Positions 1 through 64,000 of a stretch of DNA of 64,000 nt are shown here, in pieces. Numbering within the stretch: the first letter of the stretch is position 1; every line of letters begins with the position of its first letter. The notes below the pieces were generated by a model. The model did not search any database, had not been told where the DNA came from, and saw only the letters and a program-made list of their open reading frames with translations. The translations under genes were made by a program, and so were the position numbers. This DNA comes from Candidatus Aminicenantes bacterium (GTDB taxonomy: Bacteria; Acidobacteriota; Aminicenantia; Aminicenantales; UBA4085). Location: NCBI GenBank assembly GCA_963729855.1, contig CAVSPT010000002.1, forward strand, positions 10,012 to 74,011, written 5' to 3'.

Positions 1-37
1 CCGGAGAAATAAGGCGCGATCCGCTCCCAGGGGCCGA

Positions 38-1867
<1,830 letters not shown>

Positions 1868-1882
1868 GGCTCCCCCCTTCCC

Positions 1883-3301
1883 TCAGCGATGGTTCTTTGC
1901 CGGCGTTTTCTTTTCCCGCCCGATCCGTTCCCGCCTTATCTTGGCCCAATCCGGCTTTTCGTATTGGCGGCCGCGGGCCACGGCCAGAGCGTCGGGCGAA
2001 ACGTCCTTGGTGATGACCGATCCGGCGGCCACATAGGCGCCGCGGCCGACGGAAACGGGGGCGACGAGCTCGGAGCCCGATCCGATGAAGGCGCCCGGGC
2101 CGATCCGCGTCTTGTTCTTGCGGATCCCGTCGTAATTGCAGGTGATCGTTCCCGCGCCGATGTTGACCCTGCCGCCCACCTCGCTGTCGCCGAGATACGA
2201 CAGGTGCCCGGCCTTGGCTCCCGGCCCGAAATCGGTGGCCTTCATCTCCACGAAATTGCCCACGTGCGACCCGCTCCGCAGAACGGTCCGGGCGCGGAGC
2301 CGGGCGAACGGACCGACCGTGACCCGGCTCTCCACGACGGCGTCTTCCATCACCGTATGGGCCAAGATGACGGCCTGTTCGCCGATCGTACAGCGGATGA
2401 TATGGCAGCCGGGCCCGATTTTCGTCCGGCGACCGATCGTCGTGGCCCCCTCGATGACGACGAACGGGGCGACGACCGCGTCCGGAGCGATGCGGGCCTG
2501 TTCGTCGATCCAGGCGGTGGCCGGATCCACGAGGGTGACTCCGGACTCCATCAGGGCGGCGTTGATCCGGTCGCGCAGCCGGGCTCCCGCCCGGGCCAGG
2601 TCGCCGCGCGTGTCCACCCGGAAAATATCGGCCGGGGCGGGCGTCATGAACGCCTCGACGCGGCCGCCCGCTTGGAAGACGGGGACGAAGGCCGCGGCCA
2701 CATCCAGGCGGCAGGCCGCTCTCCGATGCCGCGCGGCGGCCAGGGCCGACAAGACATCGCCCAGGCGCACGGCATAGACGGAGGCGTCAACTTCGGGGAT
2801 CGTCAAGTCGGCCGGGCCGGCTTCGGCGTCCGCGATGATGCGGATCGAACCGTCCCGGCCGCGGCCGACCCGGCCGCAGCCGCGCGGATCGGAAACGACG
2901 GCGCTCATCAGGGTCAGATCGGCCCGGCGGCGGCGATGATAGGTCAGCAGCTCGCGCAGCGTGTCCGGCCGGAGGAGAGGCCGGTCGGCCGGCAGGACGA
3001 GCAGATCGCCGGCCTCTTCCCCGGACAGGGCGGCGCGGACGGCGGCGAAACCGGACGCGTTCTTCCGGAGAGGGGCCAGGGTGATGAATTCGGCCCCGGC
3101 ATCCCCCGCCGAAGCGCCCGCCAAATCCGCGTCCCCGCCGCCGGCCACGATGATCCGGTTCGGGGAAACACCGCGGGCGATCTCGACGGCCCGCAGCAAC
3201 AGGGATTTGCCCAACAGCGGATGGAGAAACTTGCTTGCCTTCGATCCGAACCGCTTTCCCCCGTCCGCGGCCGGGATGAGGACGATCAGCCGCCGGCTCA
3301 T
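1883..3301 (-). CDS. glmU: Bifunctional UDP-GlcNAc pyrophosphorylase / GlcN-1-P acetyltransferase
   Basis: 472 aa, N-terminal nucleotidyltransferase LIPAAGxGxRF-like motif, C-terminal left-handed beta-helix hexapeptide repeats; immediately upstream of glmS. Confidence 0.9.
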   Translation of the reverse strand: MSRRLIVLIPAADGGKRFGSKASKFLHPLLGKSLLLRAVEIARGVSPNRIIVAGGGDADLAGASAGDAGAEFITLAPLRKNASGFAAVRAALSGEEAGDLLVLPADRPLLRPDTLRELLTYHRRRRADLTLMSAVVSDPRGCGRVGRGRDGSIRIIADAEAGPADLTIPEVDASVYAVRLGDVLSALAAARHRRAACRLDVAAAFVPVFQAGGRVEAFMTPAPADIFRVDTRGDLARAGARLRDRINAALMESGVTLVDPATAWIDEQARIAPDAVVAPFVVIEGATTIGRRTKIGPGCHIIRCTIGEQAVILAHTVMEDAVVESRVTVGPFARLRARTVLRSGSHVGNFVEMKATDFGPGAKAGHLSYLGDSEVGGRVNIGAGTITCNYDGIRKNKTRIGPGAFIGSGSELVAPVSVGRGAYVAAGSVITKDVSPDALAVARGRQYEKPDWAKIRRERIGREKKTPAKNHR

Positions 3302-3810
3302 GCCGACCGGGTCAGGAGTTTGAACTTCTTGTCCTCCCAGAGAGACTGGAAATCGGCCTCGTTTTGGGCCGGGATCTTATAAAACTTATCGATTTGAATG
3401 GCTCTTTTAAGGGCCTCGAAGGCCTCGTCGGGCTTGTCGGTCCGGGCCAGGGCGGCGGCCGTCAGATAATGGGCAATAGCTTCGTCGGGTTTGAGTTTGA
3501 GGGCCTTGTCCAGCAGCTTCAAGGCCTCGTCATAGCGGCCGAGATTCATCTGATAAACGCCGAAATGGCAGAAGTCCTCGTAGCTTTTAGGAACCGGGAC
3601 CTCGCGCGACTCCTTGAGCCGGACATCGCAAACCGCCAGGTACATCTTTGCGCGGTCGGCGAATTCCCGCTCGGCGGAGTGTTTTTCGATGACCCCGCGG
3701 AGGAGCTCGGCGGCCTTCTCGAAGCGCCCCTTGTGGAATTCCTTCATGGCGTCGGTGTAGGCCGAGAGCGCCTTCTGGTATTCGTCTTTTTTCGTCCGTT
3801 CGTCTTTCAA
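3298..3810 (-). CDS. TPR-repeat protein
   Basis: 170 aa, repeated A/Y/L patterns of tetratricopeptide repeats; 4-bp overlap with glmU. Confidence 0.6.
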   Translation of the reverse strand: MKDERTKKDEYQKALSAYTDAMKEFHKGRFEKAAELLRGVIEKHSAEREFADRAKMYLAVCDVRLKESREVPVPKSYEDFCHFGVYQMNLGRYDEALKLLDKALKLKPDEAIAHYLTAAALARTDKPDEAFEALKRAIQIDKFYKIPAQNEADFQSLWEDKKFKLLTRSA

Positions 3811-3917
3811 GGTTTTTCTCCCAAGATCAGGATGGCCGTTATTTTACTCCAAGTGGGGGTTGAGGCTCAACTTGCCGAATGTATTTGAAGATTTTATTGA
3901 ACGTTCAGACTGGCCGC

Positions 3918-4763
3918 TTATTCCTCGGTCCAATTTTCCGGATGGGCAAGTAAAAAGCGGACGGCCTCGAGATGGAGCCGATGGCCGGCCTTATAAGCGG
4001 TGGCCTTGGCCGCAAGAGGGCGCCCCAAAAGCGCCAGGTCTCCGGTAAGATCGAGCAGCTTGTGGCGGACGAATTCGTCCGGGAAACGAAGGGGCGGATT
4101 GACGACGGCGCTTTCGTCGAGCACGACGGTATTGTCGTAAGAGGCGCCTAACGCCAGCCCCTGTTGATGGTAGAACTCGACGTCCTTGAGAAAGCCGAAC
4201 GTGCGGGCGGGGGCGATTCCTTCGACGAATAATGCGGGCGTCAGGAACACGCTTCGACGCTGCGTCCCGATGCCGGGATGGCCGTAGACGATGGTGTATT
4301 CGAGGGTCAGCCCCGCCCCGTCCGGCGCCGGATCCAGGCGTATCCAAGCGTCGTTTTCCTCCCGCTGCATGGTCTTCCTCACTTTGAGCACAGGGCGGCG
4401 GGCCGGAAGATCGGCAAAGCCGGCCTTTTCCAGGGCCCGGACGAAAGGAAGAGCGCTGCCGTCCATGATGGGGACTTCATCGGCGTCGAGAGAGACGAGG
4501 AGGCTGTCGACGCCGAAGGCATACAGGGCCGCCAACAGGTGCTCGACCGTCTGGACCTTGAAACGGTCTCCGACCAGGGTCGTCGAATTGCGCGATTCGA
4601 CGCGGTCCGGGCGGAGGCCCAGCTCCAGGCCGCCCAGGTCGACGCGGCGGAAAACGATCTCCCCGGACGGGGACGGGAGAAGCCCCAGCCGGACGGGGCG
4701 TCCGGAATGGACGCCGCGGCCTTCGAGCTCCACGGGCCGGGCAAGGGTTTTCTGGGGTCGCAT
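3918..4763 (-). CDS. lpxC: UDP-3-O-acyl-N-acetylglucosamine deacetylase
   Basis: 281 aa, LpxC-like N-terminus (..TL..V.L.GRGVHSG..V.L.L.P.P...GIVF) and conserved HK..D motifs. Confidence 0.9.
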   Translation of the reverse strand: MRPQKTLARPVELEGRGVHSGRPVRLGLLPSPSGEIVFRRVDLGGLELGLRPDRVESRNSTTLVGDRFKVQTVEHLLAALYAFGVDSLLVSLDADEVPIMDGSALPFVRALEKAGFADLPARRPVLKVRKTMQREENDAWIRLDPAPDGAGLTLEYTIVYGHPGIGTQRRSVFLTPALFVEGIAPARTFGFLKDVEFYHQQGLALGASYDNTVVLDESAVVNPPLRFPDEFVRHKLLDLTGDLALLGRPLAAKATAYKAGHRLHLEAVRFLLAHPENWTEE

Positions 4764-4841
4764 GGCCCAACCATCTTACCATGTTCCGGCGCATCCGCCG
4801 AGCCGGTTGGTCGCCCGGGCGATTTCTGTTAAAATTCGAAC

Positions 4842-5585
<744 letters not shown>

Positions 5586-5643
5586 AAGGTCGGCGAGCTC
5601 AGGGGGCGGTGGGCAAAACACGAGGAATTTCCCAGCGAGGTAT

Positions 5644-5880
5644 TCCGCTCTCCTCCTCGTTCGCGCCTAGGAATGAGGCGGTTCGGGCATCACGGGTCAA
5701 AACCCGTGCGACGACTGAGCGGGCACAGTTCCTACTCATCAGAAATAAATTCCACAGCTGAGTAGGAGAGCGAAGGAGGAGCGTCGGAGCGGATTTTCCT
5801 CGCGGGGGAAAATCAGCGTGTTTTGACCCGTGATGCCCGAATCGCCGGACAATCCGGTAGGCGCGAACGGTCCAGCGGAG
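5644..5880. repeat. Long imperfect palindromic (MITE/REP-like) intergenic element
   Basis: Left arm 5659-5708 is reverse-complementary to right arm 5813-5867 (e.g. cacgggtcaaaacccgtg / cgtgttttgacccgtgatgcc; gttcgcgcc / ggcgcgaac); central hairpin cctactca..tgagtagg 5731-5766; partial related copy at ~12440-12525. Confidence 0.45.
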
Positions 5881-5931
5881 CAAAGCCGGCCGCCAACCGG
5901 CTAATGAGAAGTCAATTTGCGATACCTCTCC

Positions 5932-5960
5932 TTGACAATTGACGCTCCGGAACCTATATT
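5932..5960 (+). promoter_or_regulatory. Putative sigma70 promoter of dnaG-rpoD (TTGACA-17-TATATT)
   Basis: TTGACA 5932-5937, 17-nt spacer, TATATT 5955-5960, 28 nt upstream of dnaG ATG. Confidence 0.5.
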
Positions 5961-5988
5961 GTCTCAAACTTTGCCAGCCTAACCCTCA

Positions 5989-7734
5989 ATGGAAATCGTC
6001 GAACAGATCCGCCAAGCGGCGAATATCATCGAAATCGCTTCCCAGTATACCGCCTTGCGCGCGCGCGGCCGCAAACACGTCGGGCTCTGCCCGTTCCATT
6101 CGGAAAAAACGCCGTCCTTCACGGTCGACGCCGACAAGCAGCTCTATCACTGCTTCGGTTGCGGCGTCGGCGGCGACGTCTTCTCGCTGGTCATGGAAAA
6201 GGAGAACCTCAGCTTCCCCGAGGCGTTGAAATTCCTGGCCGAGCGTTACCGCATTCCCCTGCCCGAACAGCGCCGGCTCTCTCCCCAGGTCCTGAAGCTC
6301 GAAGAGCAGGTCCTCAAGCTCAACGAGCGGGCCCTGGCCTTTTTCCGGAAGAACTTCCACTCCACGGCGGAGGGCAAAAAGGCCCAGGAATACCTGAAAA
6401 AGCGGGCCCTCCAGGAAGAGACCATCCGCGAATTCAAGATCGGTTACGCCTTGAATTCCTGGGATTCTCTGTCCTCGTTCTTCCGGTCCCAAGGCGTCTC
6501 GGCCGAGCTTCTGGAGAAGGCCGGACTGGCCCTTCCGGGCAAGAAAAAGGGCGATGTCTACGACCGGTTCCGGGGACGGGTCATCTTTCCCATCTGCGCG
6601 CTGACCGGCAAGATCGTCGGATTCGGCGGCCGGACGCTTTTCAACGTCGAGCCGAAGTATCTGAACTCGCCCGACACGCCGATTTATACGAAAGGGCACC
6701 TGCTCTACGGCCTCGATGCCAGCAAGGACGCCATCCGCCAGGCGGGCGAAGTCATCCTCGTCGAAGGATACACCGATTATCTGGCCCTTTTCCAGGGCGG
6801 GATCAAGAACGTCGTCGCCTCCCTGGGCACGGCGCTGACCGCCGGCCAGGTCGGACTGGCGGCCCGGTTCGCGCCCCGAATCGTCATCAATTACGACGGC
6901 GACGCGGCGGGACGGACGGCCGCCTACCGGGCCCTTCCCCTGTGCTTCGAAAAGGGACTGGAAACCCGGGTCCTCGTCCTTCCGGAGGACCTCGATCCCG
7001 ACGGCTACATCAGGAAATATGGAATCGCCGCCTACCGAAAGATCGAGGAAAAGGCGGGCACGGGCATCCGCTTCCTCCTCGACCAGGCGACCCGGGGCCA
7101 GCGCCTGGCCGTCCCGGAGGTCAAAGCCCGCATCCTCCAGGGCCTCATGCCCATCCTGGAGAACATTCCGAACGCCGTCATCCGAAGCGAATATCTTCGC
7201 GACGCGGCGGAGACCCTGGGAGTCGACGAGAACGTCCTGCGCCGGATGTCCCAGCCCCGCCCCTCGGAGCCGGCCGGCGATCCGGGCGGAGAATTCACGC
7301 CGGCCGAGCGCCGGCTTCTCCAGATCCTGTTCGAGAATCCGGACCTCCGGCCGGCCATCTTGGCCGAATTGGGCGAGGCCGACGTCCGGGGCTTGAACAG
7401 CGAGCCCATTTTTAAGATAATATCAGATCTGTTCCGGAAGGAAAAGGACCTCATTTTCCAAGACTTGCAGAAAGAGATCGGACCCGTTCTTTCCCGCCGC
7501 CTATCGCAGGCCCTTTTGGCCAAAGGCAGCCCGGCCACCCTCGAGGAGGCCCGGGATTGCGTCTGCGCCCTGAAAACGAAGGCCAAGGAGAACGATCTGA
7601 AGGACCTTCAAGCGCGGATCGCCCGCCAGGAAAAGGAGGACGGGAACGGAACGCTGGCCGTCCTGTTGAAGGAAAAGCAGGAGCTGCTGCGGCAGGTCCT
7701 GTCCCTCCGGAACCCGGGAGCAACCAAACCATGA
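5989..7734 (+). CDS. dnaG: DNA primase
   Basis: 581 aa; zinc-ribbon CPFHSEKTPSF...CFGCG, TOPRIM EGYTDYL, classic DnaG order. Confidence 0.95.
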   Translation: MEIVEQIRQAANIIEIASQYTALRARGRKHVGLCPFHSEKTPSFTVDADKQLYHCFGCGVGGDVFSLVMEKENLSFPEALKFLAERYRIPLPEQRRLSPQVLKLEEQVLKLNERALAFFRKNFHSTAEGKKAQEYLKKRALQEETIREFKIGYALNSWDSLSSFFRSQGVSAELLEKAGLALPGKKKGDVYDRFRGRVIFPICALTGKIVGFGGRTLFNVEPKYLNSPDTPIYTKGHLLYGLDASKDAIRQAGEVILVEGYTDYLALFQGGIKNVVASLGTALTAGQVGLAARFAPRIVINYDGDAAGRTAAYRALPLCFEKGLETRVLVLPEDLDPDGYIRKYGIAAYRKIEEKAGTGIRFLLDQATRGQRLAVPEVKARILQGLMPILENIPNAVIRSEYLRDAAETLGVDENVLRRMSQPRPSEPAGDPGGEFTPAERRLLQILFENPDLRPAILAELGEADVRGLNSEPIFKIISDLFRKEKDLIFQDLQKEIGPVLSRRLSQALLAKGSPATLEEARDCVCALKTKAKENDLKDLQARIARQEKEDGNGTLAVLLKEKQELLRQVLSLRNPGATKP

Positions 7735-7752
7735 GAAGCGACGTATTCCCCC

Positions 7753-9408
<1,656 letters not shown>

Positions 9409-9485
9409 TTCCCCCGGATTTCCCCCCGCCGGCCGGCGCGAAACGGTTGTGCGCCGGAACGTTCTATGATATAAAGGGCCGATCC

Positions 9486-9557
9486 GGGCCTATAGCTCAG
9501 CGGTAGAGCTCCCGGCTCATAACCGGTCGGTCCCAGGTTCGAATCCTGGTAGGCCCA
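9486..9557 (+). tRNA. tRNA with CAU anticodon (elongator Met or Ile2/lysidine type)
   Basis: 72 nt cloverleaf: acceptor GGGCCTA/TAGGCCC, D-arm AGCTCAGCGGTAGAGC, anticodon loop CTCATAA, T-arm GGTTCGAATCC; G1-C72 paired so not initiator. Confidence 0.85.
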
Positions 9558-9577
9558 TCTGACCAGAGGGACACGTT

Positions 9578-10357
9578 GTGGATATCGCCTTCGAGAAACT
9601 GACCCGGCTTCAATATGTCGATTCCGAAATAGCCCGTCTCCAATCGCTCGTCGACGCCGTTCCGGCCCGTTTCGAAGCCATCGACCAACAGATCCAGTCC
9701 ACCACCGCGGCCGTCGTCCAGGCCAAGGAAAACCTGGCCGCCAACCAGAAGAAGCGCCGCGATCTGGAGGGCGAGGTCAAGGTCATCCGGGAAGGAATCG
9801 CCAAATACAAGCGCCAGCTGAACGACGTCAAGTCCAACAAGGAATACGACGCCATCAACAAGGAGATCTCCGAAACCCAGTCCCGCATCGACGGCATCGA
9901 GGAAGCCATCCTCAACGCGATGATCGCCGCCGACGACATCGAGAAGGAAATCAAAGCGGCCCAGAAGCGCCAGCTCGACGAAGAAGGGCACCTGAAAAAG
10001 GACAAAGAGGCGGTGGCCGCCGAAAAGGCGGACCTGGAGAAGCAGAAGGCCGCCGTCGAGGCCGAGCGGACTGCGCTCCTGCCGACGATCCCGGCCGACC
10101 AGCTCAGGCTCTACGAGCGCATCCACAGGAAGATGGGCGGGACGGCCATGTCCCGGATCAGCGATGATTTCTGCTCGATCTGCATGATGCGCGTCCGGCC
10201 GCAGCTGTTGGACGAGATCATCGCCGGGAAATCGATCATCACCTGCGAGGCCTGCGGCCGCATCCTCTATTGGGAGCCGCCCAAGGACGAGGATGGGCCG
10301 GTCCCGTCCCCTGTCGACGATCCGAACCGCAAAGACGATACGAACCCCGCGGACTGA
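9578..10357 (+). CDS. C4-type zinc-ribbon coiled-coil protein (COG1579/DUF164-like)
   Basis: 259 aa; long coiled-coil N-terminus, C-terminal CSIC...CEACGRILY zinc ribbon; likely GTG start. Confidence 0.75.
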
Positions 10358-10493
10358 AGCTCCGCCCAACCAAGCCGGACCATCGTTTTCCGCCCGGGGA
10401 GCTTCGGTCCCTGGAGCGGGGATTAATTCGTCGCAAATCGGGGCCCGGCATCCCCACGGAGGAGGCTGAAGCTCCGCCCAACCAAGCCGGACC
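10354..10493. repeat. Pair of perfect 28-bp direct repeats flanking an 84-bp hairpin-rich spacer
   Basis: ctgaagctccgcccaaccaagccggacc at 10354-10381 and 10466-10493; first copy overlaps the stop codon of the zinc-ribbon gene. Confidence 0.6.
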
Positions 10494-10505
10494 GCCGGGG
10501 CTCCC

Positions 10506-12287
10506 CTATTCCCTGTAGAGATCGTCGATAACCGCCTTGTACTTGGTTTCGACGATGGCCCGACGGACCTTCAGGGACGGCGTCATCTCGCCTTCAGCGA
10601 TCTCGAAATCGCGCTCCAAGAGAACGATCTTCTTGATCCGTTCGTAGGGGGCCAGATGCGGCGTGGCCCGGTCGATCTCGGACTTGACGAAGTTGACGAC
10701 CGGCTCGCGGCGGATCAGCTCGGCCCGATCGGCGAAGGGGATCTTGCAGAAACGGGCATATTCCTCGAGCTTCTCGAAGTTGGGCACGATGAGCGCGCTG
10801 ATGAAGCGGCGGCGGTCGCCGGTGACCACGGCGTTGGCGATGTAGGGACTGGTCTTGAGGATGTTCTCGATGGGCTGGGGTGCGACGTTCTTTCCGCCGG
10901 CGGTGACGATCAGATCCTTCTTGCGGTCGGTGATGGTCAGCAGGCCGTCGGCGTCCAGGACGCCGATGTCCCCGGTCTTGAACCAGCCGTCGACGAACAC
11001 TTCGGCGGTCTCGGCCGGCTTTTTGTAATAGCCCTTCATGACGTTGGGCCCGCGGACGAGGATCTCGCCGTCGGCGGCGATCCGGACCTCGACGCCGGGC
11101 ATGACCGGACCGACGCTGCCGAATTTGATCTTCTCGAAGGTATTGACGGCCACGCAAGGGGAGGTCTCGGTCAGCCCATAGCCTTCGAGGATGACCAGGC
11201 CGACGGCATAGAAGAATTCGGCAATGTCCCGGGACAGAGGGGCGCCGCCCGAAACGAAAAAGCGGACCTTGCCGCCGGTCTTTTCGATGATTTTGGAGAA
11301 GACCAGCTTGTGGGCCAGCCCGTGGCGGAAAGAGAGCCAACCGCCGGGCGTCCGGCCGGCCAGCTTCTTGGCCCCGTAGGCCTTGCCCACCTTGAGTCCC
11401 CAAAAGAAGACCTTTCTTCGCAGCGTGGAGCTGGCCAGGACGGTGTCCATGACCTTGGCGTAGATCTTCTCGAAGACGCGGGGCGCGCTGACCATGATCT
11501 GGGGCCGGACCTCGAGGAGGTTTTCGCCGACGGTCTCGATGCTTTCGGCGTAGGCGATGGAGCAGCCCTTGTAGATGTAGGTGAAGGTGACCATGCGTTC
11601 GAGGACGTGGGAGAGCGGCAGAAAGGACAGGACGGTGTCCTTGACCGAGAATTCGATGATGGAGGAAACGCTGATGATATTGCTGACGAAGTTGCCGTGG
11701 GTCAGGACGACGCCCTTGGGCAAGCCCGTGGTGCCCGAGGTGTAGATGATCGAGGCCTCATCCGCGGGCTGGACGGCCCGGGCCAGGCATTCGAAGAGAT
11801 CCGGTTGGGCGGCGTCCACGGTCCGGCCCTCGGCCAGGACTTCGTCCAAGGTCAGGACACCCTCGGCCGGGGGCTTGGCCTCCAGAATGACGAAATGCTC
11901 GACTTGGGGCAGCTCGGACCGGATGGCCTCGAGCTTCCGCCATTGATGGAGGCTGGAGACGACGACGATCCGGGCGTCGGAATCGTTGATCAAGTATTTG
12001 ATCTGCTCGGAGACGAGCGTCGTGTAAACCGGGACGGTGATGCCTCCCAGACAGAGGTTGGCGAAATCGGTCATGACCCATTCGGGCCGGTTTTCGGACA
12101 GGATGATGAGCTTGTCGCCCCGGCCCTGCCCGAGCGCCTGAAGGCCGAGGGCGTAATGACGGACGGATTTCCCGAACTCGGCGCTGGAAATGGGGGCGTA
12201 GCGGCCCCCTTTCTTGACCAGCATGAATTGAGGCTTGGGGTAGATGCTGAGGCTGTTGAGCAACAGGCCGGGAAGCGTCGTCACCAT
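10506..12287 (-). CDS. fadD: Long-chain fatty acid--CoA ligase (AMP-dependent synthetase)
   Basis: 593 aa; AMP-binding motif TSGTTGLPKGV, long-chain acyl-CoA synthetase architecture. Confidence 0.85.
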   Translation of the reverse strand: MVTTLPGLLLNSLSIYPKPQFMLVKKGGRYAPISSAEFGKSVRHYALGLQALGQGRGDKLIILSENRPEWVMTDFANLCLGGITVPVYTTLVSEQIKYLINDSDARIVVVSSLHQWRKLEAIRSELPQVEHFVILEAKPPAEGVLTLDEVLAEGRTVDAAQPDLFECLARAVQPADEASIIYTSGTTGLPKGVVLTHGNFVSNIISVSSIIEFSVKDTVLSFLPLSHVLERMVTFTYIYKGCSIAYAESIETVGENLLEVRPQIMVSAPRVFEKIYAKVMDTVLASSTLRRKVFFWGLKVGKAYGAKKLAGRTPGGWLSFRHGLAHKLVFSKIIEKTGGKVRFFVSGGAPLSRDIAEFFYAVGLVILEGYGLTETSPCVAVNTFEKIKFGSVGPVMPGVEVRIAADGEILVRGPNVMKGYYKKPAETAEVFVDGWFKTGDIGVLDADGLLTITDRKKDLIVTAGGKNVAPQPIENILKTSPYIANAVVTGDRRRFISALIVPNFEKLEEYARFCKIPFADRAELIRREPVVNFVKSEIDRATPHLAPYERIKKIVLLERDFEIAEGEMTPSLKVRRAIVETKYKAVIDDLYRE

Positions 12288-12439
12288 TCGCGTCTCCTAG
12301 GACGAAGCTGTAAAATTGGCCAAATTTTATGGGTTCAGGAAGCGCCTGTCAATGAATAACCGCCATCACGTTATAACGTGGTTTGGAAGAAACGGAGGCC
12401 AAGCTCAACGCATAGCGAAAAAACACTGCCGTTCTACGT

Positions 12440-12525
12440 TCGGAAGAGCGGGATCGGAGCGCCGGAGCGCGTTTTCCAGGCTGGGGAAAACGAGCGTGTT
12501 TCGCCCCGAATCTTCGAGCCCTCTA
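12440..12525. repeat. Partial copy of the 5644-5880 palindromic element
   Basis: ggggaaaacgagcgtgtttcgccccgaatcttcgagcc resembles gggggaaaatcagcgtgttttgacccgtgatgcccgaatcgcc at 5805-5847; 3' end abuts/overlaps gyrA stop. Confidence 0.35.
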
Positions 12526-15087
12526 CTCGCTCTCCTCCGCTTTGGCCACCATCACGACATGATCCTTCTCCTCCAGATTGATCAGCCGCACGCCCTGCGT
12601 CGCCCGGCCCGAAGCGCGGACCTGGGAGGTCTTGATGCGGATGACTTTTCCAGAAACGGTCACGACGAGGAGGTCGTCCTCCCCCACCCCGAGGATGCCC
12701 AGGGCGTTCCCGATCCGGGGCGTGACCTTTAGGTTCAGGATGCCCTTGCCGCCGCGGCGGGTCTTTCGATAAAGAGCGATTTCGGTCTTCTTGCCGGAGC
12801 CTTTCTCGCTCGCGGTGAAAATGTATTTGTCGGAATCGCCGATGGCCACCATGCCGATGACCTGGTCCTTCTTGCCCAGGGTCATGCCCCGGACTCCGGC
12901 GGCCGTGCGGCCCATGGACCGGACGTCCTTCTCGCTGAAGCGAATGGCCTTGCCCAGCTTGGTGGCGATGACGATGTCGCGCTTGCCGTCGGTCAGCCGG
13001 GTCCACATCAATTGGGCCTTGGGCTTGAGGCCGATGGCGATGATGCCGCCCTTGCGGATGTTCTGGAACTCGCTCAGGGCGGTCTTCTTGATCTGGCCAT
13101 CCGTGGTCATCATGACGATGAAGCGGTCCTCGCTGAAGTCCTTGACCGCCACGACCGAGGTGACCCGCTCGTCGGGCTGGAACTCGATGAGGTTGGCGAT
13201 GGCCTTGCCCCGGCCGGCGATGCCGACGTCGGGGATCTCCAGGGCCTTCAGCCAGTAGACCCGGCCGATGTTGGTGAAGAACATGAGGTAGGAGTGGGTC
13301 GAGCAGACAGACAGGTTCTCGACCACGTCCTCGGCCTTCATGCTGATGCCCTTGCGGCCCTTGCCGCCGCGGATCTGGAAGTGGTAGGACGACAGCGAGG
13401 TCCGCTTGACGTAGCCCGACTGGGTGAAGAGCACGACGACGTCCTCTTCCTTGATGAGGTCCTCGGGGCGGATGTCGCCGACGACCTCGTCGCGCAGCTC
13501 CGTGCGGCGGGGGTCGCCGAACGAGGCTTTGACCTCGCGCAGCTCCTGGCCGATGATGTCCATGACCATCTTGTCGCTGGACAGGATCTTGCGCAGCTTG
13601 GCGATGAGGGCCTTCACGTCCTGGTACTCCTGGACGATCTTCTCCCGCTCCAGGTTGGTCAGCCGCTGCAGCTGCATCTCCAGGATGGCCTGGGCCTGGA
13701 GATGGGACAGCTTGAACTTCTCCATCAGCCCGGCCCGGGCCTCATCGGTGTTCTTGGAGGCCCGGATGAGCTTGATGATGGCGTCCAGGTGGTCGAGGGC
13801 GATGGTCAGGCCCTCCAGGATGTGGGCCCGGGCCTCGGCCTTCTTGAGGTCGTGCCGGGTCCGCCGCCGGATGACGTCCTGGCGGTGGGCGATGAAGTAC
13901 TTGATGATGTCGATCAAGCCGAGGACCTTGGGCTGCTTGTCCACGATGGCCAGCATGATGATGCCGAAGGAGGTCTGCAGCTGGGTGTGCTTGAAGAGGT
14001 TGTTCAAGACGACCTCGGGCAGCTCGCCCCGCTTGATTTCGATCACGATCCGGATGCCCTCCCGGTCGGACTCGTCGCGGATGTCGGCGATGCCCTCGAT
14101 CTTCTTCTGGTTGACCAGCTCGGCGATGTTCTCCAGCAGACGCGATTTGTTAACGGCGTAGGGGATCTCGGTGATGACGATCCGCTCCCGTTCGCCCTTG
14201 TCGCCCCGCTCGATCATCGACTTGGCCCGGATCTGGATGCTCCCGCGGCCGTCGCGGTAGGCGTCCCGGATGCCCTGCTGGTTGAAAATGTAGCCGCCCG
14301 TCGGGAAATCCGGGCCGGGTACGAACTCCATGATCTTGTCCAGCGAGGCGTTGGGGTGCTCAATCAGGTACGACACCGCGTCGCAGACCTCGGCCAGGTT
14401 GTGGGGCGGGATGTTGGTGGCCATGCCTACGGCGATGCCCGAGCTGCCGTTGACCAGCAGGTTGGGGTACCGGGCCGGCAGGACCTCCGGCATGGTCAGG
14501 CTCTCGTCGTAGTTCGGGATGAAATTGACCGTGTCCTTCTCGATGTCGGCCAGCATCTCCGAGGCCAGTTTGCTCATGCGCACTTCGGTGTAGCGCATGG
14601 CCGCCGGGGGGTCGCCGTCGATACTCCCGAAGTTGCCCTGGCCGTCGACCAGAACGGCCCGCATGCTGAACTCCTGGGCCATCCGGACGATCGTGTCGTA
14701 CGCCGCCTGGTCGCCGTGGGGATGGTACTTGCCGATAACGTCGCCGACGATGCGGGCCGATTTCTTGTACGGCTTGTTATAAGTCGTCCCCGTCTCGTAC
14801 ATGGAGTACAGGCAGCGCCGGTGGACAGGCTTGAGGCCGTCCTTGATGTCGGGGATGGCCCGGCCGATGATGACGGACATGGCATAGTCGAGGTAGGAGC
14901 GCTTCATCTCCTCCTCGAGGCTTACGTCGGAGAGGCTGGCCGCGGTCGGAGACAGCGGCTGCTGGGTCTTGGGGGCCTTCTCCTTGGCCGCCGGAGGGGC
15001 CTCCGGAGGAGCGGTCGGATCGGGCGCCTGGTCTTCGGGGGGGATCGGTTTGGGAGCGCGGGGTTTGGGGGTTTTCTTCTTGGCCAT
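12523..15087 (-). CDS. gyrA: DNA gyrase subunit A
   Basis: 854 aa; active-site Tyr region AAMRYTE, QRDR-like motif, C-terminal beta-pinwheel repeats. Confidence 0.97.
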
Positions 15088-15090
15088 GTT

Positions 15091-17484
<2,394 letters not shown>

Positions 17485-17732
17485 CTATCTCATTGATATC
17501 AGACGATATGAATGCGCGATTCTCTCAGGGAAAAAAGCCCTTTCAAGACATAAAATTATACCCCAAATCGGCCCTCGAGGCAAAGAAAAAAAACGGGAAA
17601 ATCCACAATATTTTGTGGAGGAAAACTCTTCCGGCGCAACGACTTGGGGAGAGAGGGGATTTGGTCGCGCCATTCAAAACGGGCATCGACCATGGCCGCG
17701 TCGCGGCGCAAGTTGACCCGAATATCCGAGCC

Positions 17733-17762
17733 CTGACCGGTGAGCGCGCTTTTTGATATAAT
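17733..17762 (+). promoter_or_regulatory. Putative sigma70 promoter with extended -10 (CTGACC-18-TGaTATAAT)
   Basis: -35-like CTGACC 17733-38, TG 17754-55, TATAAT 17757-62, 17 nt upstream of the ATG at 17779. Confidence 0.4.
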
Positions 17763-17778
17763 CATTCTCGGTGAAGTC

Positions 17779-18774
17779 ATGGCCGCCAATCTCACTCCCC
17801 AATACATGGAAGCGGAAAAAAAGCTCCGCTCGGCGACGATCCCGCAGGAGCGTCTCGAAATTATGCAGGAGATGCTGGCCTTGATGCCCAAGCACAAGGC
17901 CACCGAAAAGCTCCAGGCTCAGCTCAAGACGAAGATCGCCAAGCTGAAGGAGGAGATGCAGAAGCCGTCCGCCTCCGGCAAGCACGGAGTTTCCTATCTC
18001 ATCGACAAGCAGGGCGCCGGCCAGGTTGTGGTCGTCGGGCCGCCGAATTCAGGCAAGTCTTTTTTAATCAAGCAATTAACTGGCGCTGAACCTGAAGTGG
18101 GCGATTATCCCTTCACCACCCGGGTCCCGGCTCCCTACATGATGAAATTCGAAAACGTCAAAATCCAGCTCATCGATCTTCCTCCCATCACGGCCGAATA
18201 CCTGGAGAGCTGGCAGGTCGAGATGATCAAGATCGCCGACGCGGCGCTGGTCGTGGCCGACGCGGCCGATCCCGACTCCCCGGAACTTCTGGAGACGCTT
18301 TTCGCCCGCCTCAAAGAAAAAAAAGTGGAGTTTGTTTCCGAGACGTACGAACCGCCGGCCGACGAAGCCGTCCGGATCTTCCATAAGCGGACCCTCCTTT
18401 TGGCCAATAAATCCGACCTCGACCCGGCCGGAGAGAACCGCAAGGCCCTGGAATTTTTCTTCGAAGCCCAGCTTCCCCTGGTTTCGATCTCGGCCGAAAT
18501 GGGCGAAGGGTTGGACGAGTTGCGCCGCCGGATATTCGATCTTCTGCAGGTCATCCGGGCCTACAGCAAGCCGCCCGGCAAGAAAATCGACCACTCCGAC
18601 CCGCATGTCTTGAAGAAGGGCGCCAACGTCCTGGACATCGCCCGTTCCGTGCACAAGGATTTCGCCGAGAAGCTGGCCTATGCCCGCCTCTGGCGGGAGG
18701 GGCTCTACAGCGGACAGATGGTCACCCGCGACGAGGTCCTGCAGGACCAGGACGTCGTCGAGCTCCATCTCTAA
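17779..18774 (+). CDS. OBG-HflX superfamily GTPase, DRG/Rbg-like, with C-terminal TGS domain
   Basis: G1 GPPNSGKS, G2 YPFTT, G3 DLPP, C-terminal TGS domain; start moved to ATG 17779 because the putative promoter overlaps the ORF-track start 17740. Confidence 0.75.
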   Translation: MAANLTPQYMEAEKKLRSATIPQERLEIMQEMLALMPKHKATEKLQAQLKTKIAKLKEEMQKPSASGKHGVSYLIDKQGAGQVVVVGPPNSGKSFLIKQLTGAEPEVGDYPFTTRVPAPYMMKFENVKIQLIDLPPITAEYLESWQVEMIKIADAALVVADAADPDSPELLETLFARLKEKKVEFVSETYEPPADEAVRIFHKRTLLLANKSDLDPAGENRKALEFFFEAQLPLVSISAEMGEGLDELRRRIFDLLQVIRAYSKPPGKKIDHSDPHVLKKGANVLDIARSVHKDFAEKLAYARLWREGLYSGQMVTRDEVLQDQDVVELHL

Positions 18775-18818
18775 TGGACGGCGCCCGGAAGCGCCTCCCA
18801 AAAGTCCGAGAAGGCTGT

Positions 18819-20357
18819 TCAGTTCGTCCGGAAATTCAGCGTCGGCTTGTTGTTCATGTCCATGATGGCCATGAAAAATAGCTGGGCCGTGGCCTCCATG
18901 ATCTCGGGCGTGATCAAATCGAGCGAGTCTTTCGTATTGTGGTAGTGCGGATAAGGAATGGTCTTGCCGTAGGAGCCGAAGGTCAAGGAGGGAACGCCCT
19001 TCCAGAAAAAGCGGGCCGAATCCTCCCGCGGCCGCGCGGGATACGAGGCCGGGCCGGTCGAAAGCTGGCGGTGGATGTACTTCTGGTCGACATTCTCGAT
19101 GATCGACCAGAAGGCCGGATAGGTGGTCCCGCCCGAGGCCGAGATCTTGTCCCCCACCCCGGGCCCTTCCATGTTGATGAAGACCAGGGTCTTGTCGAGC
19201 GGAAAGACCGGATGCTCGCAATAATAGTCCGAGCCGGCCACGCCCTGCTCCTCGCTGCCGAAGAAAATGAAGAGGACGGTCCGCAGCGGCCTGATCGCGC
19301 TCTTGGCCAGCGCTTCGGCGGTGCCCAGGCCGACGGCCACGGCGGTGGCATTGTCGTTGGCCCCGGGCATCATTTCCCAGAGGCGGCCGAGGTGGTCGAG
19401 GTGTCCGCCGACGATGATGACGTCGTCCTTGAGCTTCGGGTCGCTGCCGGGGATGACGCCCAGGACATTGTATCCGATGCCCTCGGGATGCCGTTCGGCC
19501 ACGTTCTTGATGGTCATGATCTTGCCCGTGGCGAACGACTGGGGCTTGAGCTCCTTCTTGATTTTGGCCGTCACCTCGGCATAGGTCTTTCCGGTCCCGG
19601 CGAAGACGTCGGCCACGACCGCCGCGCCGACGTGATGGTAGATGAAGCCTTCGCGGAACGAGTTGTTGGGGTTGCCGATGGGACCGTAGTTGTAGATCAT
19701 GCCTTTGGCCCCATGGGCGACGGCGTTCTCCAGCTTGTATTGATGGAACGAGTACGGCCGCCATTTCTTGAACAGCTCGAGCCTTTCGGCGGTCGGCGGG
19801 ACGGGAACCTCGGGGTCCATGAGGACGATCTTGCCCGTGACGTCGACGCCGGCGTAATCGTCGTATCCCAGCTCGGGAGCGGTGACGCCGTAGCCCACGT
19901 AGATCACCTCGGCCGTGACCTCTCCCGAATCGGTCGTCCCGCCGGGGATGAACTCGTCCTCATATTTATAGGACTTCTTGATGATTCCGTCGTTGACCGG
20001 GATGTTCATCGTCAGCGAGCCGCCCTTGAAGACGAGCGAATAGGGATTGGGAAAGGCCTGCAGATAGGTGCCCCGGTCTCCGGCCGGCTGGACGCCCCAG
20101 GACTTAAGGAGCGAGGAGATCCAGGCGGCGCAGGCGTTGAATTCGGGCGTGCCGGTCAGACGGCCGCCGTATTTTTCGGAACAGAGCTCCTTGACATAAC
20201 CGAACAGCGTCTCGCTCGAGATGAGATGCATGGCCTCGAGGAGCTTCTGCTCATCGGTTGCCGGCACGACGGGCCTTGGCCGGGGTTGGGCGCCGGCCAG
20301 GGTCCAGGACGCGGCCAGAACGAACACCAGAAGAAGAACGGCTCGGCGGTGACGCAT
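18819..20357 (-). CDS. Secreted M28-family Zn aminopeptidase with PA domain
   Basis: 512 aa; signal peptide, PA insert, M28 metal ligands (IIVGGHLDH...NDNATAVA). Confidence 0.8.
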   Translation of the reverse strand: MRHRRAVLLLVFVLAASWTLAGAQPRPRPVVPATDEQKLLEAMHLISSETLFGYVKELCSEKYGGRLTGTPEFNACAAWISSLLKSWGVQPAGDRGTYLQAFPNPYSLVFKGGSLTMNIPVNDGIIKKSYKYEDEFIPGGTTDSGEVTAEVIYVGYGVTAPELGYDDYAGVDVTGKIVLMDPEVPVPPTAERLELFKKWRPYSFHQYKLENAVAHGAKGMIYNYGPIGNPNNSFREGFIYHHVGAAVVADVFAGTGKTYAEVTAKIKKELKPQSFATGKIMTIKNVAERHPEGIGYNVLGVIPGSDPKLKDDVIIVGGHLDHLGRLWEMMPGANDNATAVAVGLGTAEALAKSAIRPLRTVLFIFFGSEEQGVAGSDYYCEHPVFPLDKTLVFINMEGPGVGDKISASGGTTYPAFWSIIENVDQKYIHRQLSTGPASYPARPREDSARFFWKGVPSLTFGSYGKTIPYPHYHNTKDSLDLITPEIMEATAQLFFMAIMDMNNKPTLNFRTN

Positions 20358-20648
20358 GCGGGCCTCCAGGACGGGAATCGGATGGGATTATGTGTATTAC
20401 AGGCGCGGATAAAAAGCAAGCGGGCCGCGGCCCGGGCCCGCCTCGCGAGCCTGACCACGACCCGGTCCGATCCGCGCCGGTCGTGACGCGTCCGTCCGGA
20501 CAGCGAGCGGGAGCGATGCCTCGACCGGACGTTGGACAGGGATGGAGGGCGGCCGCAGGGAAGAGGTCCCCCGTCCTCGTTGAATTGACGCTTCGATTCT
20601 GCTATCTTGCCGTTTCGGGCCGGCGATGGGCCCGGAGAAGGAGGTCCC

Positions 20649-21254
20649 ATGATCCGCAACGTTTCGATCCCTTGGCTGACGCTGGCCGCCCTGTTTCTGC
20701 TCGCCGCCGGAGCGGCGGCCGCCGCCGCTCCGGCGGCGGAGGCCGTCCATCCCACGGTCGTCATCAAGACGAGCCTGGGCGACATCACCATCGAGCTCTT
20801 TCCCGACAAGGCCCCCCTCACCGTCCAGAACTTCCTGGCCTATGTCGACGCCAAGTTTTATGACGGGACCATCTTCCACCGGGTCATCAAGGGATTCATG
20901 ATCCAGGGCGGCGGACTGACCCCCGACTTCGGTGAAAAGCCGGAAAAACCGGCGATCAAGAACGAAGCCGGCAACGGCCTGAAAAACCTGCGCGGGACGA
21001 TCGCCATGGCCCGCACGGACCAGCCCCACACGGCTACCTGCCAGTTCTTCATCAACCACGCCGACAACGCTTCTCTCGACCACAAAGACAACTCGGCCGA
21101 CGGATTCGGATATTGCGTCTTCGGCCGGGTCATCGCCGGAATGGACGTCGTCGACCTCATCGCTAAGACGCCCACCGCAACCATCAAGGGCAACGGGGAC
21201 GCCCCGCGCACGACCGTGTCGATCTTGTCCATCCGGCGGGCCGCAACGAAATGA
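20649..21254 (+). CDS. Secreted cyclophilin-type peptidyl-prolyl cis-trans isomerase
   Basis: FHRVIKGFMIQGGG cyclophilin signature; signal peptide MIRNVSIPWLTLAALFLLAAGAAAAAAP; internal ATG 20649 preferred over 20607. Confidence 0.85.
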   Translation: MIRNVSIPWLTLAALFLLAAGAAAAAAPAAEAVHPTVVIKTSLGDITIELFPDKAPLTVQNFLAYVDAKFYDGTIFHRVIKGFMIQGGGLTPDFGEKPEKPAIKNEAGNGLKNLRGTIAMARTDQPHTATCQFFINHADNASLDHKDNSADGFGYCVFGRVIAGMDVVDLIAKTPTATIKGNGDAPRTTVSILSIRRAATK

Positions 21255-21490
21255 CCGATTCGAAGACGGGCCGGTGGGGCGACACGCTGTTCGCCCTTTT
21301 TCACCTGGCCCTCGTCGCGGCGATCGCCGTCTACGCCGTCGTGTCCCTGGTCCAGGGGAACACGTGGCGCTTCCTGGTCATCCTGTGCGGATTGACCATC
21401 TATTATTTCCTGGTCCTGGACAAGCCCGTCCGCCTGGAAATCGAACGCCGGCGCCGCCTGCGCGGCCAGCCGCCTTCAAGGAGGTCCTGA
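21251..21490 (+). CDS. Small two-TM membrane protein (hypothetical)
   Basis: 79 aa, two hydrophobic helices, 4-bp overlap with cyclophilin gene; no recognisable family. Confidence 0.35.
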   Translation: MTDSKTGRWGDTLFALFHLALVAAIAVYAVVSLVQGNTWRFLVILCGLTIYYFLVLDKPVRLEIERRRRLRGQPPSRRS

Positions 21491-21493
21491 TCC

Positions 21494-22945
21494 ATGAAAA
21501 CGCGATCTCTCTCCGCCCTGATCCTCGTCTGCGCCCTGGCCATCCCTGCCGCGGCCCAGGACAAACCCGTCCTCCCGCCCGACCTGGCCAAAGGGTTGGC
21601 CGCCATTCAAGGAACGGCCGCCTACGGTTATGTCAAACAGCTGTCTTCTCCGGCTTTCGCCGGCCGCCTGACCGGTTCCCCCGGCTTTACGGCGGCGGCT
21701 CGATGGGCCGCGGGCTTGTTCAAAGAGTGGGGGCTCAAGCCCATCGACGCCAAGTCCGGCTATCTTCAGCCCTTCCCTTCGCCTTACACGATCATCAAGA
21801 GCGCCGACTTGACTCTGTTCCAGCCCGGCGACTCCACGGGGAGGAAATTCGAGGCCAACAAGGATTTCCTGCCCCTTCTCTTCAGCGACAGCGGAACGAT
21901 CGAGGCCGGGCTGGTCTTCGCCGGCTGGGGCATCAGCGCCCCCGACCTGGGTTATGACGACTACGCCGGCCTCGACGTCAAGGGCAAGATCGTCCTCTGC
22001 TTCCGCGGCCAGCCGGCCCTGGGCGACCCCCGCCTCCAGCGCCACGACGAGCACCGCACCCGGATGAAAACCGCCCTGGAGAAGGGCGCCCTCGGCCTCT
22101 TCTATATCTATCCCGAACCGATCTCCAACCCCAATGGCGACTGGCTGAAGGGCTTCCTGCCGGCCATGATCAGCGAAAAGGCGGCGGACACGATTCTGAA
22201 AGAGGCCGGGACGACGAGCGCCGACCTCAAAAAGATTCTCCAGACTTTCAAGAAGCCCCTCAGCTTCGCCCTCCCATCGAAGGTCCGCTACGCCGTCGAA
22301 TCCGAGCATCATGCCGACGGCGTCGGGTACAACGTGGCCGGTTATGTCGAGGGTTCGGACCCGGCCCTGCGCAAGGACGTCATCGTCATCGGCGGCCATC
22401 TCGACCACAACGGCCTCCACATGGGCTTCCTTTTCCCCGGCGCGAACGACAACGCCAGCGGGAGCGCCACGGTCATGGAGGTCGGACGGGCCTACTCCGT
22501 CCTGGCCCGCAAGCCGAAGCGCTCGATTGTCGTCGTCCTCTTCGGCGGCGAGGAGAAGGGCCTGCAGGGATCGACCTACTTCGCCGAACACATTCCCGCT
22601 CCGTTCGCCAAGGTCGACGGCATGTTCAACTTCGACATGACCGGCGAGGGCGACGGCGCCTGGGGCTCGGCCTCGGTGGACGGGCTGAAAGCGGCCATCG
22701 AGAAAGCCGACAAGTCCGTGGGCATTTTGCGGGGCCTGGGCCGGATGTCCGGTCCGGTGGGTGTGCGCGGCTCGGATTTCGCCCCTTTTTACGAGAAGGG
22801 CGCGGCCACGGCGGGGATCGGTTCGAACGGTCCGCACCTGGCCTATCACGCCGTGGGTGACACCATTTACCGGATCAATCCCGAGATCATGGCCGACATC
22901 GCCAAGGTCGCCTTTCTGTCGAGCTTCGACTGGGCCGATCGCTGA
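21494..22945 (+). CDS. Secreted M28-family Zn aminopeptidase with PA domain (paralog of 18819-20357)
   Basis: 483 aa; colinear similarity to the first M28 (LTGSPGF.., GYDDYAGLDVKGKIVL, GGHLDH, NDNASGSA). Confidence 0.8.
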   Translation: MKTRSLSALILVCALAIPAAAQDKPVLPPDLAKGLAAIQGTAAYGYVKQLSSPAFAGRLTGSPGFTAAARWAAGLFKEWGLKPIDAKSGYLQPFPSPYTIIKSADLTLFQPGDSTGRKFEANKDFLPLLFSDSGTIEAGLVFAGWGISAPDLGYDDYAGLDVKGKIVLCFRGQPALGDPRLQRHDEHRTRMKTALEKGALGLFYIYPEPISNPNGDWLKGFLPAMISEKAADTILKEAGTTSADLKKILQTFKKPLSFALPSKVRYAVESEHHADGVGYNVAGYVEGSDPALRKDVIVIGGHLDHNGLHMGFLFPGANDNASGSATVMEVGRAYSVLARKPKRSIVVVLFGGEEKGLQGSTYFAEHIPAPFAKVDGMFNFDMTGEGDGAWGSASVDGLKAAIEKADKSVGILRGLGRMSGPVGVRGSDFAPFYEKGAATAGIGSNGPHLAYHAVGDTIYRINPEIMADIAKVAFLSSFDWADR

Positions 22946-23054
22946 TGGCCGGGCCGCGCGCGGGACGACCGGCGCGGCGGCCTGAAACTTTTTCCGCCCC
23001 TGGAGCGTTACCTGGAATGATGAAAGAATCGTCCCGGGCCCCCGGCGGAGCAGC

Positions 23055-24347
23055 ATGAACGGCGGACCGCGATTTCTGAGGAGGCCGGAAATCCGGTCCG
23101 GGCCGCCCGTCCCGCGTCGCTTCCGGCGGTTCATCCTCGCCGGCGTCGGCGCCGCGGCGGTCCTGATCATCGCCGGGTTGTTGATCGTCCGCTCCCCGGA
23201 CGGCGCGCAAAAGGCCGGACCCGGGCCGGGCGCGGCCGCCTCCCGTTTGACCTCTCCTCCCCCGCCCCGGCCTGACATCGAGGTCATCCCGCCGGGCGCC
23301 ACCCTATCGGCCCTGCTGGGCCGGCATGGATTTTCAGCCGAAGATTCCTATATCCTGTGGCGCGAAGTCCGGCCCATTTTCGATATGCAGCAGCTCATCG
23401 CCGGACGCGAGCTGCGCCTCTACAAGGACGCGGCCGGAAAGGTCCAGACCATCGAATACGACCTGGACGAACGCCGCTACCTGCGCATCGAGCGGATCGG
23501 CCGGCGCTTTCTGCCCGGCGTCGAGAACCATCGCTTCGAGAGACGGACGGCCTTTGCCGCCGGCGTCATCGAGGACATCCTCATCACCGCCGTTGAGAAG
23601 GCCGGCGAAAAGCTCGTTTTGGCCCTGGCCCTGGCCGATCTCCTGGCTTGGGACATTGATTTCAACACCGAGCTCAGAACGGGCGACACGTTCCGCCTGA
23701 TCTTCGAGAAGAATTTCCGCGAAGGTGAATTCGCCGGCTACGGAGATATCCTGGCCGCCGAATTCCGTTGTCAGGGCCGCCTTTACGAAGCCTACCGGTT
23801 CGTCTATCCGGACACGGGGCAATCGGACCATTTCGACGCCGAGGGCCGGTCGACGCGCAAGGAATTCCTCCGCGCGCCCATCCCCTTCGCCCCGATCACC
23901 TCGCGCTTCAGCGCCAGCCGGCTTCATCCCATCTTCAAGGTCTACCGGGCTCACTACGGCGTGGATTACGGCGCGCCCGTCGGCACGGCCGTCCAGGCCA
24001 CCGCCGACGGCGTCGTCACGGCCGCCGGGTGGAACGGGGGGGCCGGCCAGATGATCCGTCTCCGGCACGCCAACTCCTACGAAACGATGTACTTCCATCT
24101 CAGCCGCATCCTGGTCAACGTCGGGGACCGGGTGAAGATGGGTCAGACGATCGGACGGGTGGGATCAACGGGCGAATCGACCGGGCCGCACCTCGATTAT
24201 CGGATTCTCCAGGGAGGAACCTTCATCGATCCCTTGGGCAAACGCTTCGATCCGGTGACACCCCTGCGCCGAGAATTCACGGCCGCGTTCGGGGTCGAAG
24301 TCGAGAAATACCGCTTCCTTTTCGGGTTGCCTTTCCGCCTGTTTTGA
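23055..24347 (+). CDS. M23-family peptidoglycan metalloendopeptidase
   Basis: 430 aa; N-terminal TM segment; C-terminal HYGVDYGAPVGTAV...GSTGESTGPHLDY LytM/M23 motifs. Confidence 0.8.
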   Translation: MNGGPRFLRRPEIRSGPPVPRRFRRFILAGVGAAAVLIIAGLLIVRSPDGAQKAGPGPGAAASRLTSPPPPRPDIEVIPPGATLSALLGRHGFSAEDSYILWREVRPIFDMQQLIAGRELRLYKDAAGKVQTIEYDLDERRYLRIERIGRRFLPGVENHRFERRTAFAAGVIEDILITAVEKAGEKLVLALALADLLAWDIDFNTELRTGDTFRLIFEKNFREGEFAGYGDILAAEFRCQGRLYEAYRFVYPDTGQSDHFDAEGRSTRKEFLRAPIPFAPITSRFSASRLHPIFKVYRAHYGVDYGAPVGTAVQATADGVVTAAGWNGGAGQMIRLRHANSYETMYFHLSRILVNVGDRVKMGQTIGRVGSTGESTGPHLDYRILQGGTFIDPLGKRFDPVTPLRREFTAAFGVEVEKYRFLFGLPFRLF

Positions 24348-26273
24348 TCAGCGGATGTGTCCGCTGCCGCCGGCGCTGCCGGTCGACGCCGATCCGGTCG
24401 TGCCGGCGGCCGCGGCGCCGCCCGAAGCGGCCCCGCCCGAACCGCCGGTGTAGCCGGAGCCGCCGGCGGCCGCCGAGCCGCGGCTGGAGCGCCCCATCCC
24501 TCCGGCGGCGAGGCCGCGCTCGTGCACGGTCCTGGAGGAGACGGCAAGCTGGGGCGAGTAGATCTCGTTGGACGCGCTGGCGTAGACGACATCGACGCCC
24601 AATCGGACGGCCAAGCGGATATCCGGGTTCCAATCGAGGCGCCGGACGGGGGCCGGAGAATTGAGGCCGCGGAGAGCGGCGGGGAAGGCGCGAGCGGCGG
24701 CCGGCGGGAGCTCCCCGGCCTGGACGAGGGCGCTCTGTTCGGCTTGTCCGAGCCGGCGTTGGTTGAACGCGAATTGCTGCGATGCCAGAACGGCGGCCCG
24801 GTCCGCCCTCATGGGCGGGGCGGACAACAAGGCCTTCACCGCATCGGGAATCGGCAGGATCCGCGCAGCCCCCAACAAGCCGGCCAGGGGAACGGATTTC
24901 TCTCCGACGTCCGGCGAGTTCAGAAGACGATGGTCGACGACCACGGCCTGGCGGCCCACGGCCAGCATGGAATCGACCGCGGCGGAATCATGGCGCCGGA
25001 GCCCCTCCATCAAGGATTTCAGCCCGGCCCGGAATTCCTGGGGCATGTCGAAGGGGGAGCGGGAGAGCGGTCTCAGCCGGCCCTTGGGAACCGTCCGCTG
25101 GAAAGGCCAACCCGATTGCCATCCCCAGTACCAGAACATCGGATCCATGAACCAATCGGCAAACAGGTCGGGATATTCATACCAGCCCCAGTCCCACATG
25201 GACCAAGGCCGCCATCCCGAGAACGAGCCGCCAAAGAAGGCCCAATCCACCCAGGCCGGGGCGAACGTGGAACCGGGGATCCAAAACCAGCCTTTCTTCG
25301 CGTCCCATTGCCAGACGCCGAGGTGATAGGGGATCCAGCCCCAGGACTCGGCCGGCACCCAGAACAGCTGGCCGTTGTAGTTCGACCAGCTGCCGGCATA
25401 GTAGGGAGCCCAGGTTCCCCAAGGATAGTAGTCGTTGTAATACGGCCGCCAGACGTAGCCGACGTAATCGTCGTAGAGCCATTCCCCGTAGCGGTTGCCC
25501 CACTTCCGGGCGAATTCGAAAATGCCCGAAGAAAACTTCTGGACCGGCTTGGGCAGCGGCGTCAGGCCCGCGTGCAATTCCAGAAAATCGTCGTTGATCG
25601 ACTTGTTCCAGGACTCGAAATCGGTATCGGCTTTGTAGGCCTGCACGGAGGGGGTTCCGTCCGGGGCGACGGTCATCTGTTCGCCGGCGTTGACGACCTG
25701 CTCTTTGGAAGCCTTCGCCTCGGGGCCGTAGAGCAGGGAGGCCTTGCCGTATTTGACCCGGATCTCCGCACCACCGCCCGCCGGAAGACCGATCATGGCC
25801 ACGCTGTTGTGTTTGAGCTTGACCGCGGCCGGGGGCGTCAGGACCTGGAAAAGCTCCTTGGAATTGAACTGTTTGTACATGACGTAGCAGCGGCCCCGGC
25901 GCAGGACCAGGTTGGAAATCTCGCTTCTCGAGCTCAAGCTTTGGGCCATGATCGTCTCGATTTTGAGCTCGCTGTCGACGTCCAATCGGACGATGGTGGC
26001 GCTGTCGAACTGGATCTCGATCCGCCGCTCCCCCGTCGTGCGGATGACGTCGCCCGGTCCGACCGGAAGATTGAGCGCCGCAGGCTCGCCTTTGTCCGCG
26101 CCGCTGCGCAGGACGACGGGATCGGCGCCGTCGTTTCGGACGTCGGTCAAGCTGATGTGCCCGTAATAAAAGTCCTTCAAGCCGTTGACGACCTGATAGG
26201 GACCGTCCGCACGCGCCAAAGGAGATAGAGCCAGGGCCAGAAACAAAATCCCCAACGAGACTTTTTTCATCAC
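24348..26273 (-). CDS. Secreted FecR-like domain protein with extreme Trp/Tyr-rich segment and Gly/Ser/Ala-rich tail
   Basis: 641 aa; signal peptide; N-terminal FecR-like beta region; ~135-aa stretch with 24 Trp (WxPYY, WGW, WDWGWY motifs); C-terminal GGSGYTGGSGGAASGG low complexity. Confidence 0.7.
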   Translation of the reverse strand: MMKKVSLGILFLALALSPLARADGPYQVVNGLKDFYYGHISLTDVRNDGADPVVLRSGADKGEPAALNLPVGPGDVIRTTGERRIEIQFDSATIVRLDVDSELKIETIMAQSLSSRSEISNLVLRRGRCYVMYKQFNSKELFQVLTPPAAVKLKHNSVAMIGLPAGGGAEIRVKYGKASLLYGPEAKASKEQVVNAGEQMTVAPDGTPSVQAYKADTDFESWNKSINDDFLELHAGLTPLPKPVQKFSSGIFEFARKWGNRYGEWLYDDYVGYVWRPYYNDYYPWGTWAPYYAGSWSNYNGQLFWVPAESWGWIPYHLGVWQWDAKKGWFWIPGSTFAPAWVDWAFFGGSFSGWRPWSMWDWGWYEYPDLFADWFMDPMFWYWGWQSGWPFQRTVPKGRLRPLSRSPFDMPQEFRAGLKSLMEGLRRHDSAAVDSMLAVGRQAVVVDHRLLNSPDVGEKSVPLAGLLGAARILPIPDAVKALLSAPPMRADRAAVLASQQFAFNQRRLGQAEQSALVQAGELPPAAARAFPAALRGLNSPAPVRRLDWNPDIRLAVRLGVDVVYASASNEIYSPQLAVSSRTVHERGLAAGGMGRSSRGSAAAGGSGYTGGSGGAASGGAAAAGTTGSASTGSAGGSGHIR

Positions 26274-26467
26274 CCTTCTCCTTGTTCAATTTTGATTATA
26301 CATCATTCTATATGCAAGAGATATGCCAGACGGACCAGGACGTCATCGCATCCCCCCGGGGTGCGATCATGTCCTCAGCCGGGGACGAGTGTCGCCTGAA
26401 TGGGCAGTACCCCGGCTCAATTTGAATACCGGGAGCGCCTCGGCTAGAATGGAATCCGGACAACCCG

Positions 26468-26935
26468 ATGCCCCGCTACCGCAATCCCGCTCCAACCGTG
26501 GACCTGATCATCGAAATCGAAGATCCGCATGGCCGCCCTGGAATCGTATTGATTAAAAGGAAAAATCCTCCCTTCGGCTGGGCCCTTCCCGGGGGATTCG
26601 TCGACTATGGGGAATCCTGCGAAGACGCGGCCGTACGGGAAGCATTCGAGGAAACATCTCTCCGCGTCCGGCTCGTCGACCAGCTCCACACGTATTCCGC
26701 GCCCGGCCGCGACCCGCGCAAGCACACCATCACGACCGTGTTCATCGCCAGGGCCAAGGGCAAGCCCCTCGGGCGGGACGACGCCCAGGAAGCTGCGGTT
26801 TTTACGCGGGCCGCACTGCCCAAGCCGCTGGCCTTCGATCATGAATTGATCCTCTCCGACTATTTCAAGCGCCGCCGACGGTCCTCCAACCGCGCGGCCC
26901 GATGGACGACGAAAGGAAGATCCCATGGCCGATAG
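26468..26935 (+). CDS. NUDIX hydrolase
   Basis: 155 aa; Nudix box [24 protein letters not shown]. Confidence 0.8.
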
Positions 26936-27203
26936 GAAAGACGGGCCTGAAAATGAAATGACCGCCGACCTGAACCTGAAGGAAGTCCACCGAGTCTGGG
27001 GTCTGGCCGAAGCCGACATCATCAAGAGCTTCCTGGAAAGCAACGGCATCGCCTGCATCTACCACGGGCTGGTCGTCCCTTCGATTTATTCCTTTACGAC
27101 GGACGGCATGGGTGAAATCCGCATCATGGTCAAGGACTCGGACTACGAAACGGCCAAAGAGCTCCTGAAAATGTCCGAAACCCCATCGGAAGAAGCCCAG
27201 TAA
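26925..27203 (+). CDS. DUF2007-like small protein
   Basis: 92 aa; A..I.SFLES.GI.C pattern of the 'putative signal-transducing' DUF2007 fold; overlaps Nudix gene by 11 bp. Confidence 0.45.
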
Positions 27204-27302
27204 TCCAATTTTTTCCTCTCCCATTTCCCCTTTTGTCCATAACTTATGGTTTATGTACGTATAAGCGTCCCAAAAATAAGCCGTAATCTGACCTAATAAC
27301 GC

Positions 27303-27331
27303 TTGACAATTATGTTTTCCGAGTCTATATT
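27303..27331 (+). promoter_or_regulatory. mraZ/dcw promoter (TTGACA-17-TATATT)
   Basis: TTGACA 27303-08, 17-nt spacer, TATATT 27326-31; same hexamers as the dnaG promoter. Confidence 0.55.
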
Positions 27332-27341
27332 TGACACGAAC

Positions 27342-27366
27342 TGGGAAGAAATGGGACGAAATGGGC
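27342..27366 (+). promoter_or_regulatory. MraZ operator: three TGGGA/C boxes with 10-bp periodicity
   Basis: TGGGA 27342, TGGGA 27352, TGGGC 27362 (cTGGGAagaaaTGGGAcgaaaTGGGCgaag) between -10 and overlapping mraZ ATG; matches known MraZ direct-repeat operator architecture. Confidence 0.55.
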
Positions 27367-27831
27367 GAAGAATCGTTAATCGGAAGCTATCAGGCCACCC
27401 TCGACAAGGCCGGCCGCCTCAAAATCCCTGAGCGGTTCCGGGTCCTCATCGAGGCGCGGTACGGCCCCGAACTGTTCATCACCTCCCTGGAAAACGAATC
27501 CGTCCGGATCTTCCCTCTTTCCGTCTGGAAAGAAATGACGGGCACCTCCGAGCAGAGCATGGCGTTCATTCGCCCCAGCTACCGCGAGTTCTTCCTCCGC
27601 GCCCACGGCCGCGGCTGCCCCGGCGAGATCGACGCGAAAGGCCGCGTCCTGATCGCGCCCCGGCTTCGCGAAAAGAACGGGCTTCGGGGCGAGGTCGAAG
27701 TCGTCGGCATGAACAATCATCTGGAAGTCTGGGACAAGGACCGCCTGGAGGCGAAACTCGATCAGAATCCGCTGACCGCGGAGGATTTCGAGAAATTCGC
27801 CTCGCTCGGGCCCGTCCGGAAGCCGGAATGA
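27361..27831 (+). CDS. mraZ: Transcriptional regulator MraZ
   Basis: LIGSYQATLDKAGRLKIPERFR aligns with MraZ N-terminus; two MraZ repeats; start set at ATG 27361 because the ORF-track TTG 27331 lies inside the -10 element. Confidence 0.85.
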   Translation: MGEESLIGSYQATLDKAGRLKIPERFRVLIEARYGPELFITSLENESVRIFPLSVWKEMTGTSEQSMAFIRPSYREFFLRAHGRGCPGEIDAKGRVLIAPRLREKNGLRGEVEVVGMNNHLEVWDKDRLEAKLDQNPLTAEDFEKFASLGPVRKPE

Positions 27832-28724
27832 GCCAACCTGAACATATCCCCGTCCTGCTCGACGAAACCCTGAGCGCCTTGGACGCCGGCCGCCCGGGCC
27901 TCTACGTCGACGGCACCATCGGACTGGGCGGTCATTCGTCGGCGATCCTCGGCCGCAATCCCGAAGCCCGGATCGTCGGGCTCGATCTCGACGAAGCGGC
28001 CCTCAAGATCGCCCAGGAGCGCCTGGCCCCGTTCGGGGACCGGGTCACCCTCTATCACTCGGATTACCGCAACCTGCCCGAACTGGACATCGATTTCAAG
28101 GCCTTGCGAGGCGTCCTGATCGATATGGGCATGTCTTCGTTTCAGCTCGATTCTCCCGAGCGGGGCTTCAGCCACCAGGCGGACGGCCCCCTCGACATGC
28201 GCATGGACATGCGGAACAAGACGACCGCCGCACGCATCCTGGAGAAAGCCTCGGAGGCCAAGCTGGCCCAGATCTTCCGGGATTACGGCGAGTTCAAGCA
28301 GGCCCACAAGCTGGCCCGGGCGATCGCTTCCGCCCGCCGGGTCCAGGCCCTGGAGAGCACGACCCAGCTCCGGCTCATCGTCGAGGATGTCTGCCGCTGG
28401 ATCCCCCAAAAGGGCAAGATCCACCCGGCCTCCAAGGTCTTCCAGGCCCTTCGCATCGAGGTCAACGATGAGCTGACCAATCTGGGCGGGTTCCTGGAAT
28501 CGGCGCTCGGGATGCTTCGGCCCGGCGCCCGCCTGGCCGTCATCGCCTTCCATTCCCTCGAAGACCGAATCGTCAAGCACACGTTCCTGCGCCTGGCCAA
28601 ACCCGAGACCGGGGAGCCGATCATCGGGATCCTGACCAGGCATCCCGTGGTCCCCTCGGACGAAGAGATCGCCGGCAATCCCCGCGGCCGCTCGGCCAAG
28701 CTGCGGGCGGCGGTGAGGGTCTGA
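27828..28724 (+). CDS. rsmH: 16S rRNA (cytosine1402-N4)-methyltransferase
   Basis: 298 aa; SAM-binding DGTIGLGGHS, conserved dcw position after mraZ. Confidence 0.9.
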   Translation: MSQPEHIPVLLDETLSALDAGRPGLYVDGTIGLGGHSSAILGRNPEARIVGLDLDEAALKIAQERLAPFGDRVTLYHSDYRNLPELDIDFKALRGVLIDMGMSSFQLDSPERGFSHQADGPLDMRMDMRNKTTAARILEKASEAKLAQIFRDYGEFKQAHKLARAIASARRVQALESTTQLRLIVEDVCRWIPQKGKIHPASKVFQALRIEVNDELTNLGGFLESALGMLRPGARLAVIAFHSLEDRIVKHTFLRLAKPETGEPIIGILTRHPVVPSDEEIAGNPRGRSAKLRAAVRV

Positions 28725-29011
28725 TGGTCCGCCGGCAATACTCCTTCCGGCAGATCGCGGGCTGGACCGCTCTGGCCCTTCTTTTCGCGGCCGTCTTGAC
28801 CCTTTACCTCTGGCATCTCAACGAGAACATCCGCCTGGGCTGGGAGAACGCCAGGCTCGAAAGCGAGAAGATCGCCGTACGCGAGCAGGTGGAGAGGCTC
28901 CAGGCCCGCAAGGCCCAGCTGCTGGCCCCCGACCGCGTCGAGAAGATCGCCAAAAGCGAGTTGAAGCTGGGCGAGCCGCGCCAGGACCAGATCGTCTATG
29001 AGGAGCGCTGA
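28724..29011 (+). CDS. ftsL: Cell division protein FtsL
   Basis: 95 aa; single TM then coiled coil, positioned between rsmH and ftsI. Confidence 0.6.
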   Translation: MVRRQYSFRQIAGWTALALLFAAVLTLYLWHLNENIRLGWENARLESEKIAVREQVERLQARKAQLLAPDRVEKIAKSELKLGEPRQDQIVYEER

Positions 29012-30773
29012 GAACGTGCCGGTCGCCAACTTCCTCAACGATCACTACCGCAAACAGGCCCGTCTGCGCACGCGGATCGTGGCCCTTTTCTGCACGCTCT
29101 GGCTCCTGATCATCGTCGTCCGCCTCGTCCAGATCCAGGTTTTCGGCCATGCCCGGGCCGAGGCCCGAGTGAACGAACAGAACCGGAGCCAGACGGACAT
29201 CCTGCCGCGCCGGGGCACGATCTATGACCGCCAGGGCCGGATCCTGGCCCTCAGCCTTCCGGCCCGCTCGGTTTACTACATAACCAACCCGGCCGATCCC
29301 ATCCCGGCCCGGATCGAGCCCATCCGCCGCCTGGCCGGGGCCCTGGGCTTGACCGCCAAGGAACTGGAAAAGATCGAGAGCCAGATCCGGGCGAACGCCG
29401 GCCGCGTCTGGCTCAAGCGTAAGATCGGACCCGCCGCCGCCGCCCACGTGTTCAATCGGAAGCTGGGCATTGTCTATCAGGAAGAAACCAAGCGCTCCTA
29501 TCCTCTCGGCACGCTGGCCGCGCAAGTCCTGGGCGGCGTCAACATCGATGAGAAGGGCGTCTCCGGGATCGAACTCAAATTCAACGCCGTGCTGCAGGGG
29601 AAAAAAGGCCAGACCATGGCCTTCCGGGACGCGTTGAAACACGAATACTATTACGAGGTCATCGAGGAGCCGGAGAACGGCCGGGACATCGTCCTGACCC
29701 TGGATGCGACCATCCAGTTTTACGCCCAGTCCAGCATCCAGAAAGCTGTCGCCGAAACCGGAGCGGCCTGGGGGACGGCGATCGTCTCCGACCCCGGCAC
29801 GGGCGACATCCTGGCCATGGCCACATCCCCCGGCTTCGATCCCAACGAGTACCCAGCCCAGCCCGAAGCCGATTTCAACCGGGCCGTGCGCCATATGTAC
29901 GAGCCGGGCTCGACGTTCAAGATCGTCACCGCCGCGGCCGCCCTGGAAAACCGCGTCGTCACGCCGGCCGACACGTTCGATTGCCGCAAAGGTTCGATCG
30001 ACGTGGCCGGAGGGGCCATCCGCGACCACCAGCAGATGGGCGTGCTCTCGTTCGCCGAAGTCATCACCAATTCCTCCAACATCGGCACGATCATGATCGG
30101 CCAGCGCCTGAGCGAGGAACAGCTCTTCCGGATGATCAACGTATTCGGGTTCGGCCGGCGGACGGGCATCGAACTTCCGGCCGAGGCGACGGGCAGGCTG
30201 GCGCCCCTCGGACAATGGAGCCGCCGCTCCCAGCCGTCGCTCTCGATCGGCTACGAAATCCAGGTGACGCCCATCCAGGTCCTTCAGGCCATGAACATCG
30301 TGGCCAACCGCGGCCGCTTCGTTCCGCCCCGCATCGTCAAGTCGATCCAGGGCAGCCGGCTCCGCTCGACCGAATCGCAGCCGGCCGTCGTCCTGTCCCC
30401 CGGCGTCAGCGAAACGCTGGCCGGAATCCTGGAGCGGGCGGTGAACGAAGGCACGGGCAAAGCGGCCCGGCCGGAAGGCTTCGACGCGGCCGGGAAGACC
30501 GGAACGACCCAGAAATTCGATACGGCCTTGAAGGCCTATTCAACCTTGCGCCACACCGCATCCTTCGTCGGCTTCGTCCCCGCCGACAAGCCGGTCCTGT
30601 CCATCATCGTCGTTCTGGACGATCCCCGGACCGAAGAGCAGTACGGCGGCCAGCTGGCCGCGCCCGTATTCCGCGAAATCGCCCTGCGGTCCCTGCGGAC
30701 CCTCGGAATCCGCCCGGACCGGAGAATTCCGGCCCTGCAGGCCGGCAAGCGCGCGGAGAAAGGACGGCCATGA
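28998..30773 (+). CDS. ftsI: Peptidoglycan D,D-transpeptidase FtsI (PBP3)
   Basis: 591 aa; N-terminal TM, transpeptidase motifs STFK, SSN, KTGT. Confidence 0.9.
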   Translation: MRSAENVPVANFLNDHYRKQARLRTRIVALFCTLWLLIIVVRLVQIQVFGHARAEARVNEQNRSQTDILPRRGTIYDRQGRILALSLPARSVYYITNPADPIPARIEPIRRLAGALGLTAKELEKIESQIRANAGRVWLKRKIGPAAAAHVFNRKLGIVYQEETKRSYPLGTLAAQVLGGVNIDEKGVSGIELKFNAVLQGKKGQTMAFRDALKHEYYYEVIEEPENGRDIVLTLDATIQFYAQSSIQKAVAETGAAWGTAIVSDPGTGDILAMATSPGFDPNEYPAQPEADFNRAVRHMYEPGSTFKIVTAAAALENRVVTPADTFDCRKGSIDVAGGAIRDHQQMGVLSFAEVITNSSNIGTIMIGQRLSEEQLFRMINVFGFGRRTGIELPAEATGRLAPLGQWSRRSQPSLSIGYEIQVTPIQVLQAMNIVANRGRFVPPRIVKSIQGSRLRSTESQPAVVLSPGVSETLAGILERAVNEGTGKAARPEGFDAAGKTGTTQKFDTALKAYSTLRHTASFVGFVPADKPVLSIIVVLDDPRTEEQYGGQLAAPVFREIALRSLRTLGIRPDRRIPALQAGKRAEKGRP

Positions 30774-32236
30774 CCCTGGAAGAGCTGTTCCGCGGCGTTC
30801 CCGTGCTTCTTCTGTCCGGTGATCCACGGACGGACATCACCTCCCTGGCCTACTCCTCGGCCGATGTCCGGCCGGGCGGGCTGTTCGCCGCCCTCAAGGG
30901 CGAGGTTCATGATGGAATCATCTACATCGGCGACGCCCTGGCCCGCGGCGCTTCGGCCGTCCTGTCCGACCGCCCCAAGCCGGACGGTATCGGCGCGGCC
31001 TGGGTCCAGGTCTTCGATGCCCGCGAGGCGTTGGCCCTGGCCTCGGCCAACTTCTATGGCCATCCTTCGCGGCGGATGACCCTCGTCGGCATCACCGGGA
31101 CCAAAGGCAAAACGACGATGACCTACCTGCTCGAGGCCATCTTGCGCAACGCCGGATTCAGCGTGGGTGTGATCGGGACGATCAATTACCGCGGCCCCGG
31201 GTTCGTCCGGGAAGCCAAGCGGACGACCCCCGAGGCCCCCGATCTCCAGAGCATGCTGGCCGAAATGGCCGAGGGGGGCGCCACCCACGGGATCATGGAA
31301 GTTTCCTCCCACGCCCTCGACCGCAAGCGCGTCGTCGGGGTGGCCTTCGATGTGGCCGTCTTCACCAACCTGAGCAACGAGCACCTCGACTACCACCTGA
31401 CGATGGAGGACTACTTCGCGGCCAAGAAAAAGATCTTTTTCCTCAATTCCAAGAAGCGCACCGCGGTCGTCAACCAGGACGACCCCTGGGGCCAGAAACT
31501 CATCGCCGAGCTGCCCATGACCACGGTCACTTACGGCCTGAGCCCGGCGGCCCTGGTCTGGGCCGAACGGTTCAAGCTGAACGGCGCGGGCATCGAAGCC
31601 CTCATCAAGCACCCCGGCGGCCAGATCGGCATCACCTCCACCCTGTCGGGAAGGCACAACCTTTACAACATCCTGGCCTCGTTCGCCGTGGCCCTGGCCT
31701 TGAACGTCCCGCCCATGACCATCCGAGACGGCCTGGCGCTCCTGACCCAGGTCCCGGGACGATTCGAGAAGGTCGCCAATACGCTGGGATTCCAGGTCTT
31801 CATCGATTTCGCCCATACCGAGGATTCCCTGCGCAACATCTTGGAGACGGCCCGCGACCTCAAGCCGGCCCGGCTCCTGGTGGTGTTCGGAGCGGGCGGC
31901 GACCGCGACCGGATGAAACGCGCGCCGATGGGGCGGGCCGCGTCCGAATTGGCCGATTGGGTCATCCTGACTTCGGACAATCCTCGCTCCGAAGACCCCC
32001 AAGCCATCCTCCGCGACATCGAAAAAGGCCTCCTCGAAGCGGGGAAAAAATCCTACGCCGTGGTGCCCGACCGGCGGGAGGCCATCGCCAAGGCCCTGGG
32101 CATGGCCCGGAAGGGTGACTTGATCGTCATCGCCGGCAAGGGCCACGAAACGTACCAGGAGATCAAGGGCCGGACGGAGCATTTCAGCGACGTCGAAACG
32201 GCCCGCGAGGTCCTTCTGTCCCTGGGATCGAAATAG
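30770..32236 (+). CDS. murE: UDP-MurNAc-tripeptide synthetase (m-DAP/Lys adding)
   Basis: 488 aa; ATGA overlap with ftsI stop; Mur ligase GITGTKGKTT P-loop; ORF-track 751-aa frame is an artefactual upstream extension. Confidence 0.9.
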   Translation: MTLEELFRGVPVLLLSGDPRTDITSLAYSSADVRPGGLFAALKGEVHDGIIYIGDALARGASAVLSDRPKPDGIGAAWVQVFDAREALALASANFYGHPSRRMTLVGITGTKGKTTMTYLLEAILRNAGFSVGVIGTINYRGPGFVREAKRTTPEAPDLQSMLAEMAEGGATHGIMEVSSHALDRKRVVGVAFDVAVFTNLSNEHLDYHLTMEDYFAAKKKIFFLNSKKRTAVVNQDDPWGQKLIAELPMTTVTYGLSPAALVWAERFKLNGAGIEALIKHPGGQIGITSTLSGRHNLYNILASFAVALALNVPPMTIRDGLALLTQVPGRFEKVANTLGFQVFIDFAHTEDSLRNILETARDLKPARLLVVFGAGGDRDRMKRAPMGRAASELADWVILTSDNPRSEDPQAILRDIEKGLLEAGKKSYAVVPDRREAIAKALGMARKGDLIVIAGKGHETYQEIKGRTEHFSDVETAREVLLSLGSK

Positions 32237-32238
32237 CC

Positions 32239-33627
32239 ATGGCCGAGCTGCGCGCGGACTGGATCGCGGACCGGGCGGGCGGCGTGCTCGTCCAGGGCCC
32301 GTCGGACCGGCATTTCCGCTCCTTCACCATCGATTCCCGCCGAACCGGCGAAGGGGACCTTTTCTTCGCCATCGTCTCCTCCCGCGATGGGCATGCCTTC
32401 GTCGCCGACGCCGCCGAACGGGGCGCGCGAGGGGCGGTCGTGTCCCGGGCGGTGGAGGGGCTGCCCCCCGATTTCGTCATCATCCGGACGGCCGACACGG
32501 TCCGCGCCCTGCAGGCGCTGGCCCGGGCCGTCCTGCTCATCCGCCTGCGGCGGGTCATCGGCATAACCGGAAGCGTGGGCAAGACCACGACCAAGGATTT
32601 TACGGCCGGACTTCTGGCCGACCGCTATACCGTCCTCAAGTCCGAGGGCAATTTCAACAACCATCTCGGCTTGGCCCTCTCCCTTCTGAGGCTCGAAGCC
32701 GCCCACACGGCGGCCGTCCTGGAGATGGGCATGAGCGCACCGGGCGAGATCCGGGTTCTGACCGCGATCGCCCCGCCCGATGTGGCCGTCATCACCAACG
32801 TCAGCCCTGCCCACCTCCAAACGCTCGGCACGATCGAAGCCATCGCCGCGGCCAAGTGGGAGATCGTCGCCGGATTAAAACCGGGCGGAACGGCCGTTCT
32901 CAACGGGGACGACCCCGCAATCCGGGCCGTTTCCGAGGGCTGGATCGGCCGGATCTTGCGCTTCGGGCTGGGGGACGGATGCGACGTGAAGGCCCTGACC
33001 GTCGAGCGGCGCGGCTTCGAGGGCTTCGCCTTCGACCTGCAGGCCGGCGGGCGGACGGTCCGGACGCGGCTGCGGTTCCTGACGGAAGGCTACCTTTACA
33101 ATGCCCTGGCCGCCGCGACCGTGGCCTATGCCCTCAACATGCCCCTGCCCGACATCGCCGCCGCCATCGCCGACCTGCGCCCGGCCCCGAAACGGGGCGA
33201 TTGGAAGATCCTCGGCCGGGGCGTCGTCCTGGTCGACGATTCGTACAACTCCAATCCCAAGGCCCTGGAAGCGGCCCTGCGCGGCCTGGGCGACCTGCCC
33301 GCCGGCCGCCGGGTCGCCGTTCTGGGCGACATGCTCGAGCTCGGCCCGGAGGAGGCCCGCTTCCATGCGGAGGCCGGCCGGACCGCGGCCGGGACGGGCT
33401 GGGATGTGATCGTCGCCGTGGGTCCTCTGGCCCGCGGGCTGGCCGAGGCGGCCTGCGCCGCCGGAATGGCCGCGGACCGGATTGCCGCCTTCGACACCAG
33501 CGAGGAAGCCGCCGCGGCCCTGCCCGCCGTGCTTCGCCCCGGCGATCTCGTCCTGGTCAAGGGATCGAGGGGCGTACGCACCGAAATCGTCGTCGAAGCG
33601 GTCAAGACCCTTTTCAAGGAGAATTGA
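32239..33627 (+). CDS. murF: UDP-MurNAc-pentapeptide synthetase
   Basis: 462 aa; Mur ligase GITGSVGKTTTK. Confidence 0.9.
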   Translation: MAELRADWIADRAGGVLVQGPSDRHFRSFTIDSRRTGEGDLFFAIVSSRDGHAFVADAAERGARGAVVSRAVEGLPPDFVIIRTADTVRALQALARAVLLIRLRRVIGITGSVGKTTTKDFTAGLLADRYTVLKSEGNFNNHLGLALSLLRLEAAHTAAVLEMGMSAPGEIRVLTAIAPPDVAVITNVSPAHLQTLGTIEAIAAAKWEIVAGLKPGGTAVLNGDDPAIRAVSEGWIGRILRFGLGDGCDVKALTVERRGFEGFAFDLQAGGRTVRTRLRFLTEGYLYNALAAATVAYALNMPLPDIAAAIADLRPAPKRGDWKILGRGVVLVDDSYNSNPKALEAALRGLGDLPAGRRVAVLGDMLELGPEEARFHAEAGRTAAGTGWDVIVAVGPLARGLAEAACAAGMAADRIAAFDTSEEAAAALPAVLRPGDLVLVKGSRGVRTEIVVEAVKTLFKEN

Positions 33628-33628
33628 C

Positions 33629-34717
33629 GTGTTCACCTGGCTGCTCGTTCCGCTCAAAAGCACGCTCTCCTTCTTCAACGTCTTCCATTACATCACCGTC
33701 CGCACCGCCCTGGCCGGGATCACCGCCCTGGTCCTGAGCTTTCTCTTCGGGCCCGTCCTCATCCGAAGCCTGAAGAAGCGGCAGATCGGGCAGGAGATCC
33801 GGGCCGAAGGCCCGCAGTCGCATTTCTCCAAGAAGGGCACGCCCTCGATGGGCGGGCTGCTGATCATCGGGACGACCATCGTCCCGACGCTCCTCTGGGG
33901 CGATCTCAACGACACCTATATCTGGCTGGTCATGGCCACCATGTTGACCTTCGGGCTGGTCGGCTGGCTGGACGATTACCTCAAGTTCCGAAAGAAGCGC
34001 TCCCTCGGCCTGATCGCCCGCTACAAGCTCGTCCTTCAGCTGGGTCCGGCCGTAATCTGCGGGGGGATCATCCTCTGGCTGGGCCGGGCCGGGCACTTCG
34101 ACCTGCACCTTTTCTTCCCCATCCTCAAGCAGTGGCTCCCCTACCTGGGCTGGCTCTATTGGCCCTGGATCGTCTTCATCCTCCTCAACTCCACGAACGC
34201 GGTCAACCTGGCCGACGGCCTGGACGGCCTGGCCATCGGCCTGACGCTCATCAGCGCCACGGCCCTGACCGCCCTGACCTACATCGCCGGACACGCCGTG
34301 TTCTCCAAGTACCTCTATATCGCCCGGGTTCCGATGGCGGCCGAGCTGACCGTCTTCGGCGGCGCCCTGACCGGCGCCTGCCTCGGATTCCTGTGGTTCA
34401 ACTCCCACCCCGCCCAGATCTTCATGGGCGACGTCGGGGCTCTCTCGCTGGGGGCCACCCTGGCCGTGATGGCCATCCTGATCAAGCAGGAATTCCTGCT
34501 TTTCGCCGTGGCCGGCGTCTTCATCATTGAGGAGATCTCGGTCGTCCTGCAAGTCTCCTATTTCCGTTTGTCCAAGGGCAAACGCATCTTCAAGATGGCC
34601 CCGCTCCACCACCATTTCGAGATCCTCGGCTGGCCCGAGGAGAAGGTCGTGGTGCGCTTCTGGATCCTGGGGATCATCTTCGCCCTGTTCAGCCTGACCA
34701 CCCTGAAATTGAGATGA
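33629..34717 (+). CDS. mraY: Phospho-N-acetylmuramoyl-pentapeptide transferase
   Basis: 362 aa starting GTG 33629 (VFTWLLVPLK...); 10 TM helices, MraY motifs NAVNLADGLDGLA, HHHFE. Confidence 0.9.
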   Translation: MFTWLLVPLKSTLSFFNVFHYITVRTALAGITALVLSFLFGPVLIRSLKKRQIGQEIRAEGPQSHFSKKGTPSMGGLLIIGTTIVPTLLWGDLNDTYIWLVMATMLTFGLVGWLDDYLKFRKKRSLGLIARYKLVLQLGPAVICGGIILWLGRAGHFDLHLFFPILKQWLPYLGWLYWPWIVFILLNSTNAVNLADGLDGLAIGLTLISATALTALTYIAGHAVFSKYLYIARVPMAAELTVFGGALTGACLGFLWFNSHPAQIFMGDVGALSLGATLAVMAILIKQEFLLFAVAGVFIIEEISVVLQVSYFRLSKGKRIFKMAPLHHHFEILGWPEEKVVVRFWILGIIFALFSLTTLKLR

Positions 34718-36096
34718 TCATGGAATTGCGCGGCAAACACGTCGTCGTCGTCGGGCTGGCCCGGACGGGGAATTCCCTGGCCGAGTTCCTGCTCGCCGAA
34801 GGCGCGCGGTTGACCATCAGCGAAAAGCGGCCGGCCGAAGCCCTCGGTCCGGAGCGGGCCGCCTGGACGGCCCGCGGCGCGGCCGTCGAATGCGGCGGCC
34901 ACGACGCGGCGACGTTTCTGTCCGCCGATCTGATCGTGCCCAGCCCGGGCGTCCCCAAGCTGGCCGAAATCGAAGCGGCCCGAAGAGCGGGCGTGCCCGT
35001 CCTGTCCGAGATCGAACTGGCGTACGGGTTCCTCAAGGGGACCCTGATCGGCATCACCGGCACGAACGGCAAATCGACGACCGCCACCTTGACCCACAAG
35101 ATTCTGGCCGACGGCGGGCGGCGGGCTTTTCTCTCCGGCAACATCGGCGTGCCCCTGCTGTCCTTCGTCCGGGACAGCCGTCCGGATGACATCTACGTCA
35201 TAGAAATAAGCAGCTTCCAGCTGGAATACATCGAGCGCTTCAAGGTCCACATCGCCGCCGTGCTCAATATTTCCCGGAACCACATCGACTGGCACGGCTC
35301 GTTTGAGAACTACTGGGGGGCCAAGAAGAAGCTCGTTTCGGCCCTGGTCAGGGGCGACTTCGCCGTTCTGAACGGAGACGACGAAAAAGTCTGGGCCCTG
35401 GCCGGCAGCGGCCCCTTCCGGACCTACGCCTTCAGCCGGTCGCGCACGATCGAGCCGGGCGCCTACCTGCGGTCCGGGCAGATCGTCCTGGGCGTCGAGA
35501 CGGGGAGGCCCGAAGCCCTCATGCCCGCCGCCGAGATCCCCCTCTTCGGGGCCCACAACCGGGACAACGTCATGGCCGCGGCGCTCATCGGGCGGATCGC
35601 CGGCGTCCCGGCCCCGCGCATGCGCGAATCGATCCGTTCCTTCAAGGCCCTCGAACACCGCCTCGAACGCGTCGCCGTCGTGAGCGGCGTCGAGTTCGTC
35701 AATGATTCCAAGGCCACCACCGTGGACGCCGCGATCAAGGCCATCGAGAGCTTCGACCGGCCCCTCGTCCTGATCCTGGGCGGCAAGGACAAGGACTCGG
35801 ACTTCCAGCCCCTGCGCGGCGCCGTCGCCGGCCGGGTCAAGTCCATCGTCCTGGTCGGCGCGGCCAAGGACAAAATCCGCGCCGCGCTGGAAGGCGCGGG
35901 GGTGCCGATGACCGAGGCCCACGACTACGTCGAGGTCGTCGACCGGGCCTATGCGGAGGCGTCGCCCGGCGATGTCGTTCTGCTTTCTCCGGCCTGCACA
36001 AGCTGGGACATGTTCCCGAGCTTCGAAGTGCGGGGCGAAACGTTCAAAACCGAAGTCCGGCGGCTGGCCGACGCGGCCGTGAAGCGGGGAGAATAG
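34714..36096 (+). CDS. murD: UDP-MurNAc-L-Ala--D-Glu ligase
   Basis: 460 aa; GITGTNGKSTT P-loop, dcw order. Confidence 0.9.
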   Translation: MIMELRGKHVVVVGLARTGNSLAEFLLAEGARLTISEKRPAEALGPERAAWTARGAAVECGGHDAATFLSADLIVPSPGVPKLAEIEAARRAGVPVLSEIELAYGFLKGTLIGITGTNGKSTTATLTHKILADGGRRAFLSGNIGVPLLSFVRDSRPDDIYVIEISSFQLEYIERFKVHIAAVLNISRNHIDWHGSFENYWGAKKKLVSALVRGDFAVLNGDDEKVWALAGSGPFRTYAFSRSRTIEPGAYLRSGQIVLGVETGRPEALMPAAEIPLFGAHNRDNVMAAALIGRIAGVPAPRMRESIRSFKALEHRLERVAVVSGVEFVNDSKATTVDAAIKAIESFDRPLVLILGGKDKDSDFQPLRGAVAGRVKSIVLVGAAKDKIRAALEGAGVPMTEAHDYVEVVDRAYAEASPGDVVLLSPACTSWDMFPSFEVRGETFKTEVRRLADAAVKRGE

Positions 36097-36099
36097 GCC

Positions 36100-37206
36100 A
36101 TGGAAATGGTCCGGCGCTTCGGCTTCGACAAGGCGCTTTTTCTCATCGCCCTGATCCTGGTGGCGGCCGGCGTCCTGATGGTCTTCGACGCCTCGGGCGC
36201 CTTGGCCAACCGGTCCCACCAGCCCTTCTATTTTCTGGTCAACCAGCTGGGCGGAGCCCTGGGCGGAATCGTCCTGCTCTTCGCCGTGGTTTCGGTCAAG
36301 GTCCCCTTCTACGAGAACCGAGTCTTCGTCTTCGGCCTGCTGGGGGTCACCGGCGTGCTGCTGGTCCTCTGCTTCGCCATGCCCGAAGTCGCCAACACGC
36401 ACCGCTGGGTGAACTTCCCGCCCGTCCGCTTCCAGCCTTCCGAGCTGGCCAAGCTCAGCCTGATCCTCTTTCTGGCCAACTATGTCCAATGGTTCAAGGA
36501 CCGGATCAACGAGCTGAAGATCTTCCTCCCCGCCGCGGCCGTGCTCTTCGCCTCCGTCCTCCTCATCCTGCTCGAGCCGGATTTCGGGACGGCCGCGCTG
36601 ACCATGGCCCTGGGCGGCCTGGTCCTCTTTCTGGGCGGCGCCCGCCTGCGTCATTTCCTGTATCTGGGCACGGCCGTCGTCCCGACGTTCTTCGTCTTTC
36701 TCTTCATGGCCCATTACCGCATCACCCGCGTCCTGGAGTTTTTCGCCGGCGCCAAGGACCTGGACAAGGCCTCCTTCCAGGTCGCCCAATCCAAGCTGGC
36801 CGTGGGCGCCGGGGGCGTTCTCGGCACGAGCCTGGGCGAAGGGACGCAGAAGCTCGGCTTCCTGCCCTGCCCTCACACGGATTTCATTTTTTCCGTGATC
36901 GCCGAGGAGCTGGGACTGCTGGGCGCCCTGGCCGTGCTGGCCCTCTTCGCCATCATCGTCTGGCGCGGCCTGAGGATAAGCCTCAAGGCGACCTCCATGG
37001 CCGCCCAGCTGACCGCCGCGGGGATGACCTTTATGCTCGCCCTGCAGACCCTGATCAACATTTCCGTCGTCCTGGGGCTCAGCCCGGCCAAGGGAGTCCC
37101 CCTGCCCCTGATTTCCTTCGGCCGCTCCTCGCTCGTCTGCACGATCCTGGCGGTGGCCGTTCTCCTGCATATTTCCCAGAGAAAGGGCGAGGTCCGGGAA
37201 TACTGA
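36100..37206 (+). CDS. ftsW: Peptidoglycan glycosyltransferase FtsW (SEDS)
   Basis: 368 aa polytopic membrane protein between murD and murG. Confidence 0.85.
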   Translation: MEMVRRFGFDKALFLIALILVAAGVLMVFDASGALANRSHQPFYFLVNQLGGALGGIVLLFAVVSVKVPFYENRVFVFGLLGVTGVLLVLCFAMPEVANTHRWVNFPPVRFQPSELAKLSLILFLANYVQWFKDRINELKIFLPAAAVLFASVLLILLEPDFGTAALTMALGGLVLFLGGARLRHFLYLGTAVVPTFFVFLFMAHYRITRVLEFFAGAKDLDKASFQVAQSKLAVGAGGVLGTSLGEGTQKLGFLPCPHTDFIFSVIAEELGLLGALAVLALFAIIVWRGLRISLKATSMAAQLTAAGMTFMLALQTLINISVVLGLSPAKGVPLPLISFGRSSLVCTILAVAVLLHISQRKGEVREY

Positions 37207-38297
37207 TGAAAACGAGACGCATCTTCATCAGCGGCGGAGGGACGGGCGGACACATCTACCCCGCCCTCGTCCTCGGCCGGACGCTCCGGCAGGCCGATCC
37301 CGGCCTGGAGATCGTCTTCATCGGCTCGCGCCGGGCCGCCGAACAGCGTATCCTGGCCGCCCAGAACGTCCGCTCGATCTCCATGTCCATCGAAGGCCTC
37401 AAAGGGCGCGGCCTGAAGAGTCTCCGCGGCCTGGTCCTTCTGCCAGGGGCCTTCCTCAAATCCCTGTCGCTCCTCGTCCGGCTCAAGCCGGACCTGGTCG
37501 TGGGCGTCGGCGGCTACAGCTCCGGCCCGGTCGTTCTGACCGCCGCTTGGCTGGGGACGCCGACCCTGATCATGGAACAGAACGTCCGGCCGGGCTTCAC
37601 CAACCGGATGTTGGCCCGCTGGGTCAAGCGGGCCGTGGTCGTTTTCGACGAAAGCCTGCCTTTCTTCCGGGGCAAGGGCATCCGCTTGGGCAATCCGGTT
37701 CGGGACGAATTCGCCGCCCTGCCTCCCCGCCGGCCCGGCCCGGTTCTCCGGGTCCTCGTCTTCGGAGGAAGCCAGGGATCGCACATCCTCAACCAGGGCC
37801 TGACGGCCGCCCTTCCGGCCCTCTCCGCGGTCAAGGACCATCTGGCTTTCGTCCACCAGACCGGCCCCGACGATCTCCATCCGGTCCGCCGCGCCTACGC
37901 CGAGGCGGGATTCGCCGGCGCGGTGATCGAGTCTTATTTCGACGACATGCCGGCCCGCTTCGGCTGGGCCGATCTCGTCATCTCCCGGGCGGGGGCCACA
38001 ACCTGCGCCGAACTCATCGCCGCCGGCCGGGCCTCGATCCTCGTCCCCTTCGCCGGAGCGGCCGAGGGACACCAGGCCGGGAACGCCGCGGCCCTGGCCA
38101 AAGCGGGCGGGGCCGAGGTTCTGGACGAGGCCGATTTCATGTCCTCCAGCCTGTCCGGAGCGATCCGGAAGCTTCTGGACGATCCCGGGCGCCTGAAAGC
38201 CATGGAAAAGGCCCTTCAGCCCTTGAAAACGCCGGCCGCCGCCGTCCGAATAGCCGCCCTTTGCCTGTCACTGATGAAGGGCGGAAGAGAGGAGTGA
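37206..38297 (+). CDS. murG: UDP-GlcNAc--lipid I GlcNAc transferase
   Basis: 363 aa from ATG 37206 (ATGA overlap with ftsW); GGGTGGHIYPAL signature. Confidence 0.9.
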   Translation: MKTRRIFISGGGTGGHIYPALVLGRTLRQADPGLEIVFIGSRRAAEQRILAAQNVRSISMSIEGLKGRGLKSLRGLVLLPGAFLKSLSLLVRLKPDLVVGVGGYSSGPVVLTAAWLGTPTLIMEQNVRPGFTNRMLARWVKRAVVVFDESLPFFRGKGIRLGNPVRDEFAALPPRRPGPVLRVLVFGGSQGSHILNQGLTAALPALSAVKDHLAFVHQTGPDDLHPVRRAYAEAGFAGAVIESYFDDMPARFGWADLVISRAGATTCAELIAAGRASILVPFAGAAEGHQAGNAAALAKAGGAEVLDEADFMSSSLSGAIRKLLDDPGRLKAMEKALQPLKTPAAAVRIAALCLSLMKGGREE

Positions 38298-38301
38298 TCC
38301 C

Positions 38302-39690
38302 ATGGTCAAGACCACGTACCGCAAGCTCAAGCACATCCACATGATCGGGATCGGCGGTACGGGCATGAACGGCATCGCTGAAGTGCTCATCAACCTCGGC
38401 TATAAGGTCACCGGCTCGGACGCAGGCGCGAATGAGGCCACCGCCCGCCTGATCCGATTGGGGGCCAAGGTGGCCCTCGGCCACCAGGACGAGAACGTCC
38501 GCGGCGCCGACGTGGTCGTCACGTCCACGGCCATCCGTGAGGAGAACGTCGAGGTCCAGGAGGCCCACCGGCTGAAGATCCCCATCATTCCCCGGGCGGA
38601 GATGCTGGCCGAACTCATGCGCATGAAGATGGGCATCGCCATCGCCGGTTCGCACGGCAAGACGACGACAACCTCGATGATCGGAGTGCTCCTGGACAAA
38701 GCCGGGTTCGATCCGACCATCGTCGTGGGCGGCCGGCTCAATACGATCGGGGCCAACGCCAAGCTGGGCGCCGGCGACTTCTTCGTCGCCGAGGCCGACG
38801 AGAGCGACCGGTCCTTCCTCCTGCTTTCGCCCTTCATCGCCGTCCTGACCAACATCGACGCCGAACATCTCGACCAGTACAAGGGCGTCGAGGACATCCA
38901 GAAGGATTTCGTCACCTTCGCCAACAAAGTCCCCTTCTATTGCCCGATCGTCCTTTGTCTCGACGATCCCCAGCTGCAAGGGATCATCCCCCGGCTCGAG
39001 CGGCGCCTCATCACCTACGGCTTCTCCGCCCAGTCCGACATCTACGCCCGCGACCTGGGCTTCTCTCAATTCACCAGCCGGTCGACGCTCCATTACAAGG
39101 GCCGGACGCTGGGTCAGCTCAAACTCAACGTCCCCGGCCAGCACATGGTTTCCAACGCCATGGCCGCCGTGGCCGTCGGCCTGGACCTGGACATCCCGCC
39201 CGCCCTGATCCTGAAGGCCCTGGAAAGCTATACCGGGACGGGGCGCCGCTTCGAGCTCAAGGGCGAACCCGGCGGGATCATGGTCGTCGAGGACTACGGC
39301 CACCATCCGACCGAGATCAAGGCCACCCTGGACGGGGCCAAGCGCGGCTGGGAGCGCCGCCTCGTGGCCGTCTTCCAGCCCCACCGCTACACCCGGACCT
39401 TCCACCTCATCAACGACTTCGCCCGGTCGTTCAACCAAGCCGACGTCCTCGTCCTGACCGAGATCTATCCGGCCGGCGAAACGCCGATTCCCGGCGTCAG
39501 CGGCAAGGCCCTCTACGACGAAGTGGTCCGCTACGGCCACAAGGACGTCCATTTCGAACCCGATCCGGCGGCCATTCCGGCCCGGCTGGAAAAAATAGTT
39601 CGGCCCGGCGACATCGTCATCGTCCTGGGCGCGGGGACCATCAACCGGATCATTCCCGAGGTTCTCCGCAGGCTGGAGGCCCGCCCATGA
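38302..39690 (+). CDS. murC: UDP-MurNAc--L-Ala ligase
   Basis: 462 aa; IGIGGTGMNGIA and GSHGKTTTTSM motifs. Confidence 0.9.
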   Translation: MVKTTYRKLKHIHMIGIGGTGMNGIAEVLINLGYKVTGSDAGANEATARLIRLGAKVALGHQDENVRGADVVVTSTAIREENVEVQEAHRLKIPIIPRAEMLAELMRMKMGIAIAGSHGKTTTTSMIGVLLDKAGFDPTIVVGGRLNTIGANAKLGAGDFFVAEADESDRSFLLLSPFIAVLTNIDAEHLDQYKGVEDIQKDFVTFANKVPFYCPIVLCLDDPQLQGIIPRLERRLITYGFSAQSDIYARDLGFSQFTSRSTLHYKGRTLGQLKLNVPGQHMVSNAMAAVAVGLDLDIPPALILKALESYTGTGRRFELKGEPGGIMVVEDYGHHPTEIKATLDGAKRGWERRLVAVFQPHRYTRTFHLINDFARSFNQADVLVLTEIYPAGETPIPGVSGKALYDEVVRYGHKDVHFEPDPAAIPARLEKIVRPGDIVIVLGAGTINRIIPEVLRRLEARP

Positions 39691-40541
39691 CCCGCCAACA
39701 AAGCCCGGCTTCCGTCCGTTTCCAGCGCGGCGACGTGCGTGTCCGGGTCAAAAAGCCCGTCCGCAAGTTCCCCCTGCGCGCCCGTCACATCCTCTTGCTC
39801 CTGGGCGGATCGGCGCTCTTCTTCTTCGCCGCTTTCGAGCTTTACTCCTTCGTCATCACCTGGCCGAAATTCGATGTCTCCAACGTCCTGGTGGCCTGCT
39901 CCGATCCCTCCGTCCGTTCCATGGTCCAGGAGACGGCGGGGGCCGCCCGCTGGGGCAATATCCTGCTCCTCGACCTGGACAGGGCCCGCCGCGACCTCGA
40001 ATCCAATCCCTGGGTCAAGGAAGCCCGGACCCGAAAGGTCTTCCCCGCCGGCCTGGCCATCGAAGTCGTCCCCCGCCGTCCGGCCGCCCTCCTCGATAAG
40101 GAGAGCCTGTTCCTCATCGACGAGGAGGGCGCCGTCATCGAACAGGCCGGGCGGACCGATCTGCCCAATCTGCCGGTCTTCACGGACGCCGGACGCTTCG
40201 TGCTCGATTACGGCCCCAAGATCAGGCAGGCCTTCGCCTGCCTCAACGACCTGCCCGCGACCGTCCGGGAGCGCATCGACGCCCTCGATCTCAGCGACCC
40301 CTCCGATGTCGTCCTGCGCTTCCGCGGCAGCCGGACCCGGCTCTTCCTGGGCGACGGCTCGTTCGCCGCCCGGGTGGCCGATTATCTCGAGCGCGAGCAG
40401 GCCTGGGAGCGCGAGGCGGGCGAATTGGACTACGTCATCCTCTGGCATGAGGACCGCATCGTCTACCGGCCGTTCGCCCCCGCGCCCGCCGCCCCGGCCC
40501 CCACGGCAGGCGGGACGAAGCCTTCGAAGGAGACGCACTAA
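39687..40541 (+). CDS. ftsQ: Cell division protein FtsQ/DivIB
   Basis: 284 aa from ATG 39687 overlapping murC stop; N-terminal TM, POTRA-like region; directly follows murC (no murB/ddl between). Confidence 0.8.
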
Positions 40542-41761
40542 TGCCCAAGAACGGACACATCGTCGGCATCGACATCGGCACCAAAAAGGTGACCGTCCTC
40601 ATCGGCGCCGTCACCGACGAGCGCAAGATCGAGGTCATCGGCATCGGAACGGCCGATTCCCAGGGCCTGCGCAAAGGCGTCGTGGTCAATCTCGACGCCA
40701 CCTCGGAGGCCATCCGCAAGGCCCAGGAGGAGGCCGAACTCATGGCCGGCGTCAAGATCAACGCCGCCTTCATCGGCATCTCCGGGGCCCACATCAAGAG
40801 CTTCAACAGCAGGGGCGTCGTCGCCGTGTCGGGCAAGAACCGGGTCATCTCGCGGGACGACATCCGCCGGGCCATCGAGCAGTCCAAGGCCGTCAGCATC
40901 CCCCCCGACCGCGAGATCCTCCACGTCATCCCCCAGGAATACGTCGTCGACGAGCAGGACGGCATCAAGGACCCGCTGGGCATGAACGGAATCAAGCTGG
41001 AGGTCAACGTCCACATCGTCACCGGGGCCATCATGCTCATCCAGAACCTCCGCACCTGCGTCGAGCGGGCCGGCATCCAGATCGAGAAGATCGTCCTCAA
41101 CCAGATCGCCACGTCCGAGGCCGTCCTGACCCACGACGAGATGGAGCTCGGCGTCGGGCTCATCGACATCGGGGCGGGGACCACGGAAGTGGCCATCTTC
41201 GAGCGCGGCAGCCTGTGGTACACGTCGATCATCCCCCTGGGCGGGGACAATTTCACCAACGACATCGCCGTCGGCCTGCGCACGGCCATCCCCGACGCCG
41301 AGAAGATCAAGAAGAAATTCGGCTGCGTCATCGCCCCGGCCGGGGACGAGCAGGAGACGGTCGAAGTGCCGTCCGTCAGCGGCCGCAAGTCTCGGGTGCT
41401 CTCCCGCCAGCTCCTGGCCGAGATCATCCAGCCCCGGGCGGAGGAGATCTTCCGCCTCGTCGACACCGACATCAAGCGGATGGGCTACGAAAAATCGCTC
41501 AACTCGGGGCTGGTGCTGACCGGCGGCACGGCCCTGCTGGAAGGGCTGGAGGAAGTGGCCGAGGAGATCTTCGATCTGCCCGTGCGGCGCGGCGAGCCGT
41601 CCGGCCTGGGCGGGCTCATGGACCGCGTCCGGACGCCCGATTACTCGACCGCCGTCGGCTTGCTCCGCTTCGGGCGCGAGGTCCTGCGGGACCTCGGGCC
41701 GAGCAAGGACCGCAAGCGGGGCCTGTTCGGCAGGCTCAAGGACGTGTTCAGAGAGGAATAG
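40541..41761 (+). CDS. ftsA: Cell division protein FtsA
   Basis: 406 aa actin-like ATPase, IVGIDIGT N-terminus. Confidence 0.9.
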
Positions 41762-41769
41762 GAGGGATC

Positions 41770-43071
41770 ATGAAAGATGATTCACTCGGTAAAATGCGCT
41801 TCCATCTCGTCGAGGAGACGCTCGGCGCCAAGATCCGCGTCATCGGCATCGGCGGAGGCGGCGGCAACGCCTTGAACCGCATGATCGCCGCGGGGATCGA
41901 CGGCGTCGACTTCATCGCCGTCAATACCGACATGCAGGCCCTCAACGGGAGCAAGGCCCCGACACGCATCCAGATCGGCAACCAGTCGACCCGCGGCCTG
42001 GGCTCGGGCGGAAAACCCGAGGTCGGCAAACAGGCGGCCATGGAGGACACCGAAAAGCTCATCGAGATCCTCGAGGGCTCGGACATGGTCTTCCTGACCG
42101 CCGGGCTGGGCGGGGGCACGGGAACGGGGGCCACCCCCATCCTGGCCAACCTGGCCGCCGAGCTCGACATCCTGGCCATCGCCATCTGCACCCTGCCCTT
42201 CGATTTCGAGGGCCGGATGCGGGCCAAGCAGGCCGAGGAAGGGCTCAACGAGCTCCGCTCCGCCGTCGACACGGTCATCGCCATACCCAACGAGCGGCTC
42301 CTCCAAACGGTGGCCCAGGGCACCTATGTCGAGGACGGGTTCAAGGTCGCCGATGACGTCCTGCGCCAGGCGGTCCAGGGCGTCTCGGACCTGATCACCA
42401 AGCCCGGCCTCATCAACCTCGATTTCGCCGACGTGAAGTCGATCATGAAGGGCATGGGCATGGCCTACATGGGCATGGGCATCGCCTCGGGCGAGAACCG
42501 GGCGGCCGAGGCGGCCAACAAGGCCATCTGCAGCCCCCTGCTCATCGACACCTCGATCGAGGGCGCCCGCGGCGTCCTGATCAACATCACCGGAGGCAAG
42601 GACCTGACCCTGCACGAAGTCTCCAAGGCCAGCCAGCTCGTCCACAAGCTGGCTCACCCCGAGGCCAACATCATCTTCGGCACGGTCGTCGATCCGGCCA
42701 TGAAGGACGAGGTCAAGGTCACCGTCATCGCCACCGGATTCGATCGGGGCGCGGCCAAGTCCGTCGACGAAATCGACGAAATCGTCGAGGGCAGCCGGGC
42801 CCGTCCGACCCGGCCGTTCGGCAAGACGCCTCCGCCGGTCCCGGTGCGGCCGGACACCCCGCCCTTCGAATTCGAACCCCGGGGCCAGGGGGCTCGTCCG
42901 ACGCCGCGGACGCCTCTCCGTCCGGCGGCGGCCGCGGAGATGTCGCCCGAGCCGAAGCCGGCCCGCCTGTCTCCCCTCCACCAGCCCATCTGGGAGCAGC
43001 AGTGGGAGGAATACGAGAAGCCTTCCTATATCCGGCTCAAGCACAACCAGCTGCGCAAATATCCGTCATGA
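41770..43071 (+). CDS. ftsZ: Cell division GTPase FtsZ
   Basis: 433 aa from ATG 41770; GIGGGGGNA tubulin signature, T7 loop, Pro-rich linker and conserved C-terminal peptide. Confidence 0.95.
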
Positions 43072-44372
43072 TCCAGGCCGACAGCGTCGTCACCGGGTGC
43101 CGCCAGGTCCTGACCTGCGCCGGGCCCATCCCCAAGCGCGGGGCCGCGCTCCGCGATGTCGGCCTGATGGAGAACGCGGCCATCGCCGGGCGGGACGGGA
43201 AAATCGTCTTCGTCGGTCCCGAGGAGGAGCTCCATCGGATCGTCCGCATCGGACCGCACGCCGCCCGCCTGGACGCCTCCGGTCTGGTGGCCCTGCCCGG
43301 GTTCGTCGACGCCCACACCCATCTGCCCTTCGGCGGGACCCGTGAGGAGGAATTCGCCCTGCGCATCCAAGGCTGGACCTACCAGCAGCTGGCGGCCAAG
43401 GGCATGGGCATCCGTTCCACCGTCCGCAAGACGCGCCAGATCTCCCTGGCCGATTTGGAATCCCTCTGCCTGGAGCGGCTGGACAGCATGCTCCGCCACG
43501 GGACGACGACGGCCGAAGCCAAGAGCGGCTACGGCCTGAACCTGGAGGATGAAATCAAGCAGCTGGAGGCCCTGCGCCGGGCCGGCCAGGCCCATCCGAT
43601 CGACGTCGTGCCCACCTTCATGGGCGCCCACGAGGTCCCCGACGAATACCGGGGCCGGAAGGAGGACTACATTGACCTTCTCATTCACACGGTCCTGCCT
43701 CAGGTTCGAGAACGCGGCCTGGCCCGTTTCTTCGACGTGTTCTGCGAAGAGGGCGTGTTTTCTGTGGACGAGACAGAAAGGCTGGCTGCGGCGGCCGCAG
43801 CGGCCGGACTGGGGATCAAGATCCACGCCGACGAATTCGTCCCCCTCGGCGGCGCGGAGCTGGCCGCGCGCATCGGAGCGGTCTCCGCGGAACACCTCAT
43901 CGCGGTGACGGAGGCCGGCATCGCCGCCCTGGCTCGAAGCGACACGGCCGCCATTCTCCTGCCGGGCGTTCCCTTCTTCCTCATGCAGGACAAGAAGGCC
44001 CCGGCCCGCAGGCTCATCGAGGCGGGCGCGGTCACAGCCCTGGCCTCGGACTTCAACCCGGGCAGCTCGATGACCGAGAACATGCTCTGGATCCTCCAGC
44101 TCGGCGTGTTTCTCCTGCGGCTGACCATCGAGGAGGCGATCAACGCCGTCACGGCCAACGCGGCCTACGCCATCCGCGCCCAGGCCGAGGCCGGAAGCCT
44201 CGAGCCCGGAAAGAACATGGACGTCGTCCTCTTCGACATCCCGAATTATTATTTCCTAGCCTATCATCCGGGCGTCAACCCGGTCCGCCACGTATTGAAG
44301 AAAGGTCGCCTGGCCATCAGGGACGGGCACCCCGTTTATGACGTCGGCGGCCGGATGGTCCATTCCTCATAG
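43068..44372 (+). CDS. hutI: Imidazolonepropionase-like amidohydrolase
   Basis: ATG 43068 overlaps ftsZ stop; [36 protein letters not shown] match HutI metal-ligand motifs. Confidence 0.7.
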
Positions 44373-44400
44373 CCCCATTTCCTATTCCCCATTTCTTCAA

Positions 44401-44433
44401 GGCCGCCCCTTTCGGGGGGCGGCCCCTTTTTTT
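44401..44433 (+). terminator. Rho-independent terminator
   Basis: GC stem ggccgcccc/ggggcggcc with tttc loop followed by 7 T (44427-44433) right after the hutI stop. Confidence 0.7.
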
Positions 44434-44852
44434 CAGGGTTCGATGAGGTTGAGGCCCGAATCCGGGTCTTTTCGCCGGGGCAGCCCGCCGGCCAGCGGCG
44501 TGATGACGATCTCGGCCGTGGCCTTGATCTCGGCCTCGTGGAGATGGCCGGAAAAGGAGCGGCACTCCGCGTCGGCCAGCGTGGCGTGGAGATGGACGTG
44601 CGGCCGGCCGTCCTGGACGCTGACGTTGCCGACGAGGGCGGCGATTTCAAAGTGCCCGTCGAACTTCCGCGGGCGATGGGTCTTGGTTTCCCAGTCCAGC
44701 GAGCCCAGCTCGGCCTCGACGCACGTTCCGACGCCGGTGATCGAGGCGGCCCCGATTTCCTCACGGAGGCACAGCGCGGTCAGGGTTTCGACGATGCGCT
44801 CGCCCAAGTCCAGGCGGACGATATATGCGTCGCCGGCTTTGCGGAATCGCAT
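44433..44852 (-). CDS. PPC (DUF296) domain DNA-binding protein
   Basis: 139 aa matching the plants-and-prokaryotes-conserved PPC fold pattern (..GEDI...I....G.I.S..G..). Confidence 0.55.
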   Translation of the reverse strand: MRFRKAGDAYIVRLDLGERIVETLTALCLREEIGAASITGVGTCVEAELGSLDWETKTHRPRKFDGHFEIAALVGNVSVQDGRPHVHLHATLADAECRSFSGHLHEAEIKATAEIVITPLAGGLPRRKDPDSGLNLIEP

Positions 44853-44858
44853 GGCCGG

Positions 44859-46211
44859 TCAGGCCGACGGACCGGGCTCCGCACCCGTCCTCTTCCCGCG
44901 CACCTTCCAGAACCAGTAGAACGGCAGCCCGGCAAGGATGATGGCCAGGCCGATCATCGAGTTTTTGAACTGGTTGATGAGCGAGTTGACGGTGACGAAG
45001 AGGGCCGCGGCGATGAAAATGACCGGGGTGACGGGGTAACCCCAGGTCCTGTACGGCCGGGGCATGTCGGGGCGCTTCTTGCGCAGGATGAAGACGGCCG
45101 AGACGGTCAGGCCGAAGAAGATCCACTGGCCGAAGACGACATAGGCCAGAAGCTGTTCGAACGTCCCCGACACGCTGAGCAGGAGCGACCAGACGCCGAT
45201 GGCGATGATGGCGACGTGGGGCGTCCTGTACTTCGGATGGACGGCGGCCAGCGGCTTGAAGAAGGCCCCGTCTTTGGCCATGGCATAGAACACGCGCGGC
45301 GAGCAGAGCACGTTGGAGTTGGCCGCGCCCATGATGGAGAACAGGATGACGAAGGACACGATCGAGGCGGCGATCGGGCCGACGGCCGCGCTCATGGCGT
45401 CGGCGGCGATGCGGGTCGATACCGCGATCTGCCCGGCCGGGAGGACGTAGAGATAAGCCAGATTGGCCAGAATGTACAGCAGAATGACGGCGGCCATGCC
45501 GATGAAAAGGCCCAGGGGCAGGTTTTTCTGGGGATTCTTCGTCTCGCCCGCGCTGTACGTGGTCGACTCCCAGCCCTTGTAGGCCCAGAAAACGGCCACC
45601 AGGGCGATGCCGAAGCTCCCCAAAAGGCCGCTCAGGCCGGCGGGCGACGGCTCGACGAAATGGGCCGGGTTGCCCTTGGCGAAAAGGAAGATCACGGCGC
45701 AGATGCCGATGAGGGCGGTGAATTTGATGATCGTCAGGACGTTCTGCAGGTTGGCCCCGGCCCGCGCCCCCAGGTAATTGACGGTCGTCAGGAAAAGGAT
45801 GAAGAGGACGCAGACGGCCTTCTGGGCCAGGGGTGTCAGGGCCATGAAATGGGTCAGATATTTGGACGTGAAGGCCACGGTCAGCGTGGCGATGGCCCCC
45901 GAATCGATGACCAGGAAAAGCGTCCAGCCGAAGAGAAACGAGAGCAGCGGGCCGAAGGCCTCGCGCAAATAGACGTAGGACCCGCCGGCCTCGGGCATGG
46001 CCGCCCCCAGCTCGGCGAAGGATACGGCGCCGAAGAAGCTCAGCATCCCGCCGACGACCCAGACGGCCAGGATAAGGAGCGGCGCCTTGACGCCGGCGGC
46101 GATGCCGGCGGGGACGAGGAAGATCCCGGACCCGATGACGCCGCCGATGACGATCCCGACGACGTCCCAAAGTCCGAGCACGCGGGCGAGGTTTTGACCC
46201 TGTTTCTCCAT
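44859..46211 (-). CDS. APC-family amino acid permease
   Basis: 450 aa, ~12 TM helices, N-terminal GIVIGGVIGSGIFLVPAG consensus of amino-acid/polyamine/organocation transporters. Confidence 0.85.
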   Translation of the reverse strand: MEKQGQNLARVLGLWDVVGIVIGGVIGSGIFLVPAGIAAGVKAPLLILAVWVVGGMLSFFGAVSFAELGAAMPEAGGSYVYLREAFGPLLSFLFGWTLFLVIDSGAIATLTVAFTSKYLTHFMALTPLAQKAVCVLFILFLTTVNYLGARAGANLQNVLTIIKFTALIGICAVIFLFAKGNPAHFVEPSPAGLSGLLGSFGIALVAVFWAYKGWESTTYSAGETKNPQKNLPLGLFIGMAAVILLYILANLAYLYVLPAGQIAVSTRIAADAMSAAVGPIAASIVSFVILFSIMGAANSNVLCSPRVFYAMAKDGAFFKPLAAVHPKYRTPHVAIIAIGVWSLLLSVSGTFEQLLAYVVFGQWIFFGLTVSAVFILRKKRPDMPRPYRTWGYPVTPVIFIAAALFVTVNSLINQFKNSMIGLAIILAGLPFYWFWKVRGKRTGAEPGPSA

Positions 46212-46315
46212 GCCCGCTAGATTAGCGGAATTCAGCCCTCATTTCCACCAAAAGAAAAATGCCGTCATGACCGCCGGAAGTCTATTTTTTCCTTTATATC
46301 AATGCCCTGCGGGAC

Positions 46316-47302
46316 TCACAACTTCAATAAACGCTCCGCATTGCCATGAGCGATTTTTTCAAAGTCCGCAGGACCGACGGGAAGCCTGCCGAGAAATTCA
46401 CGGCCGCGTGCATTGGACGAATAGGGATAATCCACGGAAAAGAGAATGTGGTCGACGCCGATGACTCCAAGAGCGCAATTGAACGGCTGGATATCGAAGT
46501 ATCCGCTCGTCGTGATATAAAAATTCTCGCAAAAATATTCCATGAGCCGGCGTTTGAAAGGCCGCGGGCCGCCGTCGCCGGCCATCTCGCCAAAAACCCG
46601 GTCGGCTCGGGCCATATTGAACGGCAGGTGGTCTCCCATGTGTCCGACGACGATTTTGAGCTTGGGAAAACGATCGAAGACGCCGGAAAGCATAAGACGG
46701 AGACCATGGAGCCCGGTTTCCGCGTGCCATCCCCAGCCGGCCATGGAGAGCGCAAAACCCAGGTTGCCCGGCAAGCCGCTATAATAGGCATCCATCACCG
46801 GCCGGGGCGGAAAGCCGGGATGCACGTAGATGGGGACATCCAACGCCTGGGCGGTCTCGAAGATCGGCGTAAAACGCCGGTCGTCAAGAAAAACTCCGTT
46901 CATGGAGCCCATCACGATGGCGCCCTTGAATTTGAGCTTTTCGACGCACCGCTCGAATTCCATGGCGGCCTTTTCCGGCTCGTGAAGAGCCAGTGTGGCG
47001 AAAGCGGCAAAACGATCCGGATGATCCGAAACGGCGGCGGCCAGTTTTTCATTGGTGTCGTGCGCGAGCGCCCCGGCCGTCAGGGGATCCAGCTTGTCCA
47101 GCCCGGCCGCCGAAAGAGACAAGACCTGCACATCAATCTTGTCGGCATCCATGTCGGCGATCCGTCCTTCTCCGATATCCAACAGTTTGCGGGTCACCTC
47201 CGACATTCGATTTGGTCTTTTGTCATCGGCCTCATGGGCCTGCCCGGTTGTTTTCAAAAATTCGGGCGTCGTGATGTGTTCTTCCAAAGTGATCGTGCGC
47301 AT
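46316..47302 (-). CDS. Amidohydrolase-2 (ACMSD-like TIM-barrel metal-dependent hydrolase)
   Basis: Start at MRTITLEEH.. (ITLEEH is typical for PF04909), conserved HxH...H...D ligands; ORF-track start 47356 probably extended. Confidence 0.7.
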   Translation of the reverse strand: MRTITLEEHITTPEFLKTTGQAHEADDKRPNRMSEVTRKLLDIGEGRIADMDADKIDVQVLSLSAAGLDKLDPLTAGALAHDTNEKLAAAVSDHPDRFAAFATLALHEPEKAAMEFERCVEKLKFKGAIVMGSMNGVFLDDRRFTPIFETAQALDVPIYVHPGFPPRPVMDAYYSGLPGNLGFALSMAGWGWHAETGLHGLRLMLSGVFDRFPKLKIVVGHMGDHLPFNMARADRVFGEMAGDGGPRPFKRRLMEYFCENFYITTSGYFDIQPFNCALGVIGVDHILFSVDYPYSSNARGREFLGRLPVGPADFEKIAHGNAERLLKL

Positions 47303-47568
47303 GGGTTTATTATAATATGCGCCCTGGCCTGAACAAAGCGCGGGCGCGTTGTCCACATTGTCGGCTTATCCGGCTTTCTGCCGACGATCCATCGATCGAT
47401 CTCCGGGAGCGTCCGTGAACCGGCCGCCCGGAGCCCAAAATTCCCAACGTTATCGGGCGAAAACGCTTTTTAAGCCGCAAAGTCCGACCCTGCGGCCGAA
47501 CAAATCGACCTCAATCCCCTTCAGCCGTCTCTAAGGCTTCTCAATCCAACGATTGATCCGAGGGCTCC

Positions 47569-48117
47569 CTACCTCCCGACATATTGCGTGTGGACGTAGA
47601 CTCCGGTATGTACGTTATAGAGCAAATACCAACCGATGTGGTCCAGGTCCTCGTAAATGACGAAGTCATCTCCGCAGTCCCAGCACCAATCTTCGAAGAG
47701 GGGCCAATCCCAGGCGGCCAATTCAAAACAGAAGCCGTCCGGAAGCCAGAACCTATGAAGGTTGGCGTCAATCCGGGTGATTTGGTACCGGAACGTCGGC
47801 CCGAAATTCGCGAAGCGGCCGTTCGAAAACGGATGATCCAGGTGGAACCGGGCATCATTCGGTTGTTCGTGGCCGAACCACTGGTCGTGGTTGACATGCG
47901 GCGTGTCGTTCACATGGCCGGTGCGCAGGTGCTCCACCTGGCGCGGCACGCGAGTATCGGTCCTCGCCGGCGGCGCCGGCGGAATATGTCCCTGGTTCGC
48001 GCGCGGTCGATTATGGGACTGTTGCGCTCCCCGCTGCGCCGCGCTGGGCCGGGCCAGCAGCATAGCCAACGCTAGAACAAGGACGGATCCGAACAAGAGA
48101 GTCACTCTGTTTTTCAT
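47569..48117 (-). CDS. Secreted His/Trp-rich hypothetical protein
   Basis: 182 aa; signal peptide MKNRVTLLFGSVLVLALAMLLARPSAAQ; no recognisable family. Confidence 0.4.
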   Translation of the reverse strand: MKNRVTLLFGSVLVLALAMLLARPSAAQRGAQQSHNRPRANQGHIPPAPPARTDTRVPRQVEHLRTGHVNDTPHVNHDQWFGHEQPNDARFHLDHPFSNGRFANFGPTFRYQITRIDANLHRFWLPDGFCFELAAWDWPLFEDWCWDCGDDFVIYEDLDHIGWYLLYNVHTGVYVHTQYVGR

Positions 48118-48395
48118 GAATCGCTCCTTTCATGGCGCAAGGCCGAAAGCTTCAGTGATCGTGAGTGTTTAAGGCTGCCATTCGTATGAATTGAATATAC
48201 AAATACGGGAATAATCTGTCAAGAAAACCGGCCGCAAAACATTCCTTCAGAACCTGGGAATCGACCGCGCAAAGCCGGTCGCGGCCCGATTCCTCCCCTG
48301 ATTTTCAAGCCGGATGATCTTGGCTTCCTGGACTTCACGAAACCAACGATCTTCAAGGCCGCGGGCGGCTTCTCATAGAAGTCGGCCAGGGGGGC

Positions 48396-48898
48396 TCAAT
48401 AATAGCGGTCCATGGCCCGGTACTGGATGGCCTCGCTCAGATGGGCCGGACCAATCCTCTCCTCCCCCGCCAGGTCCGCGATCGTCCGGGCCACCTTCAA
48501 CGCGCGGTCGTAAGCCCGGGCGCTGAAACCGAGTTTGGTCACCGCCGCCTCCAACAACTTCTCCTCTTCGGCGCCGATGGGGCAGAACTTCTTCACCTCG
48601 CCCGGGCCCATCTGGGCGTTGGCGAAGATCCCCCGTCCTTTATAGCGTTCGACCTGGAGGGCCCGGGCCTCGCTCACCCGCTCGCGGACCGCCTCCGAAC
48701 CCTCTCCCTCCTGCTTGGAGACGATCTCCCGGAATTTGACCGCGGGGACCTCGGCCTGGATGTCGATTCGGTCAAGAAGGGGGCCCGAGATTTTGGAATA
48801 ATAGCGTCCTCTCTGGTGGTCGGTGCACTCGACGTCCCGTCCGCCCAGGCCTCTCAGGACGTCGGCGCAGGGTTGCGTTGCCGTACTGTCATTTAATC
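48396..48898 (-). pseudogene. comM: comM/yifB (Mg-chelatase-like AAA+ protein) 3' fragment, truncated by insertion
   Basis: Continuous minus-strand frame ...ATQPCADVLRGLGGRDVECTDHQRGRYYSKISGPLLDRIDIQAEVPAVKFREIVSKQ...KVARTIADLAGEERIGPAHLSEAIQYRAMDRYY* = YifB C-terminal domain; homology stops at ~48898, the N-terminal ~330 codons are absent. Confidence 0.75.
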
Positions 48899-49318
48899 TT
48901 GAAGGGAAATAAGCCGGTTCACAGGGAGAAATACCCTGATATTTGCAAAACGTGGGGCGACTGGATTCGAGCTCGGAGAATCGATTTGAAGCTCACAAAA
49001 GCCCAACTTTCCCTCAACCTTAATGTTTCGGACATTACGATATATCTTTGGGAACATAATCGAGTCCAGCCGTCTGTAACCCAAATTCCGAAGATTATTG
49101 AGTTCTTGGGACGAGATCCCTTCGAAGCAAATTCCGAAAATTTGGGGGACAAACTCAGATCATACCGGCGGCTGAACGGACTTTCTCAAAAGAAATTTGC
49201 TAAGCAACTGGGAGTCGATTTTACGACTCTGGCCGGATGGGAGAGAGGGGAACACTGGCCGTCGAAAAAGATGCTTGATAAAATCAAATCGGTCTTTTTA
49301 TCCTCCATGCCGAGCTGA
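48878..49318 (+). CDS. Tandem-HTH XRE-family transcriptional regulator (copy 1)
   Basis: 146 aa; two helix-turn-helix units (LKLTKAQLSLNLNVSDITIYLWEHNRVQPS and NGLSQKKFAKQLGVDFTTLAGWERGEHWPS); putative TTG start lies antisense inside the comM fragment. Confidence 0.6.
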   Translation: MPYCHLILKGNKPVHREKYPDICKTWGDWIRARRIDLKLTKAQLSLNLNVSDITIYLWEHNRVQPSVTQIPKIIEFLGRDPFEANSENLGDKLRSYRRLNGLSQKKFAKQLGVDFTTLAGWERGEHWPSKKMLDKIKSVFLSSMPS

Positions 49319-49428
49319 CCTGACCCCCTTCCCCAAATGCCCCTCTCGTCTTTTCCCCGAGTGTCTTGAAATAAAATCGATAAGCCGCCGCCGCCGCTCT
49401 TCCTCTCTACGGCTTGCCCGGGAGTTGA
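49171..49428. repeat. Direct repeat A (~260 bp, 3' end of the HTH gene plus ~110 bp downstream)
   Basis: >90% identical to 51289-51553. Confidence 0.7.
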
Positions 49429-49670
49429 TTGTCGTCTGAAGCGCGAGAGGATGGCTTTTGCTAAAGGTAATAGCATGGACTAGTTCGAGATCGTCGTTCT
49501 TGAAGCATTTGGAGAAGGCGTTTTTCTGCGTTCATTGCAAAAATGGCTTTAGGGCTCACAATGGAATAAAATATTAAAGACAAGCAGGTCTTCAGTATAC
49601 CTTCCAAAGGTTTCTCGACTGTCCAAACAATGGGCGCGGCTTCATTTCCTTAAAAGCATGACTTAAGACG

Positions 49671-51149
49671 ATGAAAATACTCTTGATTTATCCAAAGTAT
49701 CCAGACACATTCTGGAGTTTTAAGCATGCTTTGAAATTCATCTCAAAAAAAGCATCTTTCCCCCCTTTGGGCTTATTAACCGTTGCTTCCATGCTCCCCA
49801 AAGAATGGGAGAGAAAGCTTATTGACATGAACGTCTCGGTTTTAACCGAGGAAGATCTCGAATGGGCGGACTATGTCTTTATCAGCGCTATGGTCATTCA
49901 GAAAACCTCAGCCAGGGAAGTGATTAGAAGATGCAAGAAATTGGGAATCAAAATTGTTGCCGGCGGCCCTCTTTTTACCACCGGATATGAAGAATTTGAG
50001 GGCATCGATCATCTTGTTCTTAATGAAGCTGAGAATACGCTTCCGTCTTTTCTGGATGATTTAAAGAATGGATGCGCCCAATATATGTATACCTCTAAAG
50101 AGTGGCCAGATTTAGAAGGGACTCCCTGTCCACAATGGGACCTCATCAACATGAAAAAATACGCTTCCATGTGCATCCAATATTCCAGAGGCTGTCCCTT
50201 TAATTGTGAATTTTGTGACATTATTGTTCTCAATGGTCATAAACCACGGACAAAGAGTAAAGACCAGATTTTGGGAGAACTGGAAGTTTTATACGAACAA
50301 GGCTGGAGAGGCGGGGTGTTCTTTGTCGATGACAATTTTATAGGTAATACGAAAAGACTGAAAACGGAAATTCTTCCCGCTCTCATCGATTGGATGAAAG
50401 AGAAAAAATATCCTTTTTATTTTTTCACAGAAGCATCTATCAATCTATCTGATGATAAGAAGCTAATGCAATTAATGGTCAAGGCCGGATTTGAAAGGGT
50501 TTTTATCGGAATTGAAACGCCGAATGAAGATAGCCTCACAGAATGCAATAAATACCTGAATAAGAATCGTAACCTGATAGCTTGCGTAAAAAATATTCAA
50601 AACACCGGCCTAGAAGTTCAGGGGGGATTCATCGTAGGTTTTGATAATGATCCTCTTTCTATCTTTGAAAGACAGATAAGTTTTATTCAAAAGAGCGGAA
50701 TAGTCACGGCTATGGTTGGGTTGTTGAATGCACCGCCGGGGACAAAGCTTTTTCAGCGTCTAAAAAAAGAAGAAAGATTATTGGATGATCCCTCTGGTGA
50801 TAACACCGACTTTTCACTCAACTTCATCCCCAAAATGAATGCTGACGCACTCATGACTGGGTATAAGAAAATCCTCAATACGATTTATTCCCCTAGAGAC
50901 TATTATAAACGCGTGATAACATTTTTTAAGGAATATAAACCAATACGGATAAGAAAAAAGATCCATTTTAAATTTTGTTATATCAACGCATTCTTCAAAT
51001 CTATCTGGTTTTTGGGGATAAAAGGAAAAGAAAGATTGTACTATTGGAAACTTTTTTCCTGGACATTAGTAAGGCATCCCCGCTTTTTTCACTTAGCAAT
51101 CACACTCGCAATTTATGGTTTTCATTTTCAAAAAACTATGGCAGCTTAA
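49671..51149 (+). CDS. B12-binding radical SAM protein with C-terminal DUF4070-like tail
   Basis: 492 aa; N-terminal cobalamin-binding Rossmann-like region, CPFNCEFCD radical-SAM cluster motif, long C-terminal extension; low-GC codon usage. Confidence 0.85.
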   Translation: MKILLIYPKYPDTFWSFKHALKFISKKASFPPLGLLTVASMLPKEWERKLIDMNVSVLTEEDLEWADYVFISAMVIQKTSAREVIRRCKKLGIKIVAGGPLFTTGYEEFEGIDHLVLNEAENTLPSFLDDLKNGCAQYMYTSKEWPDLEGTPCPQWDLINMKKYASMCIQYSRGCPFNCEFCDIIVLNGHKPRTKSKDQILGELEVLYEQGWRGGVFFVDDNFIGNTKRLKTEILPALIDWMKEKKYPFYFFTEASINLSDDKKLMQLMVKAGFERVFIGIETPNEDSLTECNKYLNKNRNLIACVKNIQNTGLEVQGGFIVGFDNDPLSIFERQISFIQKSGIVTAMVGLLNAPPGTKLFQRLKKEERLLDDPSGDNTDFSLNFIPKMNADALMTGYKKILNTIYSPRDYYKRVITFFKEYKPIRIRKKIHFKFCYINAFFKSIWFLGIKGKERLYYWKLFSWTLVRHPRFFHLAITLAIYGFHFQKTMAA

Positions 51150-51288
51150 TTATTTTTGAATGAGTCGCTAATTCGCTCCGCTGTCTTTTCTTATTGCTGG
51201 GAAGCAGGAGTCCAAGAGCTTTGGGTTCTGTTCGCCTCATACTCATTTAAATTTCCTTTTTCCTTCAATGCCAAACGTTAATAAACCA

Positions 51289-51436
51289 GCTGAAGGGGCT
51301 TTCTCAAAAGAAATTCGCTGAGCAACTGGGAGTCGATTTTACGACTCTGGCCGGATGGGAGAGAGGGGAATACTGGCCGACGAAAAAGATGCTTGATAAA
51401 ATCAAATCGGTCTTTTTATCCTCCATGCCGAACTGA
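51289..51436 (+). pseudogene. 3' fragment (last ~48 codons) of a third XRE-HTH gene copy
   Basis: Begins abruptly at 51289; mosaic similarity (5' end like copy 2 at 60630, remainder like copy 1 at 49171); no start codon. Confidence 0.5.
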
Positions 51437-51553
51437 CCTGCCCCCCTTCCCCAAATATCCTTCTCGTCTTTTCCCCGAGTGTCTTGAAATAAAATCGATA
51501 AGCCGCCGGCGCCGCTCTTCCTCTCTACGACTTGCCCGGGATGGTGATCGTCT
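51289..51553. repeat. Direct repeat B (partner of 49171-49428)
   Basis: Direct comparison of the two sequences. Confidence 0.7.
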
Positions 51554-51656
51554 CTAAAACAAGAAAATGGCTGTGGCGATGACCGGATAGCCGAAGATCT
51601 CGTTCCACTGCGAAAAGCTACGGTTGGAAGTCAGGATCAAGGGCGCTCTAGATCAG

Positions 51657-52127
51657 CTATATTTTACGATGGATGTATTTTGTGTAATCCTTGATGACTG
51701 GGTGATATTCTTTCTTCATAAGAGGCGAAGAAATCATGAAATCCGCGGTCGAGCGATTGCAGGCGATGGGAATATTATAGACCACCGCGATTCGAAGGAG
51801 CGCTTTAACATCTACATCATGAGGCTGCGGTTCCATGGGGTCCCAAAAGAAAATGACGAAATCGATTCGACCCTCGGCGATCATTCCCCCGAGCTGCTGA
51901 TCCCCTCCGAGCGGACCCGACTTCAATTTGTTGATTTCAAAAGGCTCTTTTTTAATATGATCGCGCTCGAATTTTTTACTGATAATTTCCTCTACCAAGC
52001 GGCCCGTGGTCCCCGTGCAGACCAATTTATGTCGAACCAAGGTTCGATAGTTGAACTCGACCCATTCTCCGAGATCGGGTTTTCGATTATCGTGCGCCAC
52101 AAGAGCGATCGTCTTTATCCTTTCCAT
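51657..52127 (-). CDS. mgsA: Methylglyoxal synthase
   Basis: 156 aa; IALVAHD, CTGTTG, SGPLGGDQQLGGMIAEGRIDFVIFFWDP, PHDVDVKALLR nearly identical motifs to E. coli MgsA. Confidence 0.9.
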   Translation of the reverse strand: MERIKTIALVAHDNRKPDLGEWVEFNYRTLVRHKLVCTGTTGRLVEEIISKKFERDHIKKEPFEINKLKSGPLGGDQQLGGMIAEGRIDFVIFFWDPMEPQPHDVDVKALLRIAVVYNIPIACNRSTADFMISSPLMKKEYHPVIKDYTKYIHRKI

Positions 52128-52660
52128 AGAAAAAGCCTCCAGGTGGACTCAAAAATCTATTGCCGCCGATCTAGTAAGCAGAATTATATCGGGAAAAGGC
52201 ATGATCCCCAAATTCAATTGAAGAAAAATCCTAATCTATCAATGAGGCGCCACCCCCGCTACCCAGCGTCGCTATCCGGGCCCGGCCCCTCGGGCCCCGC
52301 CTCTTCCAAATCGACTTTAATCGATTTACAGAAACTCTTGAAATCCGCAAAGACGTTCTTTTGAATTGCGCCTTGGTTAACGGTTGTTTTTCCTAACTGA
52401 TCGAGATGATCTTCAACCCTCAATGGGTGGTTTGAATAAAAAATCACGAAGGCCGATGAAGGAATATTTTGTTTTGTTCGTTTTTATATTCTCGATGATA
52501 ATTTGGAGTAGTTCTTTTGATGAAGTCCCATATTCAGTTTCCGCATTCCTCCAAATCGTAAAGACAAGCGGCCCTCTGCTTGGAGTCTCATTATTCGTTA
52601 CCATCTTCCCCTTCCTTAAAAATCACTATCTCAACCCGGTCGCACTCCGGGCGGAATTCT

Positions 52661-53113
52661 CTAGGTCGACGAGATCAGCGTTTCTAACGTTTTGATATGG
52701 TTCTGGTCGCCGTTGGCGAGGGCCTGGAAAAGCCGCTGGAGATGAGCGTCTGAGACGACGAGGGAGGCTCCGATGTGGATTCTTTCGAACCTTTTCTCCA
52801 GACTGAGGAGCCATTTCAGGCCGGGGAGAAGGCCAAAATTTTTTTGGAGCCGATCGTGTAATTCCCGGCATTCTTGGAGGCCGAGATTCAATTCTTCTTC
52901 GTCGAAGTTCACGCCTAGGAATATACACGGGGCCTCTTTCAAAAAATTCTTGCCCATCTTGAGGGTTGAGGCGTGGTTGAGTTCTTCGTGGGAGATTTTG
53001 ATAAGCTTCTTTGAAATTGCGTCGTCATGCGTGAGCGTAGCGATCTTCCGGTAGAGCTCGGAGATTTGAGTCTCGATCTCGGTGCCGAGGGTTAGAAACT
53101 TTTCGAATTCCAC
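52661..53113 (-). CDS. Ferritin-like (diiron-carboxylate four-helix-bundle) protein, putative
   Basis: 150 aa, all-helical, paired E...ExxH motifs (EELNH, ERIH) as in ferritin-like superfamily; GTG start with GAGAAAGGGGG RBS. Confidence 0.4.
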   Translation of the reverse strand: MEFEKFLTLGTEIETQISELYRKIATLTHDDAISKKLIKISHEELNHASTLKMGKNFLKEAPCIFLGVNFDEEELNLGLQECRELHDRLQKNFGLLPGLKWLLSLEKRFERIHIGASLVVSDAHLQRLFQALANGDQNHIKTLETLISST

Positions 53114-53126
53114 GCGGCCCCCTTTC

Positions 53127-53240
53127 TCAGGAAGTTGCTTCTGCTTCTTCCTCGATCGTGATGTTAATGATCATACAGTACTCCGGGCGTTCGTCGTGGT
53201 CAATCATGGTGCCCATCTTGTAGTACCGGCAGTAGACCAT
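53127..53240 (-). CDS. 37-aa micro-ORF (MVYCRYYKMGTMIDHDERPEYCMIINITIEEEAEATS)
   Basis: ATG preceded by GGAGGGGGG; stops 14 nt before the ferritin-like gene start; two Cys, Tyr-rich N-half, acidic tail; below ORF-track cutoff. Confidence 0.2.
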   Translation of the reverse strand: MVYCRYYKMGTMIDHDERPEYCMIINITIEEEAEATS

Positions 53241-53311
53241 CCCCCCTCCGGATCTTTCCCGGCGGGCAGCTCGGGCAGGACGTCGGACGGAAGGCTGTTA
53301 TTAGCATAATC

Positions 53312-53494
53312 TCAAATAATTCTAATCTTGCAATACCATCCAAATAGCGCTTCCTTAATATTGATCGAACCTCGATTCTGGTCTTCCTCCATTATTTTTG
53401 CATTCGGGGCATCGGAAAAGGCTTCTTGATGAAGTTTCATGGAGGCAATAAAGCTGCGGATTGCTATTGCCTCTTCCCTTTCCCGCCTCTCCAA
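53312..53494 (-). CDS. 60-aa helical hypothetical protein
   Basis: ORF-track only; same strand and upstream of micro-ORF; competing 67-aa ORF on + strand (53439-53642). Confidence 0.2.
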   Translation of the reverse strand: MERREREEAIAIRSFIASMKLHQEAFSDAPNAKIMEEDQNRGSINIKEALFGWYCKIRII

Positions 53495-53942
53495 CTTGCA
53501 CTTGCTTTTTGTTGCTAAAACGGATGCCCTAACGATTGCTGGCTATATGAAGGCCTTGCTCGTCCTTAAAGAGATGCAGAAATCAGGGGAGATTGAAATT
53601 GTGGCGTTCCAAGGATTGAAGTCATGGATTCGTTCTTTGTGATAAAATATTTCTAGCTCTCGTTAGTCAGCTGGGGAGAGTCCTCCCATCAATCCCCCTT
53701 TTTGCCAACAGCCGGCAATATGTGTGCTCATAATTTGTTCGATTTCCCGAAAATTCACACAGGAACCTTATGATCGGAGCCCGTGGAACTTTGCCCTTCG
53801 AGTTTATTAGATCCTGAACGGAAAGATTAAAGGCAAACTGATAGCAGAAGAACTTATTTTTTATAAAACCGATCAATAATGTAATATGCGACTTTTTCCT
53901 TGTCAGGATGCGGGGCTTTCAAATCTTCCATCAATTTCGAGA

Positions 53943-53972
53943 TTGACTTGATGCAGAATCTCCTTTTATAAT
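53943..53972 (+). promoter_or_regulatory. Near-consensus sigma70 promoter (TTGACT-18-TATAAT) for nfeD-stomatin operon
   Basis: TTGACT 53943-48, TATAAT 53967-72, only 9 nt before the TTG start at 53982 (leaderless or very short leader). Confidence 0.5.
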
Positions 53973-53981
53973 GGAATCAAC

Positions 53982-55259
53982 TTGAGGGAAAAATATTTCG
54001 CTTTAATTTTTCTGGTTCTTTTCCCTGTTTTTTCTCCCGCCGCCATCCTGAAAATCACCGTTGACGCGGCCATCCATCCGGTGACATCCGAGTATATCCG
54101 CGATTCGATCGACCGCGCCGATAAAGAGAACGCCGGCCTTCTTATCATGACGCTCAACACGCCCGGCGGCCTGGATTCGTCGATGCGGGAGATCATCGAG
54201 AAGATTCTTTCGGCCAAAACGCCCATCGCCGCTTTCGTCAGCCCGAGCGGAGGCCGCTCCGCATCCGCCGGATTTTTCATCGGCATCGCCTGCGACCTTT
54301 TCATTATGGCGCCCGGAACCAACACCGGAGCCGCGCATCCCGTCGGCGTTTCGATTACGGGACAGTCCATGGACAAAACCATGGAGGATAAAGTCACGCA
54401 CGACGCGGCATCTTACATCAAGACGTTGGCTGAAAAACGCGGCCGCAACGTCCAGATGGCCGAGGACGCCGTCAGAAAAAGCCTGTCCTATACGGAAAAG
54501 GAGGCGCTCCAGGGAGGTCTCATCGATTTCATCGCGAAGAATGAGCAGGAAATCATCGACGCCTTCGATCAAAAGACCATCGGACGTTTCCATGGCGACA
54601 CCGTCGTCCTCCGTCTCAAACAAGAGCCGGTGATCAGCGTGGACATGTCCGCCCGGCAGAAATTTCTTCTGACGATTTCCAACCCCAACCTTGCCTACAT
54701 CCTGCTCATGATCGGCCTGCTCGGGTTGTATTTTGAATTCGCCAATCCCGGCGCCGTTCTCCCCGGGATCCTGGGCGGCATCTCGCTTCTCCTGGCCATT
54801 TTTTCGTTCCAAATCCTGCCTATCAATTACGTCGGCCTGATTCTCATTCTTTTGGCTATGGCCCTGTTTATTCTGGAGGTCAAGGTGCACAGCTTCGGCG
54901 CCTTTTCAATCGGTGGCATCATCGCCCTGGTCATCGGCTCGATGATGCTCATCAAGGCCCCGATTCCCGAGCTCCGGCCGAGCCTCCGGATCATCATCCC
55001 CGTAGCGCTTGGCATCTCCCTGATCCTTATCTTCCTCGTCTATCTCGTCATCCGGGCCCAGGCCCGCCGGTCGCTCACCGGAAAGGAAGGAATGGTCGGG
55101 GAAATCGGGACCGCCCGGACCGACCTCACCTCCGAGGGGAAGGTTTTCGTCCACGGCGAACTCTGGGAGGCGGAGGCGGTCGAGCCCATTAGTGCGGGCG
55201 AAAAGGTGCGGATCGTCGAGGTCCTTAAGACCCTAAAAATCAAGGTTAAAAAAGCTTGA
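53982..55259 (+). CDS. NfeD-family membrane-bound ClpP-class serine protease
   Basis: 425 aa; signal peptide, ClpP-like domain with GGLDSS...GAAHPVG, C-terminal TM bundle and OB-fold. Confidence 0.8.
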
Positions 55260-55305
55260 CCTATACGATAATGGGAGGCCTTACGGTCTCGGCAAGGAGA
55301 AAAAA

Positions 55306-56067
55306 ATGGAAAGTTACCCGGTCATCGTCGTCGCCCTCATCGTCCTTTATATCCTGGGTTCGATCAAGATCCTGAGAGAATACGAGCGCGGAGTCATTTT
55401 TCGGCTCGGCCGCGTCCTGCCTAAGCCCAAAGGGCCCGGCATCATCTTGGTCTTCTTCCCGATCGACCGCATGGTGAGAATCAGCCTGCGACTCATCACG
55501 ATGGCCATCCCCCCCCAGGATGTCATCACAAAGGACAATGTCACGGTGAAGGTCAACGCCGTTCTCTACTTCAGGGTCATCGACCCGCTCAAATCCGTGA
55601 TTGACGTGCAGGATTATCTCAACGCCACCTCCCAGTTGGCACAGACGACCCTGCGCAGCGTCCTCGGCCAGGTTCCGCTCGACGACCTCCTCTCGGAGCG
55701 GGATAAATTGAACACCCGCATCCAGGCCATCATCGAGCAGCACACCGACCCCTGGGGCATCAAAGTCCAGCTCGTGGAGATGAAACAGGTGGACCTTCCG
55801 GAGAACATGGTCCGGGCCATCGCCAAACAAGCCGAGGCTGAACGGGAACGCCGGGCCAAGGTCATTCACGCCGAAGGCGAATTCCAGGCCGCCGATAAAC
55901 TCCTCCAGGCCGCCAACATCATTTCTACAAATCCGCAGGCTCTCCAGCTCCGATTCCTAGGCACCTTGACGGAGATTGCCGCGGAAAAAAATTCGACGAT
56001 CATCTTTCCTCTCCCCATGGAGCTCTTGAAAGCCTTCACCTATGAAAAAAAGCAGGAGGACAAATAG
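55306..56067 (+). CDS. SPFH/band-7 (stomatin/slipin-like) protein
   Basis: 253 aa; N-terminal TM, SPFH core, classic nfeD-stomatin operon partner; AAGGAG RBS. Confidence 0.85.
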
Positions 56068-56713
56068 GGCCCAGGACAAAAGAGATGCCAGATCGCGAAT
56101 TTAAATTCTCGAGCACCTAGTTCGTCGTCGTCTTCATTGTCATCCTGGTCCAGAGTGTTTTCATCTTCTTGATCGAATTTTTGGTCGTCAAAAAAACAGG
56201 TTGATCTTTCGGCAGGTGTTTGTCGTCAGGCGGTTTCGGACTCGCGAGCTGACTTCTTAAGCTACAGGTTCCTGGTCTCATAATATTTTAACTGACGCCG
56301 TTTGGCAAGGCTTCAAGAATCGCCATCCGGTTCAACTCCCTCCTCATCTTCATGGTCTCCTGGCGGACATTTTCCCACTTTTTCAAGATCACGCGGTCCC
56401 GTCCGTAATACTTGTCTGGACGATAAATTAAGCTGCCGCTTTTGCGCGAGCCCAGAGGTACGGCTATGGGAAGCCGTCCTAACGATCCGCTTTGTAAAGC
56501 GGTCTGTAGGCGGCCCAGCTAGAGAAATGAAATGCCAAGTCTATCGCTGCTAGGATTGCGGCAGGAATTTCGATGAGGTTGAAGCCGAAGGAAAAAAATA
56601 ATCCTAAAGTCGGGCCCACGTTCTCCTAATCGTTTTTTCTTCCCTTAGCCAAGAAAAAAGCCGACGTTACGCATATGATTATCCCCAAATATATCTGAGC
56701 AAAAAGATATTTA

Positions 56714-56865
56714 GCTCCTAGAATTGCCCCTAAGATTAGGGCAAGTCCTAGGAGCCTGTCGGAAAACCCCCTATTTCCGGGGTTTTCCCTTAAATGGCAT
56801 GAAGAAAATAAACGATTTACGCAACGAATAACCCGAAATTATGAGGTAATCCGACAGGCTCCTAG
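56714..56865. repeat. Nested palindromes: imperfect ~42-bp palindrome (56714-56755) and perfect 16-bp inverted repeats (56748-56763 / 56850-56865)
   Basis: gctcctagaattgcccctaagattagggcaagtcctaggagc; ctaggagcctgtcgga ... tccgacaggctcctag enclosing hairpin aaaaccccc..ggggtttt. Confidence 0.6.
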
Positions 56866-57209
56866 AAAGCAGAAAAAAACGATTACATATCTTTGCGCGT
56901 TTTTCATTATTCCCCCCTCTTTAGAATTTCCCGGTTTAGCTTTAGGTAATCTTCGGCCCCGTGGCTATTCGGCGCATAGACGAAAATATCTTGTCCGTAG
57001 CTCGGGGCTTCCGCTAATGCGGCCAGCGTGACCTTGCGTATGCATTCCCAAATCATTGTTGGAGCACCCCGAGGCCGAGCGACCATAGCAGTATAACAAT
57101 AATCGATTGGAACACAAGAATTTAAGGCCTTTGAAGACCCTTGCCGTCACCGGCCGGGCCCGCTATACACCTTCAACCCGCCCAAACTGTCTAACCGTTA
57201 GGGGACACC

Positions 57210-58832
57210 TCACAATCCGTTGGTGAAGCTTCTGAGCGTCTTCGACCGGCTTGGATGCTTAAGCTGGCGCAGAGCCTTGGCCTCGATCTGACGAATGCGC
57301 TCTCGGGTGAGCTTGAACTGCTGGCCAACTTCCTCCAGGGTATGATCGTTCCCGCCGCCCAGGCCGAAGCGCATCTTGAGGATCTTCGCCTCGCGCTCGG
57401 TCAAGCTTCTTAGAGCCTCCTCGATTTTTTCGCGCAGATTGATATGGATAACGGTGTCAGGAGGCGAGAGCATGACCTTGTCTTCGATGAAGTCGCCGAG
57501 GTGGCTGTCCCCCTCCTCGCCGATGGGCGTTTCGATGGAGAGAGGCTGCTTAACGGTCTTGATGATTTTGCGAACCTTGCTCGCCGGCAGGTCCATTTTC
57601 TTGGCAATTTCCTCGCTGGTCGGCTCGCGGCCGATCTCCTGAACGAGCTGGCGGCTGACCCGGTTGAGCTTGTTAATGATATCGATCATATGGACCGGGA
57701 TGCGGATCGTGCGGGCCTGATCGGCGATGGCCCGGGTGATGGCCTGGCGGATCCACCATGTGGCGTAAGTCCCGAACTTAAATCCACGGCGGTATTCGAA
57801 CTTGTCGACAGCCTTCATGAGGCCCATGTTGCCCTCCTGGATGAGGTCCAGGAACTGCAAGCCGCGGCTGGAATATTTCTTGGCGATGGAGACAACCAGC
57901 CGGAGGTTGGCGGCGACGAGTTCTTTTTTGCCCTGGTCGCTGATCTTCTTCCCGGTAGTGATGGAGCGGATGATCTTTCGTAGATTGGGCAAATCAAGCC
58001 CGATGTCCGTTTGTATGGTCCGGATTTGCTTCTGCAGTTCCTGGAGCTTTTCGGACAGGTCTTCACCGTCCTTCTTTTTCCGGGTCTTGGCCAGGAGCAG
58101 CTCGATTTCCTCTTTTTTCTCGTCCAGTTGGTTGACGACGTGGAGCCAGCGGCGGAGGGTTTCAATGATCCTTTCCGTCTGGATTGTTCGAAATTTGAGA
58201 TGCCGAATGGATCTCGATATCTCGACGATGACGCGGCTTCGGGCGAGAGCCTTCTTCCGGTTTTTAGGGATCTTGTCCAACTTCCGGCTCAGGTTGTGGA
58301 TCTTTCGGACCTTGGCCAGGATTTGGTTTTTCTTTTCCTCGAGTTTGCCCTCGGCGATGGCGTCTTCGGAAATGTCAAACATCTCCTGGATGATCATCGG
58401 ATTGGCTTCAATTCGTTCTTCAAGGGACAGGACTTCGTTGAGGACCAGACGGGTCTTGCTGAGGGCCTTGATGATGGTTTTTTCGCCACGCTCGATTTCG
58501 CGGGCGATGGAGATCTCGCCTTCCCGGGTCAGCAGGCTGATATTGCCCATCTCCTGGAAGTAGAGCTTGACCGGGTCGGTCGTCCGCTCCAGCTCCTGAG
58601 TTGTCAGCAGCTCGTTCTTACGCTGGCGGGGTGCAACTTTGCGCTGTTTCTGGTCGAGGATTTTGATCCCGTAGCCATCGATCGAAGAGAGGAAATCGTC
58701 GAAATTCCCCTCCGTTTCGCGCGCGTCCTGGAAGGCCTTGTCGATATCATCAAAAAGAAGATAGCCCTGCTTGCGGCCCTTGGAGATGAGCTCCGATATC
58801 CCGTTTTTGGGAAGTTTAGTGTCGGCCGGCAC
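57210..58832 (-). CDS. rpoD: Second full-length primary-type sigma70 (RpoD paralog/xenolog)
   Basis: 540 aa colinear with the 7753-9408 RpoD (~85% aa identity; regions 2.4 and 4.2 essentially identical) but nucleotide sequence diverged and lower GC. Confidence 0.9.
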
Positions 58833-58893
58833 ATGGCACTCCTCACCGCTACGTTTCGCCCTTCAAAGAAAATACACCTTGACCCGAATTTGT

Positions 58894-58904
58894 TTAGTAT
58901 ACCA
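58894..58904 (-). promoter_or_regulatory. Putative extended -10 promoter (TGgTATACT) of island rpoD
   Basis: Minus-strand tggtatact ~60 nt upstream of ATG with GAGGAG RBS. Confidence 0.35.
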
Positions 58905-58937
58905 CCGGAGAAGTGAAAGTTATAGGCTCCAATACCT

Positions 58938-60000
58938 CTAGAGCTGGAGTCCATCGCCTATTGGCTTGGGCGATGGGGACCTCTCCGCTACAGAGGTCAG
59001 CCTCGGATGATCGATGATCCGATCCACGATGGCATACCCCGTGATGAAAGCGACGACCTTCCTCCTCCTCCTGCACTGGGGGCATCCCATCGGGATGATC
59101 CAGTAACGGTCGCGATCGCTGGGGGCGTTTCCTGACCTGGAATGACCGGTATCTGAAACCAAAATCCTGGGGAGACGCGCGGCCGCTTCAGACTGATCCG
59201 AGTCGGACATGAGTTCCGCGATAAGCTCCTTGACCGTCACGATCTTATTGATCCGGTAGGCGTTATGGCCGCAGAAGATCAGACCGTTATCGACATCCCC
59301 CATAAAGGAATTGACGAGGGCCAGGGCGATGCAATATCTGGCCTCGGCGACCTTACAGGCAGTCAGACAGCGGTAATCACACTTGATCTGGAGCTTGTCC
59401 ACGACCTCGAGCTTTTTCAGGAACTTGTCCCGGATAGCCCGCCCGGGCATTCCGACGGGACTCTTGATAATGCTGTTCCAGGGAGAATCCCAAGTGTCCC
59501 CCCGCCAAAGGACCTTCCAAAATCAGGGCGTCGGCCGTCCGGGCGAAGCGTTTTTCCCACGATCTCAGGATCAATTCGGCGACCCGTCCAGAGCTAACAA
59601 TGGGAACGAGGTTGACCGATGGGTCCTCGACAAGGCCGGGCAGTTTGGCTGGCAGACCGGCCCCATACACGATCATTTTGATGCCTTCCCGAACCGCGGT
59701 CAGGATCAGGTCGTCCACGTTGCTGAGCACGCCCATAAAATTGACGGCCAGGTTGCCATCCGTCGAGCTTTTGGCTTTGCGGATCTCCGATTCCAGGGCT
59801 TCCCGGGATGCTTTTTCGTATTCGTTCTTGGAGGCTTCGGGGTCGCCCAGGCCGATGCTGGATATGGTGCCAACGGCCCCTTCCCGGGCGACGGCCGCGG
59901 CCAGGGAAGAGAGCGAGACCCGCACGCCCATCCCGCCCTGGACGATGGGGATGTCGGCGGTGATGCTGCCGATTTTAAGCTTGGAGATTTTCATCTCCGC
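58938..60000 (-). pseudogene. Nitronate monooxygenase / FabK-like (NMO family) gene with internal frameshift
   Basis: N-terminal IPIVQGGMGVRVS...EGPLAGGHLG in ORF 59377-60285, C-terminal NMO residues continue in a different frame (ORF 58938-59450); frames overlap 59377-59450. Confidence 0.65.
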
Positions 60001-60300
60001 CTCCAGGAGTTTCTCCCCATCCGGACCGATGGGGCAGAACGCCTTCACTTCGCACGGCCCCATCTGGGCATTGGCGTAGATCCCGCGGCCTTGGAACCGC
60101 TCAATCTGTCGCCGCCGGGCCGCCTCGACTCTCGACCGGATCGAGGCCGAGCCCTCCCCTTCCTGTTTAGAGACGATCTCCCGGAACGGCACGCTGGGGA
60201 CTTGCCTGGATATCGATGCGGTCGAGCAAAGGGCCCGAGATTTTCGAGTAATAGCGGGCTCTCTGATGATCCGTGCACTCGTCATCGCGTCCGCCCGCCC
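59995..60300 (-). pseudogene. comM: Second internal comM/yifB fragment (~300 bp), frameshifted, fused upstream of the NMO gene
   Basis: Nucleotide similarity to 48556-48900; encodes ..CTDHQRARYYSKISGPLLDRIDIQ.. then 2-nt deletion relative to copy 1. Confidence 0.65.
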
Positions 60301-60330
60301 CCGCCCGCATCACGTTGGCGCAGGGTTGCG

Positions 60331-60780
60331 TTGCCCTTTTGCCATTTAACCTTAAAGGGAAAAAGACCGGTCCACAGAGAGAAATACCCTGATATTTGTC
60401 GGACGTGGGGCGACTGGATTCGGGCTCGCAGGATCGATTTGAAGCTCACCAAAGCCCAACTTTCCCTCAAGCTTAATGTTTCGGACATTACGATATATCT
60501 CTGGGAGAAGAATAAAGTCCAGCCGTCCTTGGCCCAGATTCCAAAGATTATCGAATTCCTGGGCCGCGATCCGTTTGAAGCTGAAGCCGGAAGCCTGGCT
60601 GAAAAACTCAAAAACTATCGCCGGGTGCAGGGGCTTTCTCAAAAGAAATTCGCTGAGCAACTGAAGGTCGATTTTACAACCTTGGCCGGGTGGGAGAGAG
60701 GGATACATGAACCGTCAAAAAGACTTCTAAACAAGCTAATCGCCGCAATAAGCTTTTCTAAACGTAAGGAAGCTATTTGA
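60331..60780 (+). CDS. Tandem-HTH XRE-family transcriptional regulator (copy 2)
   Basis: 149 aa, ~80% identical to 48878-49318 copy; same TTG-start position relative to the comM fragment. Confidence 0.6.
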   Translation: MPFCHLTLKGKRPVHREKYPDICRTWGDWIRARRIDLKLTKAQLSLKLNVSDITIYLWEKNKVQPSLAQIPKIIEFLGRDPFEAEAGSLAEKLKNYRRVQGLSQKKFAEQLKVDFTTLAGWERGIHEPSKRLLNKLIAAISFSKRKEAI

Positions 60781-60885
60781 ACCCATATTTCCCAAATAGA
60801 AATCAAAACTTGTTATAATATTAGCTGAAAAGGCTGATGAATAAAGGCTGATGGCGATATTAAAGCAGAAAAACGGAGAGACCTG

Positions 60886-61212
60886 ATGGGTGAGAGCAAA
60901 AAAGAGGTCTTGCGGGTCCAGTTTGACCCCAGTGTGAAGCTGGAATTCCAGGGCGCAAAAATAACCAGTGATGGCGGTCTGCTGCTTTTCAGAGAGATGG
61001 ATGAAGTGATGGGATTGACGGTTTTGGCCGAGAAAATTCTTCAGGATCCGCGCACGGGCCAGAATACCTAGCACACGATGACGGCATTGCTTCGCCAAGC
61101 GGTATATGGACGGTTGGCCGGATACGAGGATACCAATGACGCCGAGCGGCTGCGAGTCGACCCGGCCCTGCAATGGGAGAATTCAATCTGTGATGGAGGA
61201 ATCAGGTGGCTT
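60886..61212 (+). pseudogene. IS1380-family transposase N-terminal remnant
   Basis: KITSDGGLLLFREMDEVMGLT ... (TAG at 61069) ... ALLRQAVYGRLAGYEDTNDAERLRVDPALQ = conserved N-terminal motifs of IS1380 transposases; only ~108 codons, in-frame stop, remainder deleted. Confidence 0.7.
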
Positions 61213-61259
61213 TGATCGGTCATATGGGAAATCCCGGTTAAAATATGGAGGATTAAACA

Positions 61260-62765
61260 ATGGCAGTTGAACCAGCATCAAGCATGAGCACGCCAGATTT
61301 CGGCGCCCTCGTCGCCCGTCACCGCAACTACTTCTTGTCGGGCGCGACCCGCTCTGCGGAATGGCGAAAAACCCAGTTGATCGCATTGCGGTCGATGATG
61401 AAGGACCACGCCGAGGAGTTCTACGCCGCGTTGTGGACGGACCTCCGCCGCAACCGGACCGACGCGGATTGGACTGATGTGAAGTACATGACCAGCGAGA
61501 TCGACCACGTGCTTGCTCACCTTCGGCGATGGATGAAGCCGCTAGCGGTGAGCACGCCTCTTGTTCTGACACCATCCCACGCGCAGGTGCAGTTCGATCC
61601 TCTCGGGGTCGGGCTGATTATCGGCACGTGGAACTATCCAGTGATGATGGTACTGTCACCGTTAGTCTCGGCGATTTCCGCGGGGAACGCAGCTGTTATC
61701 AAGCCATCGGAAGTATCTCTAGCCACCGCCGAAGTGATCGCACGGCTCGTCCCCGAGTATCTGGACCGCAACGCGTTTTCAGTAGTCCTCGGCGCGATAC
61801 CCGAGACTACGGCACTACTGGAGCAGCAATGGGACCACATCTTTTTTACAGGTGGCTCGACCGTCGCCAAGGTGGTCATGACCGCGGCAGCGAAACATTT
61901 GACCCCAGTCGTGCTCGAACTGGGCGGGAAGAATCCCACCATCGTGCACTCCTCAGCCAACCTGCGCGTCGCGGCGCACCGCATCGCTTACGGGCGCTGG
62001 TTTAATTCCGGCCAGACGTGCACGGCGCCGGACTATGTCCTCGTGTTCAAGGACGTTGCCAAGGCATTTCTAGGACACCTGAAAGAAACGTTGCTTCAGT
62101 TCTACGGAGAGGATCCGCAGAAAAGCCCGGATTATGGCCGGATCGCCAGTTCCCATCACTTTGACCGTCTGACGAAGCTGCTCAGCAGCGGGACGATCTT
62201 TCATGGTGGGCAGCACGACGGGACGGACCGTTTTATCGCGCCAACGGTGCTGGTCAACGTGTCGCCGGACTCGCCCGCAATGCAGGAAGAGATTTTCGGC
62301 CCCATCCTACCGGTACTGGAGGTCGCCGACGTTCGGGAAGTGATCGACTTCGTCAACGCGCGGCCGAGCCCTCTCGGTCTGTACTTGTTCTCTGACGATC
62401 GGTCCGTAACCGAGCAGATCCTGAACTCAACGACATCGGGGGATGCCTGCGTCAACGACTGCACCCTTCAGCCGATCCTCCATGATTTGCCATTCGGCGG
62501 CGTCGGCAACTCCGGAATGGGCAAATATCACGGCGAGTGGGGATTCCGTACGTACACAAACGCGCGCGGTGTTCTGTACCACAGCACGCGACTCGACTCA
62601 GCCGTCCGTTATCCTCCTTACGACCGTAACCAGAGGCTGCGGGAATTTGTGTTAAAGAGTGCTTCGATGGCTCCAAAATTACGAGCTTCTCTTGGCTCGT
62701 ACCGGATTCCACTCGATTCGGAGATCATCGAAGGCTTAATCGAAGACAACCGACTTCACCAATGA
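61260..62765 (+). CDS. NAD(P)-dependent aldehyde dehydrogenase (ALDH3-like)
   Basis: 501 aa; ELGGKNP, catalytic Cys in GQTCTAPDY, GGAGG RBS. Confidence 0.85.
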   Translation: MAVEPASSMSTPDFGALVARHRNYFLSGATRSAEWRKTQLIALRSMMKDHAEEFYAALWTDLRRNRTDADWTDVKYMTSEIDHVLAHLRRWMKPLAVSTPLVLTPSHAQVQFDPLGVGLIIGTWNYPVMMVLSPLVSAISAGNAAVIKPSEVSLATAEVIARLVPEYLDRNAFSVVLGAIPETTALLEQQWDHIFFTGGSTVAKVVMTAAAKHLTPVVLELGGKNPTIVHSSANLRVAAHRIAYGRWFNSGQTCTAPDYVLVFKDVAKAFLGHLKETLLQFYGEDPQKSPDYGRIASSHHFDRLTKLLSSGTIFHGGQHDGTDRFIAPTVLVNVSPDSPAMQEEIFGPILPVLEVADVREVIDFVNARPSPLGLYLFSDDRSVTEQILNSTTSGDACVNDCTLQPILHDLPFGGVGNSGMGKYHGEWGFRTYTNARGVLYHSTRLDSAVRYPPYDRNQRLREFVLKSASMAPKLRASLGSYRIPLDSEIIEGLIEDNRLHQ

Positions 62766-62909
62766 CGTCATGGACAAAGCGGACTGAATGGAGATCGAAA
62801 GGATATGCTTATTTCCGGCTTTACTTCTATACGCAGCAAGATGAGATATATGATTTAATAGGTCAATTGCTTTTTCGAAGTGATCCGTCGATGACGAGGA
62901 TGAATTCAC

Positions 62910-64000
62910 ATGAACTCGATAAAACTTCTCCTGGTTTCTGTCTTCGGGCCCTTCGGGGTGAGGGACGATTACGCTGAGGGAAATGGAATGCAGATGGAAC
63001 TCTTCAACAACCAGATCACGAGGCAGCAGGGAGTCCACTCGCCCCGGCAGTCCTACTGGAGTTTCCCGCTGTACCTGCTCGCGGAGAATGTCTCGGTGCC
63101 TGCAACTGTTCTCGATTTTCCCGCCTGGGAAGAATTCACGAGGGAACTGGAAAAGGGTTACACTCACGTGGGCATCACTTTCATCGTCCCCAACGTCCTG
63201 AAGGCTCGAAGGATGGCCGAGCACATTAGATCGAAGCACCCTGAGATGAAGATAATACTGGGCGGCTTCGGCACCATGGTCCCTGCCCTGGAGACCATCG
63301 TTCCCCACGACGGTGTATGCGACGGCGAGGGTGTGGAGTGGCTGAGGCGGTACTTCGGGGAAGACCCATCGGCACCCATCGTGCATCCTGCCATTTTCGG
63401 CCCAGCCTACGAGTACATCTATGGGGCAAGGATTCCCACGAAGGGGTCGATCCTGCTCACCGGGGTGGGATGCAACAATGCCTGCGAGTTTTGCGCCACC
63501 TCCTTCAAGTTCGGCAAGAAGTATGTGCCCTTCATGTCGACCGGGGCCCAGGTGTTCGATGCCTGTCTGAAGTCCGAAAAGGAACTGGGTTCAAGGGGAT
63601 TTGCCATTATCGATGAGAATTTCCTCAAGAAGCCCCAACGGGCCAGGGAACTTCTTGCCCAGTTGGAGGCGCAGGAGAAGGCCTACGTCTTCGACATATT
63701 CTCCTCTGCCGAGGTGATCACCGATGTAGGCATCGATTTCCTCGTGCGACTCGGCATACACGTGATCTGGATCGGTGTCGAGTCGAGGGCGAACACCCAT
63801 GCGAAGCTTAAGGACATAGACATCGGCAACCTGATAGCTCAGCTCCAGGAAAATGGCATCTCGGTGATAACATCCGGCATCCTTTTCCTTGACCACCACG
63901 ACCAAGAGACCATCAGGGAAGATATCGAGTGGATCATTGGTCTCGGTTCCGACATGACCCAGTTCATGAACTACACACCCTACCCATGCACCGGCTTGTA
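62910..64000 (+). CDS. B12-binding radical SAM protein (5' partial, runs off window)
   Basis: Open frame from ATG 62910 to window end without stop: cobalamin-binding domain (HVGITFIVPNV...KIILGGFG), radical-SAM CNNACEFCATS motif; absent from ORF track because no stop codon in window. Confidence 0.7.
   Translation, partial: MNSIKLLLVSVFGPFGVRDDYAEGNGMQMELFNNQITRQQGVHSPRQSYWSFPLYLLAENVSVPATVLDFPAWEEFTRELEKGYTHVGITFIVPNVLKARRMAEHIRSKHPEMKIILGGFGTMVPALETIVPHDGVCDGEGVEWLRRYFGEDPSAPIVHPAIFGPAYEYIYGARIPTKGSILLTGVGCNNACEFCATSFKFGKKYVPFMSTGAQVFDACLKSEKELGSRGFAIIDENFLKKPQRARELLAQLEAQEKAYVFDIFSSAEVITDVGIDFLVRLGIHVIWIGVESRANTHAKLKDIDIGNLIAQLQENGISVITSGILFLDHHDQETIREDIEWIIGLGSDMTQFMNYTPYPCTGL

Follow-up and report, generated by a model that had tools for sequence, protein, structure and literature searches.

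A probable tandem array of non-autonomous integrative elements at comM in an uncultured Aminicenantes bacterium

What is the lower-GC DNA that begins within comM in this genome, and is comM lost as a result? In the window, which is the whole 64,000-nt stretch of DNA analysed here, the region from ~48.87 to at least 64 kb is, with reasonable confidence, an array in which degraded, non-autonomous units stand in tandem; these belong to site-specific integrative elements that target comM. In the best reading the window holds three such degraded units. The element family is widespread and undescribed in uncultured Aminicenantes (Acidobacteriota) bacteria, and its members probably repair comM rather than destroy it.

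Composition break and comM junction

The GC content drops from 0.636 (1-48870) to 0.512 (48871-64000), and the step at ~48.87 kb is sharp in 300-nt windows. Composition-normalised tetranucleotide signatures correlate with the host mean at r = 0.87-0.95 in 12/12 host chunks of 4 kb, and at only 0.72-0.83 in the four island chunks. The original prediction had proposed AT-richer DNA from 48.9 kb onward, to be checked by these two measures; both deviate from the host after ~48.87 kb, and its broader view of horizontally acquired accessory DNA within comM is supported. The break is abrupt, the sequence evidently comes from a metagenome assembly and the region's repeats interrupt independent assemblies, as might be the case for a chimeric contig in which a 64%-GC genome was joined to unrelated lower-GC DNA via conserved comM sequence. 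Such an artefact is highly improbable, since an independent Logan contig, ERR11594402, spans the break at 100% identity to window positions 41254-49232, and many MAGs and metagenome contigs share the junction and the syntenic left flank, including ~76 other HTH copies with the junction.

The host left flank (44859-48395, minus strand, from Pfam and synteny) encodes an amino-acid permease (44859-46211), an Amidohydro_2 protein (46316-47356) and a 182-aa protein with no Pfam match (47569-48117). The permease is syntenic, with 62-75% protein identity, in 12 Aminicenantes loci, and relatives have between 115 bp and 6.4 kb separating it from comM. Next lies comM 3' fragment A (48396-48872, minus strand; Mg_chelatase_C, E = 5e-34), which encodes ComM residues ~346-506 and the stop codon (48396-48398). 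It comprises 161 codons, in frame and stop-free, and its GC is 0.652 vs 0.639 for the host. A comM fragment of ~167 codons at 48396-48898 had been described previously; the fragment is real, but its host-derived part stops sooner, at ~48869-48872.

The crossover region (48870-48880) was defined from an alignment of 84 unique junctions and by reference to the uninterrupted sites of full-length comM genes. It reads host ...GTCGGCGCA, then GGG TTGCG, then TTG, the start codon of the HTH gene. The target is probably the Pro-Cys codons within AAMNPC, a conserved stretch, at about residue 345 of the ~506 residues of ComM. The junction of comM 3' end and tandem-HTH gene occurs twice in the window, at 48.4-49.3 and 60.0-60.8 kb, and a third HTH remnant lies at 51.3 kb. 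Fragment A is best read as the displaced original 3' end of host comM, on the attL side, since the units of relatives bring replacement 3' ends and full-length comM lies at the far end of their arrays.

Units of the window

Unit 1 would consist of HTH-A and a radical SAM gene and would have lost its right end by deletion. HTH-A (48878-49318, plus strand) has 146 aa and two XRE-type HTH_3 domains (Pfam HTH_3, two stretches, E = 5e-21), and the cargo gene (49671-51149, plus strand; segment GC 0.39) encodes a B12-binding radical SAM enzyme with DUF4070 by Pfam. A 255-bp direct repeat has its first copy (49168-49423, plus strand) in the 3' half of the HTH gene and its downstream tail. The second copy (51286-51541, plus strand) is 95% identical and constitutes the HTH-B remnant, residues ~98-146 plus tail, with which unit 2 begins in truncated form on its left side. 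Deletion between the two units has removed the HTH-B 5' half together with the comM-3' copy that belonged to unit 1, and similar partial HTH remnants are also present in other arrays. Logan contigs end within the two repeat copies.

Unit 2 would extend from the HTH-B remnant through MGS, NfeD, SPFH, rpoD2 and an NMO pseudogene to a comM-3' copy, fragment C. The block from MGS to SPFH (51657-56067) encodes an MGS-domain protein (51657-52127, minus strand), a 150-aa hypothetical protein (52661-53113, minus strand), NfeD (53982-55259, plus strand) and SPFH/stomatin (55306-56067, plus strand), the named domains being assigned by Pfam. An MGS-like gene likewise adjoins the HTH gene in locus L009. 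The stretch at 56068-57209 is non-coding and contains repeat debris, and the frames of it that were tested have no Pfam match. It includes a segment (56287-56418) with 89% identity to an unrelated contig, and a 40-nt inverted repeat at 56748-56865. The second sigma-70 gene, rpoD2 (57210-58832, minus strand; Pfam), is intact with regions 1.1 to 4. It shares 79% identity with the copy that the host has at 7786-9402, so the earlier label of a second rpoD is correct. The nitronate monooxygenase (NMO) pseudogene (58938-59990, minus strand) is in two mutually out-of-frame pieces, matching Pfam NMO positions 260-330 and 4-177 in different ORFs. It abuts fragment C (59991-60325, minus strand), which covers ComM residues ~346-457. 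Fragment C is frameshifted, has lost its last ~50 codons, has a GC of 0.648 and is 75-81% identical to fragment A; it is read as a replacement 3' end that was carried in by unit 2 and displaced when unit 3 integrated.

Unit 3 would be a recent acquisition, composed of HTH-C, an IS1380 fragment and an aldehyde dehydrogenase gene and followed by a further module. HTH-C (60331-60780, plus strand) has 75% protein identity to HTH-A. The IS1380-type transposase pseudogene (60841-61212, plus strand) retains the N-terminus only (DDE_Tnp_1_4 positions 3-88 of 435, E = 2e-24), and the aldehyde dehydrogenase (61260-62765, plus strand) matches Pfam Aldedh at E = 1e-84. The unit (60331-62820) shares 99.0% identity over 2,491 nt with a unit in locus L062, whose host permease is only ~75% identical, which shows that it was recently transferred. 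The mosaic module that follows (62855-64000, plus strand) contains a second B12-type radical SAM gene, rSAM2, that starts at ~62925 and runs past the window end. Its Pfam scores are under the curated cut-offs, and both domains are present in close homologues. From 62855 onward, and only there, the sequence is 99% identical to ENA contig L015, where it lies beside an ISL3 transposase in an unrelated context. This module is separate, and stands in place of the expected comM-3' copy of unit 3.

The low-GC genes might be vertically inherited, as ancestral Aminicenantes genes beside a decayed comM duplicate, and the left flank and HTH junction are indeed conserved across the group. This is very unlikely, as the cargo is nearly all different among loci (169 clusters from 230 ORFs), the GC and tetranucleotide signature of the island differ from those of the host, and hosts with ~75% identity in their flanking genes share unit 3 at 99%; the cargo turnover and unit 3 contradict it directly.

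The gene content in the original prediction stands: Pfam agrees on the two B12-radical-SAM enzymes (the second below curated cut-offs), mgsA, nfeD-stomatin and ALDH, and its pseudogenes are the split NMO, the IS1380 N-terminus, comM fragment C and the HTH remnant at 51286-51541. The island is mosaic as described there, but its organization as a modular tandem array of at least three units with repeated junctions had been missed. Mobilisation machinery had been thought absent from the window, and no integrase or transposase module is found at 48.9-64 kb.

Junctions, arrays and comM in related loci

Approximately 90 Aminicenantes loci contain related junctions, and in ~76/92 evaluable cases the HTH copy abuts the comM 3' fragment at the identical nucleotide. 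The tandem-HTH gene is the sole gene common to all units of the family, and 5-10 nt separate its TTG start from the crossover. The protein belongs to a family of 792 clusters, every one named merely as an XRE regulator, and its nearest solved structures, of the DNA-binding domain of the P22 C2 repressor, match it weakly. It may be a regulator or a directionality factor. The leftmost comM fragment has the GC of the host permease in 11/12 genomes (range 0.56-0.66), whereas the HTH gene has 0.43-0.49, and fragment divergence follows that of the permease (rho = 0.59, p = 2e-7; 12 genomes), not that of the HTH gene (rho = 0.18). Both GC and divergence are thus host-like to the left of the junction, and the HTH gene and cargo are not, which shows host DNA on one side and element DNA on the other.

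In L009 the order is fragment, HTH gene, 2 kb of cargo and then a full-length comM of 506 aa, the last 476 nt of which repeat the fragment. The L093 array likewise terminates in a full-length comM. In both loci the rebuilt comM has the 3' end that an element brought in. In this genome the array's right end lies outside the window, so restoration here is extrapolated from L009 and L093, and the source genome would carry a restored comM beyond 64 kb. The earlier statement that comM survives only as its C-terminal codons is therefore probably a misreading. An intact comM elsewhere had been named as evidence against the insertion, but it would not refute it; the model predicts one at the right end of the array.

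The comM gene is also a known target of AbaR/Tn6022-type elements in Acinetobacter. These use Tn7-like transposition with Tni genes, have terminal inverted repeats, make a 5-bp duplication and inactivate comM. The analogy was drawn in the original prediction, and a Tn7-family transposon whose genes are lost or lie beyond the window would share with this locus the target gene, the islands of accessory cargo and the lack of visible machinery. It is nevertheless wrong in mechanism, and such a transposon is a most improbable explanation: no TniA/B/C-like or other transposase module is present in the window or recurrent in the ~90 related loci, the unit boundaries consist of ~480-bp direct copies of the comM 3' end instead of inverted repeats and a short duplication, and relatives have comM restored.

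Tandem arrays occur in L013, L023, L030, L062, L090, L021/L024 and the L103-L105 composite (44.6 kb). The comM-3' copies inside arrays have 70-97% mutual identity and so are not in-situ duplications. In some arrays the repeated module runs 50-70 nt past the comM stop, so that the far boundary of the unit is not uniform.

In the proposed model, a unit comprises the 146-aa tandem-HTH gene, variable cargo and its own copy of the last ~160 comM codons. Integration would take place between the element's comM-3'/HTH junction (attP) and chromosomal comM, pushing the resident 3' end left, beside the HTH gene, and joining the element-borne 3' end to the 5' part of comM. This fusion would leave comM intact and regenerate the target site. 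Repeated integration would stack units, with the newest adjoining the comM 5' part, and homologous recombination and deletions between the HTH and comM-3' repeats would erode and shuffle the array.

A single ancient insertion could also have made the junction, with later diversity produced by homologous recombination (following natural transformation, for instance) and with the conserved comM-3' and HTH sequences serving as portable homology anchors without a dedicated site-specific enzyme. This is possible, though unlikely. Recombinase genes are missing from small units and from most arrays, the HTH remnants and 255-bp repeats reveal homologous or illegitimate recombination inside arrays, and a ~480-bp direct repeat is the expected product of Campbell-type integration via a cloned 3' segment. 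The near-100% identity of the ALDH unit with L062 begins only ~100 nt inside the HTH gene, a pattern that fits homologous exchange within that gene over a clean junction crossover and so counts against the preferred model as well. The first ~60 HTH codons, unusually conserved at the DNA level, could be an anchor; synonymous sites are better conserved in codons 1-60 than in codons 61-83, and site-specific integration would instead make this 5' part a putative cis-acting arm. On the other hand, the displaced fragments track the host and are intact, with stop codons in 0/35 unique full-length fragments and a dN/dS of ~0.15 among them, unlike a single ancient pseudogene. Identity between related loci switches exactly at the junction, in L066 vs L044 from ~0.65 to at least 0.95, and the comM flank of this pair is too diverged for efficient homologous exchange. 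The HTH gene could not have served as an anchor for the first insertion into an empty comM, and large family members do have a serine recombinase.

Site-specific integration into comM remains the preferred explanation, with three further observations against it. One is the varying far boundary of the unit noted above. The element-borne comM-3' copies have host-like GC (0.55-0.68) inside low-GC elements, for which the model has no simple account. The expected decay gradient is violated in the window, where fragment A, unlike the broken fragment C, is intact.

Candidate recombinase and related systems

Complete small units contain only the HTH gene, 1-5 cargo genes and a comM-3' copy; they are non-autonomous and lack a recombinase. 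No recurrent recombinase family is present among 130 island ORF clusters. Searches by phmmer with serine and tyrosine recombinase seeds gave the L003 enzyme as the sole match, and found no tyrosine recombinase. Large family members (>29 kb) open with the same HTH gene at the same junction and encode TraG/TrwB-like ATPases, RuvC-like and HTH_36 proteins. In L003 and Ga0643846_0000009 the order from the comM-3'/HTH junction is TraG-like, a 209-aa protein, RuvC-like, HTH_36 and a large serine recombinase, on a backbone collinear with L012, L032 and L097. The large element is seen from its left junction, with the recombinase ~17 kb inside, and the sequence stops short of the right-hand att site. 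Recombinase and junction occur together in two contigs only, and the recombinase family is widespread in other phyla. The serine recombinase is the best candidate for the enzyme acting at comM, and the form that bears it is a candidate autonomous form of the family. The enzyme would act in trans on the small units.

Phage 21 and e14 carry an alternative icd 3' end, so that after integration the hybrid gene is intact and the displaced 3' fragment lies at the opposite end. Replacement of the target's 3' end and the fragment left behind are common to both systems, but those prophages are single insertions with a tyrosine integrase beside the att site, whereas here no tyrosine recombinase was found and most units are tiny, non-autonomous and in arrays. 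Integron cassette arrays are similar in having a fixed chromosomal platform and an ordered array of small recombinase-less cargo units, the newest closest to the platform site. The present arrays differ in having no adjoining IntI/attI and no attC-type unit boundaries; every unit brings part of the target gene along with a regulator-like gene of its own, and may carry several genes in both orientations.

SCCmec elements use Ccr large serine recombinases and integrate in the 3' part of rlmH (orfX). Both systems share the candidate enzyme class, a conserved housekeeping gene entered in its 3' part, composite and tandem elements, and recombinase-less pseudo-elements. In contrast, SCC elements insert at the very 3' terminus of the gene, where the repeat is short, and have neither a large coding-sequence replacement nor a conserved tandem-HTH end gene. 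The composite, tandem and recombinase-less SCCmec/Ccr forms are also discussed with the Dehalococcoides ssrA islands (PMC3146451), which are a precedent counted for the preferred explanation. Those islands stand in tandem next to a conserved gene present in one copy; each island has at its boundary a direct repeat of the 3' end of that gene, and the newest adjoins the intact gene. Some have a large CcrB-like serine recombinase module, and others are recombinase-less and read as cis-mobilizable, with tandem accretion; GC is low and cargo highly variable (PMC3146451). Their target is a tmRNA gene, their repeat is 20 bp and their conserved end is the recombinase module, whereas here, in a different phylum, the protein-coding comM is cut mid-gene, the ~480-bp repeat is coding sequence from which the gene is rebuilt, a tandem-HTH gene abuts the crossover and the recombinase lies deep inside the large element.

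Composition and unit layout of the island

The island at comM belongs to a large and previously undescribed family in an uncultured phylum. Its units begin with a 146-aa tandem XRE-type helix-turn-helix gene (HTH), followed by cargo and the unit's own copy of about the last 160 comM codons (comM-3'). The original prediction that the DNA after 48.9 kb is lower in GC is borne out by windowed GC and by tetranucleotide deviation, both of which depart from the host. GC is 0.636 over 1-48870 and 0.512 over 48871-64000, with an abrupt drop at ~48.87 kb in 300-nt windows, and the composition-normalised tetranucleotide signature correlates with the host mean at r = 0.87-0.95 in every 4-kb host chunk and at 0.72-0.83 in the four island chunks. 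A chimeric assembly is ruled out as the cause of this break, since window 41254-49232 recurs with 100% identity in an independently assembled Logan contig from ERR11594402; Logan contigs matching the amino-acid permease of the host left flank and the first B12-type radical SAM gene (rSAM1) are short and broken in repeats. GC is also uneven inside the island: 0.39 in the rSAM1 segment, 0.45-0.47 in two HTH genes, 0.55-0.59 in the island sigma-70 gene (rpoD2), the NMO pseudogene, the ALDH and the second radical SAM gene (rSAM2), and up to 0.65 in the two embedded comM pieces. An Amidohydro_2 gene and a 182-aa protein without Pfam match lie between the permease and the comM stop, and 46212-48395 has a GC of 0.565, below the host average. 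The permease-to-comM gap ranges from 115 bp to 6.4 kb in relatives, so this stretch also varies, without any tie to the comM junction.

The predicted C-terminal comM remnant stands: fragment A (48396-48872) is in frame from ~48880 down to the stop codon at 48396-48398 and corresponds to ComM residues 346-506. What had gone unnoticed is that comM-3' and HTH form a repeated module, with the comM piece on the minus strand and then the HTH gene on the plus strand. It is present in two copies, 48396-49318 and 59991-60780, with 73-83% DNA identity. Both comM pieces end alike at the Pro-Cys codons of the conserved ComM stretch AAMNPC, and the TTG start of the HTH lies 5-10 nt beyond. A third HTH copy is partial (51286-51541) and 95% identical to 49168-49423, and these two repeats bracket the 39%-GC radical SAM gene.

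Fragment A is read as the original host end. It is followed by unit 1, with HTH-A and rSAM1; a deletion is read as having taken the comM-3' copy of this unit together with the 5' half of the HTH that came next. Unit 2 (51286-60325) holds the HTH-B remnant, an MGS-domain gene, a hypothetical gene, NfeD, SPFH, non-coding debris, rpoD2, the NMO pseudogene and comM-3' copy C (59991-60325), which is among about a dozen truncated or frameshifted comM fragments in the window and its relatives. Unit 3 (60331-62820) carries HTH-C, an IS1380 N-terminal fragment (60841-61212) and the ALDH. The rSAM2 module follows from 62855 and runs off the window end. The cargo and pseudogenes originally described are confirmed by Pfam, with rSAM2 scoring below the curated cut-offs while its homologues carry both domains.

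The complete rpoD2 (57210-58832) is 79% identical to the host rpoD (7786-9402) and apparently derives from a related, lower-GC Aminicenantes lineage. The sole tRNA in the window, tRNA-Met (9486-9557), directly follows the host rpoD. The 1.1-kb non-coding stretch between SPFH and rpoD2 has a 40-nt inverted repeat at 56748-56865 with 16-nt near-perfect ends (CTAGGAGCCTGTCGGA...TCCGACAGGCTCCTAG), which may be a small MITE-like repeat. Nearby, 132 nt (56287-56418) are 89% identical to intergenic DNA of an unrelated ENA contig (L016, 575-706). Three stop-free peptides from 56.1-57.2 kb and 58.9-59.2 kb have no Pfam match. In both the window (51657-52127) and the relative L009 (9795-10958), an HTH or HTH remnant is closely followed by an MGS-domain gene in the opposite orientation; the two proteins share only 33% identity, and this may be coincidence or a recurrent cargo type.

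The comM junction in relatives and the fate of comM

Scans with the HTH alignment retrieved 12 loci from one-genome-per-species contigs and 80 loci from JGI metagenomes, and the named loci are nearly all Candidatus Aminicenantes or Acidobacteriota MAGs. At 90% identity the HTH proteins fall into 792 clusters, all annotated solely as XRE-family regulators. A scan of viral contigs with the same alignment found no relatives, so the elements are not recognised proviruses. A dozen loci share with the window a syntenic left flank of FtsZ, amidohydrolase and amino-acid permease, and GC falls at the HTH in each. Two loci, L004 (CAZLAM010000134.1) and L010 (JAUYDB010000045.1), carry an Aminicenantes-type junction in MAGs titled 'Eubacteriales' and 'Omnitrophota'; L004 also has the syntenic permease flank, and both are probably mis-binned contigs rather than cross-phylum transfers.

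The comM 3' fragment abuts the HTH at the identical nucleotide in 76 of 96 copies (4 others are too near a contig end to judge). These junctions fall at the AAMNPC Pro-Cys codons, in hosts with up to ~35% divergence between their comM 3' ends. In 16 HTH copies that lack an adjacent comM fragment the left flanks are heterogeneous and look like deletions rather than a second target site. Three HTH copies without a comM fragment (L013_13901, L038_3106 and L064_2066) have 140-215 nt of another left sequence in common (…GCCGCCATCCCGATGTCTC…).

The junction separates a host-derived fragment from element DNA. The leftmost comM fragment matches the host permease in GC in 11 of 12 permease-bearing genomes (0.56-0.66), with the HTH at 0.43-0.49. 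Fragment divergence follows permease divergence in the 12 genomes with a permease (rho = 0.59, p = 2e-7), and the HTH shows no correlation with either the fragment (rho = 0.18) or the permease (rho = 0.10). When the loci L066 and L044 are compared, identity stays at 0.53-0.80 on the left side of the junction and is 0.95-1.00 from HTH base 1 onwards. The site reads ...ATCCTCGCAGGG/ATTCATGGCC in full-length comM and ...CTCGCAGGG/TTGCGTTGCC at the junctions. The 3 bases before the conserved TTG(C/T)G vary (GGG, CCG, CCT and others) and co-vary with HTH subtype, so those bases belong to the element. Beyond the core, the element arm and the comM arm show little symmetry or resemblance, ~6/10 nt beside the core, which is too weak to interpret.

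An element-borne 3' end fused to the chromosomal 5' part, leaving an intact comM and a displaced fragment, is found in L009 and L093. The order in L009 is comM fragment (8485-9003), HTH, a zinc-ribbon ORF, a 387-aa MGS-like protein and full-length comM (11473-12999), in which the fragment recurs as the last 476 nt, spaced 2,988 nt from the first copy. In L093 the full-length comM lies at the end, ~5.5 kb after the HTH, and the contig ends of L096 and L082 cut inside such a comM copy. The comM-3' copies within arrays are 70-97% identical, as divergent as copies between genomes, so each unit brought its own copy. All 35 unique full-length displaced fragments are free of stop codons, with a dN/dS of ~0.15 between them. 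By these measures the displaced fragments fit the ends of comM genes that worked until recently rather than relics of one ancient event. An island in comM need not mean that ComM function is lost. Copy C of the window is consistent with the same replacement of the 3' end, with the right end of the window array beyond 64 kb. In L033, L082, L093 and L096 the repeated module reaches 50-70 nt past the comM stop into a hairpin-like sequence (…GAAAATTCGATACCTGAAATTCGG…), probably the terminator of comM, brought in together with the replacement end.

Transfer of units and the recombination machinery

Tandem stacking and recent transfer between hosts are both observed. Arrays bounded by direct repeats occur in the window, L013, L023, L030, L062, L090 and the 44.6-kb composite L103-L105. 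One case of transfer is window 60331-62820, which is 99.0% identical to the relative L062 over 2,491 nt and 99.5% over a core of 2,370 nt, while the permeases of the two are ~75% identical. The match had been taken as 95% including the comM piece to the left; sliding identity gives that piece 50-80%, so it did not travel with the unit. After the counterpart of unit 3 in L062 come its own comM-3' copy and another HTH. Homology to the window stops at 62820, and a mosaic breakpoint at 62820-62855 leads into a different module. This next stretch (62855-64000) is 99% identical to 8064-9209 of the ENA contig L015, where its neighbours are an M20 peptidase and an ISL3 transposase. Homologues of rSAM2 at 99% and 96% identity sit in unrelated contexts, and the gene seems to move on its own. 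Homologous exchange also contributes, as shown by a ~100-nt zone of lower identity to L062 at the start of HTH-C, the HTH remnants and the 255-bp repeats. The cargo shows almost no overlap between loci (169 clusters from 230 ORFs); among it are toxin-antitoxin pairs, transporters, radical SAM enzymes, the second sigma-70 and the ALDH.

Complete small units between two comM-3' copies consist of the HTH and 1-5 cargo genes, with nothing recombinase-like. Pfam on the main window ORFs agrees with the earlier view that no integrase or transposition module is visible, finding stray IS fragments only, and a bulk Pfam scan of 130 island ORF clusters found no recurrent integrase or transposase family. 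In phmmer searches of the ~90 loci with serine and tyrosine recombinase seeds, the sole match was one ORF of L003, on record JAPKZG010000013.1. The tyrosine recombinase seeds, one from L101 and an approximate E. coli XerD, are single sequences of limited sensitivity and gave no match. The L003 ORF is a 589-aa large serine recombinase with Resolvase, Recombinase and zinc ribbon domains. Upstream of it are a TraG/TrwB/HerA-like ATPase, a 209-aa membrane protein, a RuvC-like protein and an HTH_36 protein. Such a recombinase is absent from the window's 15 kb island and from all small units; it is present in L003 and Ga0643846_0000009, both of which start with the HTH at the shared comM junction.

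Close homologues of the recombinase were first seen without comM, in contexts that seemed to have nothing to do with it. A continuous 44.6-kb view, put together from three overlapping loci of one 205-kb contig, accounts for this by placing the enzyme inside the element, ~17 kb from the junction. The composite starts with decayed units, followed by a comM-3'/HTH junction with three cargo genes. A further comM-3'/HTH junction then leads into the TraG-like ATPase, the 209-aa protein, an ABC transporter, the RuvC-like and HTH_36 proteins, the serine recombinase, a PDDEXK protein and a second TrwB-like ATPase. Its backbone is collinear with L003, L012, L032 and L097, and none of the backbone genes is found in the window. 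With this collinearity and the comM-3'/HTH start, the large element is likely the autonomous member of the family, and the small units would be non-autonomous derivatives or satellites. The recombinase is tied to the comM site by co-occurrence, in a large element seen short of its right end. The L003 recombinase family (L097-L102, P0121-P0240) is unusually conserved, with 60-84% identity among the 120 clusters listed, and the source names among the matches listed include Aminicenantes, Thermodesulfobacteriota, Planctomycetes and a DPANN archaeon. It often adjoins defence-type cargo (PycTM, SMODS, HEPN and AbiTii).

In the proposed mechanism, the serine recombinase acting in trans would recombine the comM-3'/HTH junction of the element with the chromosomal comM site. 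The left arm of the element is itself a comM 3' end, so integration would regenerate a target-like site. Serial accretion would then be possible, with the newest unit beside the 5' part of comM. Homologous recombination and deletion among the repeated modules would later erode the arrays. A bolder reading, which we consider improbable, is that comM is the platform of an integron-like gene capture run by the serine recombinase, and such a system would represent a new type of cassette-array organisation within an uncultured phylum. If so, each integration would regenerate an attR resembling attB and leave an attL resembling attP, and small recombinase-less cassettes would be captured serially without limit. 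Excision might require the recombinase alone, without a separate directionality factor, and the cis/trans 'address' or switch of the cassette would be its invariant tandem-HTH gene, with the start codon right next to the crossover.

Known systems and the tandem-HTH protein

Aminicenantes are an abundant uncultured sediment lineage, in which the family represents a major gene-flow route that had not been described. The precise junction is a simple sequence signature by which arrays can be found and their cargo listed. Should the serine recombinase be confirmed, a well-defined natural attB in a conserved gene together with non-autonomous cassettes would make a useful system, suited to the study of serine integrases on half-sites common to attP and attB.

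The original prediction likened the island to AbaR/Tn6022-type elements, and this likeness does not hold. AbaR/Tn6022 elements have terminal inverted repeats and a 5-bp duplication and leave comM split and inactive, whereas the boundaries here are direct comM 3' copies of ~480 bp and comM is restored to full length in L009 and L093. TniA/TniB/TniC-type genes were not found by Pfam on the main window ORFs, and no transposase recurs in the 130 island ORF clusters. The element is not a member of that family. Integrons have IntI/attI and attC-bounded cassettes, whereas the unit boundaries here are comM-3'/HTH junctions, and no integrase was found near the arrays or beside the restored comM of L009.

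The closest architecture is that of the Dehalococcoides ssrA islands (PMC3146451). Features of ssrA islands and SCC-like elements found here are integration at one position of a conserved single-copy gene, direct repeats of the target 3' end, tandem stacking and recombinase-less (cis-mobilizable) islands. Phage 21 and e14 likewise replace the target 3' end, in icd, but an att-adjacent tyrosine integrase like theirs was not found by the phmmer seeds in the ~90 loci, nor as a recurrent family in the bulk Pfam scan. Unlike both the ssrA islands and these phages, the comM family has a mid-gene target, a ~480-bp rebuilding segment, an invariant tandem-HTH gene at its end and a predominance of tiny recombinase-less units.

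The HTH protein weakly resembles the DNA-binding domains of phage repressors, and we guess that it is a regulator or a directionality factor. Synonymous sites are more conserved in HTH codons 1-60 than in codons 61-83, a pattern consistent with a cis-acting arm that overlaps the gene. Residues 1-27 (e.g. 48878-48958), ahead of the first HTH domain, are highly conserved (MPxCHL...KPVHREKYPD), with Cys4 and His5 invariant and His15 nearly so. Nearly all of 84 unique sequences start with TTG, and the GGG ahead of it, which on the other strand is the Pro codon of comM, might serve as a ribosome-binding site.

Follow-up and report, generated by a model that had tools for sequence, protein, structure and literature searches.

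Repeated insertion at a single point of comM as the probable origin of a composite genomic island in Candidatus Aminicenantes

comM is the gene for a helicase used in natural transformation. The stretch of Candidatus Aminicenantes DNA analysed here (64,000 nucleotides, hereafter the window) probably holds the left side of a composite genomic island that arose by repeated insertion at one point of this gene. Judged from their sequences, two modules in the window record at least two insertions of foreign islands, one after the other, at one exact comM codon. The islands form a new family of a known kind of element.

The two modules lie at 48539-49270 and 59991-60725. They are about 730 bp each and 81-83% identical, and each consists of a minus-strand 3' piece of comM abutting a plus-strand gene for an XRE regulator with two HTH domains. 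Repeat finding recovered them as the paired segments 48859-49158/60312-60611 (83%), 48539-48749/59991-60201 (73%) and 48754-48846/60204-60296 (83%). Pairwise alignment gave a single collinear block of about 730 bp, 48545-49270 against 59995-60725, with no similarity outside it. The earlier note had reported that a comM segment and an XRE gene occur together twice, and both methods bear this out; the collinear block disposes of the possibility that the copies are unrelated except for short motifs.

A relative with an unoccupied site defines where the foreign DNA begins. In the comparison set of 45 fetched loci, L043 has a full-length comM without an XRE gene and the same flanking genes as the window, with 82.5% identity over 8.2 kb of downstream genes. 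The homology between it and the window extends as far as Asn|Pro-Cys of comM and ends 6 nt short of the XRE start codon. Alignments with four full-length comM genes and L043 place the comM/element junction at 48873-48877, where the window reads, in the comM sense, ...GGCAACGCAA|CCCTGC... and the unoccupied gene ...GCCATGAAT|CCCTGC.... It had been proposed that the TTG start of the XRE gene sits exactly at the boundary of comM homology, with the N-terminal codons antisense to comM. The start is indeed at the boundary, although 6 nt away from it; the N-terminal codons are not antisense to comM, homology with the intact gene being lost at Asn|Pro-Cys. An apparent extension of the first comM piece (AYFPS) is missing from the family consensus.

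The first comM piece, W1 (48396-48872, minus strand), runs from the Pro-Cys codons to the stop codon at 48396 with its frame intact, as seen from translation and Pfam (Mg_chelatase_C at full length, 1-94/94, E 7.5e-34, together with the end of Mg_chelatase). Its GC3 of 0.83 resembles that of host genes. The second, W2 (59995-60325, minus strand), begins at the same Pro-Cys codons and is without the last ~50 codons: it matches only positions 1-57 of Mg_chelatase_C, a 2-nt deletion shifts its frame, and at about 59995 it is truncated where a nitronate monooxygenase gene starts. W1 is 81.6% identical to the comM 3' part of L043, in line with the 82.5% of the host flank, whereas W2 is more diverged, at just 74.9%. 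Because W1 matches the divergence of the host from L043 and W2 does not, W1 is taken to be the original 3' end of the host gene, pushed aside by the first insertion, and W2 to be an imported replacement that arrived with the first unit and was itself displaced when the next one inserted. The divergence of the sequences thus marks one of the comM copies as imported. The intact frame of W1, supposedly the oldest displaced end, beside the degraded state of the younger W2 counts against this order of events.

The same junction recurs elsewhere. A comM fragment meets an XRE gene in identical register in about 20 Aminicenantes loci, in answer to a search proposed in the earlier note for comM-adjacent XRE genes in other genomes, and low-GC, highly variable cargo follows the junction in those genomes. 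The left flank, an amino-acid permease and an amidohydrolase, is shared by 7-8 loci. The break, just before the first Cys of the NPC/CPCG motif, is also found in three other lineages, another acidobacterial MAG, an Ignavibacteria MAG and a Bacteroidota MAG (L022, L032 and L033), in which the junction adjoins distant XRE homologues. Arrays of diverged modules are present too, in closed long-read genomes and in a 205-kb contig: at least two modules, at 78-88% identity and with degraded remnants adjoining, occur in L009 (a closed long-read chromosome), L016 and the JGI contig Ga0643846_0000009, and two full modules with 3-4 remnants in L040/L041. In the window, L009, L016 and L040/L041, several repeats of the target end lie on one side, each bounding different cargo. 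The unoccupied L043, the roughly 20 identical junctions, the arrays and the duplicated 3' ends together support the earlier proposal that related elements, each bearing an XRE gene near its att site, integrated one after another at the same comM site.

Complete islands reveal how the target gene survives. In L010, L014, L017 and L020, a full-length comM (506-508 aa) lies 2-8 kb to the right of the XRE gene and closes the island. In each, the fragment at the far end matches the full-length gene from Pro-Cys onward, ending 0-2 nt from the stop codon with no homology beyond, at identities of 98.1, 86.9, 98.4 and 96.2%, respectively; an intact target is thus accompanied by a distal repeat of its 3' end. 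The differences between fragment and full-length gene are mostly synonymous. Such an exact Pro-Cys-to-stop copy, with mostly synonymous differences, indicates that the islands bring a comM 3' end with them, which takes the place of the resident one. The two copies in L014 differ at 62 sites, of which 55.5 are synonymous (dN/dS 0.022, dS 0.82), values which imply that they evolved as working gene ends in different lineages. Both the replacement 3' end and the lack of any visible integrase in the window had been missed in the first reading of this DNA.

These data suggest the following scheme. Pictured as a circle, the element would carry its own version of the comM 3' end, Pro-Cys through stop (about 475 bp, 158 codons), its cargo genes and the XRE two-HTH regulator, with the start codon of the latter 6 nt from the comM piece. 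A crossover with the chromosomal comM at or next to Asn|Pro-Cys would join the host 5' part to the element's 3' end, so that comM would stay intact; the resident 3' end would be left at the island's far end, next to the XRE gene. If the restored comM were hit again, the process would repeat and give [host comM 3' end]-XRE1-cargo1-[element-1 comM 3' end]-XRE2-cargo2-...-comM. Applied to the window, this would make W1 the end that the host gene had originally, place the first unit at 48878-60325 and start the second at 60331. Later decay may have blurred the units, as in the frameshift and 3' truncation of W2 and the XRE tail at 51289. A site-specific recombinase presumably carries out the crossover at the junction; it would come in trans or from autonomous relatives, for example those encoding a large serine recombinase.

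The gene next to the junction, the conserved left-end gene of the island family, is XRE1 in the first unit (48878-49318, plus strand; 146 aa from a TTG start at 48878) and XRE2 in the second (60331-60780, plus strand; 149 aa from a TTG start at 60331). Their products share 75% amino-acid identity, and dN/dS between the genes is 0.137. Both match Pfam HTH_3 twice, with two Cro/CI-type HTH domains in XRE1; the paired HTH_3 matches of the XRE protein (E 5e-21) assign it to the Cro/CI-type fold. An AlphaFold model has pLDDT 86-91 over residues 20-80, and the best PDB matches of the predicted structure are P22 c2, 434 Cro, ImmR (DNA-binding domains) and HipB. The XRE protein is likely to be the repressor of the element. 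Putative binding targets are a dyad, CAGGGAGAAATACCCTG, and the comM-XRE junction. The only sign of a link to Xer-exploiting (IMEX) elements, which have a dif-like 28-bp site at their junctions, is a weak match of the XRE protein to the NCBIfam VC1465 Xer activation factor family (26.5 bits, against a cut-off of 70); the target lies inside comM and not at dif. The homologues of XRE1 number 383 at 60-77% identity and, where named, belong to Aminicenantes or Acidobacteriota. Relatives of the XRE family are absent from IMG/VR, PLSDB plasmids and GenBank phages, and hence no extrachromosomal form was found in these collections.

Parts of the XRE gene are conserved beyond the protein sequence. Synonymous sites are nearly invariant in codons 16-21 and 34-50, and the first 14 codons are conserved and predicted to be unstructured in the protein. 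An RNA structure as the cause of the frozen synonymous sites was rejected, the RNAalifold covariation term being -0.48 kcal/mol with 1 of 23 pairs compensatory. A search of 46-64 kb against Rfam gave no match, promoter and terminator scans returned nothing informative, and a conserved motif past the comM stop codon was not found.

According to Pfam and NCBIfam, the cargo of the first unit (51542-59994) comprises methylglyoxal synthase (51657-52127, minus strand), a 150-aa ORF (52661-53113, minus), NfeD (53982-55259, plus), an SPFH/Band 7 protein (55306-56067, plus), an RpoD-type sigma factor that passes the NCBIfam RpoD cut-off (57210-58832, minus) and the frameshifted nitronate monooxygenase (58938-59993, minus). 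The start of the second unit's cargo (60781-62854) includes an aldehyde dehydrogenase (61260-62765, NCBIfam). First-unit cargo has a GC3 of 0.55-0.78, against about 0.87 in the host flank. Across the family the cargo is heterogeneous, with 99 Pfam families in 68 proteins, and includes defence genes, sensors, metabolic genes and even a sigma factor. An RpoD-type sigma factor is unusual as mobile cargo, which counts against the island reading. Among the window proteins tried in exact-protein look-ups, only the radical SAM protein described below was on record; the XRE protein, the RpoD-type sigma factor, the SPFH protein and the aldehyde dehydrogenase were without a record. An exact 40-mer search of JGI metagenomes returned two related contigs, L038 and L039. 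The 5' part of comM was found neither anywhere in the 64-kb window, which also counts against the proposed layout, nor in the 4.9 kb of L038 that continue beyond the window. The island's right end is thus out of view, and the window's own comM 5' part is expected beyond 64 kb, fused in frame to another Pro-Cys-to-stop segment and with genes for an mglA-like GTPase and a glycosyltransferase after it, the arrangement of L014, L017 and L043.

A smaller repeat lies within the first unit. A low-GC segment (49424-51288, plus strand; 1.9 kb, 38% GC, GC3 0.41), whose sole gene encodes a B12-binding radical SAM protein (49671-51149, plus; Pfam B12-binding, Radical_SAM and DUF4070), is bracketed by two direct repeats. 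R1 (49171-49423, plus) consists of the tail of XRE1 (codons 98-146) and 105 nt past its stop codon, and is 95% identical to R2 (51289-51541, plus; 253 bp), an XRE 3' fragment with 105 nt. The earlier note had recognised an XRE 3' fragment at 51289, which is present but larger than claimed, extending to 51541. R2 may be either the remnant of a third XRE module or a displaced XRE tail; similar fragments sit to the right of an intact XRE gene in L006, L013, L032, L040 and L041. It had further been argued that this fragment is a chimaera, indicating recombination between copies. A switch of states is real, since four consecutive informative sites (49177-49202) are copy-2-like and more than 50 thereafter copy-1-like. 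The chimaera claim is nevertheless weak, because most of the copy-2-like states are the codons that prevail across the XRE family as a whole; the pattern could equally well stem from a third XRE lineage or from four derived changes in copy 1.

How the islands enter comM bears on an alternative that we consider unlikely, but the least so of those weighed here. The same islands might need no dedicated recombinase: a circular or linear copy with a 475-bp comM arm (and the XRE gene) would enter by transformation or conjugation and be inserted by host homologous recombination, in the manner of a suicide plasmid carrying the 3' fragment of a gene, and arrays would form when the incoming arm paired with the full-length gene rather than a fragment. 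The four complete small islands (L010, L014, L017 and L020) encode no recombinase, which counts against the site-specific scheme, and no recombinase family recurs in the 68 cargo proteins; in the window cargo, Pfam and NCBIfam detected none. The radical SAM gene shows the same insertion-duplication geometry on a smaller scale, with 253-bp repeats and no recombinase. In three genomes the fragment and the full-length copy are 96-98% identical, and in L014 a tract (positions 45-187) is 97% identical inside copies of 80-82%, indicating homologous exchange between them. Against this, the breakpoint is the same to the codon across lineages in which comM is only about 50% identical at the protein level, which fits site recognition better than homology. 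Moreover, the W1/W2 and L014 copies differ by 13-25% and would be poor RecA substrates, and at the junction itself the comM part is uncoupled from the XRE part: their pairwise identities are poorly correlated (r 0.26), and in L009 comM parts that are 96.6% identical adjoin XRE genes of only 78.7% identity.

Returning to the preferred scheme of site-specific insertion, the candidate enzyme is a large serine recombinase found in two large islands, L002 and L042. The XRE gene of L002 and that of Ga0643846_0000009 each stand at the head of an element which encodes a large serine recombinase along with a type IV coupling protein, a RuvC-like protein and an HTH_36 protein. The evidence for its role in insertion is circumstantial: the recombinase gene is 7-19 kb from the XRE gene, neither at the element end nor beside comM. 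No comM sequence lies beside the serine recombinase in L002, L042, L044 or L046, and three further contexts of serine recombinase homologues have no comM or XRE gene within range. Serine recombinases normally have no need for long attP/attB homology, a further point against the scheme.

The modules could in principle be resident paralogues made by segmental duplication, or the product of one ancient event, rather than scars of separate insertions. A module is found at the same locus in many Aminicenantes, with the shared left flank noted above, as this very improbable reading would predict; it is, however, already largely refuted. W1 and W2, with their adjacent XRE genes, are as different from one another as they are from the modules of other genomes (comM 74.5%, XRE 80.5%; for W1 and W2, dN/dS 0.146, dS 1.1), the relative L043 has the unoccupied site, and the cargo between modules differs in every genome. 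In addition, comM fragments across the family keep an open frame in about 17 of 21 cases at dN/dS 0.02-0.15, which non-functional ancient fragments would not do. Least credible of all is an assembly artefact, either two genomes, of 64% and ~52% GC, fused into a chimaera via the conserved module or a false duplication of repeats: GC does drop from about 0.65 to 0.38-0.57 exactly at 48.9 kb, and L038 and L039 share only 62855-64000 with the window, but GC falls at the XRE gene in every locus, including the closed long-read chromosomes L006, L009, L017 and L020, and rises again at the full-length comM. The left flank has diverged from L043 to the same extent as W1, and both junctions of the middle repeat are covered by an independent Logan contig (L001, run ERR11594402) that matches 49361-51323 at 100% identity. 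The 17-19% divergence of the copies makes the collapse or duplication envisaged in the earlier note impossible.

Elements that supply a replacement 3' end for their target are known from phage 21 and e14 at E. coli icd and from islands at tRNA and tmRNA genes. The comM islands resemble these in integrating inside a conserved gene which is kept intact by the substitute end, in keeping the displaced original end as a direct repeat on the element's far side, and in having an unoccupied target with the same flanks (L043). They differ in the target, in the length replaced (about 475 bp, 158 codons), and in that the far-end gene is always the XRE gene, with no integrase beside the att site in the complete islands or the window. 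comM is also a preferred landing site of the AbaR/Tn6022-type Tn7-like transposons of Acinetobacter, which have TnsABC-type genes, short target duplications and terminal inverted repeats. Insertion of AbaR-type elements inactivates comM, and the usual account is that transformation is thereby disabled and the element protected from curing. The comM islands have none of these transposon features and restore comM; they are bounded by long direct repeats, and no transposase was found among the Pfam hits of the window cargo, the 25 most frequent families of the 68 island proteins or 20 proteins tabulated individually. In Prochlorococcus, the cargo islands known as tycheposons line up in arrays at a conserved site between partial copies of the target, and many have no integrase of their own. 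Their targets are tRNA genes, and tyrosine recombinases or other integrases are carried. The comM islands share the cargo arrays bounded by partial target copies but differ in the target.

In Dehalococcoides, tandem islands lie downstream of the single-copy gene ssrA and are flanked by direct repeats of its 3' end; they grow by accretion and have low GC, and some encode a large serine recombinase (CcrB-like) while others are integrase-less and 'cis-mobilizable' (PMC3146451). The repeat of the tmRNA gene is 20 bp and a six-gene integration module lies at attL (PMC3146451). Tandem accretion, repeats of the target 3' end, low GC and integrase-less units are common to both systems, whereas in the comM islands the repeat is a 475-bp coding sequence, the att-proximal gene is a regulator and the recombinase link is putative. 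The Wolbachia prophage WO variant sr1WO is a large serine recombinase element in a gene of the magnesium chelatase (comM) family, and HTH_XRE regulators are characteristic of it (PMC9203015). WO splits its target, leaving pieces on both sides without a replacement end, whereas the comM islands carry one; the 475-bp homology is present in the latter, and the recombinase is not at the end abutting the split target. WO is a phage, while no phage structural genes were seen in the comM islands and their XRE gene has no relative in the IMG/VR, phage and plasmid collections.

A more speculative, and doubtful, extension is that the islands lack a recombinase altogether and spread by a portable 475-bp comM arm with the adjacent XRE gene, either through host homologous recombination or through a host recombinase recruited by the XRE protein. 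By the first route, following DNA uptake, the islands would parasitise the very transformation pathway that ComM serves; by the second, the XRE protein would bring a host recombinase to the Asn-Pro-Cys site of comM. The near-invariant XRE codons 16-21 and 34-50 and the first 14 codons would then be cis-acting DNA. The many stranded ComM C-terminal ORFs that remain intact might be expressed and interfere with ComM.

Collectively, this island family strikes comM at one exact codon, yet repairs the gene with its own 158-codon end. The junction offers a clean attB/attL pair for finding the recombinase responsible, and the system can serve to test whether insertion by long homology, with no integrase, takes place in nature. 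In Aminicenantes, the comM locus is a growing stack of foreign cargo, a defined and easily recognised hotspot which can be used to track gene flow in this uncultured lineage.

Repeat finding and pairwise alignment bear out the two comM-XRE repeats that the earlier note had placed in the island. They form a single collinear block of ~730 bp (48545-49270 against 59995-60725, 81-83% identity), and pairwise alignment detects no similarity between the two copies outside it. The comM 3' piece of the first copy, W1 (48396-48872, minus strand), runs from a pair of Pro-Cys codons to the stop codon at 48396 and gives a full-length match to Pfam Mg_chelatase_C. Its counterpart W2 (59995-60325, minus strand) begins at the same Pro-Cys codons, contains a 2-nt frameshift, and ends abruptly at ~59995, where a nitronate monooxygenase gene starts. 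The adjoining plus-strand genes, XRE1 (48878-49318) and XRE2 (60331-60780), have TTG starts at 48878 and 60331 and encode proteins of 146 aa and 149 aa, each with two HTH_3 domains. The dN/dS ratio is 0.146 between W1 and W2 and 0.137 between XRE1 and XRE2.

A 104-kb ENA contig from a relative, L043, has a full-length comM and lacks the XRE gene. The 8.2 kb downstream of this comM is 82.5% identical to window positions 46236-38231. Over the comM 3' part, L043 shows 81.6% identity to W1 and only 74.9% to W2; it represents the unoccupied site. Homology with the window ends at the comM codons Asn/Pro-Cys: ...GCCATGAAT / CCCTGCGAC... at the unoccupied site, ...GGCAACGCAA / CCCTGCGCC... at the window junction. 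Because homology stops here and the XRE TTG lies 6 nt from its end, the start codon does sit at the comM-homology boundary as had been claimed. For the same reason the N-terminal XRE codons are not antisense to comM, contrary to the earlier reading.

Close homologues of the XRE protein (60-77% identity) number in the hundreds; those with a source name are labelled Aminicenantes or Acidobacteriota, and many lie on short contigs, as is typical of repeats. A locus scan using one genome per species returned 36 loci, and the comM 3' fragment adjoins XRE in identical register in ~20 Aminicenantes loci. The left flank (amino-acid permease, amidohydrolase) is common to the window and 7-8 loci. In four of the comparison loci (L010, L014, L017 and L020), a full-length comM (506-508 aa) is found 2-8 kb rightward of XRE; this comM is followed by a conserved mglA-like GTPase gene in the last three and also by glycosyltransferase genes in L014 and L017. 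The best 120 protein-database matches to the 158-aa W1 fragment are all ORFs of 145-274 aa, with recurring lengths of about 150, 153, 162, 165 and 170 aa, and none is a ~506-aa ComM, indicating that C-terminal ComM ORFs left stranded are very common and for the most part intact.

In the four loci with both forms, the match between the fragment beside XRE and full-length comM starts at Pro-Cys and ends 0-2 nt from the stop codon, at 98.1 (L010), 86.9 (L014), 98.4 (L017) and 96.2% (L020) identity; among 19 copies compared, no conserved sequence was found past the stop codon. The L014 pair differs at 62 positions, of which 55.5 are synonymous (dN/dS 0.022, dS 0.82), which indicates that both copies evolved as working gene ends and that one was imported; by this divergence, their source lineages are about as distant as sister genera. 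On the simplest reading, the joined ends of the element would run from comM Pro-Cys to stop, through cargo, to XRE. Recombination at the Asn/Pro-Cys edge would then restore comM with the element's end and strand the resident end beside XRE, and repeated events would stack units into arrays. Two modules (78-88% identity) are found in each of the loci L009 and L016. On the JGI contig Ga0643846_0000009, two full modules are separated by 5.66 kb, and there are three more XRE fragments and one comM tail. W1 has the host's divergence and a host-like GC3 of 0.83, which points to it being the host's displaced end; W2 would be the end that came in with the first unit (48878-60325). Identity of the comM part is only weakly correlated with that of the adjoining XRE part (r 0.26, 210 module pairs), and in L009 the comM parts are 96.6% identical and the XRE genes 78.7%, a pattern that fits joining at the junction. 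Successive integration at one comM site, the main interpretation of the earlier note, is supported by the L043 site, the shared register, the replacement ends and the arrays.

The HTH-gene fragment previously noticed at 51289 is present and is larger than was described: 51289-51541 is 95% identical to 49171-49423, comprising the XRE tail and 105 nt past the stop codon. These 253-bp copies flank a 1.9-kb segment of 38% GC with one B12-binding radical SAM gene, and a Logan contig from an independent assembly, 100% identical to 49361-51323, spans both junctions of the segment. Of the sites that distinguish copy 1 from copy 2, four in a row (49177-49202) have the copy-2 state in the fragment, and more than 50 further along have the copy-1 state. 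Thus the state switch behind its description as a chimaera stands; since the copy-2-like states are mostly the majority codons of the XRE family, it does not establish recombination between those two copies specifically. In four loci (L006, L013, L032, L040) an XRE tail likewise lies on the right-hand side of an intact XRE, so breakage at the XRE 3' end may be recurrent.

Distant XRE homologues (38-45% identity) adjoin the same codon-exact break in three further MAGs, one from another acidobacterium, one from Ignavibacteria and one from Bacteroidota; this argues for site recognition over mere homology. Insertion driven purely by homology is a less likely but serious rival, with the homologous-exchange tract seen in L014 and the radical SAM segment, which repeats the insertion-duplication geometry on a smaller scale, in its favour. 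The shared break favours instead a site-specific recombinase, acting in trans or supplied by autonomous relatives, with most islands non-autonomous. No recurrent recombinase was found among island cargo, and the four complete small islands (L010, L014, L017, L020) are without any. In the locus L002 and in Ga0643846_0000009, XRE stands at the head of a larger element that also encodes a large serine recombinase, a type IV coupling protein and proteins of the RuvC-like and HTH_36 types. The recombinase lies 7-19 kb from the comM-XRE junction and is followed by further backbone genes (PD-(D/E)XK, a second coupling protein, bPH_2, and in L044 only a weak DUF932 match). In the recombinase contexts examined, comM was not found beside the serine recombinase. 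Downstream of it, contigs L042 (11799-19400) and L044 (9339-19271) have a common backbone of PD-(D/E)XK nuclease, 123-aa ORF, second TrwB-like coupling protein and bPH_2; between recombinase and backbone one has SMODS, HEPN and AbiTii and the other Trypsin_2, so that this region looks like a defence-cargo hotspot.

The predicted XRE structure (mean pLDDT 78) has two Cro/CI-type domains, no catalytic domain, and best matches to P22 c2, 434 Cro, HipB and ImmR. By analogy with other integrative elements, XRE is most likely the element's repressor. Among 22 copies, synonymous sites are nearly invariant in codons 16-21 (48923-48939) and 34-50 (48977-49030), with CCT, CTT and GTT codons each conserved in 22/22 and a dyad, CAGGGAGAAATACCCTG; the second HTH domain shows ordinary synonymous variation. 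The first 14 codons are conserved, yet residues 1-14 are predicted to be unstructured (pLDDT < 50). Neither RNA covariation nor an Rfam match was found for the synonymous-invariant region. We infer that the 5' portion of the gene probably has a second role as a DNA site, acting as either operator or recombination arm.

In the Aminicenantes loci, GC drops from ~0.6-0.66 to 0.37-0.5 on the right side of XRE, closed long-read chromosomes included, which makes a chimeric window very unlikely. Cargo is extremely varied across islands (PAS/HD sensors, ABC transporters, radical SAM enzymes, Mrr and PD-(D/E)XK nucleases, MGS-domain proteins); further cargo in the window comprises mgsA, NfeD/SPFH, an aldehyde dehydrogenase and a sigma factor of the RpoD type. 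The sigma factor (57210-58832) scores 609.6 bits against a cut-off of 555 (NCBIfam NF004208) and the methylglyoxal synthase (51657-52127) lies above NCBIfam equivalog cut-offs; both genes have a lower GC3 than the host's, and the L010 cargo likewise includes an MGS-domain protein. The nitronate monooxygenase gene (58938-59993, minus strand) is split by a frameshift into two overlapping ORFs, and its start codon is joined directly to the truncated W2 end. A 118-bp element at 56748-56865, single-copy in the window and situated between the genes for SPFH and the sigma factor, has inverted repeats CTAGGAGCCTGTCGGA...TCCGACAGGCTCCTAG with 40-nt arms that are 80% complementary, and may be a miniature inverted-repeat element. 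Downstream of XRE2, 60782-60881 and 61172-61240 match contiguous sequence in the locus L004 (10411-10571, 81-90% identity), so the ~290 bp between them (60882-61171) are an insertion in the window.

The region from the amino-acid permease gene to the comM stop codon (46236-48395) contains two ORFs, one amidohydrolase-like and the other secreted and 182 aa long; GC3 is 0.66-0.73 here, and ~0.87 in host genes. L043 lacks this region and has CopG-like and SDH_alpha-like ORFs in its place, which makes the stretch a second variable spot directly past comM. Window 62855-64000 is 97.5% identical to sequence in two metagenome contigs from JGI, Ga0209226_10000016 and Ga0209746_1006459 (L038 6175-7320; L039 2537-3682), which are unrelated to the window left of 62855. 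The breakpoint precedes a 567-aa ORF by 55 bp and may mark either a further island boundary or a recently transferred gene.

Replacement of a target's 3' end is known for icd with e14 or phage 21 and for tRNA or tmRNA islands, and comM is also the landing site of AbaR. Tandem accretion with integrase-less units is known from the Dehalococcoides ssrA islands (PMC3146451), and a comM/Mg-chelatase gene is the landing site of phage WO sr1WO (PMC9203015). Unlike these systems, the comM-XRE islands replace a long coding end, repair rather than disrupt comM, always have the XRE gene at the junction, and show no integrase near it. A literature search, the results of which were noisy, found no description of this family. 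Thus the kind of island is already known, and the comM-XRE family is new within that kind.

Follow-up and report, generated by a model that had tools for sequence, protein, structure and literature searches.

Composite direct repeats around a stand-alone class B radical SAM gene in a recombination-prone region of an uncultured Aminicenantes genome

An AT-rich gene for a B12-binding radical SAM (rSAM) enzyme in an uncultured Aminicenantes genome lies between two long direct repeats, an arrangement that raises the question of whether the gene is the cargo of a mobile cassette. An initial annotation favored this view, describing the segment as a module inserted or duplicated between repeated recombination sites. 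The material is a 64-kb stretch of the genome (hereafter the window), in which all four repeat junctions are linked by a single short-read metagenome assembly. Related loci are referred to by number (L001 and so on).

Anatomy of the repeats

The ∼260-bp direct repeats reported by the initial annotation are real. Positions 49171-49423 and 51289-51541 are 95% identical over 253 nt, gap-free and in the same orientation at a spacing of 2118 bp, and the alignment runs on to ∼49436 and 51553 with one 2-nt indel. As had also been described, they combine the 3′ end of an XRE-type gene with sequence downstream; more precisely, each comprises the last ∼148 bp of a gene encoding two HTH stretches and most of a ∼100-bp dispersed repeat, here termed REP (Table 1). 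The left copy is the end of the intact gene XRE-1. The right copy lacks the 5′ two-thirds of the gene, and because neither a start codon nor the first HTH remains, this fragment (XRE′) is a pseudogene remnant. In the right copy, the initial ∼36 nt resemble the closest relative, L002, and the remainder resembles XRE-1, which suggests that this copy is a mosaic. Apart from the pair, long repeats in the window are limited to two rpoD copies and a second XRE/comM′ module (211-300 nt at 73-83% identity). With nothing comparable in 64 kb, the repeat pair is not a chance product.

Table 1. Features in and around the rSAM segment (window coordinates)
Feature	Position	Strand	Description
comM′-1	48399..48908	-	ComM/YifB C-terminus remnant, residues ∼335-506; divergent partner of XRE-1
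XRE-1	48878..49318	+	intact, 146 aa, two HTH_3 stretches; last ∼148 bp in left repeat
Left direct repeat	49171..49436	+	XRE codons ∼98-146 and ∼118 bp downstream
REP left	49358..49457	+	∼100 bp, non-palindromic, core CTTGCCCGGGA; nhmmer E=7e-26
rSAM leader	49458..49670	+	non-coding, ∼215 nt; kept in L002, L004, L166, L168
rSAM gene	49671..51149	+	class B rSAM with C-terminal DUF4070; ORF of 492 aa
rSAM 3′ flank	51150..51288	+	139 bp; common to L002/L003 (98%) and L168 (86%)
Right direct repeat	51289..51553	+	51289-51436 is XRE′, a 5′-truncated dead fragment, codons ∼99-146
REP right	51476..51574	+	nhmmer E=8e-24; right half of mgsA-flank type, common to L002
mgsA	51657..52127	-	methylglyoxal synthase, right neighbor; NCBIfam NF003559, 208.7 bits vs cut-off 84; Pfam MGS
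comM′-3	59977..60337	-	second ComM remnant, same upstream breakpoint as comM′-1
XRE-3	60331..60780	+	second full-length XRE paralogue, followed by IS remnant

Both components of the repeat belong to multi-copy families. Judged from its 382 homologues, which are ∼137-150 aa long and 62-77% identical and occur more than once per contig, the XRE gene is present as several paralogues per genome, always beside a remnant of the ComM C-terminus. The window and L175 each have two such comM′-XRE modules, all broken at the same point in comM. The comM′-1 remnant retains the Pfam domains Mg_chelatase and Mg_chelatase_C, is covered by residues 337-506 of the intact L009 ComM in tblastn, and shares 75% of its amino acids with the 153-aa L175 copies, relative to which its start codon appears to have been lost (ATG to CTG). 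comM′-3 is frameshifted, truncated at its C terminus and run into a split NMO gene; XRE-3 is 79% identical to XRE-1 over 136 residues, and the IS remnant that follows it (60886-61170) is 9.7 kb from the rSAM unit.

REP is a lineage-specific dispersed intergenic repeat. The window has two copies, one on either side of the rSAM gene; L002 has two, L166 three and L004 nine. Same-orientation REPs bracket the rSAM gene in four contexts (the window, L002/L003, L004 and L166), and the outer flanks differ in each. Eight of the nine L004 copies share one orientation, although they lie between genes of either orientation, and they separate units of one or two genes. Repeats of the REP/BIME type are likewise short, intergenic, multi-copy and lineage-specific, and coincide with rearrangement boundaries; the element described here differs in its length of ∼100 bp, in being non-palindromic and in its strong orientation bias in L004. 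Its predicted fold is no better than that of shuffled sequence on either strand (z −0.6 to +1.0), and the aligned copies show no GTTRRRY core. It therefore does not qualify as the attC site of an integron gene cassette, which has a hairpin and RYYYAAC/GTTRRRY cores, and no integron integrase (IntI) was found among the ORFs annotated in 44-64 kb.

Flanks, base composition and age of the gene

Comparison with relatives reveals sharp boundaries and a variable neighborhood. Homology with L002 starts abruptly in the REP core at 49417, continues at 97-100% identity to 51336 and collapses inside the right repeat; that with L004 likewise begins within the left REP, so that both start points fall in 49393-49417. 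The 51288/51289 junction, where the 139-bp flank meets XRE′, is nucleotide-identical in L002 and L003, and is therefore old. Both relatives have the order rSAM, XRE′, REP, mgsA, and L002 has no XRE gene on the left. On the right, mgsA is shared with L002 only, as a mosaic of 85-97% identity, a pattern that frequent homologous recombination would produce. The mgsA relatives L176-L178 cease to resemble the window at 51566, which marks the outer edge of the repeat. On the left, the neighbor may be XRE-1, orf80/PALP or a 236-aa ORF. The distal 55 nt of the 3′ flank match, at 78% identity, part of the sequence that separates the rSAM and KhpA genes in L169-L173, and RNAalifold predicts, from few sequences, a hairpin over the rSAM start codon.

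REPs flank the gene in four contexts, but the XRE portion of the repeat does not occur beside it in L004, L005, L086 and L168-L173. The extent of homology also differs between relatives, with L005, L086 and L169-L173 sharing coding sequence only. The HTH gene downstream of rSAM in L168 belongs to an unrelated HTH family and was rejected as an ancestor of XRE′. No empty site (XRE-REP-mgsA without rSAM) was found via the mgsA relatives L176-L181; these lack the rSAM gene, yet are not true empty sites because their flanks are unrelated. Rfam (E≤1) matched nothing in 48-53 kb except a sub-threshold CRISPR-DR within coding sequence, a single tRNA-Met being the only match in the whole window, and the promoter and terminator scan gave counts no higher than shuffled sequence.

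These comparisons bear on whether the arrangement exists at all, since two loci or strains might have been joined during assembly through shared XRE and REP sequences, in which case no real chromosome would have the gene between these repeats. The repeats do belong to multi-copy families, GC content changes in strong steps along the window (62-68% up to 46 kb, 41-50% at 49-54 kb and ∼55% beyond), and there are two rpoD copies. Moreover, the independently assembled L001 (a Logan contig from run ERR11594402), 100% identical to window positions 49361-51323, stops inside both repeats and therefore confirms the inner junctions only. Nonetheless, the intact XRE-1 ORF spans the left outer boundary; L166, an assembly from another sample that is ∼8% diverged, carries the XRE 3′ end, REP, leader and rSAM on one contig; and L002 and L003 carry rSAM, XRE′, REP and mgsA. 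The 5% difference between the copies is enough for large-k assemblers to separate them, and the genes to the right differ little in third-position GC (GC3) from real genes in the left part (0.74-0.78 vs 0.79-0.89). A chimera is also not needed to account for the rpoD copies, which are paralogues: rpoD-1 is linked to dnaG, and rpoD-2 is a genuine paralogue that lies near rSAM in L168 as well. We consider misassembly improbable.

The low GC content of the rSAM gene, judged by eye in the initial annotation, is borne out by measurement (38.5% vs 60.6% for the window). Its GC3 of 0.41, compared with 0.74-0.80 in its neighbors, might indicate that a foreign low-GC cassette was acquired horizontally and inserted recently between pre-existing recombination sites, along the lines of the insertion suggested by the initial annotation. 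Also compatible with recent arrival are the varying contexts among relatives, including IS transposases on both sides of the gene in L005; the 97-100% identity of the rSAM unit between the window and L002, vs 85-87% for part of mgsA; and the occurrence of the subfamily, among the matches listed, in more than 10 phyla at 60-81% identity. However, the gene is present in every Aminicenantes relative examined with a GC content of 0.37-0.39 regardless of flanking GC, and these relatives are separated from the window by dS values of 0.2-0.5. A similar low GC in relatives is what the initial annotation itself had named as evidence against its reading. Nor is its dS lower than that of neighboring genes (0.32 vs 0.25 for Band7 between the window and L004; 0.30 vs 0.27 for rpoD-2 between the window and L168). 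The same low GC in relatives and this co-divergence with neighbors identify the gene as an old resident rather than a recent insertion. In addition, the repeat copies have already diverged by 5%, and the XRE′ junction predates the split between the window and L002 lineages. Recent import is accordingly a poor explanation, to which we assign little probability.

Searches for known vehicles point the same way. Phage and IMG/VR collections contain no relatives of rSAM or XRE, and PHROG gave no match for rSAM or comM′, so a phage or viral origin was rejected. Plasmid carriage was set aside likewise, because plasmid homologues of the rSAM are only 36-42% identical; their contexts are uninformative (an ars operon in one, RRM and desaturase genes in another). 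Long residence also agrees with the sigma-70-family genes found no more than ∼3 kb from the rSAM gene in L005 and L168-L170. These are a 540-aa rpoD (L168), a paralogue of 488-489 aa (L005 and L170) and a fragment (L169).

Origin of the bracketed arrangement

The rSAM gene is thus a stand-alone, long-standing resident of its lineage, equipped with its own leader and located in a repeat-rich, recombination-prone variable region, and the 260-bp repeats do not look like the ends of a freshly inserted mobile element. We believe it somewhat probable that they are scars of homologous recombination among dispersed XRE and REP copies. Most likely, the starting state resembled that of L002/L003, in which REP, leader, rSAM and the 139-bp flank are followed on the right by a dead XRE 3′ fragment and a REP. 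RecA-type recombination between dispersed XRE/REP copies, either by a single crossover (a Campbell-like insertion) or by unequal exchange, would then have placed an intact comM′-XRE-REP module on the left, yielding full-length XRE, REP, rSAM, XRE′ and REP. The two repeat copies would subsequently have diverged by ∼5%, possibly slowed by gene conversion. Given that the repeats are now present, the 2.1-kb segment can be deleted, duplicated or exchanged by ordinary homologous recombination without a dedicated enzyme.

Three features are left unexplained by homologous recombination alone. L174 has an XRE 5′ fragment whose end falls no more than ∼7 nt from the start of the XRE′ 3′ fragments in the window and L002/L003; eight of the nine L004 REPs share one orientation; and nearly the same left boundary inside REP (49393-49417) recurs in three contexts. 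Such features would fit a non-autonomous site-specific cassette, CIME- or integron-like, with the REP core, XRE codon ∼100 or both as attachment sites and a recombinase encoded elsewhere. A 2.1-kb circle (XRE 3′ end, REP, leader, rSAM and the 139 bp) would have integrated into an XRE gene, restoring its 3′ end and displacing the original end downstream. The architecture is exactly as this predicts, the target gene being intact to the left while an orphan 3′ end lies to the right. The same-orientation REPs around rSAM in four contexts, the L004 array of REPs between units of one or two genes, the sharp homology boundaries in the REP core and the circular permutation of the L002 components relative to the flanking repeats also agree with it.

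The idea of recombination sites nevertheless meets substantial obstacles. No recombinase or integrase was found among the annotated ORFs of 44-64 kb, nor was an integrase found in any fetched rSAM or XRE locus, the IS transposases beside rSAM in L005 being unrelated. REP has no hairpin or inverted-repeat architecture, the ends of the unit are not fixed across relatives, and the gene co-diverges with its neighbors. The codon-100 site is backed by two independent breakpoint events only, with a chance of coincidence of ∼3%. The module proposed by the initial annotation is bracketed by repeats as described, but no recombinase was found, nor any target-site duplication or terminal inverted repeats at its boundaries; 47-54 kb yielded only weak 21-22-nt inverted repeats at chance level. 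A transposon or IS-bounded element was rejected on the same grounds, there being no transposase in the unit. Overall, site-specific integration seems unlikely. A bolder version, in which REP and the XRE codon-∼100 hotspot serve an undescribed trans-acting cassette-exchange system in Aminicenantes, with the L004 REPs as a cassette array, the rSAM unit as cargo and the comM′-XRE modules as scars of tandem accretion at comM, is a long shot, but if true it would represent a new kind of cassette system.

Among known systems, one point of comparison is provided by CIMEs (cis-mobilizable elements) and by tandem accretion at att sites that contain the 3′ end of a target gene (reviewed in PMC5704250). 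The segment resembles CIMEs in being short and lacking recombination genes, in having direct repeats that contain a gene 3′ end, and in the intact gene on one side with an orphan end on the other. In contrast to CIMEs, no related integrase-bearing element was found here, the unit boundaries vary between genomes, and the repeats are 5% diverged and composite, joining a gene end to a dispersed repeat. Minimal mobile elements of Neisseria are defined as whole-gene cassettes swapped between conserved flanks by homologous recombination (PMC3082526). They share with the rSAM segment a single-gene unit without mobility genes and a proposed exchange via flanking homology. Here, however, the flanks are dispersed repeats (XRE paralogues and REP) rather than two conserved single-copy genes, the outer flanks vary between relatives, and no other cassettes were found to occupy this site. 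We rejected this model since the left flank varies, mgsA is common to L002 only, and mgsA relatives without rSAM have unrelated flanks.

Displaced 3′ gene ends left by recombination are familiar as the orphan C-terminal modules downstream of rhs and cdiA. The resemblance lies in the order of an intact gene, cargo and a 5′-truncated copy of the gene's own 3′ end; the differences are that XRE is a small regulator and not a polymorphic toxin, that the cargo is an enzyme and not an immunity gene, and that there is one orphan only. The direct orientation of the repeats at 2118-bp spacing, in a region prone to rearrangement, could also reflect a tandem duplication of the XRE 3′ end, REP, leader and rSAM, followed by loss of the second rSAM so that XRE′ and REP were left over. 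But this would require two events and an exact deletion that fused REP with the mgsA flank, it leaves the L002 arrangement (XRE′ on the right without XRE on the left) unexplained, and it fits poorly with the L002-like start of the right copy. Duplication is thus very improbable, and recombination among dispersed copies remains the reading that we prefer.

The significance of the locus is modest. It provides a concrete case of multi-copy regulator genes and a small dispersed repeat shaping a variable region in an uncultured phylum, and it illustrates that a striking repeat-bracketed "cassette" with aberrant GC content need not be a recent import but can be a resident of long standing.

The radical SAM enzyme

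In agreement with the initial annotation, the 492-aa product contains B12-binding (PF02310, residues 30-127; 48.4 bits vs cut-off 32.1), Radical_SAM (PF04055, residues 170-332; 58.7 vs 29.5) and DUF4070 (residues 358-489) domains, all above Pfam cut-offs. The CxxxCxxC motif (C175, C179 and C182) is invariant in 29 homologues. These sequence features mark the product as a probable class B (cobalamin plus [4Fe-4S]/SAM) enzyme of an uncharacterised subfamily. All 21 matches to named NCBIfam subfamilies (tested families include PhpK, HpnJ, HpnR, BchE, TIGR04072 and ApyD) fell far short of their cut-offs, the highest scoring 81.8 bits vs 600; the best were PhpK-family P-methyltransferases, the TIGR04072 lipid-biosynthesis B12/rSAM family, HpnJ and BchE. 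Placement by HMM succeeds for three Pfam domains but for no named subfamily, and the role as a C- or P-methylase or RiPP maturase suggested earlier amounts to family-level guesswork. Sequence matches in the PDB are weak (9ccb, AprD4 and OxsB; E 5e-7 to 5e-5), and the AlphaFold model is poor (mean pLDDT 50), having been derived from a shallow alignment (≥76% identity).

Characterised class B enzymes are mostly methylases. By analogy, this enzyme presumably generates a 5′-deoxyadenosyl radical and most likely methylates unactivated carbon or phosphorus. HpnP is a DUF4070 enzyme discussed in the literature (PMC10697835). Like other class B rSAM enzymes with DUF4070, the protein has the B12-binding/Radical_SAM/DUF4070 layout and the invariant CxxxCxxC motif, but its gene stands alone, without conserved pathway neighbors. 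The genes for HpnP/HpnJ, PhpK and BchE sit in pathway clusters. Across 84 loci the rSAM gene has no conserved neighbor, which upholds the earlier remark that no obvious substrate gene is adjacent. Small nearby ORFs, including those upstream in L169-L173, are pieces of other genes and not precursor peptides, and a 41-aa ORF at 51156-51281 is broken by a stop codon in L002; a RiPP maturase cluster was rejected on these neighbor and peptide results. Membership in a defense system was rejected as well, PADLOC having given only a weak, generic rSAM match plus HTH matches for XRE. No phylum shows a conserved partner gene, so the substrate is likely to be a common cellular molecule.

Hosts of the subfamily include Aminicenantes, Dehalococcoidia, Ignavibacteria, Bacteroidota, Atribacterota, Patescibacteria and a Woesearchaeota MAG. 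Scans of metagenomes and genomes added, among the matches listed, mostly relatives of 60-70% identity and few additional close contexts. This stand-alone class B rSAM subfamily without partner genes is unusually conserved (60-81% identity among these hosts), and we flag it here. The cultured Anaerobacterium chartisolvens DSM 27016 carries a homologue that is 67% identical to the rSAM, and the function of the enzyme is therefore experimentally approachable.

Repeat anatomy and contig integrity

The direct repeats that the initial annotation placed around the B12-binding radical SAM/DUF4070 gene (rSAM) are real, as is the gene itself, which is of interest as an orphan enzyme. A repeat search of the window gives 95% identity over 253 nt, with one intact XRE gene end and one orphan end, and pairwise alignment, at the cost of a single 2-nt indel, takes the match as far as about 49436/51553. 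The composition proposed for each repeat, an XRE-HTH gene 3' end plus ~110 bp, holds in both copies. The left copy belongs to an intact regulator gene (XRE-1), whereas its right-hand counterpart (XRE') lacks the 5' part and start codon and is therefore a dead fragment. An independent Logan contig (L001, run ERR11594402) is 100% identical to 49361-51323 and ends within both repeats, as expected at a branch point of an assembly graph. The low GC content of rSAM, previously judged by eye, measures 38.5% versus 60.6% for the window, with a GC3 of 0.41 versus 0.74-0.89 in genuine neighbouring genes.

The ~110 bp past the XRE stop codon prove to be a dispersed intergenic repeat (REP), copies of which were found with a profile made from aligned copies. 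The 64-kb window holds two, both adjoining rSAM, and other relatives carry two (L002) or three (L166). The 18.7-kb locus L004 has nine, eight in the same orientation, lying between genes of either orientation. On neither strand does REP fold better than shuffled sequence; it therefore resembles neither an attC site nor the classical REP, which is palindromic. The nine L004 copies, within 13 kb, bound one- or two-gene units in an array-like layout of repeats without hairpin potential. The window and L004 also have in common a second short dispersed repeat family (74-76% identity), with one L004 copy just 3' of the L004 rSAM.

Sharp GC steps and two rpoD copies (81% nucleotide identity) might be taken as signs of a chimeric contig or assembly artefact, but we consider this improbable: the first rpoD has a dnaG and tRNA-Met context, the second is a paralogue found near rSAM in another relative, GC3 differs only moderately between the halves, and all four repeat junctions are each backed separately (by the intact XRE-1 ORF, L166, L001 and L002/L003). 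GC content is 62-68% up to 46 kb, ~57% from 46 to 48.7 kb, 41-50% from 49 to 54 kb and ~55% thereafter; GC1 and GC2 in the right-hand 15 kb also lie below those of the left part. Between Band7 and rpoD-2, where genes are sparse, lie a ParA C-terminal fragment and a 40-nt inverted repeat, 80% complementary, with 38 nt between its arms.

Features of the window and layout of the rSAM locus in relatives (percentages after handles, rSAM identity)
Feature or locus	Position	Strand	Description
rSAM ORF	49671-51149		between repeats; 492 aa; B12-binding, Radical_SAM and DUF4070, each above Pfam cut-off
Left repeat	49171-49423 (on to about 49436)		last ~148 bp of intact XRE-1 (48878-49318, 146 aa, two HTH_3) plus ~118 bp downstream
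Right repeat	51289-51541 (on to about 51553)		same XRE gene end, as XRE'
REP copies	49358-49457, 51476-51574
REP array, L004	4075-17045
rSAM leader	49455-49670		~215 nt
Second dispersed repeat	53487-53607; L004 8944-9063, 17035-17144
rpoD-1	7753-9408	+	full-length, rpoD-type sigma-70; dnaG-rpoD-tRNA-Met
rpoD-2	57210-58832	-	full-length, rpoD-type sigma-70; variable region; orthologue adjoins rSAM in L168
ParA fragment, inverted repeat	56748-56865 and 56913-57017
XRE-3	60331-60780		second full XRE copy in window
comM'-XRE modules	48399-49318, 59977-60780; L175 856-1775, 6528-7438		comM' residues ~335-506, ~153 aa
Nitronate monooxygenase gene	58938-60285	-	two ORFs
IS remnant	60886-61170		DDE_Tnp_1_4 positions 1-88 of 435
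XRE 5' fragment, L174	110-406		codons 1-~100
L002/L003 (97% aa)			AsnA, PALP, orf80, REP core, leader, rSAM, 139-bp flank, XRE', ~170 bp, REP core, mgsA
L004 (89%)			NfeD and Band7 (93-94% aa vs window's), other genes, 236-aa ORF, REP, leader, rSAM, REP, nitroreductase, kinase
L166 (91%, different sample)			XRE 3' end, REP, REP, leader, rSAM, REP; contig starts at most 11 nt from repeat start
L168 (88%)			rSAM, 139-bp flank, unrelated HTH gene, 540-aa rpoD (89% nt vs window rpoD-2)
L169-L173 (87%)			Era, Metallophos, rSAM, KhpA; sigma-70 gene also in L169, L170; in L170 followed by RRM, RpoZ
L005 (86%)			IS transposases either side of rSAM, then RRM, sigma-70
L009 (79%; Aminicenantes, 39% GC)			NUDIX, rSAM, M20, intact comM

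Age and setting of rSAM

The low GC content of rSAM is constant, at 0.37-0.39 in every Aminicenantes-type copy irrespective of flanking GC (0.33-0.56 among relatives, 0.41-0.68 along the window). Outside Aminicenantes, in other phyla, it follows that of the host. Between the window and L004, dS is 0.32 for rSAM, 0.25 for Band7 and 0.16 for the NfeD C-terminus; for L168 the values are 0.30 for rSAM versus 0.27 for rpoD-2. The two repeat copies differ by 5%. Constant low GC, linked-gene-like dS and this divergence indicate that the lineage has long carried both rSAM and its repeat-rich surroundings. The initial annotation had named such a result as a refutation of its inserted-module proposal. 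The GC3 of rSAM is 0.40 in all lineages, which lie 0.2-0.3 apart in dS, and that of linked genes is 0.74-0.80 (window 53982-58832); no sign of GC3 amelioration was seen in the window or the lineages compared. A search for phage or viral relatives found none, and plasmid homologues reach only 36-42% identity.

Homologues of rSAM at 77-97% identity number in the thousands, and those with names are Aminicenantes. Their genomic surroundings vary even between close relatives. REPs flank the gene in L004, L166 and L002. The coding sequence alone is common to all compared loci; the leader is found in five and the 139-bp flank 3' of rSAM, full or partial, in four. The junction between this flank and XRE' is nucleotide-identical in the window and L002/L003, and is therefore older than their split. 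The window and L002 share no homology left of 49417, a position inside the REP core CTTGCCCGGGA, are 97-100% identical across 49417-51336, lose this similarity steeply at 51337-51505 and then form an 80-97% mosaic across REP and the methylglyoxal synthase gene mgsA. In the mgsA relatives L176-L178 (94% aa) rSAM is absent, and similarity to the window goes no further than 51566, where the right repeat has its outer edge.

In five relatives the leader is conserved to about the same degree as the rSAM coding region; it has no Rfam match. A hairpin predicted by RNAalifold from few sequences would sequester the start codon, with compensatory changes in five pairs. The leader may be a cis-regulatory RNA.

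Origin of the repeat structure

The simplest account is homologous recombination between dispersed XRE and REP copies. The ancestral order would have been REP-leader-rSAM-139 bp-XRE'-REP-mgsA, the L002 state, and a crossover in REP/XRE homology would then have set the comM'-XRE-REP module (comM' being a ComM/YifB C-terminal remnant) on the left. Gene conversion possibly played a part. The right repeat copy is L002-like over its first ~36 nt and XRE-1-like over the remainder, although comparison with L166 suggests that the distal part of L002 is the altered one. The mosaic identity of mgsA indicates that recombination is common in the region.

Alternatively, a 2.1-kb circle with a replacement XRE 3' end could have integrated site-specifically, in the manner of a CIME (defined in PMC5704250). 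Such integration predicts exactly the observed architecture, an intact XRE on the left and an orphan 3' end on the right; the orientation bias of REP and the common boundaries within its core are suggestive of the same process. The XRE 5' fragment of L174 also stops within ~7 nt of the XRE' start, although this coincidence rests on two independent events and has roughly a 3% chance. Neither a recombinase nor target-site duplications nor terminal inverted repeats were found in or near the rSAM unit. We assign this alternative a low probability, and likewise membership of rSAM in a novel site-specific cassette system, a reading that would be of higher interest if true. The L174 fragment was compared with XRE' starts at window 51289 and L002 5733 (also L003), and the breakpoints hint at a possible recombination hotspot at XRE codon ~100. 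The "cassette" is most plausibly a long-established resident between recombination-active repeats, and the components, a class-B radical SAM enzyme and repeat-mediated rearrangement, are of known kinds.

The enzyme and the comM'-XRE modules

Family placement of rSAM succeeded at the level of its three Pfam domains but not of an NCBIfam subfamily, none of which matches near its cut-off (PhpK-type, 81.8 vs 600; TIGR04072, 69.9 vs 360; HpnJ, 68.2 vs 577.6). PDB sequence matches are weak, and an AlphaFold model from a shallow alignment (pLDDT 50) is not usable. In the literature found, DUF4070 appears only with hopanoid methylases and in one DUF survey. We therefore go no further than assigning class-B radical-SAM chemistry; by analogy, the predicted activity is most likely methylation of unactivated carbon or phosphorus. 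Genome scans place homologues at 60-81% identity in more than 10 phyla among the matches listed, with hosts including Patescibacteria, one Woesearchaeota MAG and, among cultured organisms, Anaerobacterium chartisolvens DSM 27016, whose homologue (L030) is 67% identical. No neighbour is conserved across 84 loci, in agreement with the earlier remark that no obvious substrate gene is adjacent. Since the gene both travels and persists on its own, its substrate is probably shared by many cells.

Genes for RRM RNA-binding proteins and sigma-70 factors do recur near rSAM homologues in several phyla, and may point to a stress or RNA-related regulon. They lie within ~6 kb in Aminicenantes, Ignavibacteria and Chloroflexi (L005, L007, L043, L050, L055 (RRM) and L170). 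On Chroococcidiopsis plasmid pB (L183), a 42%-identical homologue is flanked by RRM genes, a desaturase and a DEAD-box helicase.

XRE-1 belongs to a family of ~137-150-aa regulators with at least 382 homologues at 62-77% identity, several of which share one contig and some of which are named Aminicenantes or Acidobacteriota. Both XRE-1 and its paralogue XRE-3 stand head-to-head with a comM' remnant. In a tblastn search with the intact ComM of L009, both window remnants and two L175 copies 5.6 kb apart begin at the same residue (~335), so that comM'-XRE is a multiplied module rather than a one-off truncation. These modules could be the scar of elements integrating into comM and accreting in tandem; no integrase was seen at them in the window or L175. 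In window comM' copy 1 the ATG appears to be lost, whereas copy 3 carries a frameshift and runs into the split nitronate monooxygenase gene, whose N-terminal part is fused in frame with it. Directly 3' of XRE-3 lies an IS remnant with an internal stop codon.

Follow-up and report, generated by a model that had tools for sequence, protein, structure and literature searches.

Why would an Aminicenantes bacterium carry, on a single contig, two complete genes for a primary-type sigma factor? Alternative primary, or group 2, sigma factors occur in actinobacteria (HrdA/C/D in Streptomyces) and in cyanobacteria (SigB-E). Additional primary-like sigma factors have been documented in Cupriavidus and Burkholderia, where the extra full-domain RpoD proteins are presumed to have arisen by duplication or come from other lineages and to fine-tune transcription at similar promoters (PMC2864759, PMC2194791). 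The origins of such extra sigma factors are usually ancient and obscure. A literature search returned no paper that links Aminicenantes to rpoD or sigma factors. Here, we analyzed a stretch of 64,000 nucleotides (the window) from a metagenome-assembled, public 78.5-kb contig that holds two rpoD genes, one of which (copy A) the initial annotation had described as a full-length RpoD encoded on the minus strand of an accessory island. We conclude that copy A is probably, at odds of roughly two to one, an acquired, functional, and non-essential alternative primary or group 2-like sigma factor gene that resides in an island at comM.

Two rpoD genes on one contig

Copy A is an intact open reading frame of 540 amino acids (positions 57210 to 58832, minus strand) that starts with GTG; neither a stop codon nor a frameshift interrupts its 540 codons, and the island copy carries no inactivating mutations. 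Regions 1.1 to 4.2 are all present, as first described: the Pfam models for regions 1.1, 1.2, 2, 3, and 4 each match above the gathering score (Sigma70_r1_1 at residues 9 to 66), and the protein passes both the NCBIfam RpoD equivalog NF004208 (609.6 bits against a cutoff of 555) and TIGR02393 (379.7 against 354). By sequence model, copy A is an RpoD-type sigma-70 factor. The initial annotation gave 58904 as the end coordinate, but the reading frame stops short of it, with its GTG start at 58832, and 58904 belongs to the TG of an extended -10-like element.

That element, TGgTATACT (58896 to 58904, minus strand), is promoter-like by sequence, has no good -35 hexamer with it, and was not called by a generic promoter scanner that requires two hexamers. 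Related motifs stand at the same place in three relatives of copy A (L001, L002, and L084). A Shine-Dalgarno-like GAGGAG (58839 to 58844, minus strand) precedes the GTG start by 6 nt and is kept, in alignment, in the clade members introduced below and in L003. Both elements fall within a conserved 5′ leader and promoter region (58833 to 58943, minus strand) that, by blastn and alignment, travels with the gene; blastn homology reaches position 58886 against L001 and L002 and position 58943 against L084. The annotated ribosome binding site and putative extended -10 promoter both exist and are conserved among relatives. Copy A is presumably expressed.

The second gene, copy B (positions 7753 to 9408, plus strand; 551 amino acids), is the resident canonical primary sigma factor, as judged from synteny and from near-invariant alignment columns. 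It directly follows dnaG (5989 to 7734) in the order dnaG-rpoD-tRNA-Met-Zn-ribbon-AMP-ligase-gyrA-gyrB, violates 1 of 375 near-invariant canonical columns, and has close relatives (94 to 96% identity) that are canonical.

The two genes are 48 kb apart and their products are collinear, with no gaps over 539 residues. They are less alike than the roughly 85% protein identity initially reported, since we measured 79% (428/539). Their nucleotide sequences have clearly diverged, as claimed, with matches at 80.7% of all sites and at 64% of third codon positions, far below the >98% of an assembly duplicate. The lower GC content of the island copy was also confirmed (55.5%, with 76% at third positions [GC3], for copy A versus 60.6% and a GC3 of 92% for copy B). 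A codon-aligned comparison, which had been proposed as a check, gave a dN/dS of 0.15 between the copies. The promoter-recognition helices are identical, as first noted, over the 28 residues of region 2.4 and the 14 residues of the region 4.2 helix; a V-to-L and a K-to-Q difference lie just outside the latter. With all regions present and its -10 and -35 recognition helices unchanged, copy A should bind RNA polymerase and serve the same promoter class as the housekeeping sigma factor. Its likeliest effect would be on initiation kinetics or regulation and not on promoter specificity. The suggestion that it buffers sigma competition or drives island expression is speculation.

An element-encoded takeover or defense-associated sigma factor, of MzaA or phage type, would instead redirect RNA polymerase to island genes. 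Such a role would suit the island location and the gene's own promoter-like element, and the model for MzaA, the sigma factor of the MZA anti-phage system, is among the NCBIfam matches of copy A. We rejected copy A as an MzaA protein, however, because it misses the cutoff of that model by a wide span (NF041931, 390.8 bits against 800) and scores no better than copy B. Furthermore, IMG/VR viral contigs hold no close relative (best full-length match, 48%), and recognition helices identical to those of the host sigma factor give no reason to expect a distinct promoter class. The loci that carry related genes also share no partner gene: the ~270-amino-acid genes downstream of the L002 and L084 copies, examined as candidates, are unrelated to each other, and the neighbors differ from locus to locus. 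We therefore regard a takeover sigma factor as very unlikely.

An accessory island at comM

Copy A lies on accessory DNA, as first proposed, and the left junction of that DNA is defined. Window positions 40008 to 46236 are colinear with a relative's locus, L085 (82.6% nucleotide identity), in which comM is intact. The comM of the window stops at ~48.88 to 48.91 kb, where it is cut by the end of an element that bears a helix-turn-helix (HTH) gene. What remains is a 3′ fragment (comM′-1, 48396 to 48914, minus strand), recognized by translation and by the Pfam domain Mg_chelatase_C, truncated on its 5′ side by the island, and 81.6% identical in nucleotide sequence to the 3′ end of the intact L085 gene. 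No homology to the 5′ flank of the L085 comM was detected within 49 to 64 kb. A gene with two HTH_3 domains by Pfam (module 1, 48878 to 49318, plus strand) stands leftmost in the insertion, and the same comM′/HTH junction recurs in L200 and in L086, where it stands beside TraG/TrwB and DUF87 genes.

The island (48884 to 64000) is a mosaic of 34 to 65% GC in 400-nt windows and contains gene fragments and one frameshifted gene. Its right border is beyond the window, so that it measures at least 15 kb. Near the left end is a gene for a B12-binding radical-SAM/DUF4070 protein (Pfam; 49671 to 51149, plus strand; 36 to 43% GC), the product of which is 87% identical in amino acid sequence to that of a gene in L002, where it is likewise linked to an rpoD copy, and 85% identical to that of a gene in L086. 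Direct repeats flank this gene: positions 51289 to 51541 (plus strand), an incomplete third HTH module, are 95% identical to positions 49171 to 49423. An NfeD-SPFH (Band 7) gene pair (Pfam; 53982 to 56067, plus strand) is further cargo. Copy A is followed by 1.1 kb of gene-free DNA and is directly preceded by a nitronate monooxygenase (NMO) gene (58938 to 59990, minus strand) that is split by a frameshift, with Pfam NMO matches on both pieces. Beyond it, and internal to the island, lies a second comM′-HTH module (59991 to 60780), composed of comM′-2 (59991 to 60296, minus strand) and HTH-2 (60340 to 60780, plus strand); it is 73 to 83% identical to module 1, and its comM is broken at the same codon. 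An N-terminal fragment of a DDE transposase (Pfam DDE_Tnp_1_4; 60886 to 61071, plus strand) follows. Apart from this 61-amino-acid stub, we detected no integrase, recombinase, or transposition module in 48.9 to 64 kb, and no Rfam match in 46 to 64 kb. With no integrase, transposase, or other vehicle adjoining copy A and the right border outside the window, the mobility of the gene is putative.

The contig comes from a metagenome-assembled genome (MAG), and an assembly chimera has to be weighed. Under that explanation, comM′-HTH or some other shared repeat led to the joining of a 65%-GC Aminicenantes genome to DNA from a different Aminicenantes population; no cell would ever have contained both copies, and copy A could even be the principal rpoD of that second organism. 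The GC content falls from ~65% to 41 to 58% and does not return within the window, the comM′-HTH module is a repeat widespread in the phylum that could mislead an assembler, the contigs that bear related genes all have 53 to 56% GC (over 12 to 21 kb), and copy A is known from one contig, as the only member of its 90%-identity cluster. We nevertheless judge a chimera improbable. The GC drop at 48.85 kb, considered as a possible assembly seam, proved intrinsic to the comM′-HTH module and occurs in both module copies, which at 73 to 83% identity are too diverged to be confused in assembly. The host comM breaks off where this element characteristically joins it, so that DNA was inserted in this host regardless, and the segment would be island-like even if foreign, with its second comM′ module, its pseudogenes, and its lack of dnaG synteny. 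In addition, a related 479-amino-acid rpoD copy, which has a 41%-GC accessory block on its other side, adjoins 65%-GC housekeeping genes on independent contigs of three assemblies. It is also implausible that a form lacking region 1.1 would be an organism's only housekeeping sigma factor.

Origin of copy A and its clade

Copy A is a xenolog. Its synonymous divergence (dS) is 0.78 from copy B and 0.23 to 0.37 from L001, L002, L084, and L003, and it shares 82 to 87% of its amino acids with members of its clade versus 79% with copy B. Phylogeny, proposed initially as a check, placed it by neighbor joining (NJ) in a group of P0003 plus the clade that excludes copy B with 100% bootstrap support; the clade without P0003 has 96%. 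The nearest gene with canonical downstream neighbors is L003 (dS 0.33; contig GC, 57.6%), which is canonical on the downstream side only, the 3′ end of dnaG not being seen in its 237 upstream nucleotides. These results uphold the earlier proposal of acquisition from a related donor of lower GC content. That the resident rpoD was duplicated within this genome, with later divergence and a shift in GC, is extremely unlikely. Two collinear copies on one contig might suggest it, but dS and bootstrap place copy A away from copy B, the close relatives of which are canonical, and no 45-codon window of copy A is as near to copy B as to rpoD genes from elsewhere. The last result also disposes of gene conversion between the two copies, which we had considered.

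The sequence of events we favor begins with an L003-like Aminicenantes donor of ~58% GC, from which copy A would have been transferred horizontally; it would then have come to rest in mosaic accessory DNA inside the host comM, alongside the resident dnaG-linked rpoD.

Copy A is part of a family of spare rpoD copies, not described before, that spans the phylum. The clade consists of rpoD-derived genes at eight distinct loci, none of which (0/8) has dnaG, Zn-ribbon, or gyrA neighbors; copy B, L004, and L005 have full dnaG-rpoD-Zn-ribbon synteny. Databases contain dozens of secondary rpoD copies within Aminicenantes, and the clade persists in many assemblies. A clade member and a canonical rpoD in one genome were seen directly only on the contig analyzed here. 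A scan for genome contigs with copy A gave 2 Aminicenantes among the 80 loci listed, in which generic sigma motifs dominate.

The clade departs from canonical RpoD at positions that scarcely vary elsewhere. Among 374 near-invariant columns, defined from 111 canonical RpoD sequences, clade members violate 23 to 49 (copy A, 37), whereas the canonical sequences violate at most 7 (median, 0). Two substitutions, Y362F and E440Q, set the clade apart, as 30 of its 31 members have them and none of the canonical sequences does; by alignment to PDB sequences they correspond to E. coli Y425F, in region 2.3, and E503Q, which precedes the region 3.2 finger. Full-length members have lost the arginine of an 11-amino-acid motif in region 1.2, and copy A has two private substitutions, E458D and T459I, in the extended -10 recognition helix. 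Region 1.1 is missing from 22 relatives (sibling genes of 477 to 507 amino acids) through at least six different lesions, and in the tree these forms are scattered among full-length members.

Copy A is still under purifying selection. Its branch carries 29 nonsynonymous and 30 synonymous private changes (pN/pS, 0.285), where neutrality would give ~3.4 to 1 (P = 2.4e-6). Canonical branches have a pN/pS of 0.15, which differs from the value of copy A by itself (Fisher P = 0.046) and of the pooled clade (P = 8e-6), and the clade evolves with a dN/dS about twice the canonical value. The replacements at otherwise invariant positions suggest that the clade has left housekeeping constraint, and the view of copy A as a second housekeeping sigma factor was in this respect overstated.

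These rates bear on whether copy A is a hitchhiker, brought in by the island and without a role in this host, that has simply escaped disruption so far. The decayed neighbors (NMO, comM′, HTH fragments, and the transposase stub) mean that copy A might be heading toward decay as well, and the gene-free DNA downstream, the elevated rates of the clade, and the many violated columns point the same way. The L001 branch, moreover, has a pN/pS of 1.4, on few changes, and L001 also contains an rpoD fragment. We still consider a roleless hitchhiker unlikely in view of the departure of copy A from neutrality, its undisrupted reading frame, its intact recognition helices and core-binding regions, the conservation of its leader, ribosome binding site, and promoter-like motif, and the persistence of the clade. 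An acquired, functional sigma factor therefore remains our preferred reading; its non-essentiality we infer from co-residence with copy B.

A broader reading is tentative, and we hold it at somewhat worse than even odds. Genes derived from the primary rpoD of one lineage may form a horizontally spreading Aminicenantes lineage that, with a leader of ~55 to 110 nt, lands repeatedly in accessory regions of hosts of 41 to 67% GC, fixes Y425F and E503Q at residues of melting and initiation, and then loses the region 1.2 arginine or region 1.1. The clade would then be a living series for the origin of group 2 sigma factors, with copy A at an early, full-length stage.

Sequence data from a single uncultured phylum display a donor lineage, a landing site in comM, a rate shift, shared substitutions in melting and initiation residues, and repeated loss of region 1.1. 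The clade of copy A offers a testable series from housekeeping sigma factor to group 2-type regulator and provides natural variants for the study of initiation (Y425F, E503Q, E458D, loss of the region 1.2 arginine, and region 1.1 deletions). There is also a practical consequence: annotation pipelines will call every such gene RpoD, and since rpoD serves as a single-copy marker, spare copies can distort MAG contamination estimates and marker-gene phylogenies in Aminicenantes.

Comparison with known systems

Insertion of islands into comM (yifB) is familiar from the AbaR-type islands of Acinetobacter. As in those, comM is interrupted at a fixed position (the allele in syntenic L085 being intact), a 3′ fragment is left, and arrays of elements build up. 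The island differs from the AbaR type in that we detected neither recombinase nor transposition genes in the visible 15 kb, that a two-domain HTH_3 gene lies at the element end, and that a relative (L086) has TraG/TrwB and DUF87 genes of conjugation type instead. The family of islands at this site is uncharacterized.

The initial annotation called a full housekeeping-type copy unusual. This needs tempering, given the Cupriavidus and Burkholderia cases and the dozens of secondary copies in Aminicenantes. Like RpoD2 of Cupriavidus metallidurans (on a chromid), the extra rpoD and SigI/SigJ of Burkholderia, and HrdA/C/D of Streptomyces, copy A is a full-domain protein encoded beside a canonical rpoD, here on the same contig; its placement in a clade apart from the resident gene has a bootstrap value of 100%. 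It differs from RpoD2 of strain CH34 in being much nearer, at 79% identity, to the resident primary sigma factor than RpoD2 is to RpoD1-type proteins, and in lying in a comM island instead of on a second replicon. Its donor, unlike those of the extra RpoD proteins of Burkholderia and Cupriavidus, can be identified within the same phylum.

Copy A does not group with the primary (group 1) sigma factors in two respects, as it lies off the dnaG-rpoD locus and breaks 37 of the 374 near-invariant columns. We know of no link between its clade and stress responses. Like group 2 factors (RpoS and cyanobacterial SigB-E), it is close to group 1 in regions 1.2 to 4.2, has similar -10 and -35 determinants, and is presumably non-essential. 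Group 2 sigma factors are listed as lacking region 1.1 (Paget 2015, PMC4598750), which copy A, unlike them, retains and which its siblings of 477 to 507 amino acids, like them, lack. In contrast to the ancient group 2 families, the clade of copy A is young, at a dS of 0.2 to 0.4 from a primary rpoD, and unlike the known alternative primary sigma factors, it shows the loss of region 1.1 at several stages.

Two rpoD genes and the leader of copy A

Two complete rpoD genes are present in the window, both recorded on a single public contig of 78,496 bp (as proteins P0001 and P0026) and both with best database matches to RpoDs from MAGs of Candidatus Aminicenantes (Acidobacteriota). Copy A (57210-58832, minus strand) encodes 540 aa from a GTG start. 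Copy B (7753-9408, plus strand) encodes 551 aa and begins 19 nt 3' of dnaG (5989-7734); beyond it lie tRNA-Met (9486-9557), genes for a Zn-ribbon protein and an AMP-ligase, and then gyrA and gyrB. The initial annotation described copy A as complete, and Pfam regions 1.1, 1.2, 2, 3, and 4 were all found in it, as they were in copy B; the NCBI RpoD equivalog model (cut-off, 555) was passed by copy A with 609.6 bits and by copy B with 645.7 bits. Protein identity, estimated at ~85%, is 79% when measured by BLASTP (91% positives, 539 residues, gapless). The nucleotide sequences are clearly diverged, as had been claimed, with a codon-aligned identity of 80.7% (64% at third positions) rather than >98%, and no inactivating mutation was found in copy A. 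Also upheld were the lower GC of copy A (55.5% versus 60.6% for copy B; GC3, 76% versus 92%) and the identity of the promoter-recognition helices, as neither the region 2.4 helix nor the recognition helix of region 4.2 differs between the two proteins. From the codon alignment, dN is 0.116, dS is 0.78, and dN/dS is 0.15.

The end at 58904 first assigned to copy A falls on the TG of TGgTATACT (58904-58896, minus strand), a sequence that resembles an extended -10. An RBS, GAGGAG (58844-58839, minus strand), lies 6 nt before the GTG. The TGgTATACT site was not called by a two-hexamer generic promoter scan; the proposal that copy A has its own putative extended -10 and RBS is borne out by relatives on other contigs, in which the motif and RBS are kept, as are the leader of ~70 nt and the GTG start.

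Two further patterns occur 3' of copy A. A 40-nt inverted repeat (56748-56787 / 56826-56865; 80% complementary, arms 38 nt apart) is situated in a 1.1-kb gene-free stretch and is possibly a MITE or terminator. A promoter-like patch, TTGCCA-17-TATTAT, is shared with its leader between the window (56208-56339) and another Aminicenantes contig, L084 (12682-12813), ~1 kb downstream of an rpoD copy in both; the 268-aa gene 3' of the patch in L084 is not present in the window.

An island inserted into comM

Copy A is located in an island inserted into the host comM gene. From about 46-49 kb through the window end, GC is 41-58%, down from 62-68%. Before the drop, positions 40008-46236 are colinear, at 82.6% nucleotide identity, with L085, a contig of 67% GC that belongs to another assembly and in which comM is full length (split by frameshifts in that assembly) and lies ~2 kb beyond the colinear block. 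What is left of comM in the window is a remnant at 48396-48914 comprising the final ~170 codons (81.6% nucleotide identity to L085), abutted by a two-domain HTH_3 gene (48878-49318). Because nothing in 49-64 kb of the window matches the 5' flank of the L085 comM, the island must span 15 kb or more, with its right border beyond the window. No recombinase was found within the window. Other visible cargo includes an MGS-like gene, an NfeD-SPFH pair, and an aldehyde dehydrogenase.

The comM-HTH module recurs. A second junction at 59991-60780 breaks the same comM codon and is 73-83% identical to the module at 48396-49318. A 253-nt piece at about 51289-51541 is 95% identical to 49171-49423; these direct repeats derive from the 3' half of the HTH gene and bracket a B12-binding radical-SAM/DUF4070 gene (49671-51149; 36-43% GC). 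Homologues of this gene, 85-87% identical in protein, occur on contig L002, 1.5 kb upstream from its rpoD copy, and on the 3' side of comM on the 296-kb contig L086. The latter carries two tandem modules (9546-13083) beside TraG/TrwB-type and DUF87 genes, and contig L200 also carries two (956-1831 and 5239-5750). Nearly all of the best 120 database matches to the comM remnant are 145- to 250-aa ORFs limited to the ComM C terminus, and those inspected share the same starting motif; the junction reads ..ATQ|PC.. in place of AAMN|PC. The module is thus widespread, and it looks like the end of a site-specific element family aimed at one comM codon.

These data bear on whether the contig is an assembly chimera, which we consider very improbable. 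The GC drop falls inside the module in both copies and so is not an assembly seam, and the two copies have diverged too far to mislead an assembler. The host comM is interrupted regardless, and the segment is island-like whichever genome owns it.

Between the second module and copy A lies a frameshift-split nitronate monooxygenase gene (58938-59990, minus strand; pieces 59377-59990 and 58938-59450), into whose start the second comM remnant's reading frame continues directly. The final ~85 residues of the downstream piece (CPQCRRRRKVVAFI...) matched no Pfam family; they may resemble an IS91-type transposase C terminus. Just right of the second HTH module, a stub of 61 aa remains from the N terminus of a DDE transposase (DDE_Tnp_1_4; 60886-61071).

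Donor and family of the secondary copies

Neighbor joining of 120 Aminicenantes RpoDs places copy A in a clade of long branches together with P0002, P0004, P0005, P0006, P0012, P0017, P0023, and P0027; P0003 sits next to this clade on a short branch. In-genome duplication of the resident rpoD is contradicted by this phylogeny. The dS from copy A is 0.23-0.37 to the rpoD genes of L001, L002, L084, and L003 (the contig encoding P0003) and 0.78 to copy B, and each 45-codon window of copy A is nearer to those genes than to copy B, indicating no sequence exchange between copies A and B. Together, dS, tree, and windows identify the related, lower-GC donor proposed initially as an L003-like lineage (contig GC, 57.6%; rpoD GC, 57.7%). 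Downstream of the L003 gene are a Zn-ribbon gene, an AMP-ligase, gyrA, and gyrB, exactly as for copy B. The 237 nt upstream contain no recognizable dnaG 3' end, so dnaG and rpoD may be separated in the donor lineage as well. These 237 nt, at the contig start (1-237), hold three copies of a 33-nt tandem repeat.

The canonical dnaG-rpoD-Zn-ribbon(-gyrA) arrangement is found for copy B and L004 and even for L005, an Aminicenantes of 42% GC with an RpoD sharing 71% identity with copy A; in L003 it is seen on the downstream side only. It is absent at the clade loci (the window, L001, L002, L084, L088, L100, and L089/L095/L119). No partner gene is shared across these loci, and the neighbors differ at each, the radical-SAM gene of the window and L002 being the only one to recur. 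On L001, another copy has left a remnant, an internal rpoD fragment of 128 nt (6177-6304; 88-92% identity to clade genes) situated 3.3 kb downstream from the full-length copy.

A DNA probe of the conserved RBS-to-start sequence found a 479-aa form from which region 1.1 has been cleanly deleted in frame (ISEFIS|QGLERT) and which has 87% protein and 90.5% nucleotide identity to copy A. It occurs on three near-identical contigs and one 93%-identical contig, flanked on one side by small accessory genes in a 41%-GC block and on the other by housekeeping genes of 65% GC (nitroreductase, recO, and an ntrC-like regulator). A protein search with this form returned 22 RpoD-like proteins, 477-507 aa long, in which the region 1.1 domain is missing (L119, 1058-2497; L089, L095, and L100; P0244-P0263, P0267, and P0274). 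At least six different lesions, including several distinct internal deletions and N-terminal truncations, are represented among them, and all those tested passed the RpoD equivalog model. In a second tree (regions 1.2-4.2, 200 bootstraps), P0003, all full-length clade members, and all short forms group at 100%, and the same group minus P0003 at 96%. Short forms are interleaved with full-length ones, indicating that region 1.1 was lost repeatedly.

Constraint on copy A and its predicted role

Among 111 canonical Aminicenantes RpoDs, 374 columns are near-invariant (≥97% conserved). Canonical proteins break a median of 0 and a maximum of 7 of these and copy B breaks 1; clade members break 23-49, and copy A breaks 37. 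Two substitutions, Y to F at copy B position 362 and E to Q at position 440, are each shared by 30 of the 31 members of the clade and absent from every canonical protein, P0003 included. Alignment to solved E. coli sigma-70 chains equates copy A residue n with E. coli n+74 from residue 256 on, so these positions correspond to Y425, an aromatic residue of region 2.3 and one of those implicated in promoter melting, and E503, immediately before the region 3.2 finger. The invariant arginine of the region 1.2 motif (copy B position 104; Q93 in copy A) is replaced in all nine full-length secondary copies and kept in 18 of the 22 forms without region 1.1, a pattern that may reflect epistasis with region 1.1 or phylogenetic accident. 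Changes private to copy A include E to D and T to I at E. coli positions 458 and 459, in a helix that contacts the extended -10 TG.

The copy A branch carries 29 nonsynonymous and 30 synonymous private changes (pN/pS, 0.285), a ratio far from neutrality (binomial P = 2.4e-6). On the two canonical branches, those of L003 and copy B, pN/pS is 0.15, about half that value (Fisher's test, P = 0.046 for copy A alone and P = 8e-6 for all clade branches pooled). That copy A is a decaying hitch-hiker would fit its decayed neighborhood and is at odds with the synonymous excess on its branch; we regard it as unlikely. A phage-type or defense-type sigma finds no support: copy A scores 391 against the MzaA model cut-off of 800, no close relative was found in viral contigs, and nothing in its sequence appears to point to a distinct promoter specificity.

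Judged from its sequence, copy A is intact and under selection, with unchanged -10 and -35 reading heads, and on these grounds it is read most simply as a working sigma that uses the housekeeping promoter class. It would differ from the housekeeping factor in initiation kinetics or regulation and is probably dispensable. A second primary-like sigma is an already known kind of thing. We found no paper on Aminicenantes with rpoD or sigma factors in the searched literature, and the clade of secondary copies thus appears undescribed; what it adds is the family picture, in which the donor can be identified, there are several landing sites, substitutions are shared, and region 1.1 has been lost repeatedly. 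By sequence models, copy A is an RpoD that fails two features of the lineage's housekeeping sigma, namely, locus and invariant residues. In function, it would come close to the "alternative primary" sigmas known from Burkholderia and Cupriavidus (PMC2194791, PMC2864759) and the group 2 sigmas (PMC4598750). The birth of a group 2 sigma caught in progress is at present only partly shown. Absence of region 1.1 is a textbook feature of group 2 sigmas; copy A keeps the region, and siblings of copy A have lost it.
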